From Heteronotia binoei (lineage: Eukaryota), in assembly GCF_032191835.1 (NCBI RefSeq), contig NC_083229.1:12958001-13022000 (forward strand): a stretch of DNA of 64,000 nt, given 5' to 3'. The translations under genes and the position numbers were made by a program. Below, piece by piece: positions 1-64,000 of the stretch (position 1 is its first letter; each line of letters opens with the position of its first letter). Under the pieces are notes generated by a model that saw only the letters and a program-made list of their open reading frames with translations, was not told where the DNA came from and ran no database searches.

Positions 1-334
1 ACCTAATATGAAAATGAGCTCCTGGTGGACTTTTTCTTCCCAAAAGCCCTATGTTAAACAATGGTGATGTCAGGGGGTGTGGCCTAATAGGCAAATGAGT
101 CCCTGCTGGACTTTTTCCTACCAAAAAACCCCAAAAACCCTTGCCTGTGAGCATACCTATTTGGAAATCTTAACAAAAAATGTTAAACGCAAAGAGAAGT
201 TGTCCCAGCCTCGTGTCCTACTGGGCGTGATCCTCATGCTTCATTTCGGCATGGGGCTAGAGCCAAATACTGAAAAGCAAGCTCATTTAATTCCCACAAT
301 GCAGTGCAAGAGCCATTTTTTCCACAACACCTCC

Positions 335-812
335 TGACCATCCCTGGCCCTAAGGATGCCCAGCTCACCTCAACCTTTTCAACCCTGGTCCCTTCCTGGT
401 GGAATCAGCTCCCTGTGGAGATCTGGGCCCTACATGGACTACTACCATTTCATAGGGCCTGCAAGACGGAGCTGTTCCGCTGGGTTTACGGTTGAGGCAG
501 CTGGAGTCGTATTATTCCATCATTTGGCCTCCCTTGTGGGTAAACCGTGCCCTTTTGGTGACATTGTACCTTATCACAACGCTATCACCATCACTTAAAT
601 GTGGGTTTATAACTGGCTACTTGACATGCTGTGCCTTTTTTTTTTGCCAATGGTGCATTTTATTTATTGGTTATTGGTTTTACTGTTTAATTTTAATGTG
701 GTATTTTAACTCTGTTTTATAGCCTTGTACTGTTACTATTATATGTTCCGATCCACCTCGAGCCCGGTTACGAGAGAAGGTGGAATAGAAGCCCACAAAA
801 TAAAATAAAATA
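335..812 (+). mobile_element. L2-clade LINE 3' end (5'-truncated)
   Basis: ORF 304..495 encodes WWNQLPVEIWALHGLLPFHRACKTELFR, typical of the L2 ORF2 C-terminus; followed by a T-rich 3'UTR and a (TAAAA)n tail near 797-812. Confidence 0.75.
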
Positions 813-1099
813 CCTTAAGACCACCAAGATTTTTTAAGTCTCAGAGTCAAAGCTGCCCTTTATCAGATACTCTGTGCTGGAGGGAGCTTTGCTTCTCAAA
901 AGCTTAGGATCCCTCAGATTTTGTTGGTCTTTGGGGTACTACTGGACTGAAATCTAGCTGGCCAGCCAAAGAGGTTCTTCTTTCTTCCTTAAAAGGTTTT
1001 TCCTCCCTCCAACTGAAGAGCTAAGAGTTGGAGGAAGGATCCTAAAGTTGGAGAAAGGCTTCCAATTTTGTTCTGTGGAGTGGGAGGCGGTGGCTATAA

Positions 1100-1930
1100 A
1101 CACAGGCATTGGAGTAGAGGTCCATCAGTTCAAGGGATTGGAGTAGAGGTCCATCAGTGGCTATTAGCCACAAGGTATAGATGGAACACTGTGTCTGGGG
1201 TAATGATGCTCTATAGTCTTAGTGCCTGGTGGGAGGGCAACAGTGAGAAGGCTTCTGGAGTTCTAGCCACACTGGTGGACCTCCAGATGGCACCTGGGTT
1301 TTAGTCACTGTGTGACATAAGAACATAAGAGAAGCCATGTTGGATCAGGTCAGTGGCCCATCCAGTCCAACACTTTGTGTCACACAATCGCCAAAACAAC
1401 CCCAAGTGCCATCAAGAGGTCCACCAATGGGGCTAGAAGCCCTTCTACTGTGCCCCCCCCCCAAGCACAAGAATACAGAGTATCACTGCCCCAGACAGAG
1501 AGTTCCAACAATAAGTTGTGGGTAATAGCCACTGATGGACCTCAGCTCCATATGCTTATCCATTCCCCTCTTGAAGCTATGGTTGTAGCTGCCACTACCT
1601 CCTGTGGCAGTGAATTCCAAATGTTAATCAACCTTTGGGTGAAGAAGTACTTTTTTATCAACTGCTCAGCAATTTCAGTGGTGTGGGGCCATTGGTCTGA
1701 TCCAACATGGCTTCTCTTATGTTCTTATGTCACACAGTGGCTAAAACCCAGGTGCCATCAGGAGGTCCACCAGTGTGGCCAGAACTCCAGAAGCCTTCTC
1801 ACTGTTGCCAAGCACCAAGACTATAGAGCATCACTTCCCCAGACACAGTGTTCCATCTATACCTTGTGGCTAATAGTCACTGATGGACCTCTACTCCAAT
1901 CCCTTGAAGCTGCCTGTGCTTATAGCCACC
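1100..1930. mobile_element. CR1 LINE 3' fragments, one + (about 1100-1320) and two - (about 1318-1930)
   Basis: CR1 3'UTR motifs tggctattagcca, ggccactgtgtgaca and the terminal cttatgttcttatg (reverse complement taagaacataag at 1318). Confidence 0.7.
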
Positions 1931-1959
1931 ACTTCCAACTCCACAGAACAAAGTTTGAC

Positions 1960-2390
1960 TTAGAGTGTTGGATTAGATGGGCCACTGGTCCGATCCAACA
2001 TGGCTTCTCCTATGTTCTTATGGGACAACAGAGTGTTGGACTGGATGGGCCACTGGTCTGATCCAACATGGTTTCTCTTATGTTCTTATGTGATACAGAG
2101 TGTTGGACTGGATGGGCCACTGGCCTGATCCAACATGGCTTCTCTTATGTTCTTATGTGACACAGAGTGTTGGACTGGATGGGCCACTGGCCTGATCCAA
2201 CATGGCTTCTCTTATGTTCTTATGTGACACAGAGTGTTGGATTAGATGGGCCATTGGCCCGATCCAACATGGCTTCTCCTATGTTCTGGCTCTGCCGGTG
2301 GACCTCCTGAAGGCACCTGGCTTTTAGCCACTGTGTGACATAGATTGTTGGACTAGATGGGCCATTGGCCTGATTCAACATGCCTTCTGT
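1960..2390 (+). repeat. Minisatellite of the CR1 extreme 3' end, 67-bp unit, about 5 copies plus one separated copy
   Basis: Unit gacacagagtgttggactggatgggccactggcctgatccaacatggcttctcttatgttcttatgt; equivalent positions at 1973, 2041, 2108, 2175, 2242. Confidence 0.9.
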
Positions 2391-2622
2391 TACATTGTTG
2401 TGTTTTTATGGGGTAGGATCCACCCTAGTGTATTCTCCTTTACTCAAATGTCATGTGTGTAAGCTACTATCTAATCAGTTGTTGTTGGGGGGTTTTAAAA
2501 TCAATTTGATGGCACAGAACAATGTTGTGCACCACTGTGAATCTCCATTACATTCGCAAAATTGGAAGTATTGGGTCTGATTGAGGGATTTTAACCAGGA
2601 GTTCTAATTGCTCCGTACAGCT

Positions 2623-3504
2623 TTATTCCTCTTCAAACATTCTCTGAAGGATAAGCTTCATGCCCCCCCTGGGCTGTTTCTTCTTCCTTCTCCCAACGAG
2701 GAAATAAATCAGCGGATTAACACTGCTGTTGAGCGAGGCACATAACAATCCGTACCGCATAGAAGTGGAAAGAGGTTCTTGGGTCAAACTAGAGAGCAAA
2801 TAAATGGCATTCAGCGGGAAAGCAAAGATGAGGAAAAAGAGGAGAGTGACAAAGATGGCCGTTAAAAGCTTCCCTCGCCGCCGCTGTTGTGGTTTTAGAA
2901 ATATTTTGAAGAACAGGGTCAGAGCGGAGATGATCATGAATGGGACGCAAAGCAGGGCATTGACAAAAAACTGGAAGAACATGAGGCGCTCATTCCTTTC
3001 CGGGTTTCTAATCTGGAGAATCAGAAAGTGAATGGCATTAAGCAGGAAGACGAGGACCCAGATGACGGCACACACCGTGGTGGACAAGTGAGCCGGTCGG
3101 TGGACTTGATGCCACAATGGGAAGAGGACACACACACAACGGTCAATGCTGATGGCGGTTAGCAGAAACTGGCCAGTGCTGTACATGAATATAATGAGCT
3201 CCTCGTAGATGGGCGTTGAAGTGAAATTTCCCACAGCAAAAAATATCACCATCGAGAAGAGGACTCCGATGTCAGCCACAGCCAAGTTCAGGATGTAGAT
3301 GGTGAAAGAATTCCTCTTGATGCGGAAGCCGAGAAGCCAGATGACAATGACATTCCCCAGAAATCCAAAAACATTGACAAAAATAAGAAAGACGAAGAAA
3401 ATCCTTTGTTCAACGTACTCATAAATTTGAGTGTAATACAACTCATCATCTTCTTGCCCTACAGTCATTGGGGTGTGATTGGTCAGGCTGAAATTGGTCG
3501 CCAT
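2623..3504 (-). CDS. MAS-related G protein-coupled receptor (MRGPRH/MAS1-like), gene g1, 293 aa, single coding exon
   Basis: Seven hydrophobic segments; GN (TM1), LAVAD (TM2), ISIDRC (TM3), W4.50, P5.50, FAFP (TM6), SLNSSVNPLIYFLVG (TM7); N-terminal sequons NFS and NHT; GFRIKRNSFTIYILNLAVAD is characteristic of MRG receptors. Confidence 0.95.
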   Translation of the reverse strand: MATNFSLTNHTPMTVGQEDDELYYTQIYEYVEQRIFFVFLIFVNVFGFLGNVIVIWLLGFRIKRNSFTIYILNLAVADIGVLFSMVIFFAVGNFTSTPIYEELIIFMYSTGQFLLTAISIDRCVCVLFPLWHQVHRPAHLSTTVCAVIWVLVFLLNAIHFLILQIRNPERNERLMFFQFFVNALLCVPFMIISALTLFFKIFLKPQQRRRGKLLTAIFVTLLFFLIFAFPLNAIYLLSSLTQEPLSTSMRYGLLCASLNSSVNPLIYFLVGRRKKKQPRGGMKLILQRMFEEE

Positions 3505-3550
3505 GCTTTGTATCTGCTGTTAGAAGTCTCTTCTGCCTATGGAGGCGCTC

Positions 3551-3570
3551 CTGCTAGGATAAAAGACACA
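3551..3570 (-). promoter_or_regulatory. 3' splice acceptor of the g1 coding exon (tandem TAG/CAG, NAGNAG)
   Basis: Minus strand tgtgtcttttatcctagcag|gagcg, 46 nt before the ATG; the same ag|gag junction recurs upstream of g2-g5. Confidence 0.7.
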
Positions 3571-3750
3571 GAGTGAGGGGAAGTCAGTTCCTGCAGCAAA
3601 GATGAATTAATGATGCAGCCAGGAATCAACTCTGCATTGGCCTGGTCCATGTTATCATTTTGAAAACCCATTACCCACACGGGGAACTTTCGACGGAATG
3701 ACTAATGATGTTTTTTTTTAAGAAAATTCCATGGAAGGCTAATCAAACAA

Positions 3751-3963
3751 TGAACATATGAAGCTGCCTTATACTGAATCAGACCCTCGGTCCATCAAAG
3801 TCAGTATTGTCTACTCAGACTGGCAGCGGCTCTCCAGGGTCTCAAGCTGAGGTTTTTCACACCTATTTGCCTGGACCCTTTTTAGTTGGAGATGCCGGGG
3901 ATTGAACATGGGACCTTCTGCTTACCAAGCAGATGCTCTGCCACTGAGCCACTGTCCCTCCCC
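3751..3963 (-). mobile_element. tRNA-derived SINE, Squam2-like family
   Basis: A box tggctcagtgg, B box ggttcaatcc, body and catatgttc tail match copies at 13435, 15906 and 56999. Confidence 0.8.
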
Positions 3964-4028
3964 TAATAATAATAATAATAATAGATATTAGTCTAATAAA
4001 AAAGATACACTATACCTGGAGACATACT

Positions 4029-5530
4029 GGAGAGCCAGTTTGGTGTAGTGGTTAAGTGTGCGGACTCTTATCTGGGAGACTTGGGTTTGATTCACCGTAG
4101 CTGCTCCTCCGAGATGGGCGGACTCTTATCTGGGAGAACCTGGTTTGATTCCCCACTCCTCCGCTTCCACCTGCTGGAATGGCCTTGGGTCAGCCATAGC
4201 TCTGGCAGAGGTTGTCATTGAAAGAGCAGCTGCTGTGAGAGCCCTCTCTAGCCCCACCCACCTCACAGGGTGTCTGTTGTGGGGGAGGAAGGTAAAGGAG
4301 ATTGTAAGCCGCTCTGAGACTCTTCGGAGTGGAGGGCGGGATATAAATCCAATATCTTATCTTTTTTATCAATTCCCCACTCCTCCACTTGCACCTGCTA
4401 GCATGGCCTTGGGTCAGCCATGGCTCTGGCAGAGGTTGTCCTTGAAAGGGCAGCTGCTGTGAGAGCCCTCTCCAGCCCCACCCACCTCACAGGGTGTCTG
4501 TTGTGGGGGAGGAAGGTAAAGGAGATTGTGAGCCGCTCTGAGACTCTTCGGAGTGGAGGGCGGGATATAAATCCAATATCTTCATCTACCTCACAGGGTG
4601 TCTGTTGTGGGGGAGGAAGGGAAAGGAGATTGAGCCGCTCTGAGACTCTTTGGAGTGGAGGGCGGGATATAAATCCAATATCTTCATCTACTTCACAGGG
4701 TGTCTGTTGTTGGGGGGCGGGAAGGAAAAGGAGATTGTGAGCCGCTCTGAGACTCTTCGGAGTGGAGGGCGGGATATAAATCCAATATCTTCATCTACCT
4801 CACAGGGTGTCTGTTGTGAGGGAGGAAGGTAAAGGAGATTGTGAGCCGCTCTGAGACTCTTCGGAGTGGAGGGCGGGATATAAACCCAATATCTTCATCT
4901 ACCTCACAGGGTGTCTGTTGTGAGGGAGGAAGGTAAAGGAGATTGTGAGCCGCTCTGAGACTCTTCGGAGTGGAGGGCGGGATATAAACCCAATATCTTC
5001 ATCTACCTCACAGGGTGTCTGTTGTGAGGGAGGAAGGTAAAGGAGATTGTGAGCCGCTCTGAGACTCTTCGGAGTGGAGGGCGGGATATAAATCCAATAT
5101 CTTCATCTACCTCACAGGGTGTCTGTCGTGAGGGAGGAAGGTAAAGGAGATTGTGAGCTGCCCTGAGACTCTTCGGAGTGGAGGGCGGGTTATCTTCATC
5201 TACCTCACAGGGTGTCTGTAGTGGGGGAGGAAGGTAAAGGAGATTGTGAGCCGCTCTGAGACTCTTCGGAGTGGAGGGCGGGATATAAATCCAATATCTT
5301 CATCTACCTCACAGGGTGTCTGTCGTGAGGGAGGAAGGTAAAGGAGATTGTGAGCTGCCCTGAGACTCTTCGGAGTGGAGGGCGGGTTATCTTCATCTAC
5401 CTCACAGGGTGTCTGTTGTGGGGGAGGAAGGTAAAGGAGATTGTGAGCCGCTCTGAGACTCTTCGGAGTGGAGGGCGGGATATAAATCCAATATCTTCTT
5501 CTTCTTCATCATCTTCTTCGTCTTCTACTC
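4029..5530 (+). repeat. Compound Squam3-like SINEs ending in a SINE-tail satellite (about 104-bp unit, 10 tails)
   Basis: Head gagagccagtttggtgtagtgg, B box ggtttgattcc; the tail motif cgggat recurs at 4561, 4663, 4770, 4874, 4978, 5082, 5186, 5279, 5383, 5476; ends in (TTC)n. Confidence 0.9.
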
Positions 5531-5658
5531 AATTTCATTAAAATGCTTCATTCTAAACTGTCAGCTGTCTTGTTAGTGGCATGTCCCTTGCGTTTTTTTT
5601 TTTTTTTAAATGGACCACAACAGACTCCTGTAGTGCAAAATGAGCTGTCATTTGGGTG

Positions 5659-6156
5659 TAGGGATGCCAATCCCTAGGTGGGGGCAGGGGATCCCCTGGT
5701 TGGGAGGCCCTCTTCCCACTTCAGGGTCATCACAAAGTGTGTGAGGGAGGGAATTGTCTGTGAGGCATTCCATTATTCCCTATGGAGACTGATTCTCACG
5801 AGATATAATGGAGAATTGATCTGTTGGCATCTGGGGCTCTGGGAGGTGTTTTTTGAGATAGCGGCACTAAATTCACAGCATAGCATCCAGTGCCACTCCC
5901 CAAAGCACCCTCCTAGTTTCAAAAAGTTTGGACCAGGGGGTCCAATTCTATGAGCCCCTAAAGCAGGTGCCCCTATCCTTCCAAATGGAGGGGAGGCATT
6001 TAAAAGGTGTGCGGTCCTTTTAAAAGTGATGGCCAGAACTCCCTTTTGGAGTTCAATGATGCTTGTCACAACCTCGCTCCTGGCTCCACCCCCAAAGTCT
6101 CTTGGCTCCACCCACAAAGCCCCCAGATATTTCTTGAATTGGACTTGGCAACACTA
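5659..6156 (-). mobile_element. hAT-type MITE with TAGGGTTGCCA termini (about 500 bp family)
   Basis: Termini tagggatgcc / ggcaacacta; flanks tttgggtg / tttggggg (7/8 TSD). Confidence 0.8.
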
Positions 6157-6804
6157 TTTGGGGGCAATTTGAAGCCACTCTGATCCCCAAAACTACCTAT
6201 CTATTGGAAAAGCTGGTCCCACATTTGTTCAGTTGTTTCTTATTCTTGTTCAAGGTATAAACTTTCCTGCACAGGCATATTTCTTCAGCACCTACAGGTG
6301 CCGCTGGTCTCAAACTTTGTCCTGCTGCTTTCGACCAACATGCCTACCCACCCGAACCTATGTGGAAAGGAAACTAAGTTTGAGTCTATCTCGGCAGTGC
6401 AATCAGCTGCCTAGGAAATGGTGAGCTCTCCCACACTGGCTATCTTAGACCAGCAACTGGACAAACCCTTGAAAGGGACATTTTAGACTGATCCTGCATT
6501 GAGCAAGAGGCTGGCCTAGAGGTCTGTATGGCCCCTTCCGACTCCACGATTTTCTGATTCTAAGATTTAATGGGCATTTTGTCCTGTTTAAGTTGCAGTG
6601 GCATGATTCATATGGTCTTCTGGTGATCTAGAATTGCCAAGTCCTCTTCGTCTCGGAGCGGGGGACTTTTGTATGTGCGCAAAGCAAGCGCATGATGCAA
6701 TGATGTCACCCGAAAGTGACATCAATCTGCTGGTGATGCCACGTGCGGCTGCTCTAGGCATTTCTGGGGAAACTCTATGATTTTCCTGGATGCTGTAGCC
6801 ATTT

Positions 6805-7078
6805 GAAGAAGAAGATATTGGATTTATATCCCGCCCTCCACTCCGAAGAGTCTCAGAGCGGCTCACAATCTCCTTTACCTTCCTCCCCCACAACAGACAC
6901 CCTGTGAGGTGGGTGGGGCTGGAGAGGGCTCTCACAGCAGCTGCCCTTTCAAGGACAACCTCTGCCAGAGCTATGGCTGACCCAAGGCCATGCTAGCAGG
7001 TGCAAGTGGAGGAGTGGGGAATCAAACCCGGTTCTCCCAGATAAGAGTCTGCATGCTTAACCACTATACCAAACTGGT
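6805..7078 (-). mobile_element. Squam3-like SINE, full length
   Basis: Reverse complement of head, body and (TTC)n tail. Confidence 0.85.
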
Positions 7079-7644
7079 ACCATAGAATTTTCCTTCCCAA
7101 ATGGCTAGAATGTCCAGGAAAATGGTGGCGTTTTTCTGGAAACGCTTAGAGCAGCAACTGTGCACCGTCGCCTGTGCGATGACATCACTTCTGGGTGATG
7201 TCATCATGCCGGCGACATATGGGGAGTTTCCCCCTGCTGGTCCAATGTGGACCGGCAGGTTGGGAGCCTCCCAGGCGGTGATCTGACTGCCATGAGCACT
7301 GGAAATCTCTGGGTAGGTGATTGACCATTGGAGACACTGTTGCTGCTCAGAAGTCTGAAACTGGAGGAAGATAAAAGAGGTCAAGGGATAGTAGAAGGGA
7401 ATAACCAGAGCAGATCCTGGTGGGCATGTTGAGGTTTCACATAGGGTTGCCAACCTCCAGACAGGCTAAGCAATACAGGAGAATCACGGACAGGAGAAAA
7501 AACATACTCCACAATACCACGATTAAACAAAATTGCCATGTTTTTGCAAATTATTATATACTATTTATAAAGCTTGAATCTTCTCGCATCTCACAATTTA
7601 TGTTCCTAATCAAAAACCACACAAAAGTGCCACAATTATTAAAT

Positions 7645-7856
7645 AAAGCAGGAGTCAAGTTTCACCTTTAAGACCAACCAAGTTTTATTGAAAACCTAAG
7701 CTTTTGTACGCTCTTTAAGCACACTTCATCAGATGAGGGGATCAGGTATTGTTTCCTGATCCCCTTGTCTGATGAAGTGTGCTTGGAGAGCACACGAAAG
7801 CTTACGTTCTCAATAAAATTTGGTTGGCCTTAAAGGTGCCACTTGATTCCTGCTTT
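7645..7856. mobile_element. Penelope-like element LTR fragments in inverted arrangement (212-bp palindrome)
   Basis: About 102-bp arms around loop tattgttt (7747-7754); motifs cacctttaagaccaac and aataaaa...ggtcttaaaggtgcc resemble squamate PLE LTRs. Confidence 0.7.
7766..7806 (+). ncRNA. Minimal type I hammerhead ribozyme motif (Penelope type)
   Basis: UGU-CUGAUGA-A-GUGUGC-UUGGAGA-GCACAC-GAAA-GCUU-ACG: core CUGAUGA 7769-7775, 6-8 bp stem II, GAAA 7796-7799, palindromic AAGCUU stem III, 3-bp stem I. Confidence 0.7.
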
Positions 7857-8080
7857 GTTCAACTGCTTCAGACCAACATGGCTGCCCTCTTACAATTATT
7901 AAATGTTCAGTGTCCCAAAAAATTCTCTTAAAGTCCAAACTCCATACTTGAAAGACCAAAGCTGCTTGGACAAAAGTACTTGTAACCCCATAACTTCCAT
8001 TTTTATTGGGTAGAGAGACTCCTTGTGCCCCTTCCAATGGAGACGCCACCTTCAGTAGAACTCCATTTCCAAAAAAACTT

Positions 8081-8360
8081 AAGAAGAAGAAGATATTGGA
8101 TTTATATCCCACCCTCCACTCCGAAGAGCCTCAGAGCGGCTCACAATCTCCTTTACCTTCCTCCTCCACAACAAACACCCTGTGAGGTGGGTGGGGCTGG
8201 AGAGGGCTCTCACAGCAGCTGCCCTTTCAAGGACAATCTCTGCCAGAGCTATGGCTGACCCAAGGCCATTCCAGCAGCTGCAAGTGGAGGAGTGGGGAAT
8301 CAAATTCGGTTCTCCCAGATAAGAGTCCGCACACTTAACCACTACACCAAACTGGCTCTC
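8081..8360 (-). mobile_element. Squam3-like SINE, full length
   Basis: Reverse complement of head, body and (TTC)n tail. Confidence 0.85.
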
Positions 8361-8578
8361 CATAAAACATGCTTAAAATGATAGCACTGATTGGTCTTAA
8401 AGGTGCTTTCTTTGTAGGAAGGAAGAGAGATGGAGAAGGAAGCAGATGACAGCCAGCTGATCAGCCTGATCCAGCCCCCAAACTTCATATTTGACGCCCC
8501 TGTTCTCAAGCTTCAGGCTAAACCAAGGTTGAGTCCAGTGGCACCTGTAAGACCAACAACGTTTTAATCAAACTCTAA

Positions 8579-8863
8579 GGGCGTTTTCACACTGACCTTA
8601 ATCGGCAGCGACGCCCCTCTTCACCGCGCAGGATCTGCGCGGATTTCGCACCAATTGCTGCGGAGCACCAGGAAGAGCCGCAAAGTCCCGCGGCTTTTGA
8701 GGTGCAAATGTAAACCGCCAAAACCAGTTTACATTTGCGCCACAAAAGCCGTGGGACTTTGCGGCTCTTCCGGGTGCTCCGCAGCAATTGGTGCGAAATC
8801 CGCGCAGATCCTGCGCGGTGAAGAGGGGCGTCGCTGCCGATTAAGGTCAGTGCAAAAACGCCC
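8579..8863. mobile_element. Foldback MITE (285-bp near-perfect palindrome, PIF/Harbinger-like termini GGGCGTTTT) inserted in a Penelope-like fragment
   Basis: 137-bp arms with about 6 mismatches, loop cgccaaaacca; TAA on the left flank, right-hand TSD imperfect; CpG-rich. Confidence 0.8.
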
Positions 8864-8968
8864 AATGCTTTCATGTGCAAGCACGCTGGATTCAAACTAT
8901 GTTTTGCTGCTTCAGACCAACGAGGCTAGCTACCTGAAGCTGCAGGCCAGATGTTCGAATTGATGGCA

Positions 8969-9904
8969 TCACAACATTGTTTGGGCGTGTGGTTGTCGTT
9001 CCATCCTGGTGTCTCTCTCCTCCTTGAAAACCCTCTGGAGGATCGCCTTCATTCTCTCCTGAAAGGTGCCGCCGTTCTGTCTCCCAGCCAAGAAATAAAT
9101 CAGTGGATTGATACTACTCTTTAGAGAGGTCCATAAGCCAACGTATATTGCGATATCGTCGGCAAACATGAAAAAAGAGACATACATCAGAATAACAAAC
9201 AAGAGGAAGGAGAGAAGAACAAGCAAGATCGCTTTCAAAAGATTCCCACACCGACACCTTGGCGATTTCAAGCAGACTTTGATGAGCAGGGTCAGAGTGG
9301 AGATGATCACAAGTAAGACACAAATCAAATTCGTCAGAATGTGACCCAAAAGTAGTATAGTTTCGTAATCATCTGGTAACAAGTCCATTAATAACAAAAA
9401 AGAGGGCACTCCAACGAGGGCAAAAGAGAGAGCCCATGCGAAGGCGCACACGGTGGTGGACAATGCTGGTGACCGGTGGCGTCGGTACCAATTTGGGAAG
9501 AAGACAGACACCCATCTGTCAATGCTAATGGCTGTCAGGAGAAGCGGACAACTGCTGTACGTCGATAGGAAGAGACTAATCAAAAGGCTTCCAAGACCGG
9601 CAGGACATTCAAGATAGTCACCGAAAGATGGTGGGTTGAAACATAGATCTACTGGAAGCAGAAATGCGAGGGATCCAAAGTCAGCCACGGCCAAGTTCAG
9701 GATGTAGATGGCCAAAGGTTTTCTTTGAATATGGAAGCTAAGAAGCCTGATGAGATTCCCATTCCCCACCAGTCCAATTAGGGAGAAGAGAATAATGAAG
9801 ACAGAAAGGATAACTCGATCGCCAATGAAACTGTATCGTAGCAGATCTTTTTCAGTAGCACTAAAGAACAAGGTCTTAAGGTCGAACCCATCCGCCACGG
9901 TCAT
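8969..9904 (-). CDS. MAS-related GPCR, gene g2, 311 aa (ATG at 9904; the ORF track's GTG extension to 9964 is not used)
   Basis: GN, LAVAD, ISIDRW, W4.50, SLKSSINPLIYFLAG; the start MTVADGF aligns with MVDGF/MTDGF of g3-g5. Confidence 0.93.
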   Translation of the reverse strand: MTVADGFDLKTLFFSATEKDLLRYSFIGDRVILSVFIILFSLIGLVGNGNLIRLLSFHIQRKPLAIYILNLAVADFGSLAFLLPVDLCFNPPSFGDYLECPAGLGSLLISLFLSTYSSCPLLLTAISIDRWVSVFFPNWYRRHRSPALSTTVCAFAWALSFALVGVPSFLLLMDLLPDDYETILLLGHILTNLICVLLVIISTLTLLIKVCLKSPRCRCGNLLKAILLVLLSFLLFVILMYVSFFMFADDIAIYVGLWTSLKSSINPLIYFLAGRQNGGTFQERMKAILQRVFKEERDTRMERQPHAQTML

Positions 9905-9966
9905 CTTCAGCTTGTGTGTGTGCGTGGGGGGGGGGGGTAATTTCTGCGGGTCCTGGGCCGCCACTC

Positions 9967-9985
9967 CTGCGAGGACAAAAGAGGC
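9967..9985 (-). promoter_or_regulatory. 3' splice acceptor of the g2 coding exon
   Basis: Minus strand cctcttttgtcctcgcag|gagtgg, conserved in g3-g5. Confidence 0.75.
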
Positions 9986-10685
9986 AGTGGAGGAGGATTC
10001 AGTTCTTGCGGTGGAGCCGAACTAACAGTGTAGCTCCAAAAATGTCTACCTGGTAGGGTTGTCAGTGAGGGGTCCCCTGCCCCCAAGCTCCACCACCCTG
10101 CCGCTGATCAGCTGGGAAATTACTCAGGAAAAGAATGAGGCCCAGGTGATGTTGTAGCAACATGTCTACATCACTTCAGTCCAGGGCCGTAGCCAGGATT
10201 TTAAAAGTCAGGGGGCTTTTTCAAAAGTTGCGGGGGGCACCCTTTCCCATCCACTGCGGGCCTTGCCGCTTCTCAGAAGCTTTCTGGGGTAGGGGCCAAA
10301 ACTGGAGGCGCTGGAAGCGGCTAAGTCAAGGGAGCCGACCTTAAAACTTGGGAGTCGAGAAGAGACTGCACCTTGCGTGCAAGCAGGGGGGTTCCTTCCA
10401 TCTCCATCTCTCTCTCTCTCTCTCCCCTTTTTAGCCAGCAGCACCATCCATCCCCCTCTCCCCAGCCCATTCCACACAGCTCCCTCTGCCTCCCACTCCT
10501 CTGCCTCCCTCCTTTCCACCTGCTGTGTTTGCTGCTCCAGTGCACGGTGCCCTGCTCTGCTCTCCCTGCTCCGGCTGTCACTCACGACAAAAACAATGGC
10601 TGCACCCTGGAGGGCCCCCTGGGAGTCAGGGGGCCCAACCTTGAAGCCAGGGGGCAGTGCCTCCACAGGCCCCCCTGTGGCTACA

Positions 10686-11320
10686 GTCAGTTTGGTGTAG
10701 TGGTTAAGTGTATAGACTCTTATCTGGGAGAACCGGGTTTGATTCCCCACTCCTCCACTTGCACCTGCTAGAATGGCCTTGGGTCAGCCATAGCTCTCAT
10801 AGACCTTCTTCCCCTGTAGTGGTTAAGTGTGTGGACTCTTATCTGGGAGAACTGGGTTGGATTCCCCACTCCTCCACTTGCACCTGCTGGAACGGCCTTG
10901 GGTCAGCCATAGCTCTCATAGACCTTCTTCCCCTGTAGTGGTTAAGTGTGCAGACTCTTATCTGGGAGAACCGGGTTTGATTCCCCACTCCTCCACTGGC
11001 ACCTGCTGGAATGGCCTTGGGTCAGCCATAGCTCTCATAGACCTTCTTCCCCTGTAGTGGTTAAGTGTGCAGACTCTTATCTGGGAGAACTGGGTTTGAT
11101 TCCCCACTCCTCCACTTGCAGGTGCTAGAGTGGCCTTGAGTCAGCCATAGCTCTCATAGACCTTCTTCTCCTGTAGTGGTTAAGTGCATGGACTCTTATC
11201 TGGGAGACTCGGGTTTGATTCCCCACTCCTCCACTTGCAGCTGCTGGAATGGCCTTGAGTAAGCCATAGCTCTGGCAAAGTTGTCCTTAAAAGGGCAGGT
11301 TTTATGAGATCTCTCAGCCC
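10686..11320 (+). repeat. Tandem array of the Squam3-like SINE 5' head, 119-bp unit x5
   Basis: tgtagtggttaag at 10696, 10815, 10934, 11053, 11172; each unit keeps the B box; the last unit continues into the SINE body. Confidence 0.9.
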
Positions 11321-11339
11321 CCTCCTATCTCTCTCTTAG

Positions 11340-11570
11340 TCCCCTCCTAACTTCCTGACCGTTAGATCAATTCCTCAGTGGAACAGGCTTCTTCGGGAGG
11401 TGGTGGGCTCTCCTTCCTTGGAGGTCTTGAAACAGAGGCTAGATGGCCATCTGACAGCAATGAAGATCCTGTGACTTTAGGGGGAGGTGTTTGTGAGTTT
11501 CCTGCATTGTGCAGGGGGTTGGACTAGATGACCCTGGAGGTCCCTTCCAACTCTATGTTTCTATGATTCT
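11340..11570 (+). mobile_element. CR1 3' end inserted into the SINE (SINE tail resumes about 11571-11666)
   Basis: cagtggaacagg...ggactagatgaccctggaggtcccttccaactctatg...attcta, then gggtgtctgttgtgggg resumes. Confidence 0.8.
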
Positions 11571-11849
11571 AGGGTGTCTGTTGTGGGGGAGGAAGATAAA
11601 GGGGATTGTAAACTGCTCTGAGATTCAGAGGGAAGAGCTATAAATCTACAGTCTTCTTCTTCTTCCATGACCCAGAAGTGACATCATCACATGAGCAGTG
11701 ATGGCAGGGCCAGCGTGTGAGAGTTGACGAACTAGGCAGTGGCCTAGGGCGCCGGCTTCCACAGGGCACCACCACCGCCATCCTCCCTCCCTCCCTGTGG
11801 CGCTGGACCCAGTGCTGCACTCCGTCCCCCCCCCCCAAAAAAAACTAGG

Positions 11850-12056
11850 CTGGTCCTTACCAGGCTCAATGGCTGTGCGTGGCTTCTAAGCGTTTGAAGC
11901 TGGGGACTCATTTGACCAACCTCGGAAGGACGGAAGGCTGAGTCAACCTCGAGCCAGCTATCTGAAAACCCAGCTTCTGCCCGGGATCGAACTCAGGTTG
12001 TGAGCAGAGCTTAGGACTGCAGTACTGCAGCTTTAACACTCTGCGCCACGGGGCTC
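11850..12056 (-). mobile_element. tRNA-derived SINE of a third family
   Basis: Minus strand gagccccgtggcgcagagtgttaaag (A box), gagttcgatccc (B box), central aggttgactcagccttccgtccttccgaggttgg domain. Confidence 0.65.
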
Positions 12057-12268
12057 CGAGCGGGGTATAAAGCCAACTCTTCTTTTTATAGCGATACATC
12101 TCTAAATCGTAGCAATCACTACAACAACCAAAACACCATATTTAAATATAGTAGGTCTACAGGATATATTTACATGCAGGGAAACATCACGGGCTTAAAA
12201 AGGAAAGCACACTTTAAAAAAACAAACAAAGATAAATTGGTTTTTTTCTGTATAGATCTAAAACTTAC

Positions 12269-12426
12269 TGCTCTGGGGTGAGTCGAGTAGAAAGCTGTCC
12301 CGGTATCGTGTACCGGCTGGAAAGTGTTGTAGGGAAGTCTAAAAGTCGGCAGGACCAGCGATGTGCCTCGTCAAACTCAATGCAAATGGGATCGGAGATG
12401 GAACCCGGTCTTGGTCTTTCCTTAGT
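12269..12426 (-). other. Predicted non-coding 5'UTR exon of g2
   Basis: Donor GCA|GTAAGT at 12268 and upstream T-rich tract/CAG; homologous block with identical donor in all four duplication units. Confidence 0.5.
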
Positions 12427-13184
12427 CTGTTGCCAGCATCATATGACAAAAACATAAAACTGTTCTCTAATCAGCTGTCCAGATAGCTATCAGTAGATTG
12501 ATAATGCTGAGGCGCTGGCTGTGTAAAGAGTCTATATACGGAAAAGAAGCCCCCTCTTGAGAACAACAGACTGGGAATCGATCTGGAATGGAAATAAACC
12601 TGTTATTCTGTAACAACGTGATTCTTTTTAAAAATGTTATTTTGGTTCATAGGATCATAGAGTTGGAAGGGACCTCCAGGGCCATCTAGTCCAACCCCCT
12701 GCACAATGCAGGGAACTCACAAACACCTCCCCCTAAATTCACAGGATCTTCATCTTCATTGTCTGGAGAAGTGTATGTGTGTATATAAAAGTGTATATAG
12801 AAGTGTATATATAGAAGTGTGTATATAGAAGTGTATGTGTGTATATAGCCACAGTGTATGTGTGTATATAAAATTTTTTGCCACTGTGTGACACAGAGTG
12901 TTGGACTGGATGGGCCGTTGGCCTGATCCAACATGGCTTCTCTTATGTTCTTATGAAGTCCCCAATTTTTCTGCTCTCCGATGACTGAAAATGGCATCTG
13001 GAAGTCCCATAGGGCATCAGCAAGAATCAAAAGCAGTAACTTGAATGGCTCCCTTTTAGAATGTCGTGAAGGAAGAAAGCTGATTGGCACGGGACGGCTG
13101 TGGCTTTGTGAGAGAACCTTTGCTTTGCATGCAGAAGGTCCCAGGTTCAATCCCCGGCATTCCCAGATAAAAGAACCAGGCAGT

Positions 13185-13405
13185 CAATGCTCCCTCTAAA
13201 CTGAGTTAGCGTGAGATGGCTCACAGATTTTTAGCCTTCAGCTCACACATTTTTGTCTTAGCTTAGGAAAAACGGCCCTAGAGCACATTTATGCAGTTTC
13301 TGCAGTAATTCACAACTTGAATGCCAGTAGCTCACAACTTTAATACTGATAGCTCACAGAGTGGAATTTTTGCTCACAAGACTCTGCAGCTTAGAGGGAA
13401 CATTG
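13185..13405. mobile_element. hAT MITE (TIR CAATGTTCCCTCTAA), 221 bp
   Basis: 15-bp TIRs and perfect 8-bp TSD caggcagt (13177-13184, 13406-13413) inside an older SINE. Confidence 0.9.
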
Positions 13406-13434
13406 CAGGCAGTAGGTGATGTGAAAGATGATGT

Positions 13435-13651
13435 GGGGAGGGACGGTGGCTCAGTTGTAGAGCATCTGCTTGGGAAGCAGAAGGTCCCAGGTTCAATCCC
13501 TGGCATCTCCAAAAAAGGGTCCCGGCAAATAGGTGTGAAAAACCTCAGCTGGAGACCCTGGAGAGCCGCTGCCAGTCTGAGAAGACAATATTGACTTTGA
13601 TGGACCAAGGGTCTGATTCAGTATAAGACAGCTTCATATGTTCATATGTTC
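13435..13651 (+). mobile_element. Squam2-like SINE nested in an older copy of the same family
   Basis: Intact head, body and catatgttc tail; the host SINE resumes at about 13652. Confidence 0.8.
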
Positions 13652-13750
13652 AAGATCTCTGCCTGAAACCCTGGAGAGCTGCTACCAGTCAGAGTGGACA
13701 ATGCTCACCTTGATGGACTGATGGTCTGGTTCAGTATAGGTACTTATAAG

Positions 13751-14473
13751 CAGTGTTCCCTCAGAGATGAGTTAGCTTGAGCTAGCTCACAGTTTTTAAG
13801 CCTCCAGCTCACACATTTTTGTCTTAGCTCAGGAAATGGCCTCAGAGCACAGCAATTTATGTACGACTCGCAACTTGAATCTTGAGAATCTTGAGCGTCC
13901 CTTGGACTGCAAGAAGATCCAATCAGTCAGTCCTAAGGGGAATCAACCTAGACTGTTCCCTGGAAGGTCAGATGCTGAAGCTGAAGCTCAAAAACTTTGG
14001 CCACCCAATGAGAAAGGAGCACTCCCTGGAGAAGACTCTTGAGAGTCCCTTGGACTGCAAGAAGATCCAATCAGTCAGTCTTAAGGGAAATCAACCCAGA
14101 CTGTTCCCTGGAAGGTCAGATGCTGAAGCTGAAGCTCAAATACTTTGGCAACCCAATGAGAAGGGAGCACTCCCTGGAGAAGATCCTGATGCTGGGAAAG
14201 ACAGAAGGCAAAAGAAGAAGGGGACAGCAAAAGATGAGACGGCTGGACAGCGTTACTGATGTAACTAACACGAATTTGAGCAGACTTCGGAGGATGGTGG
14301 AAGACAGGAGGGCCTGGCGTGACTTTGTCCCTGGGGTCGCAAAGAGTCAGACTCGACTGTGTGACTGAACCACAACCACACAACTTGAATGCCAGTAGCT
14401 CACAACCTAAATACCAGTAGCTCACAAAGTAGAATTTTTGTTCACAAGGCTCTGCAGCTTCAAGGGAACATTG
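13751..14473. mobile_element. hAT MITE (same family as 13185) interrupted by a BovB fragment
   Basis: Termini cagtgttccctc / gggaacattg; TSD cttataag / cttataaa. Confidence 0.8.
13881..14380 (+). mobile_element. BovB (RTE) LINE 3' end with a 148-bp internal tandem duplication
   Basis: Encodes VPWTARRSNQSVLREI...EKILMLGKTEGKRRRG...AWR...VAKSQTRLCD (BovB ORF C-terminus); 10-bp TSD caacttgaat (13871, 14381). Confidence 0.85.
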
Positions 14474-14534
14474 CTTATAAATGCACCATGGTATCCAAAA
14501 CAGGGACGATCTCATCACGTTTCTTCCGCAATCT

Positions 14535-14660
14535 CATCTTGATAGAACTTTCGCCGTTATGTGATAAAAACTAGAGGCTGTCTTTACTGGGTAGAGAACA
14601 GGAAATGGACAGTAAGACACATGAAGGGAAGTAAGAAGAGAGGCTTTTGTTATCATTTTT
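14535..14660. promoter_or_regulatory. Conserved GATA/ETS motif cluster upstream of g2 (candidate promoter or exon 1)
   Basis: TGATAG 14540, TGATAA 14562, CAGGAAAT 14599, GGAAGT near 14627, TTATCA 14650; all retained at 22815-22940 and 33512-33635. Confidence 0.4.
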
Positions 14661-15004
14661 ATTTAGGTTGGCCAACCTCTGGGAAGGGAATGGAGATCTC
14701 CTGAAATTACAACTGACCTCCAGTTTCTCTGGAGAAAATGGCTGCCTTAGTGGATTCTGTGGTATTATACACCAAACCCTACCTTCTCCAGGCTCTGCTC
14801 CCAAATCTCCAGGAATCTCCCAACCTGGAGTTGGCAACCTTCGTGTGTTTATTTTATTCATGTATAATCTATAGGGTTGAGGGGAGATAGGGTCAAGATG
14901 GCTGAGGACACCCATTTGCTCAGGATGGAAAAAACCCAAATGAAATGTGAGAGGATTTCTTCAGATTTTTCTCCCTCTCCTAAAATGCTAGAACAGGAGG
15001 GCCT

Positions 15005-15812
15005 CTAATGAAGACGACAGGCAGTAGGTTCAGGATGGACAGAAGGAAATACAGCTTTATGCAGAGAGTGAATAAAAATGTGGGATTCGCTGCCAGAAGA
15101 TGGAGGGATGGCCACAGGAACAAACAGTTTGAAAAGGGGCCTGGAGGCAACATCAGGGGAATGCCTCGTCATCATCTGCTCCCTGGTGTTCACCCTCCAG
15201 AGGGACTGGTTGGCCACTGTGTGAGACAGGATGCTGGACTAGGTGCACCACTGGTCTGATCCAGCAGGGTCCTTCTGATGTTCTAATGAAGGCCTTGGCT
15301 TCTATGCCCTGTTGTTGGCCTTCCAGAGGAACTGGTTGGCCACTGTGTGAGACAGGATGCTGGACTAGGTGGATCATGGGTCTGATCCAGCAGGGTCCTT
15401 CTTATGTTCCAATGAAGGCCTTGGCCTCTATGCCCTGTTGTTGGCCTTCCAGAGGAACTGGTTGGCCACTGTGTGAGACAAGATGCTGGACTAGGTGGAC
15501 CACTGGTCTGATCCAGCAGAGTCCTTCTGATGTTCTAATGAAGACTTTGGCCTCTATGCCCTGTTGTTGGCCTTCCAGAGAAACTGGTTGGCCACTGTGT
15601 GAGACAGGATGCTGGACTAGGTGGACCACTGGTCTGATCCAGCAGGGTCCTTCTGATGTTCTAATGAAGACCTTGGCCTCTATGCCCTGTTGTTGGCTCT
15701 TCAGAGGAACTGGTTGGCCACTGTGTGAGGCAGGATGCTGGACTAGGTGGACCACTGGTCTGATCCAGCAGGGTCCTTCTGATGTTCTAATGAAGGTCTT
15801 GGCCTCTGTGTC
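15005..15812 (+). repeat. CR1 3' end followed by a 126-bp tandem array of its 3'UTR (about 5 units)
   Basis: atgaag at 15286, 15412, 15538, 15664, 15790; the upstream piece encodes RFRMDRRKYSFMQRV (CR1 RT end). Confidence 0.85.
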
Positions 15813-16650
15813 CAGACCCGGCACTAGGGTTTCCTGTGCCCCAGACCAAACCCTGCTCCTCTGCCCCCCCCAAAATATATATATTTGCGCGTGCTTTGCG
15901 TGCAAGGGGAGGGACGGTAGCTCAGTGGTAGAGCATCTGCTTGGGAAGCAGAAGGTCCCAGGTTCAATCCCTGGCATCTCCAAAAAAGGGTCCAGGCAAA
16001 TAGGTGTGAAAAACCTCAGCTTGAGACCCTGGAGAGCCGCTGCCAGTCTGAGAAGACAATACTGACTTTGATGGACCAAGGGTCTGATTCGGTGTAAGGC
16101 AGCTTCATATGTTCATATGTTCATGTACCAATGATGTCATTGGTTTAAATTGATAAGTGAATTATGGTTTTATATGTTTTATGGAATTGATTGTTTTTAT
16201 GATATTGTAAGCCGCCCTGAGTCCGCTTGCGGAGAGGGCGGGATATAAATGTAAAGTAATAAATAATAAATAAATAAATGTCATACCCCCCAAATTTGCC
16301 AAGGTCTCCCGAGAGCCTCGGCAAGTCTTGGTGAAGTCCAGAAGGCAGCGTGCACACTCAGAGCCTGACCCTGAGTGTGCGCGCTGCCAAGGCCCCCCAC
16401 TTTGCCAAGGTCTTCTGAACCTCAGGAGGCTTTGGTGAAGTCTGGAAGGCAGCACACGCTTGCTCAGAGCCCGACTTTGAGCGCATGCTGCCACGCTACC
16501 AGCACTTTGCTGAGGTCTCCCGAGTCTTGGGAGGCCTTGGCGAAGTCTGGAAGGCAGCGCGTGTGGGAGAGGGGGTGCCTCATGGTGCCCCTAGGCCAGG
16601 CAGCACCCTAGGTGGCCACCTACTTGGCCTACTCCCAAGTACTGACACTG
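15813..16650. mobile_element. hAT-like element carrying a nested Squam2-like SINE (15906-16123), an L2-like tail and three 105-bp palindromic subrepeats
   Basis: Termini cagacccggc / actgacactg, degenerate 8-bp TSD tctgtgtc / tctctgcc; site empty in the paralog near 35355. Confidence 0.55.
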
Positions 16651-16832
16651 TCTCTGCCCTGTTGTTGGCCCTCCAAGGGAACTGGTTGGCCACTGTGTGA
16701 GATGGGATGCTGGACTAGATGGTCTGATCCACACTGCTCTTCTTATGGTCTTAATGTAGCTGTGGAGGAACTGACATTGAATGGGTCTCACAAACATCTC
16801 TATTTGACATCCTGCAAGGAGAATTACCCCAG

Positions 16833-17198
16833 CTGGCCTAAGACAATCATAATATTGTGGGTTCCATGCAATGAAGAGGCGAGGTGGTAGTGATCATAGC
16901 TCTTTTATTAGGTACAGCATAGTATAGGGCTGCACTCAAAAGACTGGAGAACTGGGCCAACGGTTGCCAACGCAAGGGTTCCCACGCAAGCACATTATTG
17001 GACCATTCAAACGCAAGGGTTCCCACGCAAGCACATTATTGGACCATTCAAACCAGCAGGGGGCCTGTGATTGGAGCAGGGCAGCAGGGACTTTGATCCT
17101 GCTGCCCATTGTTCCCGAGTCCCCAAGCTCAGTCCTTACGGCTCCAATGAGCCCAGCAAGAACACCCATAGTAGTCTTCACTTTAGTCCGCATACACA
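16833..17198 (-). mobile_element. Solo-LTR-like insertion specific to the g2 unit
   Basis: About 370 bp absent from paralogs (near 24740 and 36040); on the minus strand begins TGT, contains CCAAT and AATAAA; TSD not clean. Confidence 0.4.
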
Positions 17199-18327
17199 AC
17201 AATAAACATCAATGAAGAAATTGCCTTTCCAACACGAGATCGATGGACTCCATCAAAGAAGCCCGGACTCTCAGTTTGCAGGACCTGAGCAATGGTAGGA
17301 TGTTTTTTTGGAGGTTAGTAATTCATAGCGCTGCCGGGGGCTTTTTTGTTGTCATTGCAGGAACTCCTTTGCATATTAGGCCACACCTCCCCGATGTAGC
17401 CAATCCACCTGGAACTTACAGTAGATCCTATAGGAAAAGCTCTGTAAGCTCTCGGAGGATTGGCTACATCAGGGGGTGTGTGGTTTAATATGCAAAGGAG
17501 CTCCTGCTACAATGAAAGCCCTGGCATTGCCATAAGTCAGAAGTATCCACTTTGTCGTAGTCAGCTGACCTCATCACACTAATTTGTGCTACAGGCCAAT
17601 CAAGGCTGGATCGATGCAGCACACTTTATGTGAAACTGCAGGGAATTTCAATGAAAACTAGCTCCCGTTTTCTCCCCCTTCTTCCTCTAAAACAGGGGTG
17701 TCAAACCTGCAGTTTGGGGGCCGAATCAGGCCCCCAGAGGGCTCCTCTCAGGCCCCCGAGCAACTGCCTGTCATCTGCTTCTTTCTCCCTCTCTCTTGCT
17801 TCCTTCTGCATAAAGGCTTGCTGTAAAGTATATGTGGTTGGAACAGTGTATTTTCATTTTTGTAACGAATTGTGTAATGAGCGGGATTAGCATATTATTA
17901 TAAACTGTGATAACGATTGTAATGTGTTTTCACGGATTGTTTCAGGGCTTGCGGTTAACCTCCAGATGAGGCCTGGAGATCTCCTAGAGTTACAACTCAC
18001 CTCTAGGCTACGGAGATCAATTTCCTGGGAGAAATTGGCTACTTCAGACGGTGGTATTATATACAACCGAAGTTCCTCCCTGGGATCTACTCTCAATTCT
18101 CCAGGAATTTCTCAATCTAGAGTTGGCAACCCTACACATGACCATTGAAAAAAGTGAGCTGATATGCACTATTCCCTCAGGCTACACATCAGTACTTTCC
18201 CATCCATGCATAAGCATCAAGAAGCAAGTCTGTAAATCTTGCATCCAGTTTCCCAGAAGACATTTATGCAATTCGTTTACAGGCAGAGCTTTAAAAAAAA
18301 ATTGTAGAAAAAGCCTAACAGGAACTC

Positions 18328-18925
18328 ATTTGCATATTAGGCCACACCCCCTGACATCACCATTCCTTCACACAAGATTTTTTTTTGCCAAAAAAGCCCA
18401 GCAAGAATCTATTTGCATATTAGGCCACACCCCCTGACATCACCATTCCTTCACACAATTTTTTTTTGTCAAAAAAGCCCAGCAAGAATCCATTTGCCTA
18501 TTAGGCCACACCCCCTGACACCACCATTCCTTCACACAAGATTTTTTTTGTCAAAAAAGCCCAGCAAGAATCCATTTGCCTATTAGGCCACACCCCCTGA
18601 CATCACCATTCCTTCACACAAGATTTTTTTGTCAAAAAAGCCCAGCAAGAATCTATTTGCATATTAGGCCACACCCCCTGACATCACAGTTCCTTCACAC
18701 AAGATTTTTTTTGTCAAAAAAGCCCAGCAAGAATCTATTTGCATATTAGGCCACACCCCCTGACACCACCAGTCCTTCACACAAGATTTTTTCTTGTCAA
18801 AAAAGCCCAGCAAGAATCCATTTGCCTATTAGGCCACACCCCCTGACATCACCATTCCTTCACACAAGATTTTTTTGTCAAAACCCCCCAGCAAGAATCC
18901 ATTTGCATATTAGGCCACACCCCCT
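18328..18925 (+). repeat. Minisatellite from a hAT MITE end, about 82-bp unit x8, octamer ATTTGCAT in 5 units
   Basis: Units at 18328, 18411, 18492, 18574, 18655, 18737, 18820, 18901. Confidence 0.9.
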
Positions 18926-19452
18926 GGATACCCAGCCAGCTGGAACGGTGCTCCTGCATGTTCCTGCTCAAAATAAGCCCTGCTTACAAACACACTCTTT
19001 GTGTGGCAGGAGCTGTGGCTCAGTGGCAGCGCATCGCTTCCGGGTCAGCATGCTGCCACCCTGAGCCGGTGGTCTGAACTCAGCCTATGTTTTCATTTTA
19101 GAGCCTTTCATGTAGGGAAAGGCTTGATTAAAGGATCAGATGTGGCTTCAGAAGAGAAGAACAGATCTGAGTAATCTATGTTTCAAAGCTATGCGTTAAC
19201 AGGATTGTTGTTAGAGGCCTGGCTTTTTAGAGCAGGTTTTCTTTTCCATATACTGTATTTAGTCAGGTCCAAAAAGCCAATTCAGTTTCTTAAGGGACTG
19301 TTAGGATATTGGGCTTTTTTCGGGGAGGGGGAAGAGCCCTGTGTGAAACAATGGTGATGTCGGGGTGGGGGTGGCCTAATAATCAAATGAGATCCTGCTG
19401 GGCTTTTTCTACAAAAAAGCCATAGAGAGAGGCAGGGAGAGAGAGAGGCAGA

Positions 19453-19642
19453 GAGAGAGAGAGCAGGGCCGGATCAAGGGGGGGGGCAGAGGGGGGTGCT
19501 TGCCCCCGACGCCAACAGAGGGGGTGGCATCAAATTGGATATGAAGTCCATTGTACCCTAAGGGACTATAAGATAGTATGGCCCATAAGGGGCGCCATTT
19601 TTTAATTCCCACCCCCCTCAAAAAACATGTAGATCTGGTCCT
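19453..19642. mobile_element. hAT-like MITE inserted in a (GA)n microsatellite
   Basis: Termini cagggccggatc / gatctggtcctg flanked by agagagag. Confidence 0.6.
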
Positions 19643-19760
19643 GAGAGAGAGAGAGATGGGATCTGTTGAAATTCAGACACGCTTTCTTAACGACTTTAAG
19701 TGAAAAGCCTAAAGGAATCTATGTTCTTCAAGCAACAGGCAAGATGTTCTAATGACGGCA

Positions 19761-20690
19761 TCACAACATTGTTTGGGTACGTGGTTGTAGTCCCATCTTG
19801 GTGTCTCTCTCCTCCTTGAAAACTCTCTGGAGGATCGCCTTCATTCTCTCCTGAAATTTGCCACCATTCTGTCTCCCAGCCAGGAAATAAATCAGTGGAT
19901 TTATACTACTGTTTAGAGAGGTCCATAAACCAAAATATTGCTGTATACCGACGGGCAGCGTGAAGGTAAAGAAAGTTGTCAGGATCATAAACAGGAAGAA
20001 AGAGAGAAACATCAATAAGACCACTCTCAAAAGACTCCCACACTGACACCTTGGTGATTTCAAGCAGACTCTGGTGAACAGAGTCAGAGTGGAGATGATC
20101 AAAATTAAGACACAAATCAAAGAAGTCAGAGCATAACTGTAAAGAAATACAGGTGCATAATAATAGCGTATCAAATCAATATAATATAGAAATAAGGGCA
20201 CCCCAATGAGGGCAAAAGGGAGAGCCCATATGAAGACACACACGGTGGTGGACAACGCTGGTGACCGGTGGTGTCGGTACCAATTTGGGAAGAAGACAGA
20301 CACCCATCTGTCAATGCTGATGGCTGTCAGGAGAAGCAGACGACTGCTGCACGTCAATAGCAAGAGACTGAACAAAAACCTGCCAAGATCACTAGGACAC
20401 CCAGGATAGTCATAGAAAGATGGTGGGTTGAAACATAGATCTAGCGGAAGCAGAAACACGAGGGATCCAAAGTCAGCCACGGCCAAGTTCAGGATGTAGA
20501 TGGCAAAAGGTTTCCTTTTCATACGGAAGCCAAGAAGCCGGATGAGATTTCCATTCCCCACCAGTCCAATAATGCAGAAGAAAATAATGAAGACAGAGAG
20601 GATAAATTGATCGCCAATATAATTGAACCATCGCAAATCTTTTTCGTCTTTGTGAGAGAATAAGGTCTTAAGGTTGAACCCATCCACCAT
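19761..20690 (-). CDS. MAS-related GPCR, gene g3, 309 aa
   Basis: Kozak accATGg; GN, LAVAD, ISIDRW, SLNSSINPLIY; acceptor cttttgtcctcgtag|gag at 20745. Confidence 0.95.
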   Translation of the reverse strand: MVDGFNLKTLFSHKDEKDLRWFNYIGDQFILSVFIIFFCIIGLVGNGNLIRLLGFRMKRKPFAIYILNLAVADFGSLVFLLPLDLCFNPPSFYDYPGCPSDLGRFLFSLLLLTCSSRLLLLTAISIDRWVSVFFPNWYRHHRSPALSTTVCVFIWALPFALIGVPLFLYYIDLIRYYYAPVFLYSYALTSLICVLILIISTLTLFTRVCLKSPRCQCGSLLRVVLLMFLSFFLFMILTTFFTFTLPVGIQQYFGLWTSLNSSINPLIYFLAGRQNGGKFQERMKAILQRVFKEERDTKMGLQPRTQTML

Positions 20691-20813
20691 GGTTGTGTTC
20701 AGCTTCCGGGGTGGTTGATTTCTGCTTGTCTTGGACCACCACTCCTACGAGGACAAAAGAGGTAGCAAAGGGGGATTCAGTTCTTGCAGTGGAGCTGAAC
20801 CAACAATGTAGCT

Positions 20814-20949
20814 CAGGGATGGCCAACGGTAGCTCTGCAGATGTTTTTTTGCCTACAACTTCCATCAGCCCCAGCCAGCAGGGCTGATGGCTGGGGCTGA
20901 CGGGAGCTGTAGGCAAAAACATCTGGAGAGCTACCGTTGGCCACCCCTG
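20814..20949. mobile_element. 136-bp palindromic hAT/Charlie-like MITE in the last intron
   Basis: Termini cagggatggcc / ggccacccctg, perfect TSD atgtagct; paralogs near 31426 and 42588; empty site near 10030. Confidence 0.85.
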
Positions 20950-21522
20950 ATGTAGCTCAACGATGTCCACCTGGTAGTTGCCAGATGGGGTTCCCCCAAC
21001 TTTAGGCCCCACCACCCTGCAGCTATATAAGTTGTTGTTCCCCCCCTAGTCAGCAGGGATCCTCTCAAAAATCTCATCCATATAAGGATATCTCTCTAAA
21101 TTATAAAAGAAGAAGAATTGCAGATTTATACCCCGCCCTTCCCTCTGAATCAGAGACTCAGAGCGGCTTACAATCTATCTTCTTCCCCCACAACAGACAC
21201 CCTGTGAGGTGGGTGGGCCCGAGAGAGCTCTCCCAGAAGCTGCCCTTTCAAGGACAGCTCTTTGAGAGGCTACGGCTGATCCAAGGCCATTCCAGCAGCT
21301 GCAAGTGGAGGAGTGGGGAATCAAACCCGGTTCTCTCAGATAAGAGTCCGCACACTTAACCACTACACTAAACTGGCTCTCACTGGAAATCACTACAGCT
21401 ACCTAACACCATATTTATATACAGTAGATATTCAGAATATATTCAATTGCTGCAGAATTTCCTGGGTTTTAAAAGGGAGAAGCAAACAAAAGTTACATTT
21501 TTTACATAGGTCTAAAACTTAC

Positions 21523-21681
21523 TGCTCTGTGGTGAGTACAGTAGAAAGCTGGTCTGCTATCATGTACTGGGATGGAAAGACTTCCAAGGAAGTTCAAACT
21601 TCGACAGGACCAGTCATGTGCCTCGTCAAACTCAATGCAAGTTGGATAGGAGACGCAACCCGGACTATGTCTTTTCTTTGT
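21523..21681 (-). other. Predicted non-coding 5'UTR exon of g3
   Basis: Donor GCA|GTAAGT at 21522; candidate branch point CTGAT, T-rich tract and AG (21696 or 21682) upstream. Confidence 0.5.
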
Positions 21682-22814
21682 CTGCTTGCAAATATCTTAT
21701 GACAAAACATAAAACTGTTCTCTAATCAGCTGTCCAGATATCCATCAGTAGACTGAATATGTTGAGGCTCTGGCTGTGAAAAGAGTCTATATCAGGAGTG
21801 GCCAAACTGTGGCTCAGGAACCATATATGGGTCTTTAACGCATATTGTGTGTCTCTTGAAACCCCCCCCCCCACTTCCTGTTGGCCGGGTTGGAGAAGGC
21901 ATTTCTCTCTTTAAATCCCTTCACCAAACCAGCTGGCAGCTTGGAGAAGGCATTTTAAGTTAAAGTTGCTTTCTTTACACTTCTCCTTCCCACTTCCCTC
22001 CCACCCTATCTATTTTCCTTCCTTCCTTCCTCCCTCCCTCCCTCCCTTTGCGGCTCTCAAACATCTGACATTTATTTTATGTGCCTCTTAGATTAAGCAA
22101 CTTTGGCCACCCCTGGTCTATATACTGGAAAAAAACAACAACACTCTTGAGAGCAACAGATTTGGAATCAATCTGGAATGGAAATGAACCTGTTATTCCT
22201 GAACAATGTAATTCTTTTCAAAAAAACATTTTGTTTCTACATCGATTGTCTGGAAAAGTCCCCTATTTTTCTGATCTCCAGTGGTTGAAAATGGCATCTG
22301 GAAGTCCCACAGGGCATCAGCAAGAATCAAAAGCAGTGTCCCGGACAGCTCCCTTTTAGAATGCCATGCAGGCAGAAAGCTGAGGGACATGTTTGGGCTG
22401 TGGCTTAGTGGAAGACCCTTTGCTTTGCATGCAGAAGGTCCCAGGTTCAATCTCCGGCATCCCCAGATAAAAGGACCAGGCAGTAGATAATGTGAAAGAA
22501 CTCAGCCTGAGACCCTGGACAGCTGCTGCCAGTCTGACAGAACAATACGGACCTTGATGGACTGATGGCCTCATTCAGGGATCATTTTGTAGAAGAATAG
22601 GTGGTGGAGCTCATTCAGGCGTTGTTATGCAACTGCACCTACTATTCAATAGACAAGGAGGTGGAACTCTCAGAAGGAGGAGGTGGAACTCTCAGAAACG
22701 GCACTCCTGTGAGTTCCCACTGAATCTGAGGCCTGGTCTCATTCAGGCTAGGTACTTTCGAGGGTGCCCTGGTGTTCAAAGCAGGGAGATCTCATCATGT
22801 TTCTACCAGTATCT

Positions 22815-22940
22815 CATCTTGATAGGACTTTAGCCGTTAGGTGATAAAAACTATGGGCTGTCTTTACTGGGTAGAGAACAGGAAATGGACAGTAACATAC
22901 ATGAAAGGAAGTAAGAAGAGAGGGCTTTTATTATCATTCG
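22815..22940. promoter_or_regulatory. GATA/ETS cluster upstream of g3
   Basis: TGATAG 22820, TGATAA 22842, CAGGAAAT 22879, AGGAAGT 22906, TTATCA 22931. Confidence 0.4.
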
Positions 22941-23449
22941 GACTTACGGTTGCCAACCTCTGGGATGGGAATGGAGATCTCCTGAACTTTCAACTGATCT
23001 CCAAACTAGATTCTCTGGAGAAAATGGCTGCCTTAGAGGGTGGATTTTGTGGTATTATACACCAAACCCTATATCCCCCAGGCTCTACTCCCAAATCTGC
23101 AGGAATCTCCCAACCTGAAGTTGGCAACCTTCGTGTGTTTATTCTATTCATGTATAATCCAGAAGGTTGAGGAGACATAGGGTCAAGATGGCTGAGGACA
23201 CCCGTTTGCTCAGGATGGCAAAATCCCAGATGAAATGTGAGAGGATTTCTTCAGATTTTTCTCCCTCTCCTAAAATGCTACAATGGGAGGACACCCAATG
23301 AACATGACAGGCAGTAGGTTTAGGATGGGCAGAAGGAAATGCGACTTTATGCAGAGAGTTAATCAAAATGTGGAATTCGCAGCCTGAGGATGTTGGGATG
23401 GCCATAGGAACAAAGCTTGAAAAGGGGATTCATGGAGAATAGATCTATC

Positions 23450-23905
23450 GGTTTGTTGTTGTTGTTCAGTCGCACAGTCGAGTCCGGCTCTTTGTGACCC
23501 CCTGGACCAAGTCACGCCAGGCCCTCCTGTCTTCCACCATCCTCCGAAGTCTGCTCAAATTCGTGTTTGTTACATCAGTAACGCTGTCCAGCCATCTCCT
23601 CTTTTGCCGTCCCCTTCTTCTTTTGCCTTCTGTCTTTCCCAGCATCAGGATCTTCTCCAGTGAGTGCTCCCTTCTCATTGGGTGGCCAAAGTATTTGAGC
23701 TTCAGCTTCAGCCTTTCCAGGGAACAGTCTGGGTTGATTTCTCTTAGGACTGACTGATTTGATCTTCTTGTAGTCCAAGGGAGTCTCAAGATTCTTCTCC
23801 AGCACCACATCTCAAAAGCGTATTTTCTCCTGCGCTTGGCCTTCCTTATGGTCCAGCTCTCACAGCCATACATTACTACTGGGAATACCATCGCTTTGAC
23901 TCTAT
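23450..23905 (-). mobile_element. BovB LINE 3' end inserted in a CR1 3' end (paralog about 34150-34600)
   Basis: Encodes VKAMVFPVVMYGCESWTIRKA...WRRILRLPWT...SRTRLCD; (CAA)n tail. Confidence 0.85.
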
Positions 23906-24209
23906 GGACGGCTACTATCAATAGTGACTGAGTGGAACCTCCACATTCGGAGTCACTAAGCCTCTGAATCCCAGAGTCAGAAGGCAACATCAGGGAAATG
24001 CCTCATCCTCTGCACCTTGTAGATAGATAAATTTATTGTCATTGTTCTCAACAAAAAGAGAGCAACGAAATGAGGTTGTTGTTGTTGTTGACCTTCCAGA
24101 GAAACTGGCTGGCCACTGTGTGAGACAGGATGCTGGACTAGGTGGTTTGATCCAGCAGTGCTCTTGTTATGGTCTTAATGTAGCTGTGGAGGAACTGACA
24201 TTGAATGGG

Positions 24210-24695
24210 ACCAATTTCCCACACGACGCTCTCACGCTCCTCTTCTCAGTGGGGCTTCCGTCCAATTTCACACTATCAGCCCTGGGGCTGCAACCAGCTT
24301 CGCCTTTTTCCTGCAGCAAAGAGAAGCTGGTTTTCAGAGGTTTCTGTTGGCTGCGCAAAAAGGCCGAAGCTAGATGGAGCCAGCGTTCCCTCTAAGCTGA
24401 GTTAGCATGAGGAGGCTCACAGATTCTTAGCCTCCAGCTCACACCTTTTTGTCTTCGCTCTGGAAGGATGACCCCAGAGCACATTAATTGATGCAGCAGC
24501 TCACAACTTGAAGCCCAGGTACTCGCCATGTTAATGCCAGTAGCTCACAAAGTAGAATTTTTGCTCACAAGACTCTTGCAGCTTAGAGGGAACATCGGTT
24601 GTAGCCCCGAGGCAGGTAGTGCGAAATCAGACGGAAGCCCCGCTGAGAAGAGGGCGTGAGAGCGGGGTATGGCGAGCGGGAAATCGGCCTTTGTC
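24210..24695. mobile_element. Long-TIR foldback MITE with a nested hAT MITE (24381-24597); paralog about 35505-35990
   Basis: Left cgctctcacgctcctcttctcagtggggcttccgtc pairs with right gacggaagccccgctgagaagagggcgtgagagcg. Confidence 0.7.
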
Positions 24696-24884
24696 TCACA
24701 AACGTCTCTATTTGACATCCTGCAAGGAGGATTTCCTCAGCTAAAACGATAAACATCTATGAGGAATTTGCCTTTCCAACGTGAGATCGATGGACTCCAT
24801 CAAGGAAGCCCTGACTCTCAGTTTGCAGGACCTGAGCAAGACTGTTGATGGCAGGAGTTTTTTAGAGGTCAGTAATTAATAGAA

Positions 24885-26000
24885 GAAAAAGATATTGGAT
24901 TTATATCCCGTCCTCCACTCCGAAGAGTCTCAGAGCGGCTCACAATCTCCTTTACCTTCCCCCCCCACAACAGACACCCTGTGAGGTAGATGAAGATATT
25001 GGATTTATATCCCACCCTCCACTCCAAAGAGTCTCAGAGCGGCTCACAATCTCCTTTACCTTCCCCCCCCCCCACAACAGACACCCTGTGAGGTAGAAGA
25101 AGATATTGGATTTATATCCTGCCTTCCACTCCAAAGAGTCTTAGAGCGGCTCACAATCTCCTTTACCTTCCTCCCCCCCAACAGACACCCTGTGAGGTAA
25201 ATGAAGATATTGGATTTATATCCCGCCCTCCACTCCGAAGAGTCTCAGAGTGGTTCACAATCTCTTTTACCTCCCCCCCACCACAACAGACAACCTGTGA
25301 GGTAGATGAAGATATTGGATTTGTATCACACCCTCCACTCCGAAGAGTCTCAGAGCGGCTCACAATCTCCTTTACCTTCCTCCCCCACAACAGACACCCT
25401 GTGAGGTAGATGAAGATATTGGATTTATATCCCGCCCTCCACTCCGAAGAGTCTCAGAGTGGTTCACAATCTCTTTTACCTCCCCCCCACCACAACAGAC
25501 AACCTGTGAGGTAGATGAAGATATTGGATTTGTATCACACCCTCCACTCCGAAGAGTCTCAGAGCGGCTCAAAATCTCCTTTACCTTCCTCCCCCACAAC
25601 AGACACCCTGTGAGGTAGATGAAGATATTGGATTTATATCCCGCCCTCCACTCCGAAGAGTCTCAGAGTGGCTCACAATCTCCTTTACCTTCCACCCCCC
25701 CCGCACACACAACAAACACCCTGTGAGGTAGATTAAGATATTGGATTTGTATCCCACCCTCCACTCCGAAGAGTCTCAGAGTGGCTCACAATCTCCTTTA
25801 ACTTCCACCCCCACAACAGACACCCTGTGAGGTGGGTGGGGCTGAGAGGGCTCTTACCGCAGCTGCCCTTTCAAGGACAACCTCTGCCAGAGCTATGGCT
25901 GACCCAAGGCCATGCTAGCAGGTGCAAGTGGAGGAGTGGGGAATCAAACCCGGTTCTCCCAGATAAGAGTCCGCACACTTAACCGCTACACCAAACTGGC
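24885..26000 (-). repeat. Squam3-like SINE with 9 tandem tails (SINE-derived satellite)
   Basis: gatattgg at 24891, 24995, 25102, 25206, 25311, 25415, 25520, 25624, 25737; head and body at about 25830-26000. Confidence 0.9.
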
Positions 26001-26004
26001 TCTC

Positions 26005-26191
26005 CAGGGCTTTTTTTTTCATAGCAGGATCTCCTTTGCATATTGGGCCACACCTCACAGATGTAGCCAATCCTCCTGGAGCTTACAGTACGCCCTGTAC
26101 AAAGAACCCTGTAAGCTCCTGGAGGATTGGCTACATCAGGGGTGTGTGGCTTAATTTGCAAAGGAGTTCCTGCTACAAAAAAAGCCCCCTG
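26005..26191. mobile_element. Palindromic hAT MITE with CAGGGCTTTTT termini (other copies near 17335, 36912, 50935, 55905, 60400)
   Basis: Self-complementary gcaggatctcctttgcatatt...aatttgcaaaggagttcctgc arms. Confidence 0.75.
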
Positions 26192-26807
26192 GGGCTGACA
26201 GAAGTCAGAACGCGAGCATCCGCTTGGTTGCAGTCAGCTGACCTAGTCACACTAATTTGTGCTACGTGAAACTCAAGGCTGGATCCTGGCAGCATAACTT
26301 TATGTGAAATTGCAGGCAATTTTGAAGAAAACTAGCTCCAGTTTTCTCCCCCTCCTTCCTCTAAAAGAAACAAGATGAGAGACTTCTGACGAAAGCATTT
26401 ATCAGCCTGGCATGCTGCATGGGTCAAAGCCTTCAGTCGCGGTTTCAAAGGTGCTGGCGTCCCAATGCTTGCCAACCGCAAAGGCTATCAAGTTCATGCA
26501 GTATGATACAAGCATTCCAATGATTATCTTTCGTGCCATTAGCTATGAGCATTCATTTCTCATATCCTCCTGCAGAGGAGTCTAAGGCGATAAAGGCATG
26601 ACTGCTCAGAAGTCTGGAGGGAAATAAGAAAGGTAAAGGGTGACTGGATGGGAATAAAAGGAGCAGATACTGGTAGGGATGTTGAGGCATCATGCGGGGT
26701 TGCCAACCTCCAGATGAGGCCTGGAGATCTCAACTAACCTTCAGAGTACATAAATCAGTTTCCTGGGAGAACGTGCCTACATCAGAGAGAGGACTGCGGC
26801 ATTATAT

Positions 26808-27285
26808 TAGGGTTGCCAATCCCCAGTTGGGGGCAGGGGATCCTCCGGTTTGGAGGCCCTCCCCTTACTTCAGGGTCATCAGAAGGAAGGGGGGGGGAGA
26901 ATGTCTGCTGGGCACTCCATTATTCCCTATGGAGACCGATTCCCATAAGGTATAGTGGAAAATTGATCTGTAGGCATCTGGGGCTCTGGGGATGGGCTGG
27001 TTTTTTTTTTTTTGAGATAGAGGCACCAAATTTTCAGTGCAGCATTCAGTGCCTCTCCTCAAATCACCCTCCGAGTTTAAAAAAGATTGAACCAGGCAGT
27101 CCAGTTCTATGAGCCCCAAATGAAGGTGCCCCTATCTTTCACTATCACCAATGGAGGAAAGACATTTAGGTGCGCAGTCCCTTTAAATGTGGTGGCCAGA
27201 ACTCCCTTTGGAGTTCAATTATGCTTGCTGCCGACTCCACCCCAAAAGTCCCCAGATATTTATGGAATTGAACCTGGTCACCCTA
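26808..27285 (-). mobile_element. hAT MITE, TAGGGTTGCCA family (paralog 37724-38647)
   Basis: Perfect 8-bp TSD cattatat. Confidence 0.85.
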
Positions 27286-27539
27286 CATTATATCCAGCTG
27301 AGGTCCCTCCCTGGGATCTACTCTCAATTCTCCCGGAATTTCTCAATCTAGAGTTGGCAACTCTACCCATGACCACTGAGGACAGAGAGCCAATTTGCAC
27401 TAGTCCCTCAGGGTAAAGATCAGTCCTTTCCCATCCATGCATAAGCATCAAGAAGCAAGTCTGTAAATCCTACATCCAGTTCCCCAGAAGACATTTATGC
27501 AATTCCCTTTCAGGCAGGTGATTCTTTTTTGTTGGTAGA

Positions 27540-27885
27540 AAAAGCCCAGCAGGAATTCATTTGCATATTGGGCCACACCCATGACATCACCATTTCCACA
27601 CGGCTTTTTTTAGAAAAGGCCCAGCAGGAACTCATTTGCATATTAGGCCATACCCATGACATCACCATTCTCACACATCTTTTTGTAGGACAAGCCCAGC
27701 AGGAACTAATTTGCATATTGGGCCACACCCATGGCATCACCATTTTCACATGGCTTTTTGTTGAAAAAGTCCAGCAGGAACTCATTTGCATATTAGGCCA
27801 CACCCATGACATTACCATGTTCACAGGGCTTTTTGTAGGAAAAGCCCAGCAGGAACTCATTTGCATATTAGGCCACACACCCCGG
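27540..27885 (+). repeat. Octamer-bearing minisatellite, 75-bp unit x5
   Basis: ATTTGCAT at 27559, 27634, 27709, 27784, 27859. Confidence 0.9.
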
Positions 27886-28345
27886 ATGCCCAGCCAGCTA
27901 GAACTGCGTTCCTGTGTGTTCCTGCTCAAAAAAAGCTCTGCTTACAGACAAGATGGATCCCCTCTCCGGAAACCCCAAGCTCTTCCTCTCTTGTTCAGAA
28001 TTTCTCCTTCATAATCACCCAATGAGAAATGGTGATGCTACTTAATGGTGTTATAACACCAATATCTCTTAAAAAAGAAAAGAAAATGTTGTCGCTATAT
28101 GAGGTCTGCTGTTTTAAGAATGTATTAAAACAATATTGTCACCTATATAAGGACTGCTGCTTTAAGAATGTATTAGCAACACACGATACTACCTGTTTCT
28201 GAAAGTCAAGGATACAGCAGGCTCCGGTACCTCTCTGACAACAAGCATCCAGGAGTGGATTCCTTTTCAAGTTGGATGTTATGTATTGGAACTGGAGTTT
28301 CGCCTTAGGGCCAGCAGAGAATTGACTCTAAAACAAGAGCCACCT

Positions 28346-28570
28346 GGATTCAGGAAGGAGGCCCATCAGGGATCTTTAGGCCAGCTATTAACCTGTAGTT
28401 GTGTGCAATGAGATGATGGTAATGGGATTCAGGAAGGAGGCCCATCAGGGATCATTAGGCCAGCTATTAACCTATAGTTGTGTGCAATGGGATGATGGTA
28501 ATGGGATTCAGGAAGGAGGCCCAACAGGGATCGTTAGGCCAGCTATTAACCTATAGTTGTGTGATGGTAA
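28346..28570 (+). repeat. 79-bp tandem repeat x3 (x2 in the paralog near 39616-39775)
   Basis: ggattcaggaaggaggcc at 28346, 28425, 28504. Confidence 0.85.
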
Positions 28571-28656
28571 TGGGTTCGCCACCGCTCCCTGGTGCCAAAA
28601 AGGGTGGGGACCACTGCTCTAAATGAAATGAGACAGAGAGACATTTTACACAAGCA

Positions 28657-28662
28657 TTTATT
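28657..28662 (-). terminator. Candidate polyadenylation signal for g4 (paralog 39859-39864 for g5)
   Basis: Minus-strand AATAAA followed by GU/U-rich tgtgt...tgtctctctgtctcatttcattt, about 1.7 kb after the stop. Confidence 0.35.
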
Positions 28663-30370
28663 AGCCTGGTATGCTGACAGGTAGCAGATCCAAGGCTGCT
28701 AGCATCCTAATATTTGTCAAAAGCAAAGGCTATCAAGTCGATACAATATGATATAATCATAGCAATTATTATCCTCAATACCATTAACGGTGAGCATTGA
28801 TCTCTCACATCCCTCTGCAGAAAAATCTAAAGAGAAAAAGGCATGTCTCTGCTCAGAAGATAAGAAAGGTCAAGGGGAAATGGAAGGGGATAAAAGGAGC
28901 AGATGCTGGCAGGTATGCTGAAGCTTCACATAGGGTCGCCAACTTCCAGAGGTGGGGTTGCCAGGTCCAACTTAGAAAATACCTGGGGACTTTGGGGATG
29001 GAGCCAGTAGACTTTCTCATTCCATAAAATACATAAATAAATAAGCAGCAGTGCTGTTCTCCTGAATACAGACGTCATTTCCTCACCCCCCAGCAGCTGG
29101 CTACACTCCCAACTAAATGAAAGTGAACACAAGCAAACGCTCGCTCACTCACAAAGCAGCCAAAATAAACACAGTTTGGAAGCGCACACTTTTGTGATCT
29201 CATTGGGGCAATTTACTTACGAGTTGCTGAATGGAACCATCTCCTGTATTTCTAGCAACTTCTGGAGGCCAACACAGGGAAACAAAAGGTTCTAGTTTGC
29301 CCTTTCCTATGCAAATGACTTAAAGAATGGAGGGGCTGGGCTGGCTTCCCTAACTTTCCAACAGCACAGACTTTGGAAACAGGCGCGCGGCTCTGCCAGC
29401 TCACCCCACTCACTTCCAGCCTTGCTTTTAGTGAGATTTAAAGGCACACACACCTTCCAAATTTCTTCTAAGCCTATCGAAGTGGAAAGGTACATGGTGG
29501 CCATTGGAGCAAGGCTTCCCCCTGCTGACCAGTTGGCTGCTGGTGGGAGGAGCCTGCAAAACCGAGGGTTCCCCTGCTGGGACCTGGGGACTGGCAAGTC
29601 TATCCAGAGGGGGCCTGGAGATCTCCCAGAATTACAACTGATCTCCAGACTAGAGAGATCAGTTTCCTGGGAGAAAGTGGCTACTTCAAAGGGTGGACTC
29701 TGTGGCATTATGTCTGGCTGAGGTTCATCCCCAGGATCTACTCTGAAATCTCCTGGAATTTCTCAGTCCAACGTTGACAAACCTACACATGACCTTTGAA
29801 AAAAGTGAGCCAGTTTGCACTACTCCCTCGGGGCATCATATCAGTACTTTCCCATCCCCACAGAAACAAGTCCTTAAGTTCTGCATCCAGTTCCTCAGAA
29901 GACCTTTATGCGACTCCCTTACAGGCGAGAGGGCTCCCCCACCAGTGTTCCCTCTAAGCTGAGTTAGCGTGAGCTAGATCACAGATTTTTAGCCTCCAGC
30001 TCACACATTTTTGCCCTAGCTCAGGAAGTTTGACCCCAGAGCACAGTACATCATGCAGTAGCTCACAACTTTAATGCCTGGAGCTTACAAAGTAGAATTT
30101 TCGCTCACAAGACTCTGAAGCTTAGAGGGAACGTCGCTGCCCACCCCAGAAACTCCGAGCTCTTCCTCTCCTGTTCAACATCTCTCCTTTGTGATCACCC
30201 AATGAGAAATGGTGATGCTACTTAATGGTGTTATAACACCAATAACCAATGTGGGGGGAGGGCCTCCAAGCCAGGGCATCCCCTGCCCCCACCTGGGGAT
30301 TGACAACCCTAGAAAAGTCTGAAGGGATCTATGTGCTTCAAGCTACTGGCCAGATGTTCTAATGCTGCCA

Positions 30371-31291
30371 TCACAACATGGTTCGGGTATGTAGTTCCAT
30401 CCTGGTGTCTCTCTCCTCCTTGAAAACTCTCTGGAGGATCCCCTTCATCCTCTCCTGAAATTTGCCACCATTCCGTCTCCCAGCCAAGAAATAAATCAGC
30501 GGATTTACACTACTCTTTAGAGAGGTCCATAAACCAAAATATACTATGCTTAAGGGCGTCATGAGAAAACAGACAGTTGTCAGGATAATAAACAGGAGGG
30601 AGGAGAGAAGCATCAATAAGACCACTCTCAAAAGACTCCCACACTGACACCTTGGTGATTTCAAGCAGACTCTGGTGAACAGAGTCAGAGTGGAGATGAT
30701 CACAAGTAAGACACAAATCAAAGAAGTCAGAGAGTAACTGTAAAGAAATACAGGTGCATAATAATAGCGTATCAAATTAATATAATATAGAAATAAGGGC
30801 ACTCCAACGAGGGCAAAAGGGAGAGCCCATATGAAGACACACACGGTGGTGGACAACGCTGGTGACCGGTGGCGTCGGTACCAATTTGGGAAGAAGACAG
30901 ACACCCATCTGTCAATGCTAATGGCTGTCAGGAGAAGTAGACGACTGCTGCACGTCAATAGGAAGAGACTCAACAAAAACCAGCCAAGATCAAAAGGACA
31001 CCAAGGATAGTCGTAGAAAGATGGTGGGTTGAAACAAAGATCTAGCGGAAGCAGAAATGCGAGGGATCCAAAGTCAGCCACGGCCAAGTTCAGGATGTAG
31101 ATGGCAAAAGGTTTCCTTTTCATACGGAAGCCAAGAAGCCGGATGAGATTTCCATTCCCCACCAGTCCAATAATGCAGAAGAGAATAATGAAGACAGAGA
31201 GGATAATCTTGTCGCCTATGAAATTGAACCATTGCGAAACTTTTTTGTCTTTGTGAGAGAATAAGGCCTTAAGGTTGAACCCATCCGTCAT
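30371..31291 (-). CDS. MAS-related GPCR, gene g4, 306 aa
   Basis: Intact 7TM ORF; ISIDRW, SLKSSVNPLIY; acceptor at 31346. Confidence 0.95.
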   Translation of the reverse strand: MTDGFNLKALFSHKDKKVSQWFNFIGDKIILSVFIILFCIIGLVGNGNLIRLLGFRMKRKPFAIYILNLAVADFGSLAFLLPLDLCFNPPSFYDYPWCPFDLGWFLLSLFLLTCSSRLLLLTAISIDRWVSVFFPNWYRRHRSPALSTTVCVFIWALPFALVGVPLFLYYINLIRYYYAPVFLYSYSLTSLICVLLVIISTLTLFTRVCLKSPRCQCGSLLRVVLLMLLSSLLFIILTTVCFLMTPLSIVYFGLWTSLKSSVNPLIYFLAGRRNGGKFQERMKGILQRVFKEERDTRMELHTRTML

Positions 31292-32123
31292 GATTGTGTT
31301 CAGCTTGCGGGGTGGTTGATTTCTGCTTGTCTTGGGCCCCCACTCCTACGAGGACAAAAGAGGTAGCGGAGGGGGATTCAGTTCTTGCAGTGGAGCTGAA
31401 CCAACAATGTAGCACAGGGGTGGCCAACGGTAGCTCTCCAGATGTTTTTTGCCTACAACTTCCATCAGCCCCAGCCAGCAGGGCTGATGGCTGGGGCTGA
31501 TGGGAGTTGTAGGCAAAAAACATCTGGAGAGCTACCGTTGGCCACCCCTGATGTAGCTCAATGATGTCCACCTGGTAGTTGCCAGGTTTGGGTTCCCCAA
31601 CTTTAGGCCCCACCACCCTGCAGCTACATAAGATGTTGTTCCCCCCCTAGTCAGCAGGGATCCTCTCTAAAATCTCATCCATATAAGGATCTCTCTCGAA
31701 ATTATAAAAGAAGAAGTAATGCAGATTTATATCCCGCCCTTCTCTCTGAATCAGAGACTCAGAGCGGCTTACAATCTATCTTCTTCCCCCACAACAGACA
31801 CCCTGTGAGGTGGGTGGGCCCAAGAGAGCTCTCCCAGAAGCTGCCCTTTCAAGGACAGCTCTTTGAGAGGCTACGGCTGATCCAAGGCCATTCCAGCAGC
31901 TGCAAGTGGAGGAGTGGGGAATCAAACCCGGTTCTCTCAGATAAGAATCTGCACACTTAACCACTACACCAAACTGGCTCTCACTGGCAATCACTACAGC
32001 TACCTAACACCATATTTATATACAGTAGATATTCAGGATATATTTACTTGCTGCAGAATTTCCTGGGTTTTAAAAGGGAGAAGCAAACAAAAGTTACATT
32101 TTTTACATAGGTCTAAAACTTAC

Positions 32124-32282
32124 TGCTCTGTGGTGAGTACAGTAGAAAGCTGGTCTGCTATCAGGTACTGGGATGGAAAGTCTTCCAAGGAAGTTCAAAC
32201 TTCGACAGGGCCAGTGATGCGCCTCGTCAATCTCAATGCAAGCTGGATAGGAGACGCAACCCGGACTATGTCTTTTCTTTGT
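32124..32282 (-). other. Predicted non-coding 5'UTR exon of g4
   Basis: Donor GCA|GTAAGT at 32123; ATG-free on the minus strand. Confidence 0.5.
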
Positions 32283-32596
32283 CTGCTTGCAAATATCTTA
32301 TGACAAAACATAAAACTGTTCTCTAATCAGCTGTCCAGATAGCCATCAGTAGACTGATTATGTTGAGGCTCTGGCTGTGAAAAGAGTCTGCATCAGCAGT
32401 GGCCAAACTGTGGCTCAGGAACCATCTATGGCTCTTTAACACATATTGTGTGGCTCTTGAAACCCCCCCCCCACTTCCTGTTGGCCGTGCTGGAGAAGGC
32501 ATTTCTCTCTTTAAATCACTTCACCAAGCCAGCTGGCAGCTTGGAGAAGGCATTTAAAGTTAAAGCTGCTTTCTTTACACTTCTCCCTCCCACCTC

Positions 32597-32759
32597 NNNN
32601 NNNNNNNNNNNNNNNNNNNNNNNNNNNNNNNNNNNNNNNNNNNNNNNNNNNNNNNNNNNNNNNNNNNNNNNNNNNNNNNNNNNNNNNNNNNNNNNNNNNN
32701 NNNNNNNNNNNNNNNNNNNNNNNNNNNNNNNNNNNNNNNNNNNNNNNNNNNNNNNNNNN
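32597..32759. other. Assembly gap (163 N)
   Basis: N run at the position of the CCTT/CCCT tract seen at about 21985-22050. Confidence 0.98.
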
Positions 32760-33511
32760 TCTGACATTTATTCTATGTGCCTCTTAGATTAAGCAACTTT
32801 GGCCACCCCTGGTCTATATACTGGAAAAAAACAACACTCTTGAGAACAACAGATTTGGAATGAATCTGGAATGGAAATGAACCTGTTATTCTTGAACTAT
32901 GTAATTTTTTTTTCAAAAAAATGTTATTTTGTTTCTATCTCAATTGTCTGGAAAAGTCCCCCATTTTTCTGATCTCCAGTGATTGAAAATGGCATCTGGA
33001 AGTGCCACGGGGCATCAGCAAGAATCAAAAGCAGGGACCCGGACGGTTCCTTTTTAGAATGCCATGCAGGCAGAAAGCTGAGGGACATGTTTGGGCTGTG
33101 GCTTGGTGGAAGACCCTTTGCTTTGCATGCAGAAGGTCCAGGTTCAATCCGCGGCATCCCCAGATAAAAGGACCAGGCAGTAGATAATGTGAAAGACCTC
33201 AGCCTGTGACCCTGGACAGCTGCTGGCAGTCTGACAGAACAATACGGACCTTGATGGACTGATGGCCTCATTCAGGGGTCATTTTGTAGAAAAATAGGTG
33301 GTGGAGCTCATCCAGGCGTCGTTATGCAACTGCACCCACTATTCAATAGACAAGGAGGTGGAACTCTCAGAAGGAGGAGGTGGAACTCTCAGAAACTGCA
33401 CTCCTGTGAGTTCCCACTGAAACTGAGGCCTGGTCTCATTCAGGATAGGACTTTTGAGTGTGCCCTGGTATTCAAAGCAAGGAGATCTCATCATGTTTCT
33501 ACCAGTATCTC

Positions 33512-33635
33512 ATCTTGATAGGACTTTAGCCATTAGGTGATAAAAACCATGGGCTGTCTTTACTGGGTAGAGAACAGGAAATGGACAGTAACATACATGA
33601 AAGGAAGTAAGAAGAGAGGGCTTTTGTTATCATTC
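33512..33635. promoter_or_regulatory. GATA/ETS cluster upstream of g4
   Basis: Same five motifs as at 14535 and 22815. Confidence 0.4.
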
Positions 33636-34809
33636 GGACTTACGGTTGCCAACCTCTGGGATGGGAATGGAGATCTGAAATTTCAACTGATCTCCAAACT
33701 ACAGTTTCTCTGGAGAAAATGGCTGCCTTAGAGGGTGGATTTTGTGGTATTATACACCAAACCCTATCTTCCCCAGGCTCTACTCCCAAAGCTGCAGGAA
33801 TCTCCCAACCTGAAGTTGGCAACCTTCGTGTGTTTATTCTATTCATGTATAATCTAGAAGGTTGAGGAGAGATAGGGTCAAGATGGCTGAGGACACCCGT
33901 TTGCTCAGGATGGCAAAATCCCAGATGAAATGTGAGAGGATTTCTTCAGATTTTTCTCCCTCTCCTAAAATGCTACAATGGGAGGGCATCCAATGAACAT
34001 AACAGGCAGTAGGTTTAGGATGGGCAGAAGGAAATGCGACTTTATGCAGAGAGTTAATCAAAATGTGGAATTAGCAGCCTGAGGATGTTGGGATGGCCGT
34101 AGGAACAAAGCTTGAAAAGGGGATTCATGGAGAATAGATCTATCAGTTTGTTGTTGTTGTTCAGTCGCACAGTCGAATCCGGCTCTTTGTGACCCCATGG
34201 ACCAAGTCACACCAGGCCCTCCTGTCTTCCACCATCCTCCGAAGTCTGCTCAAATTCGTGTTTGTTACATCAGTAACACTGTTCAGCCATCTCATCCTTT
34301 GCCGCCCCCTTCTTCTTTTGCCTTCTGTCTTTCCCAGCAGCAGGGTCTTCTCCAGTGAATGCTCCCTTCTCATTGGGTGGCTAAAGTATTTGAGCTTCAA
34401 GTTCAGCCTTTCCAGGGAACAGTCTGGGTTGATTTCCCTTAGGACTGACTGATTGGATCTTCTTGCAGTCCAAGGGAGTCTCAAGAGTCTTCTCCAGCAC
34501 CACATCTCAAAAGCGTATTTTCTCCTGCGCTCGGCCTTCCTTATGGTCCAGCTCTCACAGCCATACATTACTACTGGGAATACCATCGCTTTGACTCTAT
34601 GGACGGCTACTATCAATAGTGACTGAGTGGAACTCCACGTTCGGAGGCACTGAGCCTGTGAATCCCAGAGTCAGAAGGCAACATCAGGGGAATGCCTCAT
34701 CCTCTGCTCCTTGTTGTTGACCTTCCAGAGGAACTGGCTGGCCACTGTGTGAGACAGGATGTTGGACTAGGTGGACCACTGGTCTGATCCAGTGGGTCTC
34801 TTCTTATGT

Positions 34810-35460
34810 TCTAATGAAGGCCTCAGCCTCTATGTCCTTTTGGATGGACAGAAGGAAATACAGCTTTATGCAGAGAGTGCATAAAAATGTGGGATTCGCT
34901 GCCAGAAGATGGAGGGATGGCCACAGGAACAAACCGTTTGAAAAGGGGCCTGGGGGCAACATCAGGAGAATGCCTCGTCATCATCTGCTCCCTGGTGTTC
35001 ACCCTCCAGAGGGATTGGTTGGCCACTGTGTGAGACAGGATGCTGGACAAGGTGGACCACTGGTCTGATACAGCAGGGTCCTTCTGATGTTCTAATGAAG
35101 ACCTTGGCCTCTATGCCCTGTTGTTGGCCTTCCAGAGGAACTGGTTGGCCACTGTGTGAGACAGGATTCTGCACTAGATGGACCACTGGTCTGATCCAGC
35201 AGGGCTCTTCTGATGTTCTAATGAAGGTCTTGGTCTCTATGCTCTATTTTTGGCCCTCCAGAGGAACTGGTTGGCCACTGTGTGAGACAGGAAGCTAGAC
35301 TAGATGGACCACTGGTCTGATCCAGCAGGGTCCTTCTGATGTTCTAATGAAGGCCTTGGCCTCTATGCCCTGTTGTTGGCCATCCAGAGGAACTGGTTGA
35401 CCACTCTGTGAGACAGGATGCTGGACTAGATGGACTAGGTGGTTTGATCCAGCAGTGGTC
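34810..35460 (+). repeat. CR1 3' end with the 126-bp tandem array (about 3-4 units), paralog of 15005-15812
   Basis: atgaag at 35095, 35221, 35347. Confidence 0.85.
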
Positions 35461-36176
35461 TCGTTATGGTCTTAATGCAGCTGTGGAGGAACTGACAATG
35501 AATGGGACCAATTTCCCACCCGCCGCTCTCACGCTCCTCTTCTCAGCGGGGCTTCCGTCCGATTTCACACTATCTGCCCCGGGGCTGCAACCAGCTTCGC
35601 CTTTATCCTGCAGCAAACAGAAGCTAGTTTTTAGAGGTTTCTGTTGGCTGCGCAAAAAAGCCGAAGCTAGATGGAGCCAGCATTCCCTCTAAGCTGAGTT
35701 AGCGTGAGGCAGCTCACAGATTCTTAGCCTCCAGCTCACACCTTTTTGTCTTCGCTCTGGAAGGATAACCCCAGAGCACATTAATTGATGCAGCAGCTCA
35801 CAACTTGAAGCCCAGGTACTCGCCATGTTAATGCCAGTAGCTCACAAAGTAGAATTTTTGCTCACAAGACTCTGGCAGCTTAGAGGGAACATCGGTTGAA
35901 GCCCCGAGGCAGATAGTGCAAAATCAGACGGAAGCCCCGCTGAGAAGAGGGTGTGAGAGCAGGGTAAGGTGAGTGGGAAATCGGCCTTTCTCTCACAAAC
36001 ATCTCTATTTGACATCCTGCAAGGAGGATCTCCTCAGCTAACGCGATAAACATCAATGAGGAATTTGCCTTTCCAATGTGAGATCGATGGACTCCATCAA
36101 GGAAGCTCTGACTCTCAGTTTGCGGGACCTGAGCAAGACTGTTGATGGTAGGAGTTTTTTAGAGGTCAGTAATTAA

Positions 36177-36905
36177 GAGAAGAAGAAGAAGAAGAAGAAG
36201 AAGAAGAAGAAGAAGAAGAAGAAGAAGAAGAAGAAGAAGAAGAAGAAGATATTGGATTTATATCTCGCCCTCCACTCCGAAGAGTCTCAGAGTGGCTCAC
36301 AATCTCCTTTACCTCCGCCCCCCCCACAACAGACACCCTGTGAGGTAGATAAAGATATTGGATTTATATCCCGCCCTCCACTCCGAAGAGTTGCAGAGTG
36401 GTCACAGTCTCCTTTACCTCCCCCACAACAACAGGCATCCTGTGAGGTAGATGAAGATATTGGATTTATATCCCGCCCTCCACTCCGAAGAGTCTCAGAG
36501 TGGCTCACAATCTCCTTTACCTTCCACACCCCAACACAACAGACACTCTGAGAGGTAGATGAAGATATTGGATGTGTATCCTGCCCTCCACTCCAAAGAG
36601 TCTCAGAGCGGCTCACAATCTCCTTTACCTCCCCCCCCCCACAACAGACACCCTGTAAGGTAGATGAAGATGTTGGATTTGTATCCCGCCCTCCACTCCG
36701 AAGAGTCTCAGAGCGGCTCACAATCTCCTTTCCCTTCCTCCCCCACAACAAACACCCTGTGAGGTGGGTGGGGCTGAGAGGGCTGTCACCGCAGCTGAGC
36801 TGTGGCTGAACCAAGTCCATGCCAGCAGGTGCAAGTGCAGGAGTGCGGAATCAAACCCGGTTCTCCCAGATAAGAGTCTGCACACTTCACCGCTACACCA
36901 AACTG
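36177..36905 (-). repeat. (GAA)n of about 24 units plus Squam3-like SINE with 5 tandem tails
   Basis: Paralog of 24885-26000 with fewer tails and an expanded trinucleotide tail. Confidence 0.9.
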
Positions 36906-38077
36906 ACGCTCCAGGGCTTTTTTTTTTCGTAGCAGGATCTCCTTTGCCTATTGGGCCACACCTCCCAGATGTAGCCAATCTTCCTGGAGCTTACAGTAGG
37001 GCCTGTACAAAGAACCCTGTAAGCTCTTGGAGGATTGGCTACATCAGGGGTGTGTGGCCTAATTTGCAAAGGAGTTCCTGCTACAAAAAAAGCCCCCTGG
37101 GGCTGACATAAGTCAGAATGCGAGCATCCGCTTGGTTGCAGTCAGCTGACCTAGTCACACTAATTTGTGCTACGTGAAACTCAAGTCTGGATCCCTGCAG
37201 CATAACTTTATGTGAAATTGCAGGCAATTTTGAAGAAAACAAGCTCCAGTTTTCTCCCCCTCCTTCCTCTAAAAGAAACAAGATGAGAGACGTCTGACGA
37301 AAGCATTTATCAGCCTGGCATGCTGAATGGGTCAAAGCCTTCCGTAGCGGTTTCAAAGGTGCTAACGTCCCAATGCTTGCCAACAGCAAAGGCTATCCAG
37401 TTAATGCAACTTGATACAATCATTCCAATGATTATCTTCCGTACCTTTAGCTATGAGCATTCATTTCTCGTATCCTCCTGCAGAGGAGTCTAAGGCGACA
37501 AAGGCATGACTCTGCTCAGAAGTTTGAAAGTGAAGGGAAATAAGAAAGGTGAAGGGTGACTGGATGGGAATAAAAGGAGCAGATACTGGTAGGCATGTTG
37601 AGGCTTCATGCAGGGTTGCCAACCTCCAGACGAGGCCTGGAGATCTCAACTAACCTTCAGAGTACATAAATCAGTTTCCTGGGAGAAAGTGCCTACATCA
37701 GAGAGTGGACTGTGGCATTATATTAGAGTTGCCAATCCCCAGTTGGGGCAGGGGATCCTCCGGTTTGGAGGCCCTCCTCCTACTTCAGGGTCATCAGAAA
37801 GAGGGGGGGGGAGAATGTCTGCTGGGCACTCCATTATGGAGACCGATTCCCATAAGGTATAGTGGAAAATTGATCTGTAGGTATCTGGGGCTCTGGGGAT
37901 GGGGCTGTTTATTGAGATAGAGGCAGCAAATTTTCCGTGCAGCATTCAGTGCCTCTCCTCAAATCACCCTCCGAGTTTCAAAAAGATTGAACCAGGCAGT
38001 CCAGTTCTATGATCCCCAAATGAAGGTGCCCCTATCTTTCACTATTCCCAATGGAGGAAAGGCATTTAAAAGGTGCG

Positions 38078-38543
38078 ATCCCTGGGCCAAAGGAGGTAAA
38101 ATTGCAGAACAGCCGCGCACGGGCCTTCTCCATTGCAGCTCCATGCCTGTGGAACCAGCTCCCGGAAGAGGTGCGGGCCCTGCGGAGTCTTGACCAATTC
38201 CGCAGGGCCTGCAAGACCATCCTTTTTAGGTTGGCCTTCGCAGACTGCTGACTAAGGATGGCCGAATTGATGGACCCGCCAAAGTGACTCTGTTCAGTGA
38301 TCTTCGCCATTATGCAAATAGACAGAATAGCGCCAGGAACATCACTGTTGCTGTTAAATTACGTAAATTGGAATGATTTTTAAGATAATGTTGATTCTAA
38401 ATTACTGTATAACTTTTTAATGCTGTTTTAAAATTACTGTATAACTTTTTAATTGAATATGTTGTTAGCCGCCCTGAGCCTGCCTAGGCGGGGAGGGTGG
38501 GATATAAATAAAATTTATTATTATTATTATTATTATTATTATA
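38078..38543 (+). mobile_element. L2 LINE 3' end inserted in a hAT MITE
   Basis: Encodes RARAFSIAAPCLWNQLPEEVRALRSLDQFRRACKTILF; (ATT)n tail; empty site near 27175. Confidence 0.85.
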
Positions 38544-38899
38544 TTTAAATGTGGTGGCCAGAACTCCCTTTGGAGTTCAATTATGCTTGCTGCTGACTCC
38601 ACCCCAAAAGTCCCCAGGTATTTATTGAATTGAACCTGGTCACCCTACATTATATCCAGCTGAGGTCCCTCCCAGGGATCTACTCTCAATTCTCCAGGAA
38701 TTTCTCAATCTAGAGTTGGCAACTCTACCCATGACCACTGAGGACAGAGAGCCAATTTGCACTAGTCCCTCAGGGTAAAGATCAGTCCTTTCCCATCCAT
38801 GCATAAGCATCAAGAAGCAAGTCTGTAAATCCTACATCCAGTTCCCCAGAAGACATTTATGCAATTCCCTTTCAGGCAGGTGATTCTTTTTTGTTGGTA

Positions 38900-39245
38900 G
38901 AAAAAGCCCAGCAGAAACTCATTTGCATATTAGGCCACACCCATCGCATCACCATTTTCACACGGCTTTTGTAGGAAAGACGCAGCAGGAACTAATTTGC
39001 ATATTAGGCCACACCCATGACATCACCAGTTTCACACAATTTTTTGTAGGGGAGGCCCAGCAGGAACTCATTTGCATATTAGGCCACACCCATGGCATCA
39101 CCATTTCCATACAACCTTTTGTAGGAAAGGCCCAACAGGAACTCATTTGCATATTAGGCCACACCCATGACATCACCATTTTCACACAGCTTTTTGTAGG
39201 ACAAGCCCAGCAGGAACTCATTTGCATATTAGGCCACACACCCCG
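38900..39245 (+). repeat. Octamer-bearing minisatellite, 75-bp unit x5
   Basis: ATTTGCAT at 38921, 38995, 39070, 39145, 39220. Confidence 0.9.
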
Positions 39246-41540
39246 GATGCCCAGCCAGCTAGAACTGCGTTCCTGTGTGTTCCTGCTCAAAAAAAGCTCT
39301 GCTTACAGACAAGATGGACTAATATCTCTTAAAAAGAAAAGAAAATGTTGTCGCTATATGAGGTCTGCTGTTTTAAGAATGTATTAAAGCAATATTGTCA
39401 CCTATATAAGGACTGCTGCTTTAAGAATGTATTAGCAACACACGATACCACCTGTTTCTGAAAGTCAAGGGTACAGCAGGGTCCGGTACCTCTCTGACAA
39501 CAAGCATCCAGGAGTAGATTCCTTTTCAAGTTGGATGTTATGTGTTGGAACTGGAGTTTGGCCTTAGGGCCAGCAGAGAATTGACTGAGCTGGAGAACCT
39601 AAAACAAGAGCCACCTGGATTCAGGAAGGAGGCCCATCAGGGATCGTTAGGCCAGCTATTAACCTATAGTTGCGTGCAATGGGATGATGGTAATGGGATT
39701 CAGGAAGGAGGCCCATCAGGGATTGTTAGGCCAGCTATTAACCTATAGTTGTGTGTAATGGGATGATGGTAATGGGTTTGCCATGGCTCCCTGGTGCCAA
39801 AAAGGGTGAGGACCACTGCTCTAAATGAAATGAGACAGAGAGACATTTTACACAAGCATTTATTAGCCTGGTATGCTCACAGGTAGCAGATCCAAGGCTG
39901 CCAGCATCCTAATATTTGTCAAAAGCAAAGGCTATCAAGTCGATACAATATGACATAATCGTAGCAATTATTATTCTCAATACCATTAACGATGAGCATG
40001 GATCTCTCACATCACTCTGCAGAAAAATCTAAAGAGAAAAAGGCATGTCTCTGCTCAGAAGATAAGAAAGGTCAAGGGTAAATGGAAGGGGATAAAAGGA
40101 GCAGATGCTGGCAGCCATGCTGAAGCTTCACATAGGGTCGCCAACTTCCAGAGGTGGGGTTGCCAGGTCCAACTTAGAAGATACCTGGGGACTTTGGGGA
40201 TGGAGCCAGTAGACTTTCTCATTCCATAAAATACATACATAAATAAGCATACAGTCTTCATTTCCTCACCCCCCAGCAGCTGGCTATACTCCCAACTAAA
40301 TGAAAGTGAACACAAGCACACGCTCGCTCACTCACAAAGCAGCCAAAATAAACACAGTTTGGAAGCGCGCACTTTTGTGATCTCATTGGGACAATTTACT
40401 GACGAGTTGCTGAATGGAACCATCTCCTGTATTTCGATCAACTTCTGGAGGCCAACACAGGGAAACAAAAGGTTCTAGTTTGCCCTTTCCTATGCAAATG
40501 ACTTAAAGAATGGAGGGGCTGGGCTGGCTTCCCTAACTTTCTCACAGCTTCACAGGCTTTGGAAACAGGCGCGCGGCACTGCCAGCTCACCCCACTCACT
40601 TCCAGCCTTGCTTTTAGTGAGATTTAAAGGCACACACCCCTTCCAAATTTCTTCTAAGCCTATCGAAGTGGAAAGGTACATGGTGGCCATTGGAGCAAGG
40701 CTTCCCCCTGCTGACCAGTTGGCTGCTGGTGGGAGGAGCCTGCAAAACCGAGGGTTCCCTTGCTGGGACCTGGGGACTGGCAAGTCTATCCAGACGGGAC
40801 CTGGAGATCTCCCAGAATTACAACTGATCTCCAGACTAGAGAGATCAGTTTCCTGGGAGAAAGTGGCTACTTCAAAGGGTGGACTCTGTGGCATTATGTC
40901 TGCTGAGGTTCATCCCCAGGATCTACTCTGAAATCTCCTGGAATTTCTCAGTCCAACGTTGGCAAACCTACACATGACCTTTGAAAAAAGTGAGCCAGTT
41001 TGCACTACTCCCTCAGGGCATCATATCAGTACTTTCCCATCCCCACAGAAACAAGTCCTTAAGTCCCGCATCCAGTTCCCCAGAAGACATTTATGCGACT
41101 CCTTTACAGGCGAGAGGGCTCCCCCACCAGAGTTCCCTCTAAGCTGAGTTAGCGTGAGCTAGCGCACAGATTTTGAGCCTCCAGCTCGCACATTTTTGCG
41201 ACCCCAGAGCACAGTCATTCCTGCAGTAGCTCACAACTTTAATGCCGGGAGCTTACAAAGTAGAAGTTTTGCTCACAAGACTCTGAAGCTTAGAGGGAAC
41301 ATTGCTGCCCACCCCAGAAACTCCGAGCTCTTCCTCTCCTGTTCAACATTTCTCCTTCGTGATCACGCAATGAGAAATGGTGATGCTACTCAATGGTGTT
41401 ATAACACCAATAACCAATGTGAGGGGAGGGCCTCCAAGCCAGGGCATCCCCTGCCCCCCCCCCTGGGGATTGACAACCCTAGAAAAGTCTACAGGGATCT
41501 ACGTGCTTCAAGCTACAGGCCAGATGTTCTAATGCTGCCA

Positions 41541-42464
41541 TCACAACATTGTTCGGGTACGTGGTTGTAGTTCCATCCTGGTGTCTCTCTCCTCCTTGAA
41601 AACTCTCTGGAGGATCGCCTTCATCCTCTCCTGAAATTTGCCACCATTCCGTCTCCCAGCCAAGAAATAAATCAGCGGATTTACACTACTCTTTAGAGAG
41701 GTCCATAAACCAAAATATACTACACTTAAGGGCGCCATGAGAAAGCAGACAGTTGTCAGGATAATAAACAGGAAGAACGAGAGAAGCATCAATAAGACCG
41801 CTCTCAAAAGACTCCCACACTGACACCTTGGTGATTTCAAGCAGACTTTGAAGAGAATCAGAGTGGAGATGATCACAAGGAAGACACAAATAGAAATAAT
41901 CATATTGTCCCCTAAAAGAAATACAGGTGCATAATAATAATGTATCAAATCAATAAAATATAGAAATAAGGGCACTCCAATGAGGGCAAAAGGGAGAGCC
42001 CATATGAAGACACACACGATGGTGGACAATGCTGGTGACCGGTGGCGTTGGTACCAATTTGGGAAGAAGACAGACACGCATCTGTCAATGCTGATGGCTG
42101 TCAGGAGAAGCAGACGACTGCTGCACGTCGATAGCAAGAGACTGAGCAAAAACCAGTGAAGTTCAATAGGACACGGAGGATAGTAGTAGAAAGATGGCGT
42201 GTTGAAACATAGATCTAGCGGAAGCAGAACTGCGAGGGATCCAAAGTCAGCCACGGCCAAGTTCAGGATGTAGATGGCCAAAGGTTTGCTTTTCATACGG
42301 AAGCCAACAAGCCGGATGAGATTTCCATTCCCCACCAGTCCAATTATGCAGAAGAGAATAATGAAGACAGAGAGGATAATTTGGTCGCCAATGAAATTGA
42401 CCCATTGCAAATCTTTTCTGTCTTTGTGGGAGAATAAGGTCTTAAGGTTGAACCCATCCGTCAT
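41541..42464 (-). CDS. MAS-related GPCR, gene g5, 307 aa (ATG at 42464; the ORF track's 392 aa starts at an intronic GTG)
   Basis: MTDGFNLK start aligns with g3/g4; ISIDRC, SLKSSVNPLIY; acceptor cttttgtcctcgcag|gag at 42519. Confidence 0.94.
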   Translation of the reverse strand: MTDGFNLKTLFSHKDRKDLQWVNFIGDQIILSVFIILFCIIGLVGNGNLIRLVGFRMKSKPLAIYILNLAVADFGSLAVLLPLDLCFNTPSFYYYPPCPIELHWFLLSLLLSTCSSRLLLLTAISIDRCVSVFFPNWYQRHRSPALSTIVCVFIWALPFALIGVPLFLYFIDLIHYYYAPVFLLGDNMIISICVFLVIISTLILFKVCLKSPRCQCGSLLRAVLLMLLSFFLFIILTTVCFLMAPLSVVYFGLWTSLKSSVNPLIYFLAGRRNGGKFQERMKAILQRVFKEERDTRMELQPRTRTML

Positions 42465-43293
42465 GTTTGTGTTCAGTTTGCGGGATGGTTGATTTCTGCT
42501 TGTCTTAGGCCACCACTCCTGCGAGGACAAAAGAGGTAGCAGAGGGGGATTCAGTTCTTGCAGTGGAGCTGAACCAACAATGTAGCTCAGGGGTGGCCAA
42601 CGGTAGCTCTCCAGATGTTTTTTGCCTACAACTTCCCTCAGCCCCAGCCAGCAGGGCTGATGGCTGGGGCTGATGGGAGTTGTAGGCAAAAAAACATCTG
42701 GAGAGCTACCGTTGGCCACCCCTGATGTAGCTCAACGATGTCCACCTGGTAGTTGCCAGATGGGGTTCCCCCAACTTTAGGCCCCACCACCCTGCAGCTA
42801 TATAAGTTGTTGTTCCCCCCCAGTCAGCAGGGATCCTCTCTAAAATCTCATCCATATAAGGATATCTCTCTAAATTATAAAAGAAGAATTGCAGATTTAT
42901 ACCCCGCCCTTCTCTCTGAATCAGAAACTCAGAGCGGCTTACAATGTATCTTCTTCCCCCACAACAGACACCCTGTGAGGTGGGTGGGCCCGAGAGAGCT
43001 CTCCCAGAAGTTGCCCTTTCAAGGACAGCTCTTTGAGAGGTTACGGCTGATCGAAGGCCATTCCAGCAGGTGTGAGTGGACGAGTGGGGAATCAAACCCG
43101 GTTCTCTCAGATAAGAGTCCGCACACTTAACCACTACACCAAACTGGCTCTCACTGGCAATCACTACAGCTACCTAACACCATATTTATATACAGTAGAT
43201 ATTCAGGATATATTTACTTGCTGCAGAATTTCCTGGGTTTTAAAAGGGAGAAGCAAACAAAAGTTACATTTTTTACATAGGTCTAAAACTTAC

Positions 43294-43452
43294 TGCTCTG
43301 TGGTGAGTACAGTAGAAAGCTGGTCTGCTATCAGGTACTGGGATGGAAAGACTTCCAAGGAAGTTCAAACTTCGACAGGACCAGTAATGTGCCTCGTCAA
43401 ACTCAATGCAAGTTGGATAGGAGACGCAACCCGGACTATGTCTTTTCTTTGT
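43294..43452 (-). other. Predicted non-coding 5'UTR exon of g5
   Basis: Donor GCA|GTAAGT at 43293; ATG-free on the minus strand. Confidence 0.5.
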
Positions 43453-43737
43453 CTGCTTGCAAATATCTTATGACAAAACATAAAACTGTTCTCTAATCAG
43501 CTGTCCAGATAGCCATCAGTAGATTGATTATGTTGAGGCTCTGGCTGTGAAAAGAGTCTATATCAGCAGTGGCCAAACTGTGGCTCAGGAACCATCTATG
43601 GCTCTTTAACACATATTGTGTGGCTCTTGAAACCTCCCCCCCCCACTTCCTGTTGGCCGGGTTGGAGAAGGCATTTCTCTCCAAGCTGGCAGCTTGGAGA
43701 AGGCATTTAAAGTTAAAGTTGCTTTCTTTACACTTCT

Positions 43738-43909
43738 NNNNNNNNNNNNNNNNNNNNNNNNNNNNNNNNNNNNNNNNNNNNNNNNNNNNNNNNNNNNNNN
43801 NNNNNNNNNNNNNNNNNNNNNNNNNNNNNNNNNNNNNNNNNNNNNNNNNNNNNNNNNNNNNNNNNNNNNNNNNNNNNNNNNNNNNNNNNNNNNNNNNNNN
43901 NNNNNNNNN
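43738..43909. other. Assembly gap (172 N)
   Basis: N run at the same paralogous polypyrimidine tract. Confidence 0.98.
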
Positions 43910-44112
43910 TCTGACATCTATTCTATGTGCCTCTTAGATTAAGCAACTTTGGCCACCCCTGGTCTATATACTGGAAAAAAACAACAACACTCTTGAGAAC
44001 AACAGATTTGGAATCAATCTGGAATGGAAATGAACCTGTTATTCCTGAACAATGTAATTTTTTTTCAAAAAAATGTTATTTTGTTTCTACCACAATTGTC
44101 TGGAAAATTGTC

Positions 44113-45741
44113 TGGATTTATATCCCGTCCTCCACTCCGAAAAGTGTCCTTTACCATCCTCTCCCACAACAGACACCCTGTGAGGTAGATGAAGATATTG
44201 GATTTATATCCCGCCCTCCAATCCGAAGAGTCTCAGAGCGGCTCACAATCTCCTTTACCTTCCTCTCCCACAACAGACACGCTGTGAGGTAGATGTAGAT
44301 ATTGAATTTAAATCCCGCCCTCCACTCCAAAGAGTCTCAGAGCGGCTCACAATCTCCTTTACCTTCCTCCCCCACAACAGACACCCTGTGAGGTAGATGA
44401 AGATATTGGATTTATATCCCGCCCTCCACTCCAAAGAGTCTCAGAGCGGCTCACAATCTCCTTTACCTCCCTCCCCCACAACAGACACCCTGTGAGGTAG
44501 ATGAAGATATTGGATTTATATCCCACCCTCCACTCCGAACAGTCTCAGAGCGGCTCATAATCTTCTTTACCTTCCCCCCCCCACACACAACAGACACCCT
44601 GTGAGGTAGATGAAGATATTGGATTTATATCCCGTCCTCCACTCCAAAGAGTCTCAGAGCGGCTCACAATCTCCTTTACCTTTCTCCCCCACAACAGACA
44701 CCCTGTGAGGTAGATGAAGATATTGGATTTATACCCCGCCCTCCACTCCAAAGAGTCTCAGAGCGGCTCGCAATCTCTTTTACCTCCCCCCCCCCCACAA
44801 CCGACACCCTGTGAGGTAGATGAAGATATTGGATTTATATCCCGCCCTACACTCCAAAGAGTCTCAGAGCGGCTCACAATCTCCTTTACCTCCCCCCCCC
44901 CACAACAGACACCCTGTGAGGTAGATGAAGATATTGGATTTATATCCCGCCCTCCACTCCGAAGAGTCTCAGAGCGGCTCATAATCTCCTTTACCTTCCC
45001 CCCCCACACACAACAGACACCCTGTGAGGTACATGAAGATATTGGATTTATATCCCACCCTCCACTCAAAAGAGTCTCAGAGCGGCTCACAATCTCCTTT
45101 ACCTCCGTCCCCCACAACAGACACCCTGTGAGGTAGATGAAGATATTGGATTTATATCCCACCCTGCACTCCGAAGAGTCTCAGAGCGGCTCATAATCTC
45201 CTTTACCTTCCCCCCCCCCACACACAACAGACACCCTGTGAGGTAGATGAAGATATTGGATTTATATCCCGCCCTCCACTCCGAAGAGTCTCAGAGCGGC
45301 TCATAATCTCCTTTACCTTCCCCCCCCACACACACAACAGACACCCTGTGAGGTACATGAAGATATTGGATTTATATCCCACTCTCCACTCCAAAGAGGG
45401 CGGGATATAAATCCAATATCTTCATCTACCTCACAGGGTGTCTGTTGTGGGGGAGGAAGGTAAAGGAGATTGTGAGCCGCTCTGAGACTCTTCAGAGTGG
45501 AGGGCGGAATATAAATCCAATATCTTCATCTACCTCACAGGGTGTCTGTTGTGGGGGAGGAAGGTAAAGGAGACTGTGAGCCGCTCTGAGACTCTTCGGA
45601 GTGGAGGGCGGGATATAAATCCAATATCTTCATCTACCTCACAGGGTGTCTGTTGTGGGGGAGGAAAGTAAAGGAGACTGTGAGCCGCTCTGAGACTCTT
45701 CGGAGTGGAGGGCGGGATATAAATCCAATATCTTCTTCTTT
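44113..45741. repeat. Headless SINE-tail satellite: about 13 minus-orientation units then about 3.5 plus-orientation units (foldback)
   Basis: gatattgg at 44194, 44298, 44402, 44506, 44615, 44719, 44825, 44930, 45038, 45142, 45252, 45362; orientation flips at 45387-45395. Confidence 0.9.
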
Positions 45742-46091
45742 GTAGCAGGGACTCCTTTTTTCTATTAGGCCACACCCCTCTGATGCAGCCAATCCTGCAA
45801 GAACTTACAGGGCTCTTTTTACAAGACTTACGGTAAACTCTTGGAGGATTGGCTACCTCAGGGGGTGCGGCCTAATATGCAAAGGAGCGCCTGCTGCACA
45901 AAAAAGCCCTGGCGTGATAATCTAAGAGCATACCAATTGATTGTGCTTGCCTCGATTTGCCTCCCATTCGTGCCCATCTTCACTCTGATCCTATTTTTCA
46001 AAGTCCGCCTTAAGCAACAGCAGCATCAGCATGGGAAATGGAACCTTTGAGGGGTAAGGAAGGGCACGTCAGGTCATTAAGACCTATTATG

Positions 46092-46125
46092 TTGCGCTGC
46101 CGACAGGGTCCAGTAGATGGCAGTG
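46092..46125 (+). promoter_or_regulatory. CTCF motif with upstream module
   Basis: CCAGTAGATGGCAG (46110-46123) fits CCASYAGRKGGCRS exactly; tgcgctgcc 8 nt upstream resembles the ZF9-11 module. Confidence 0.55.
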
Positions 46126-46289
46126 CTCGTCTATGGAAATCGCCCTGGACCCACGTCATTATGGTCAGCTCCTAAAATGGGCCCCGCTGTCCATCTTAAG
46201 TAAAACTTTAATTCAAACGTTAAGTTGTTTGGTGGGCGCCTTGGCCATAGAGCTATTGAAAGAAAAAGAATAACAATTCTTCCTCTGTT

Positions 46290-46549
46290 TTTTTTTCAGC
46301 TGGGATGGAGAAAGTAGAGAAAGAAGTCCTTTTCTCCCTTTCTCACAATACAAGAACTCGTGGGCATTCGATGAAATTGCTGAGCAGTCAGGTTAGAATG
46401 GATAAAAGGAAGGACTTCTTCACCCAAAGGGTGATTAAGATGTGGAATTCTCTGCCACAGGAGGTGGTGGCGGCTACAAGCATAGCCAGCTTCAAGAGGG
46501 GTTTAGATAAACATATAGAGCAGATGTCCATCAGTGGCTAATAGCCACA

Positions 46550-46583
<34 letters not shown>

Positions 46584-46670
46584 CACTTTTTTGGCCACTG
46601 TGTGACATGGAGTGTTGGACTGGATGGGCCATTGGCCTGATCCAACATGGCTTCTCTTATGTTCATATGT
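46290..46670 (+). mobile_element. CR1 3' end with (TG)n(TA)n in the 3'UTR
   Basis: Encodes SLSHNTRTRGHSMKL...KRKDFFTQRVIKMWNSLPQEVV. Confidence 0.85.
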
Positions 46671-46734
46671 TCAGCTGTCTTTCCCTCCTTTCTTCTTCAC
46701 CGGCTGCTTTCTTTTATATGGCATTCCTTTTGGG

Positions 46735-47181
46735 ACTGTCATTTCATTTCATTTCATTTCATTTCATTTCATTTCATTTCTTCTTCTTTTTTTATTTTAA
46801 AACCTGCAGCTTTATTTAATCTTAATGCATTACAGCAATGCCAGAAACAAGAATGCAAAAATATAATCAAAGAAGAACCAATTAAATAAATATATATAAA
46901 ACCAATGCAACAAAAATAATTATATATAATATACAAAAATAAATATATATAAAACCAATGCAACAAAAATAATTGAGCAAACAAAGAAGTAAAGCTGTCT
47001 TAAATGAGTACAGGAAGAACATGAACAAGATTTACATAAAACCCCGTAGCAAAATGATAATATAAACAAATAAGAAATAGAAATTAAAAATAATAGTAAT
47101 AACAATAATAATGGAGGAAAAAAGAAAAAGGAGGGAGGAGAATATAAATAAATATATACACATATACATACACATATATAA

Positions 47182-47214
<33 letters not shown>

Positions 47215-47240
47215 CATACACATTCAAACATATACATGAG
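46735..47240. repeat. (CATTT)n, AT-rich low-complexity sequence and (CA)/(TA) microsatellites
   Basis: Direct reading. Confidence 0.85.
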
Positions 47241-48145
47241 AAATGGCACTATCATTTCTGATGGGCATCTATAAATCAGGAGTTGAATCCAGCACTTGTA
47301 ATCTTACTAGCTCCATCAACCAAGTTGTGTCTATGGAGGAAGGCAGCTGATGGTTGGAATCCAACCAACCGTCAGCAAAAGAGGCACAGTTTCCCCCTGT
47401 ATCTTTCTCCCTTCCCCAGCTGTTCCTTTCAACTGTTGGAAATAGGGTGGCCAGGCTGGGAAACTCCTGGAGATTTGGGGATGGAGCCTGAGAGGACAGA
47501 ACGTCTCAGTGAGAGCCAGTTTGGTGTAGTGGTTAAGTGTGTGGACTCTTATCTGGGAGAACCGGGTTTGATTCCCCACTTATCCACTTGCAACTGCAAG
47601 AATGGTCTTCTTGGTCTTCGTCATCTTCATCTTTGTCTTGGTCTTGGTCTTCGCACAATGTCACAGAGTCCACCTTCTGAAACATGTTTGTTTACCTTTG
47701 TGGACTGGAAGAAGGAATTCTCTGCATGGAGACTTTCCTTGGCATTTCCTTGGCATTTCTGAACAGGAGCACAATTCCTAATATTTGTCACCTGCAATGT
47801 GGCTCTTGCGGCGCTCCCAAAACACATGGGGCTGTGTTTATTTATTTCAGAAGTGGGGGACTTTGTTTTTCTGCCAAGGGCCATGTGGATATTTATAACA
47901 CCATTCACGGGCCATAAAAAATTATCCGCTTAAAAAACAGTGCTCCGCCGAGGGAGAATGATTCAGGCCGGCAAAATAAATGCAAATCATTGTTTTTCTG
48001 TTTGAAGTCATGTGGGGAGAGCCTAGTCTGGCACAAACACATACACACACAAACCCAGCCCGCTCCCCTAGGCAAATGTATATGTTCCGGGCATTTTTGT
48101 AGAAAAAAATCAGTAGAAACGCAGTAGCATATTAGACCACATCCC

Positions 48146-48673
48146 TAGGGTTGCCAAGTCGAATTCGAGAAATATCTGGGGACTTTGGGGGTGGAGCCAG
48201 GAGACTTTGGGGGTGGAGCCAGGAGACATTAGGGGTGGAGCCAAGAGCAAGACTGTGACAAGCATCATTGAACTCCAAAGGGAGTTCTGGCCATCACATT
48301 TAAAGGGACAGCACACCTTTTCAATTCCTTCCTTCCATAGGAAATCATGAAGGATAGGGTCGCCTTCTTTTGGGGCTCATAGAATTGGACCCCCTGGTCC
48401 AATCTTTTTGAAACTTGGGGGGTATTTTGGGGAGAGGCACTAGATGCTATACTGAAAATTTGGTGCCTCTACCCCAAAAAACAGCTCCCCCAGAGCCCCA
48501 GATACCCGCGGATCAATTCTCCATGATTTTCTAAGGGAATAAATCTCCATAGGGAATAACAGTTCCCAGCAGACATTTCCCTCCCCTCCCCCCGCTTTCT
48601 GACAACCCTGAAGCGGGGGGAGGGCCTCCAAACCGGGGGTTCCCCTGCCCCCACCTGGGGATTGGCAACCCTA
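48146..48673 (+). mobile_element. hAT MITE, TAGGGTTGCCA family
   Basis: Perfect 8-bp TSD cacatccc. Confidence 0.9.
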
Positions 48674-48754
48674 CACATCCCCTAATATTAGCATATTAGG
48701 TCACACTCTCATTAGCATATTAGGCCACACCATCTGGGATAATCAAGTGCAAAC

Positions 48755-49554
48755 TAGGGTTGCCAAATCAAACCCCAGAAATATCTGGGGACTTTGGGGG
48801 TGGAGCCAGGAGACTTTGGGGGTGGAGCCAGGAGACACTGGGGTGGAGCTAGGGGGAGGGGCGGAAACGGCGCCGGGGAGCGTGGTGAACCACCCCGCAG
48901 CCTCTTCTCCGCTCGCCGTGCTGCTCCTCCGAGATGGGCTCAGCCTGAGCCCATCTCGGAAGAGCAGCCACGGAGCAGAGCAGAGGCTGCAGCGGCGCAG
49001 CGGCCTCTTCTCCGCTCGCCATGCTGCTCCCCTGAGCCCATCTCGGAAGAGCAGCCATGGAGCGGAGCAGAGGCTGCAGCGGCGCGGCGGCCTCTTCTCC
49101 GCTCGCCGTGCTGCTCCTCCGAGATGGGCTCAGGCTGAGCCCATCTTAGAAGAGCAGCCACGGCGAGCGGAGAAGAGGCCGCCGTGCCGCTGCCGCCTCT
49201 GGGGTGGAAGCGGAGGTGGGGTGGGTGGAGGCAGGCCGGGGGCGTGGCGAGCCGCAAGTCCGGGTCCTAAAAGGGCCCGGATTCGCGGCTTGCCATGCTC
49301 CTGGCCTGCCTCGCCCTCCCCTGCGCTGCTGCCGTCTCTTGGCTGCTCCTCCGAGATGGGCTCAGCCTGGGCCCATCTCGGAGGAGAAAGTGCGGTGGGC
49401 GGCAGCGCCATGGCGCGGCGGCCTTGCTGGCTCCAGGATCCGGCGGCTCGGTGCCGTTTCCCCCTTCTCCCCCCGCTTCCATTTTTTGGGAGAGCGGGGG
49501 AAGAGGGTGGAAATCCTGGGGTCCCCCGCCAGGGCGGGAGGTTTGGGAAGCCTA
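48755..49554 (+). mobile_element. 800-bp GC/CpG-rich non-autonomous hAT element
   Basis: Termini tagggttgccaaa / tttgggaagccta; perfect TSD gtgcaaac. Confidence 0.85.
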
Positions 49555-49782
49555 GTGCAAACTGAACTGTGACAGTAACTTTTCTGGGCCCTGCAGCAAT
49601 TCTGGCTGGCCAGCCAGGCCCCACAAAGTCTGCACAGTACATCTGGGCCCTGTGATCCCTGCCTGGCCCTGGGGAGGCTGCTACACAGTGCAGCTGGGCC
49701 CCACGATTCTCGCTGGCCAGCCAGGCCCCAGGGAGGCTGCCACATGGCTCAGTTCGGTCCAGCAATCCCCGAGGGCCACACC

Positions 49783-50290
49783 TAAGGTTGCCAAGTCCAA
49801 TTTAAGAAATATCTGGGGACTTTGTGGATGGAGCCAGCAGACATTAGGGGTGGGGCCAAGATCAAGGCTGTGACAAGCATCATTGAACTCCAAAGGGAGT
49901 TCTGGCCATCACATTTAAAGGGTCGGCACACCTTTTCAATGCCTTCCTTCCATAAAAAAATAATGAAGGATAGGGGCACCTTCTTTTGGGGCTCATAGAA
50001 TTCGACCCCCTGTTCCAATAGTTTTGAAACTTGGGGGATATTTTGGGGAGAGGCACTAGATGCTGTACTGAAAATTTGGTGCTTCTACCTCAAATAAACA
50101 GTCCCCCCAAGCCCCAGATACCCACGAATCAATTCTCCATTTTTTTCTATGGGAATAAATCTCCATAGGAAATAACAGAGTTCCCAGCAGACATTTCCCT
50201 CCCCTCCCCCGCTTTCTGATGACCCTGAAGCGAGGGGAGGGTCTCCAAACCGGGGGATCCCCTGACCCCACCTGGGGATTGGCAACCCTA
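49783..50290 (+). mobile_element. hAT MITE, TAGGGTTGCCA family
   Basis: Perfect 8-bp TSD gccacacc. Confidence 0.9.
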
Positions 50291-51299
50291 GCCACACCAA
50301 GTGACCCCGAGGGCCATATATGGCCCTTGGGATGGAGGTTCCCCACCCCTGATTTATTTTATTTTTAAATTTTATTCAATTTATAGGCCACTCTTTCCTG
50401 CAGAACAGGCTCAGGGAAAGATCTATGGAAAAGGAAGACTGAGAAGTGACATTCAGCGGAAGGATGGAAAGCTGAAGGAAGCGGCTGGAGGTAAGATCCA
50501 GGGTGCACACAGTCTAGCTGGGGCAAAGGACAACGGGAGGCAAGGATGGCGTTCTTCACTTTATCCTGAGGAGAACCTGGTGGCCAGGATATTCCTGGAC
50601 ACCAGCAGGGGATGGGAAAGAGCTGCCAGACCCAGGCTGGGAAACACCTAGAGGTTTGGTGATGGAGACTGAGGAAGACAAGAACCTCAGTGGAGCACAG
50701 CCGTAGAGTCCACCTTCCCAAGCATCCATTTTTCTCCAGAGGGACTGATCTCTGAAGTCTGGAGATGAGCTGGAATTCCATGGAATCCCCAGGCCTCACC
50801 TGGAGGCTGGCATCCCTACCTGAAAGGGTCATGTGGGACGTTTGTGGCTGAAAGGACGAGGGACTGTAGCGAGGAAGCGGCAAAACAGACCTCCATCCTC
50901 TTTTGCCTGCAACTAATGTCGTTCAAAAAAAATAAGGGCTTTTTTTGTGGCGGGAAATGCTTTGCAGATTAGGCCACACCCCCCCCCCGATGTAGCCAAT
51001 CCTCCTGGATCTTACAGTAGCCCTGTACGAAGAGCCCTGTAAGCTCCAGGAGGATTGGCAACATCGGGGGGGGGGTGTGGCCTAACACACAAAGGAGTTC
51101 CTGCCATAAAAAAAAATCCCTGGAAAAAAAATAAAAGGGTTACAGACATAAGAAAAGACCTGCTGGATGAGACCAGAAACCCATCTAGTCCTGTCTCACC
51201 CAGTCGCCAACCGGTTGCCCCAGAGGGCCAATAAACAAAACATGGAGGACAGGTCTTTCCTTTTTTGTAGCAGGGACTTATTTGCATATTAGGCCACAC

Positions 51300-51978
51300 T
51301 AGGCTTGCCAATCCCCAGGTCCCAGTGAGGGTTCTTCCACTTTCCCAGGCTCCTTCCTGCCCCCAGTCAGCTGGCTGTCAGGGGGAAGCCCCTCCTCCAG
51401 AGGACCATGTGCCTTTCCACCTCTGGAGGCTTCAGTCTCCGATTGAAAGCTTCCTCTTGGGATGGTGTGTCTGTGTTACTTTGAAGAAGTTGGCAGCAAC
51501 TCGTGAGTGGAGAGGCCAATCCCTTGCTTCAGAGTCACCAGAAACGGGGAGGGTGGGGAGGGAAACGTCTGCTGAGCACTTCATTATTCCCTATGTGGAG
51601 ATCGATTCTCATAGGATATAATGGGGAATTGATCTGGAGGTTTCGGGAGCTCTGGGGGAGCTGTTTTTTGAGGTAGAAGCACCAAATTTTCAGTATAGTA
51701 TCTAGTGCTTCTCCCCAAAGTACCCCCTTAAGTTTCAAAATGATTGGACGAGGGGGTCCAATTCTATGAGCCCCAAAAGAAGGTGCCCCTATCCTTCATT
51801 ATTTCCTATGGAAGGAAGACATTTAAAAAGGTGTGCTGTCCTTTTAAATGTGATGGCTAGAACTCCCTTGGAGTTCAATTATGCTTGTCACACCCTTGTT
51901 CCTGACTCCACCCCCAAAGTCTCCTGGCTCCACCCCCAAAGTCCCCAGATATTTCTTGAATTGGAATTGGCAACCCTA
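51300..51978 (-). mobile_element. Longer variant of the TAGGGTTGCCA hAT MITE
   Basis: Perfect 8-bp TSD ggccacac. Confidence 0.85.
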
Positions 51979-52642
51979 GGCCACACAGCCCTAGGCTCAG
52001 CCCTACCCTTCTCGCACCCTGCCCCCACCCCTGAGTCACCAGGCCTGCCACCTACTCATGAGTAGCTCCGCGGCTGCCGCCTACTCGCAAGTAGCCCCAT
52101 GAGTAGGTGACAGGTGCGGGGCTACTCATGAATAGGCAGCCGGTGTGGGGCTACTCGTGGGAAGGGATGGCAGGAGGAAGATGCAGGCAGACAGGTAAAC
52201 TAGGTGCCCCCTCCCCTCCCCTGAGCATGGCATGACTCAGCGCAGCCCTACCGGCTTCGATGCAGCTTCTTATCCTTCTTTGAAGAAGGCACTGGAGGAG
52301 GCTTCTCCCCTTTCCTTTCCAGAACTGGAGGGGAAGGGGAGTGAAGCCTCCTCCAGTGCGGTCTTCAAAGAAGGATAAGATGCTGGCTGCGTTGAAGCCG
52401 GAAGGGCTGAGCCTCGGCGTGATGCACTCTGATTGTGTGGCGGGGGGGGGGGCAGAAAGGGAAAGGAAGGAAAGTGGCAGTGGCGGAGAGGAGAGGGGCA
52501 GGCAGGCAAACTAAGCATTTGTCATGAGCACTGGGGGGAGTCAAATTCTGCACCCCTTCCCTCTCGGTACCTAGGAAAGCGCCCAGTTTGCCTAGTGGGC
52601 GAGCCGGCCCTGCACAATCCTGATTCAGCCAATCCTCCAAGA

Positions 52643-53245
52643 GAAGAAGAAGAAGATGAAGAAGATATTGGATTTATATCTTGCCCTCCACTCTGAAGAG
52701 TCTCAGAGCGGCTCACAATCTCCTTTCCCTTCCCCCCACTCACAACAGACACCCTGTGAGGTAGATGAAGATATTAGATTTATATCCCACCCTCCACTCC
52801 AAAGAGTCTCAGAGCAGCTCACAATCTCCTTTACCTTCCTCCCCCACAACAGACACCCTGTGAGGTAGATGAAGATATTGGATTCATATCCCGCCCTCCA
52901 CTCTGAAGAGTCTCAGAGCAGCTCACAATCTCCTTTACCTTCCTCCCCCACAACAGACACCCTGTGAGGTAGATGAAGATACTGGATTTATATCCCACCC
53001 TCCACTCCGAAGAGTCTCAGAGCAGCTCACAATCTCCTTTACCTTCCTCCCCCGCAACAGACACCCTGTGAGGTGGGTGGGGCTGGAGAGGGCTCTCCCA
53101 GCAGCTGCCCTTTCAAGGACAACCTCTGCCAGAGCTATGGCTGACCCAAGGCCATTCCAGCAGGTGCAAGTGGAGAAGTGGGGAATCGAACCCGGTTCTC
53201 CCAGATAAGGGTCCGCACACTTAACCACTACACCAAACTGGCTCT
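52643..53245 (-). repeat. Squam3-like SINE with 4 tandem tails
   Basis: Tails near 52664, 52772, 52874, 52978; head ends at 53245. Confidence 0.85.
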
Positions 53246-54203
53246 TACGGGGATCTTATTACAGGGCTTACTGTAAGCTCCAGGAGGATTGGCTGCATCA
53301 GGGGTGTGTGACCTAATATGCAAAGGAGTTCCTGCTGCAGAAAAAAAGCCCACCTGAGTCTATATTTGGAGGCGGTCACCCTTATCGTATTCAGGTCCGC
53401 TTTGACTCTTGCATCTGAGGCAGTGCAAAGGCACCCACATTTTGGCAAGCATCATAAAACAGGTCAAGTCCTGACTCTCCTGGAAGCAACGTTGAGAGAC
53501 GAGCACCGGCGCCTGTTGCCAGCTCTCTACCACATCACAGAGGCCTCAAATCCATTCTGCCCAATGGGGCCGAGCAGAAATAACAAACCTGGGATTCCAT
53601 GCGAGGGCTTGGGTGGCTCTAGTCTGCAGCTGAAGTTCCTCCCAAAATACCCCTGCCAGGAGCCTTTTAATTTAGACCACAAGCGAGGAAGCAATTTGGC
53701 AAGAATCTCCTCTTCTGAAGATAACTCCTGCCCTCCTCTCCCTGCCCCGTCGTATGCCAGCGGGGACATAGTTTGCCTCTTTGTTCTCTTTTTTAAGCAG
53801 CAAAGCAAAGTACCTGAGTAGATGTACTGGGGGGGGGGGGGAGAGAGAGAGATTCTTTCGCAGAAGCGTTATCTTTCTCTTCATCCAATCCCCCGGCCCC
53901 ATAGAGGGAGTTATTTCAGAAGCAGCTGTAAAGAGACCAAAATACTTGGCCAACGGAGGCTAAAATTGGCCTGGGTGTTGTTGGTTTCTCTTTGTGCCTT
54001 CTTCCTCTTAGCTACGAGGGATCCCTCTTCTTCACAAGTCAAGAATGGGATGCTCACTTAGGTTCATTCGCACATGCTAAGGAATGCCGCTTTCGTCCAT
54101 TTGCAAGCGGATTTTTGCCAGTTCACACAGTACAATCCAGTTGCTAAGCGGACTGAAAATGGATTGAAAGTGGGTTTACTGAGCGTGTGTGAAAGTGCTA
54201 AAT

Positions 54204-54587
54204 GAGCCGGTTTGGTGTAGTGGTGAAGTGTGCGGACTCTTATCTGGGAGAACCGGGTTTGATTCCCCGCTCCTCCACTTGCACCTGCTAGCATGGCCTT
54301 GGGTCAGCCATAGCTCTGGCAGAGGTTGTCCTTGAAAGGGCAGCTGCTGTGAGAGCCCTCTCCAGCCCCACCCGCCTCACAGGGTGTCTGTTGTGGGGGA
54401 GGAAGGTAAAGGAGATTGTGAGCCGCTCTGAGATTTGGAGTGGAGGGTGGGATATAAATCCAGTATCTTCACCTACCTCACAGGGGGTCTGTTGTGGGGG
54501 AGGAAGGTAAAGGAGATTGTGAGCCGCTCTGAGACTCTTTGGAGTGGAGGGCGGGATATAAATCCAAAATCTTCTTCTTCTTCTTCT
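54204..54587 (+). mobile_element. Squam3-like SINE with 2 tails
   Basis: Junction tcttcacctacctcacaggg near 54470. Confidence 0.85.
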
Positions 54588-54804
54588 AAATGGTCTTCTT
54601 TGATAGCGTCAGAAACTCCAAATCCATGAACTTTTCCTCCTGCTTTCATGCTCATTTGCTGCTTTCCACTTTCTTCGTTGTTCTCTCCTTTAAGCAGCAA
54701 AGTAGCGGCGGCCACAGCTTTTCTTGGGGGCAGATAGCCCACCAGTCTCAAACAGCTATTCTCTCACAACAATACAACATCTAATTTGAACAAGGGCCCT
54801 GGAA

Positions 54805-55700
54805 CTAGAATCATAGAGTTGGAAGAGACTTTGAGGGTCATCTAGTCCAACCCCCTGCACAATGCAGGAAAGTCACAAATACAGCCCCCTAAATTCACAG
54901 GATCTTCATTGCTGTCAGATGACCATCTAGCATCTGTTTAAAAACCTCCAAGGAAGGAGAGCCCACCACCTCCCGAGGAAGCCTGTTCCGCTGAGGAACC
55001 GCTCTAACGGTCAGGAGGTTCTTCCTAATGTTGAGCGAGAAACTTTTTTGATTTAATTTCAACCCATTGGTTCTGGTTCTACCTTCCGGAAATAATACCA
55101 CACCATCTTCTATATGACAGCCCTTTAAGTACTTGAAGATGGTGATCATAAATTCTTCATTGCTGTCAAATGGCCATCTGGCCTCTGTTTAAAACCTCCA
55201 AGGAAGGAGAGCCCACCACCTCCCGAGGAAGCCCGTTCCACTGAGGAACCGCTCTAACGATCAGGAAGTTCTTCCTAAAGTTGAGCCGGAAACTTTTTTG
55301 ATTTAATTTCAACCCATTGGTTCTGATCCTACCTTCTGGGGCCACAGAAAACAATTCCACACCATCCTCTAGATGACAGCCCTTCAAGGACTTGAAGATG
55401 GTGATCCTATCACCTCATCCCCAGCTCCTTCAACCTTTCTTCATAGGACTTGGTCTCCAGACCCCTCACCATCTTTGTCGCCCTCCTCTGGACCCGTTCC
55501 AGCTTGTCTAGAGCCTTCTTAAGATGCGGAGCCCAAAACTGACTACAGTGCTCCAGGTGAGGTCTTACCAGAGCAGAGCAAAGTGATATCACGTCACGTG
55601 ATCTGAACGCTATACCTTTGTCAATACAGCCCAAAATTGCATTTGTCTTTTTAGCCACCATATCACACTGTTGACTCATGTTCAGTATATGGTTCACGAG
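54805..55700 (-). mobile_element. CR1 LINE 3' region with an internal duplication of about 250 bp
   Basis: ORF remnants [17 protein letters not shown]...[15 protein letters not shown]...[16 protein letters not shown] and two copies of GRTRTNGLKLNQKSF. Confidence 0.85.
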
Positions 55701-55971
55701 AACTTGCAATAAACCCAGATGACATCTTTGCTGCCGCGTGCGCCCAGACAACACAATCATTGGACCTAACCATTTCAATTACATCATCTCAGGAGATCAC
55801 CAGCCACAAACCTGGAGGATGGCACCCCTGTAAAACAACAAACATCCGCTTTACCTCACATACCTAAAACGGGCATTAGAAAAGTTCGGGGTGATGAGGT
55901 ATGGCCAGGGCTTTTTTATTTTTTCGTAGCAGGAACTCCTTGCGTATTAGGCCATACACCCCTGATGTAGC

Positions 55972-56474
55972 TAGGGTTGCCAATCCCCAGGTGGGGGCAG
56001 GGGATCTCCTGGTTTGGAGGCCCTCCCCCCACTTCAGGGTCATCAGAAAGAGGGGGGGGGAAGTCAGCTTGGCACTCCATTATTCCCTATGGAGACCTAT
56101 TCCTATCAGGGATAATATAGTATTGATCTGAAGGTATCTGGGCTGTTTGTTGAGGGCTGTTTGTTGAGGTAGAGGCACAAATTTTGCAGCGTAGCATTCA
56201 GTGCCTCTCTTTGAAATATCCTCCAGGTCTCAAAAGGATTAGACCCGGGGGTCCAATTCTATGAGCCCCCCAAAGAAGATGCCCCTATCCTTCATTATTT
56301 CCAGTGGAGGGAAGGCATTGAAAAGGCGTGCGGTCCCTTTCAATGCAATGGCCAGAACTCCCTTTGGAGTTCAACTATGCTTGTCACAACCTTGCTCCTG
56401 GCTCCGCCCCCAAAGTCTCCTGGCTCTGCCCCCAAAGTCCTCAGATATTGCTTGAATTGGACTTGGCAACCCTA
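55972..56474 (-). mobile_element. hAT MITE nested in a CAGGGCTTTTT MITE
   Basis: TSD gatgtagc / gatatagc. Confidence 0.8.
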
Positions 56475-56998
56475 GATATAGCCAATCCTCCAAGAGCTTA
56501 CAGGGCTCTTCGTACAGGGCCTACTGTAAGCTCCAGAAGGATTGGCTACATCAAGGGGTGTGGCCTAATATGCAAAGGAGGCTCCTGCTAGAATTTGACC
56601 CCTGTAGCCAGTCCTCCAAGAGCTTACAGGGCTCTTAGTACAGAGCCTACTGTAAGCTCCAGGATGATTGGCTACATCAGGGGTTTGTGGCCTAATATGC
56701 AAAGGAGGTCCTACTACATAAAAAAAGGCCCTAAGTATGGCATATTTCTCCATGCTGAGGGATTTATTATTGGTAAAAAGGTATAAATTGGTAAAAAGGT
56801 ATTATTGGTAAAAAGGTATTAATGTGTTCTTAATGTTTTATTATTGTATTGTTCATTTTAAATGTTGTAAGCCGCCCTGAGCCTGCTCTGGCGGGGGAGG
56901 GCGGGGTATAAATAAAATTTTACATTACATTACATTACATAAAAAGCAATAACAAGAGGAAGGTCTGGTAGTGGTAATGTAGTGTAGTGTAACAAGAA

Positions 56999-57204
56999 GG
57001 GACGGTGGCTCAGTGGTAGAGCATCTGCTTGGGAAGCAGAAGGTCCCAGGTTCAATCCCTGGCATCTCCAAAAAAGGGTCCAGGCAAATAGGTGTGAAAA
57101 ACCTCAGCTTGAGACCCTGGAGAGCTGCTGCCAGTCTGAGAAGACAAGACTGACTTTGATGGACCAAGGGTCTGATTCAGTATAAGGCAGCTTCATATGT
57201 TCAT
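56999..57204 (+). mobile_element. Squam2-like SINE
   Basis: A and B boxes, family body and tail. Confidence 0.8.
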
Positions 57205-57349
57205 AAGAGGTAGTGTAAAGGTAACCCCCTTTAAACATTTATCTATTTAGCATACACATTAGCAGTTTTCCCTCTCTTGAAAATAAAAAAAGCTCAAAAT
57301 CACTGACGATGTTTTCAAATATATATATATATTTTAAAAAAACCTTCTT

Positions 57350-57863
57350 AAGAAGATATTGGATTTATATCCCGCCCTATACTCTAAGTTTCAGAGCAGT
57401 CACAATCTCCTTTACCTCTTCCCTCTCCCCCCCTGACACGCACACGACAGACACCCTGTGAGGTGAGTAAGGCTGAGAGAGCTCTTACAGCAGCTGCCCT
57501 TTCAAGGACAACTCCTAGGAAAGGTATGGCTGACCCAAGGCCATTCCAGCAGCTGCAAGTGGAGGAGTGGGGAATCAAACCTGGTTCTCCCAGATAAGAA
57601 GAAGAAGATATTGGATTTATATCCCACCCTCCATTTCGAAGAGTCTCAGAGCGGCTCACAATCTCCTTTACCTTCCTCCCCCACAACAGACACCCTGTGA
57701 GGTGGGTGGGGCTGAGAGGGCTCTCACAGCAGCTGCCCTTTCAAGGACAACCTCTGCCAGAGCTATTGCTGACCCAAGGCCATTCCAGCAGCTGCAAATG
57801 GAGGAGTGGGGAATCAAACCCGGTTCTCCCAGATAAGAGTCTGTTTGCAGCAAACTGGCTCTC
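57350..57863 (-). mobile_element. Two adjacent Squam3-like SINEs
   Basis: Two tail-body-head runs in reverse complement. Confidence 0.8.
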
Positions 57864-59936
57864 TTCGTTGAAAAACCACCCAAACCCAGTAGTCATTACG
57901 AATTAAAAATCAACAAAAGCAGAAGGTACAAGAACCTAAAAACATAGTGAAGCAATGGTGGGAGAGCAATTTGTAAATTCACATGCAGTAGGGTGACCAT
58001 ATTTCGAAAAGCAAAAAAGAGGACTTGTTTCCCAACCAACTCCTTCAAACACTGTGACAAATCTCATTTAAAAACAAGAACAACGACCCTGCTCTCTAAC
58101 TGGTGACAACTGCCTTTAGCTGGGAAAATTCCTAACCAAACCCCAAAAAGAAGACATTTTCATCAGTTTTTTAAAAAGAGCCCCCAAAACAATGGAGCTC
58201 AAAAACGGGAGGACATGTCCTCTAAAAAGAGAACATCTGTAATACAGTGAACATTTCCCTATCTCCCTTCTCTGCTGCAGCTTCCCTCCTTTCCCCAAAG
58301 TTCCCTCTAACTTCCACCCAGCTTCCTTCCCTACACCTCTCCTTCCTTCTACACCCCCCCTCCCAGGGCCTCCCCCTCGGCTCACTTTGCCTTTCATTGC
58401 ACTGAAGTTAGCCTTACTTGAAGCAACATCATTTCTCTCTGTTGCTGCTACCGTGAGGTTGCTGGAGTTTAAGGACACCTTTCCCCCCCCTTTCCTTTCC
58501 CTAAATATCCATCTTTTGGTTTTACAAGTACTTTTCGCTGGTTTGGATGGACAGAGATTCAGGGCTGGCTGCCTCCTGCTGAAGTTCCCCTGCTGAGATC
58601 GGATCGCTTTGCTTTAAACTCGGAGAAGCGGGTTTTCTGCTTTGGCTTCAAGTGCATTTTGGCTGTGCTTTGGGAAGCAGTCGCTCCCGTTGGAAACTCT
58701 CAGCGTTTTTCTTCAACAGGTCAGTGACATTCTTACAGTCCCTTGAGCGGCTATAAAAACTTGATTGCTTCCCTGGTGGTTTCACCTTCTTGTTTATTGG
58801 GTGGTCTCTTGGGGAAAGCATATGTATTCTTTTGGGTTATTGAATTTTGGGAAGTAAAACCTTTTTTTTGGGGGGGGGGGACCATCATCGTTTGCAAAAC
58901 CAGAAGCAAGCTTTTTAAAATTATACACAACTCTTAATGCATAGGTGTCGAAAATCACATAAGGCCGCGCCGCTGCTAGCGGGGTAAAACTGCATTTTTC
59001 CTCACTCGAAAGAACTTTCTTGGCACGTTTTTTGACTTTCCCCTGTACGCTAGGCTTGTACCTCATGTTGCAACAGGTAGGGACGATTGCAGACTTTCAA
59101 CATGTTTAATGCTTGCAACTGAAGTTCCCTCAAAGCTGAGTGAGTGTGAGTTAGCTCACAGTTTTTTCGCCTCCGGCTCACACATTTTTCTCTTCGCTCA
59201 GGAAAAAAATGGTCCCGGAGCAAACTAATTGATGAGGCAGCTCACAGTTTTATTGCCAGTAGCTCACAAAAGTAGAATTTTTGCTCGCAGGACTCCACAG
59301 CTTAGAGGGCGTATTGCCTGTAATGTTTTGTAGGTGATTCCCCCCCCTTCTGGAGTCACAGATACATATTTACACTGTTGCTATCTGAGACGGGACCCGT
59401 TTTCTTTGGCATAAATAGCCTACGAGGCTACTCTACAGTAAGTTATTTACGGCTGCTCACCTTTCGACTGGGGTAAGAGTATCAACTGAGCAAAGTTATG
59501 CAGTGAATGGAGTGATATCCCTTTTAAAACCAGTGCTGGTCTGTATTCCTAGTTGTCAACAGACTCCAAACAAACCGGTAGTTCAAGTCACGCTTAAGCA
59601 GATCCCCGCGCTGTACCCCTCTGCCCGCTCAGCTGATATCTAATTCTGTTCCTACTGAGACTTCTGTAAGTGTTTAAGAATAGGATGCTAAAGTTGGAAA
59701 GAGGAGTGGATTGTCAATGCAGGCACAGCCACGGTCAGCAGAGAGAATAGCTGCCACTAGAAACAGGGGTGACACCCCTATTTAGAGCTCTCTCCCCAGA
59801 GAGCTCTCAGGACTGCTCCATTACAGTCTGCCATAGGCTGTTGAGGCAACAAGTCACTTCTGAAGGTTTCTTAGTCTCATCTGAGTTTTGCTGCTGTTTA
59901 GGGTTGCCAAGTCCAGTTCAAGAAATATCTGGAGAC

Positions 59937-60115
59937 TTTGGGGGTGGAGCCAGGAGACTTTGGGGTGGAGCCGGGAGACTTTGGAGGTGGAGCTGGGAGA
60001 CTTTGGGGTGGAGCCGGGAGACTTTGGGGTGGAGCCGGGAGATTTTGGAGCTGGAGCTGGGAGACTTTGGGGTGGAGCCAGGAGGCTTTGGAGGTGGAGC
60101 CGGGAGACTTTGGCA
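59937..60115 (+). repeat. G-rich 21/22-bp minisatellite from a hAT subterminal repeat, about 8 units
   Basis: tttggggtggagccgggagac and tttggaggtggagctgggagac units after a tagggttgccaag terminus. Confidence 0.85.
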
Positions 60116-60808
60116 GGGGTTTCGCGAATCAGTCTACCATGCCTAGTTGCTTCTTTTTTCACTTCTGCTGTGACATAGCCGGGGCTGGGCCCACGTCATC
60201 CCCAGGGGTGAACAAAAGTCACTGCTGGAATGCCCTTGGGCCAGCCATAGCTCTCGCAGGAGTTGTCTTTGAAAGGGCAACTTTTGAGAGAACTCTCTCA
60301 GCCCCACCCACCTCACAGGGTGTCTGTTGTTGGGGAAGACTCCTTCAATCAAAAGTGACTCCTTCAATCAAGGCTGGCATGACACTGTTAAGTACAACTA
60401 GGGCTTTGTTTTGTAACAGGAACCCTGGAGCTTACAGGGCAATTAGTCCAAGGTCTACTGTAAGCTCTTGGAGGATTGGCTACATCAGGCAAGTGTGGCC
60501 TAATATGCAAAGGAGTTCCTGCTACAAAAAAAGCCCTGTCATTTGTCTTGTGTGCTCTGCGCCTTTGATTACCTGAGCCAATGAGAGAGCACTCTGACTT
60601 TAATCCAGCCCTGCTGGATCAGACCAGTTGTCCATCTGGTCCAGTGCCTTATTTCCCACAGCAGCACAAGGGCCAAATGGCCAAGACCTTATGAAGGAGA
60701 GAGAGAATGAGGGTGTGTGTGAGAATATAAAGATCCTGGACACTGGAACCATTTGAAACCGTATCTTTACTTTTTTGCGAGATTTGCTCGTATGTTCATA
60801 TACTTGTG

Positions 60809-61090
60809 AAGAAGAAGAAGACTGCGTATTTATACTCCGCCCTTCTCTCTGAATCAGAGACTCAGAGTGGCTTACAATCTCCTATATCTTATCCCCCCAC
60901 AACAGACACCCTGTGAGGCGGGTGGGGTTTTGAGAGTTCTCCCAAAAGTTGCCCTTTCAAAGACAACTCCTGCGAGAGCTATGGCTGACCCAAGGCCATT
61001 CCAGCAGCTGCAAGTGGAGGAGTGGGGAATCAAACCCGGTTCTTCCAGATAAGAGTCCACGCACTTAACCATTACACCAAACTGGCTCTC
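60809..61090 (-). mobile_element. Squam3-like SINE (variant tail)
   Basis: Reverse complement head, body and (TTC)n tail. Confidence 0.8.
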
Positions 61091-61951
61091 TGTGAAATTG
61101 TACAAAATATTTTGTGTCTTCCGTTTCTATCACTGGTCATTTCAGGGTAAAAAAAAATTGTGCTGTGTGTCAGAACGAGCTTTTGATGCTGGTAAAAAAA
61201 CGATTATGACACTTTCGAAAGCGCTTTCTCCCTCGGATATGTGCTGGGACATTCTTCTGTCGGTGTTTCTCATGGAATGCTTTGTAGTGTTCCGCTTTGA
61301 GGCCGCGCTTTTATTTATCGTGTTGTAATATTTCACCCTGGAGGCGCACATTTTTAATCACTCTAAAATCTTCCCCTCTCAGGCTTCCCTGGTGAGGAGA
61401 AAGTGCTAGAAGGAGCAGAGAATCCCCTGTTAGTGTCTCTGAATAACAAACACAAGGTTTTCTGTCACTCCTGTGATTTTGTGTGTGTGTGCATGGCTTT
61501 TTTTTGGTAGAAAATGACCAGCTCTAGTCATTTGCATATAAAGCCACACCTCCTTGGTGTCACCATTGTTTTGCACATGGCTTTTTGCCGGAAAAGTCCA
61601 GCAGGGACTCATTTGCATATTAGGCCACACCCCTGACTCATCCGGAACTGTGTTCCTACTCAAAAAAGGTCCTCTACGTGTGCGTGCGTGTGCAGCTCAC
61701 GCTTTGTTCAAGCAGCTCAAGGCAGCAGTGTACATTACCCACATCCCCCTCTGTTTTATGCTCACAACCACCTTGTGAGGTGTTAGCAAAATCTGAATAT
61801 GCGGAGAAGTGGAGCACAAGCTGTTTGCATCATAAAGTAGACTTATTAGAAGAACCAACTTGGTAGGAAGGAGGAAAGAAAGCGTTCTGTCGACGAGAAG
61901 TCAGTGACAAAGTGTGATTAGTGAACCTGGGGTGGGGAGAACCCAATAAAC

Positions 61952-62571
61952 CAGGGGTGTCAAACATGCAGTTCGGGGGCCGAATCAGGCCCCCACAGGT
62001 CTCCTCAAGCAACTGGCTGTCATCTCCTTCCTTCTCCCTATATCTTGCGCCCTTCTGCATAACAGCTTGCTCTGCAAGTCTTGCTCAATCGCACAGGAGC
62101 TACAGAGCAAAACCTCTATTTTCTCCATTGGCTGAGGCTCCTCCCTTGGGGAGGAAGGGGGGAGGAAGAGCTTGCTTTGCCAGTCTCTTTCAATCGCACA
62201 GCAGAGCTACTGTGCCAAGCCTCTTTTCCTTCTATTGGCTGAGGCTCCTCCCCCTCCTGGTCTCCTGGGGAAGGAAGGAAAGAGCCAGAGCTTCCTTTGC
62301 CCAGTTCCCTGGATCCCGTGGGAGAAATACAAAGAAAGCACCTTTAAGACCGATGAGTGCTAATGTTTTAAGCATGTTTTAAGTTTTTAAATATATATAT
62401 ATTTAATAGAGTTTGTCTGTGTCCTTTATAAAGTTTATATCTCTGCTACCTAATCTTAAATAGGTACACGCATGGCCTGGTCTGACATGGCCCAGCCCAA
62501 CATGGCCCTGCCTAACAAGGCCACATTTATGTCAGATTCGGCCCTCATAACAAATGAATTTGACACCCCTG
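61952..62571 (+). mobile_element. hAT-Charlie-like element (TIR CAGGGGTGTCAAA); related copies near 17697 and 63570
   Basis: TIRs plus TSD caataaac / caataagc. Confidence 0.8.
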
Positions 62572-62654
62572 CAATAAGCCAATCAGGAGACAATTTGAAA
62601 AAGGGCAGGAAATTCCCGATCTTACTATGCTAACTGGTTGTCCTCTCTGCTGCA

Positions 62655-62671
62655 CTGCCGCCCCCTGCAGG
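62655..62671 (-). promoter_or_regulatory. CTCF motif, reverse orientation
   Basis: Minus strand CCTGCAGGGGGCGGCAG. Confidence 0.45.
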
Positions 62672-64000
62672 ATCTTGCCGTCATTCTTTCTTCATTTGTG
62701 TGCAATAGCCCTTGTATGCCGCAACCTTTTGTGGCTAGCTCCGCCTCCATTTGCAGCCATTTTGTAGCGACTGTAGCTTTTTACATCTTCTGATTTTTAT
62801 TATTTATTTATTTATTTTTGCTAAAGCTCACTGTGAGGTATTCCAAATGGAATAGTAGAGAAGGGGCAGCCCCCGGGAGAATTTGGGTTGCTGACCAAGG
62901 GGCAAGCTGCAATCTCAGCTTCCTCTTGCGAGAGATGAAGAAAATAAATTGCCTTACTTAACGATGGGCTCCCATAAAGTATCTTTCCAGCAACATGGCC
63001 CTTCTTTCAGATGGAGTAAGAACACTTGTTTCTGTTGGCTCTCGCATTTCATAACATACTCAAGGCTTGGCTTGGTCATTTCTCCTCCTTTCACTGTTTA
63101 ATTACATTGTCCTCTGCAGTGTAATTTTAAGAGCTGTTTTTGTGCCTGGGTGTGTGGATTCTTCCCAGTTAGATGGCTAAATACTTCTTTATGCTAATCG
63201 AGTTTCGCTTGGATCGGCAATGCCACGGTGCTTCTCTCCCCATTTAATTCAAAACAAGCCTCACTGGTATTAGATTTGCATTGTCAGTTTTCCTTCTATG
63301 GGATATGCTCTCCATATGTATTTTCTTAATAAGCCTTTTTTCTCCTTATAGAGGTTTTAATACAGTAGGAATCCATTCCATGTTCTCGAACTGCAGACTT
63401 GCTGTTCACCTTGTGTATTTGGTAAATGCAGACAATAGGAAATGAAGGGAGAAAGCCTGAGCAGCTCTAGTCAGAAGTAAGTCCTATTTTATTCAGTGGA
63501 TCTTATTCCGAAGAAAGTATTCTGAGGACTACACCCAATAGCTGAGCCAGCGTGGTGCAGGGGTTAGGGCAGGGGTGTCAAAGATGCAGCCCAGGGGCCA
63601 AATCAGGCCCTCAGAGGGCTCCTAGCAGGCCCCCAAGCAACTGGCTGCCATCTGCTTCCTTCTCCCTCTCTCTTGCTTCCTTCTGCATCACAGCTTGCTT
63701 TGCCAGGCTTGCTCAATCGCACAGCAGCTACAGAGCAAAACCTCTATTTTCTCCATTGGCTGAGGCTCCTCCCTTGGAGGGGAAAGCGGGGGGAGGATGA
63801 GCTTACTTTGCCAGGCTCTTTCAATCGCACAGCAGAGCTACCAAGCCAAGCCTCTCTTCCTTCTATTGGCTGACGCTCCTCCCCCTCCAGGTTTCCTGGG
63901 GAAAAAAGGAAAGAGCCAGAGCTTCCTTTGCCCAGTTTGCTGGATCCCATGGGAGAGATACAAAGAAAGCACCTTTAAGACCAACGAGTGCTTTAAAACC

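What the first reader, a model, noticed from the sequence alone, without database searches (positions are those of the whole stretch)
8969..42464. Basic residues fill the class A sodium pocket: R3.39 and K7.45
Seen, counting back from R3.50 and P7.50: g3, g4 and g5 have Arg at 3.39 (TCSSRLLLLTAISIDR); g2, g4 and g5 have Lys at 7.45 (SLKSS); D2.50 is kept in all; g1 has the usual G3.39 and N7.45. Established: 3.39 and 7.45 coordinate Na+ with D2.50, and engineered basic residues at 3.39 (M2 S110R, EP4 G106R, A2A S91K) mimic Na+ and stabilise the inactive state. Inference: these may be natural Na+-independent, inactive-biased or decoy receptors; g4 and g5 carry both charges.
Basis: partly seen in the sequence, partly recalled or inferred. 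Interest (0 to 1): 0.7.

Follow-up and report, generated by a model that had tools for sequence, protein, structure and literature searches.

The report
Gecko itch-type receptors with built-in charges
A gecko-only group of Mas-related receptor genes carries one or two positively charged residues where most such receptors hold a sodium ion, and lacks two hinge prolines; similar built-in charges are already known in a few human receptors that still signal, so this is a new variant, not a new principle.

Summary
Five intact single-exon genes lie on the minus strand. All are MAS/MRGPR-family class A receptors. All keep D2.50. At 3.39/7.45, g1 has G/N, g2 C/K, g3 R/N, and g4 and g5 R/K. Both N gaps are intergenic.

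New here: g2-g5 belong to a gecko-only, fast-evolving clade, also found in Paroedura, Eublepharis and Euleptes. It sits beside a conserved canonical gene, g1. In the clade a basic 7.45 is ancestral (8 of 10 members). R3.39 is a CGT codon shared by Heteronotia and Paroedura. P6.50 is lost in 10 of 10 members and P5.50 in 9 of 10. The ORFs are kept by selection, and G-protein-coupling motifs are retained.

The inference is only partly supported. A side-chain cation replacing Na+ is plausible. Natural precedents are GPR151 K3.39 and DP1 K2.54. "Decoy or inactive" is not indicated: CCR7, CCR10 and CXCR6 (R7.45) and DP1 all signal. No coordinates, expression data or assays were available.

Verdict: a new variant of a known kind, of moderate interest.

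The parts
2623..3504 (-). g1: canonical MRGPR-like gene (293 aa) with G3.39 (3172-3174), N7.45 (2728-2730), D2.50 (3271-3273), P5.50 and P6.50 present
   Evidence: Orthologs of 76-78% identity sit next to clade genes in Paroedura and Eublepharis. dN/dS is 0.16-0.29.
8969..9904 (-). g2: clade member (311 aa from the ATG) with C3.39 TGT (9548-9550), K7.45 AAG (9119-9121), D2.50 (9680-9682), L5.50 and L6.50
19761..20690 (-). g3: clade member (309 aa) with R3.39 CGT (20340-20342), N7.45 AAC (19911-19913; reverted from K), D2.50 (20472-20474), L5.50 and L6.50
30371..31291 (-). g4: clade member (306 aa) with R3.39 CGT (30941-30943), K7.45 AAG (30515-30517), D2.50 (31073-31075), L5.50 (30707-30709) and L6.50 (30581-30583). 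The CDS is a g3/g5 mosaic.
   Evidence: The AF2 model has pLDDT 86.9. The best structural match is MRGPRX2, Z 23.6.
41541..42464 (-). g5: clade member (307 aa) with R3.39 CGT (42114-42116), K7.45 AAG (41691-41693), D2.50 (42246-42248), F5.50 and L6.50
32597..32759 (.). Assembly gap (163 N), intergenic, about 1.3 kb upstream of the g4 start codon. It is not part of any ORF.
43738..43909 (.). Second assembly gap (172 N), intergenic, about 1.3 kb upstream of the g5 start codon

Best explanation
g2-g5 are members of a gecko-specific, rapidly diversifying subfamily of MAS-related (MRGPR) class A receptors. They are arrayed in tandem next to a conserved canonical family member, g1. In this subfamily the transmembrane core has been rebuilt.
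- N7.45 became Lys or Arg at the base of the subfamily.
- G3.39 became Arg (codon CGT) before Heteronotia and Paroedura split.
- The hinge prolines P6.50 and P5.50 were lost.
- D2.50 was kept.

Inferred: the ammonium or guanidinium group of K7.45 and/or R3.39 pairs with D2.50 and takes the place of the allosteric Na+ ion. The resting state would then be held by a built-in cation and would not depend on Na+.

Inferred from precedent and from conserved coupling motifs: the receptors are still ligand-sensing and still signal, and are not decoys. Activation would involve moving or re-pairing the tethered cation rather than expelling Na+.
For: Shown:
- Family assignment.
- Residue states and codons.
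- A gecko-only clade with SH-aLRT 98-99.
- Among 10 complete clade members, 7.45 is K or R in 8. It is N in 173 of 189 squamate relatives surveyed. 6.50 is not Pro in 10 of 10, against 176 of 189 Pro in the family. 5.50 is not Pro in 9 of 10.
- R3.39 is CGT in three Heteronotia genes, Paroedura P0007 and Logan P0006. K7.45 is AAG throughout.
- Every complete clade member keeps an acidic 2.50 and at least one basic (K/R/H) pocket residue. The two losses of basic 7.45 (g3, P0006) both occur where R3.39 is present.
- Synteny with the g1 ortholog holds in two other gecko genera.
- Selection keeps the ORFs open. About 9 stop codons would be expected under neutrality for g2-g5, giving P about 1e-4. 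Cross-species dN/dS is 0.4-0.7.
- D3.49, R3.50, P3.57, W34.51 and N7.49 are retained.
- Amino-acid variation among g3-g5 is concentrated in the extracellular half, 34% against 16%, P = 3e-4.

Precedents:
- GPR151: K3.39 to D2.50 at 3.0 A.
- DP1: K2.54 to D2.50, a Na+ mimic and activation switch in a receptor that also lacks P5.50.
- Engineered R3.39 lies in the Na+ site.
- R7.45 occurs in CCR7, CCR10 and CXCR6, which signal.
Against: - No atomic coordinates could be obtained, so no salt bridge was measured.
- Two cations against one carboxylate in g4, g5 and P0007 leave a net buried +1. No clade-specific acidic residue appears in the core to balance it.
- 3.39 is not fixed. R, C, H and S all occur. 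C (TGT) and H (CAT) are CpG-transition neighbours of CGT, so selection on Arg looks weak.
- In Sphaerodactylus the Arg is at 3.40, not 3.39.
- dN/dS among g3, g4 and g5 is 0.8-1.1, and dS is also raised in the variable half. Positive selection is therefore not demonstrated.
- No RNA run was listed, so expression is unknown.
- No MRGPR has been shown here to be Na+-sensitive in the first place.
Confidence: 0.5

Rival explanations
1. One reading: the basic residues lock the receptors in an inactive conformation. The receptors would then be non-signalling decoys or scavengers, or arrestin-only receptors.
For: - Engineered R3.39 is used precisely to stabilise inactive states.
- The authors of the GPR151 structure describe that receptor, with its K3.39, as activation-resistant.
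- The clade has also lost P6.50 (10 of 10) and P5.50 (9 of 10), the pivots of the canonical TM6/TM5 movement.
- Some members have degraded NPxxY motifs: P0009 NSLIY, P0012 NL..F, P0007 NPLIF.
Against: - D3.49-R3.50, P3.57, W34.51, N7.49 and helix 8 are conserved in g2-g5. Classical decoy chemokine receptors have altered DRY motifs (own knowledge).
- Natural R7.45 receptors and DP1 with K2.54 signal.
- The intracellular half is the more conserved half among paralogs. That is not expected if coupling were irrelevant, although arrestin binding could also explain it.
Confidence: 0.2
2. Relaxed constraint: the Na+ pocket matters little in this large, lineage-specific MRGPR expansion. The basic residues are tolerated drift, helped by CpG mutation and gene conversion, and not a selected mechanism.
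For: - Other squamate MRGPR groups carry other odd pocket states: D3.39, D7.45, K7.49 with S3.50, and an independent K7.45 in P0160.
- 3.39 varies among R, C, H and S within the clade through single CpG-type steps.
- 7.45 reverted to N in g3 and changed to Q in P0006.
- dN/dS is about 1 among g3-g5.
- K7.45 of g4 arrived with a g5-like conversion tract.
Against: - A basic 7.45 has persisted from the Eublepharidae-Gekkonidae ancestor in 8 of 10 members, although the proteins are only 46-61% identical.
- D2.50 is kept in all.
- No complete clade member has zero basic (K/R/H) pocket residues (not statistically significant; P about 0.4 under independence).
- The CGT Arg codon survives in five genes despite its hypermutable CpG.
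- The ORFs are clearly under selection.
Confidence: 0.22
3. Constitutive activity: neutralising D2.50 with a tethered cation, in a core without the proline hinges, gives ligand-independent signalling. This would be an extreme form of the high basal activity of MAS/MRGPR receptors.
For: D2.50N raises basal activity in DP1. MAS-family receptors are known for basal activity (own knowledge, not tested here).
Against: In every studied case a cation at this site stabilises the inactive state, not the active one. Nothing in the sequences bears on it directly.
Confidence: 0.08

Closest known systems
Human GPR151 (orphan class A GPCR with natural K3.39)
   Same: A natural basic residue at 3.39 with D2.50 retained. 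In GPR151 the Lys is 3.0 A from D2.50 and overlaps the Na+ site (PMC13167728).
   Different: It belongs to a different family. It has one cation, not two, and Lys rather than Arg. GPR151 also has a VCF motif instead of DRY, whereas the gecko genes keep DR. GPR151 keeps W6.48. The loss of P5.50/P6.50 seen here is not reported for it.
Human prostaglandin D2 receptor DP1 (K76 at 2.54 in the sodium pocket)
   Same: A side-chain amine salt-bridged to D2.50 occupies the Na+ position and blocks Na+ entry. The receptor lacks P5.50 and most class A motifs yet signals. The Lys acts as an activation switch (PMC12508460).
   Different: The cation comes from TM2 (2.54), not from 3.39 or 7.45. In DP1 the agonist reaches the Lys directly. 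MRGPR ligand pockets are shallow (own knowledge), so the same switch cannot be assumed.
Chemokine receptors CCR7, CCR10 and CXCR6 (natural R7.45)
   Same: A natural basic residue at 7.45 with D2.50 retained, and non-Trp 6.48 (PMC6037435). CCR7 couples to Gi.
   Different: They have Arg rather than Lys and G or S at 3.39. P6.50 loss is not reported for them. A sodium site is still described in inactive CCR7, coordinated by N1.50, D2.50, N7.49 and Y7.53.
Engineered S/G3.39R/K thermostabilised receptors (alpha1A-AR S113R, EP4, D2; M2 S110R and A2A S91K from own knowledge)
   Same: Arg at 3.39 designed to mimic Na+ and seen in the Na+ site (PMC10282093).
   Different: These are artificial single substitutions in otherwise canonical receptors. 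Their functional effect, an inactive-state lock, need not transfer to a core that has co-evolved for tens of millions of years.
Mammalian MAS/MRGPR receptors (MAS1, MRGPRD, E, X1, X2, X4)
   Same: The closest relatives by sequence and fold. They are single-exon genes without C3.25 or W6.48. The tandem, fast-evolving gene arrays are also a family trait (own knowledge).
   Different: The mammalian members and g1 have G3.39 and N7.45; g1 and the squamate family have P5.50 and P6.50.

Membership tests
Class A (rhodopsin-like) GPCR | 7tm_1 profile match and seven-helix fold with N1.50, D2.50, R3.50, W4.50 and NPxxY anchors | tested here: met
   Pfam PF00001 E = 3e-9 to 3e-19. The AF2 model has seven TM helices plus helix 8, pLDDT 86.9. 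The anchors are listed. P5.50 and P6.50 are missing in g2-g5.
MAS-related GPCR (MRGPR) family | Closest sequence and structure relatives are MAS1/MRGPR | tested here: met
   PDB sequence search: MAS1 E = 1.5e-24, MRGPRE 6e-24, MRGPRD 3e-22, X4/X2/X1 about 1e-17. VIA-align top match is MRGPRX2, Z 23.6, rmsd 3.3 A over 251 residues. Z values are nearly tied with other class A receptors.
MAS-related GPCR (MRGPR) family | Non-canonical core: no C3.25 disulfide cysteine and no W6.48 toggle | tested here: met
   In g4, 3.25 is G103 and 6.48 is I235. In the family, 6.48 is A, S or G. That this is a family trait comes from my own knowledge of the MRGPRX2 structures.
Class A receptors with a side-chain cation in the Na+ pocket (GPR151 / DP1 type) | Basic residue at a pocket position together with an acidic 2.50 | tested here: met
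   g3: R3.39. g2: K7.45. g4 and g5: both. D2.50 is present in all.
Class A receptors with a side-chain cation in the Na+ pocket (GPR151 / DP1 type) | Charged group within salt-bridge distance of D2.50, excluding Na+ | not testable with these tools
   Structure prediction returns no coordinates. No MD was available.
Atypical / decoy GPCRs | Disrupted DRY or other G-protein-coupling motifs | tested here: not met
   D3.49 and R3.50 are kept in all clade members. P3.57, W34.51 and N7.49 are kept. P7.50 is kept in 8 of 10 and Y7.53 in 8 of 10.
Atypical / decoy GPCRs | Ligand binding without G-protein activation | not testable with these tools
   This needs cell assays.
Pseudogenes / decaying duplicates | Stops, frameshifts or neutral evolution | tested here: not met
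   There are no stops or frameshifts. P(no stop) is about 1e-4 under neutrality for g2-g5. Cross-species dN/dS is 0.4-0.7. However, dN/dS is about 1 among g3-g5.

The most novel reading that the evidence does not exclude
A natural class A receptor subfamily holds its core together with two tethered cations (R3.39 and K7.45) around a single D2.50. It has also dispensed with both the TM5 and TM6 hinge prolines. It would therefore activate by a route that needs neither Na+ release nor the canonical proline-kink swing of TM6. That would be a natural experiment on how much of the 'universal' class A activation pathway is dispensable.
Probability: 0.2. Interest if true: 0.7.

Novelty: new variant of a known kind. 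Interest (0 to 1): 0.45.

Why it matters
Basic residues engineered into the Na+ pocket are a standard trick for freezing receptors. Natural examples are few: GPR151, DP1 and three chemokine receptors. This gecko subfamily adds a natural series within one tandem array, from no cation (g1) through one cation at either position (g2, g3) to two cations (g4, g5). It comes with orthologs in other geckos and with simultaneous loss of P5.50 and P6.50. That gives a ready-made, matched set of sequences for testing what a tethered cation does to Na+ sensitivity, basal activity and coupling in a non-engineered background. It also flags an undescribed lizard MRGPR lineage for annotation. No physiological role is known, which limits the wider impact.

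Tried and rejected
- Side-chain geometry: AF2 gave a confident model, but no coordinate file is exposed. No distances could be measured.
- Conformational state of the model: Foldseek and VIA-align scores are tied between active and inactive class A structures, so they are uninformative.
- Expression: no RNA run was listed for g4. Read laying was therefore not used. The Logan contig carrying ortholog P0006 (SRR13336341) could not be typed as RNA or DNA.
- Positive selection: CDS divergence is 2-3 times that of the 5' flank, and amino-acid changes cluster in the extracellular half. But dS is raised there too and dN/dS is about 1 in both halves. I do not claim positive selection. A gene-conversion mosaic explains much of the pattern.
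- Correlated evolution of basic 7.45 with loss of P6.50: both arose once on the same branch, so no independent replicates exist.
- 'At least one cation always kept': true in 10 of 10 members, counting H3.39 as basic, but expected with P about 0.4 by chance.
- Literature: searches for K7.45, R3.39 and loss of P6.50, and for gecko MRGPRs, found nothing on this clade. The search for S110R/G106R/S91K returned only unrelated hits. Katritch 2014 is not held.
- The large representative-protein search was not used, because the word search already recovered the family.
Full report
**What is there**

The window holds five uninterrupted single-exon ORFs on the minus strand:
- g1 2623-3504
- g2 8969-9904 (ATG start)
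- g3 19761-20690
- g4 30371-31291
- g5 41541-42464

All five match Pfam 7tm_1. Against solved structures the best sequence matches are MAS1 (E = 1.5e-24), MRGPRE, MRGPRD and MRGPRX4/X2/X1. An AlphaFold2 model of g4 built on 116 homologs has mean pLDDT 86.9 and pTM 0.86. Its best structural matches are MRGPRX2, MRGPRD and MRGPRX1: Z 23.6, rmsd 3.3 A over 251 residues. Other class A receptors score almost as high. These are MAS-related (MRGPR) class A receptors.

Named proteins on the same 138.6-Mb contig are from Heteronotia binoei. The genome is therefore almost certainly Bynoe's gecko, as another note of this scan also says.

The two runs of N (32597-32759 and 43738-43909) lie about 1.3 kb upstream of the start codons of g4 and g5. 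No ORF or reading frame depends on them. I left them alone.

I counted from R3.50 (SIDR) and P7.50 (NPLIY). HMMER alignments to MAS1 and MRGPRE are gapless between these anchors and the sites of interest. They put g4 R117 opposite G3.39 and g4 K259 opposite N7.45. The states and codons are:
- g1: G3.39 (GGC), N7.45 (AAC)
- g2: C3.39 (TGT), K7.45 (AAG)
- g3: R3.39 (CGT), N7.45 (AAC)
- g4 and g5: R3.39 (CGT), K7.45 (AAG)
- D2.50 (GAC) in all five

In MRGPRX2 the pocket residues are D75 (2.50), G116 (3.39) and N271 (7.45) (PMC13266011). So G/N is the family norm and these are pocket positions.

**A gecko-only clade with a rebuilt core**

A word-based search returned several hundred squamate MRGPR-like proteins. 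I tabulated 189 of them.
- At 3.39: G 93, S 80, D 6, R 5, C 4, H 1.
- At 7.45: N 173, K 8, D 4, Q 1, R 1 (two sequences have a gap there).

All R or H at 3.39, and all but one of the K or R at 7.45, fall in one well-supported clade (SH-aLRT 98 and 99). The clade contains only geckos:
- g2-g5 (Heteronotia)
- Paroedura picta P0007 (R/K), P0008 (H/K, with E2.50) and P0009 (C/K)
- an unnamed Logan contig, P0006 (R/Q)
- Eublepharis macularius P0010 (S/R) and P0012 (C/K)
- a partial Euleptes protein, P0121

A Sphaerodactylus entry, P0004, is a gene model that joins three N-terminal halves of tandem clade genes. There the Arg sits at 3.40 and Ser at 3.39.

I compared the clade with columns that are at least 80% conserved in the rest of the family.
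- P6.50 is replaced by Leu or Val in 10 of 10 members. Across the 189 proteins tabulated, 176 have Pro there.
- P5.50 is replaced by Leu, Phe or Ser in 9 of 10.
- C3.51 is replaced by Trp in most.
- A Pro at the end of ICL2 is replaced by Ser in 10 of 10.
- F6.43 is replaced by Ser in 9 of 10.

It is the most uniform signature of the clade.

**History of the two sites**

K7.45 is AAG in every gene for which I have DNA. R in P0010 is AGG, Q in P0006 is CAG and N in g3 is AAC. Each is one step from AAG. On the tree, basic 7.45 needs four changes: a gain at the clade base, losses in g3 and P0006, and an independent gain in the otherwise canonical Eublepharis protein P0160.

R3.39 is CGT in g3-g5, P0007 and P0006. 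C is TGT (g2, P0009) and H is CAT (P0008). Both are CpG-transition neighbours of CGT. S in P0010 is TCT. Arg was therefore present before Heteronotia and Paroedura diverged, but it has been replaced several times.

Every complete clade member keeps an acidic 2.50 and at least one basic (K/R/H) pocket residue. Both losses of basic 7.45 happened where R3.39 is present. With ten related sequences this pattern is not significant; I estimate P about 0.4 under independence.

No clade-specific acidic residue appears in the core to balance a second cation.

**Are the genes alive?**

The locus is syntenic across geckos. Orthologs of g1 (76-78% identity) lie next to clade genes in Paroedura (L002) and Eublepharis (L003).

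g1 orthologs evolve under clear purifying selection, with dN/dS 0.16-0.29. Clade genes compared across species give 0.4-0.7. Among the young paralogs g3, g4 and g5, dN/dS is 0.8-1.1.

Under strictly neutral substitution about 4 stop codons would be expected on the g3-g5 tree (P of none = 0.016). About 9 would be expected for g2-g5 (P about 1e-4). All length differences are in frame. The ORFs are therefore maintained by selection.

Amino-acid differences among g3-g5 are concentrated in the extracellular half of the protein: 34% of positions against 16%, Fisher P = 3e-4. The CDS diverges two to three times faster than 1.2 kb of 5' flank, K2P 0.076-0.105 against 0.033-0.045. However, synonymous divergence is also raised in the variable half and dN/dS is about 1 in both halves. 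In addition, g4 is a mosaic: g3-like for nt about 240-690 and g5-like for nt about 690-870. I therefore read the pattern as gene conversion plus retention of diverged ligand-side segments. I do not read it as proven positive selection.

The cytoplasmic coupling elements D3.49, R3.50, P3.57, W34.51 and N7.49, and in most members P7.50 and Y7.53, are conserved.

No RNA run was listed for g4, so expression is unknown.

**Comparison with what is known**

Natural cations in the Na+ pocket are already documented.
- Human GPR151 has K3.39. By cryo-EM it lies 3.0 A from D2.50 and overlaps the Na+ site. The authors link it to resistance to activation (PMC13167728).
- Human DP1 has K2.54 salt-bridged to D2.50 at the Na+ position. 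Na+ does not enter in MD. On agonist binding the Lys swings up to the ligand and acts as the activation switch. DP1 also lacks P5.50 and most class A motifs, yet it signals (PMC12508460).
- R7.45 is natural in CCR7, CCR10 and CXCR6 (PMC6037435). CCR7 couples to Gi and arrestin. A sodium site lower in the bundle is described for its inactive structure (bioRxiv 10.1101/2025.11.24.690334).
- Engineered R3.39 is confirmed for alpha1A-AR, EP4 and D2 (PMC10282093). M2 S110R and A2A S91K rest on my own knowledge; my search for them returned only unrelated hits.

I found no paper on this gecko clade, on K7.45 or on natural R3.39, and none on loss of P6.50.

**Verdict on mechanism**

Shown:
- the residues, their conservation and their history
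- the accompanying loss of P5.50 and P6.50
- the maintenance of the ORFs by selection
- the retention of the coupling motifs

Inferred:
- K7.45 and/or R3.39 pair with D2.50 and replace Na+ (about 65% for at least one of the two residues)
- the receptors remain ligand-sensing and signalling rather than decoys (about 60% given the first inference)

So does simple tolerance of drift in a plastic pocket (about 0.2), because other squamate MRGPR groups carry D3.39, D7.45 or K7.49 with S3.50.

The finding is real. It is a new variant of a known kind. What is new is a natural graded series from zero to two cations, combined with loss of both hinge prolines, in an undescribed lizard MRGPR lineage. Without structure coordinates, expression data or assays, the functional claim remains open.

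Noticed in passing
window 30371-31291 (g4): The g4 CDS is a mosaic. Nucleotides about 240-690 are nearly identical to g3, and about 690-870 are nearly identical to g5. The 3' flank aligns with g5 (K2P 0.037) but not with g3. K7.45 of g4 lies in the g5-like tract.
   Followed up: yes
window 4484-5502, 24884-25833, 36241-36765, 44147-45398, 52658-53245: Blocks of a tandem repeat with a period of about 104 bp recur, roughly one per duplication unit of the gene array. They were seen as staggered self-hits in blastn.
   Followed up: no
window 32597-32759 and 43738-43909: The two assembly gaps sit at the same relative place in the g4 and g5 repeat units, about 1.3 kb upstream of each ATG. This suggests a hard-to-assemble element at that spot.
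   Followed up: no
window 45901-46038 (+ strand): A short MRGPR-like fragment of 47 aa, 45% identical to the TM5 region of g1, lies on the opposite strand. It is probably a gene relic.
   Followed up: no
proteins P0095, P0097, P0100 (Podarcis, Zootoca, Lacerta); P0076 (Varanus); P0163 (Rhineura); P0023 (Hemicordylus): Other squamate MRGPR-like receptors carry Lys at 7.49 (KPxxY instead of NPxxY). In the lacertids this comes with S3.50 instead of R3.50. It is a different charged rearrangement of the same core region.
   Followed up: partly
protein P0160 (Eublepharis macularius): An independent K7.45 occurs in an otherwise canonical family member (S3.39, P5.50 and P6.50 kept). The protein sits in a separate 31-member clade.
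   Followed up: partly
proteins P0059, P0088 (Sphaerodactylus), P0114 (Euleptes), P0082, P0103: Several squamate MRGPR-like proteins have Asp at 3.39, a second acidic residue in the pocket next to D2.50. P0059 and P0088 form one well-supported gecko pair.
   Followed up: no
protein P0004 (UniRef A0ACB8FEB1, Sphaerodactylus townsendi): This database entry is a gene model that joins three N-terminal halves of tandem clade genes. In these copies the Arg is at 3.40 and Ser at 3.39.
   Followed up: partly
g2-g5 ICL3 (g4 residues 214-217) and ECL1 (g4 residues 86-98): Two clade-specific features. One is a CxC motif in ICL3 (RCQCG) where the family has R/H/Q residues. The other is a longer ECL1 with two cysteines, found only in the Heteronotia genes.
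   Followed up: no
window 15286-16079, both strands: Long ORFs here encode an internally repeated peptide (units like ...MPCCWPSRGTGWPLCETGCWTRW...). This looks like a tandem DNA repeat read through, not a gene.
   Followed up: no
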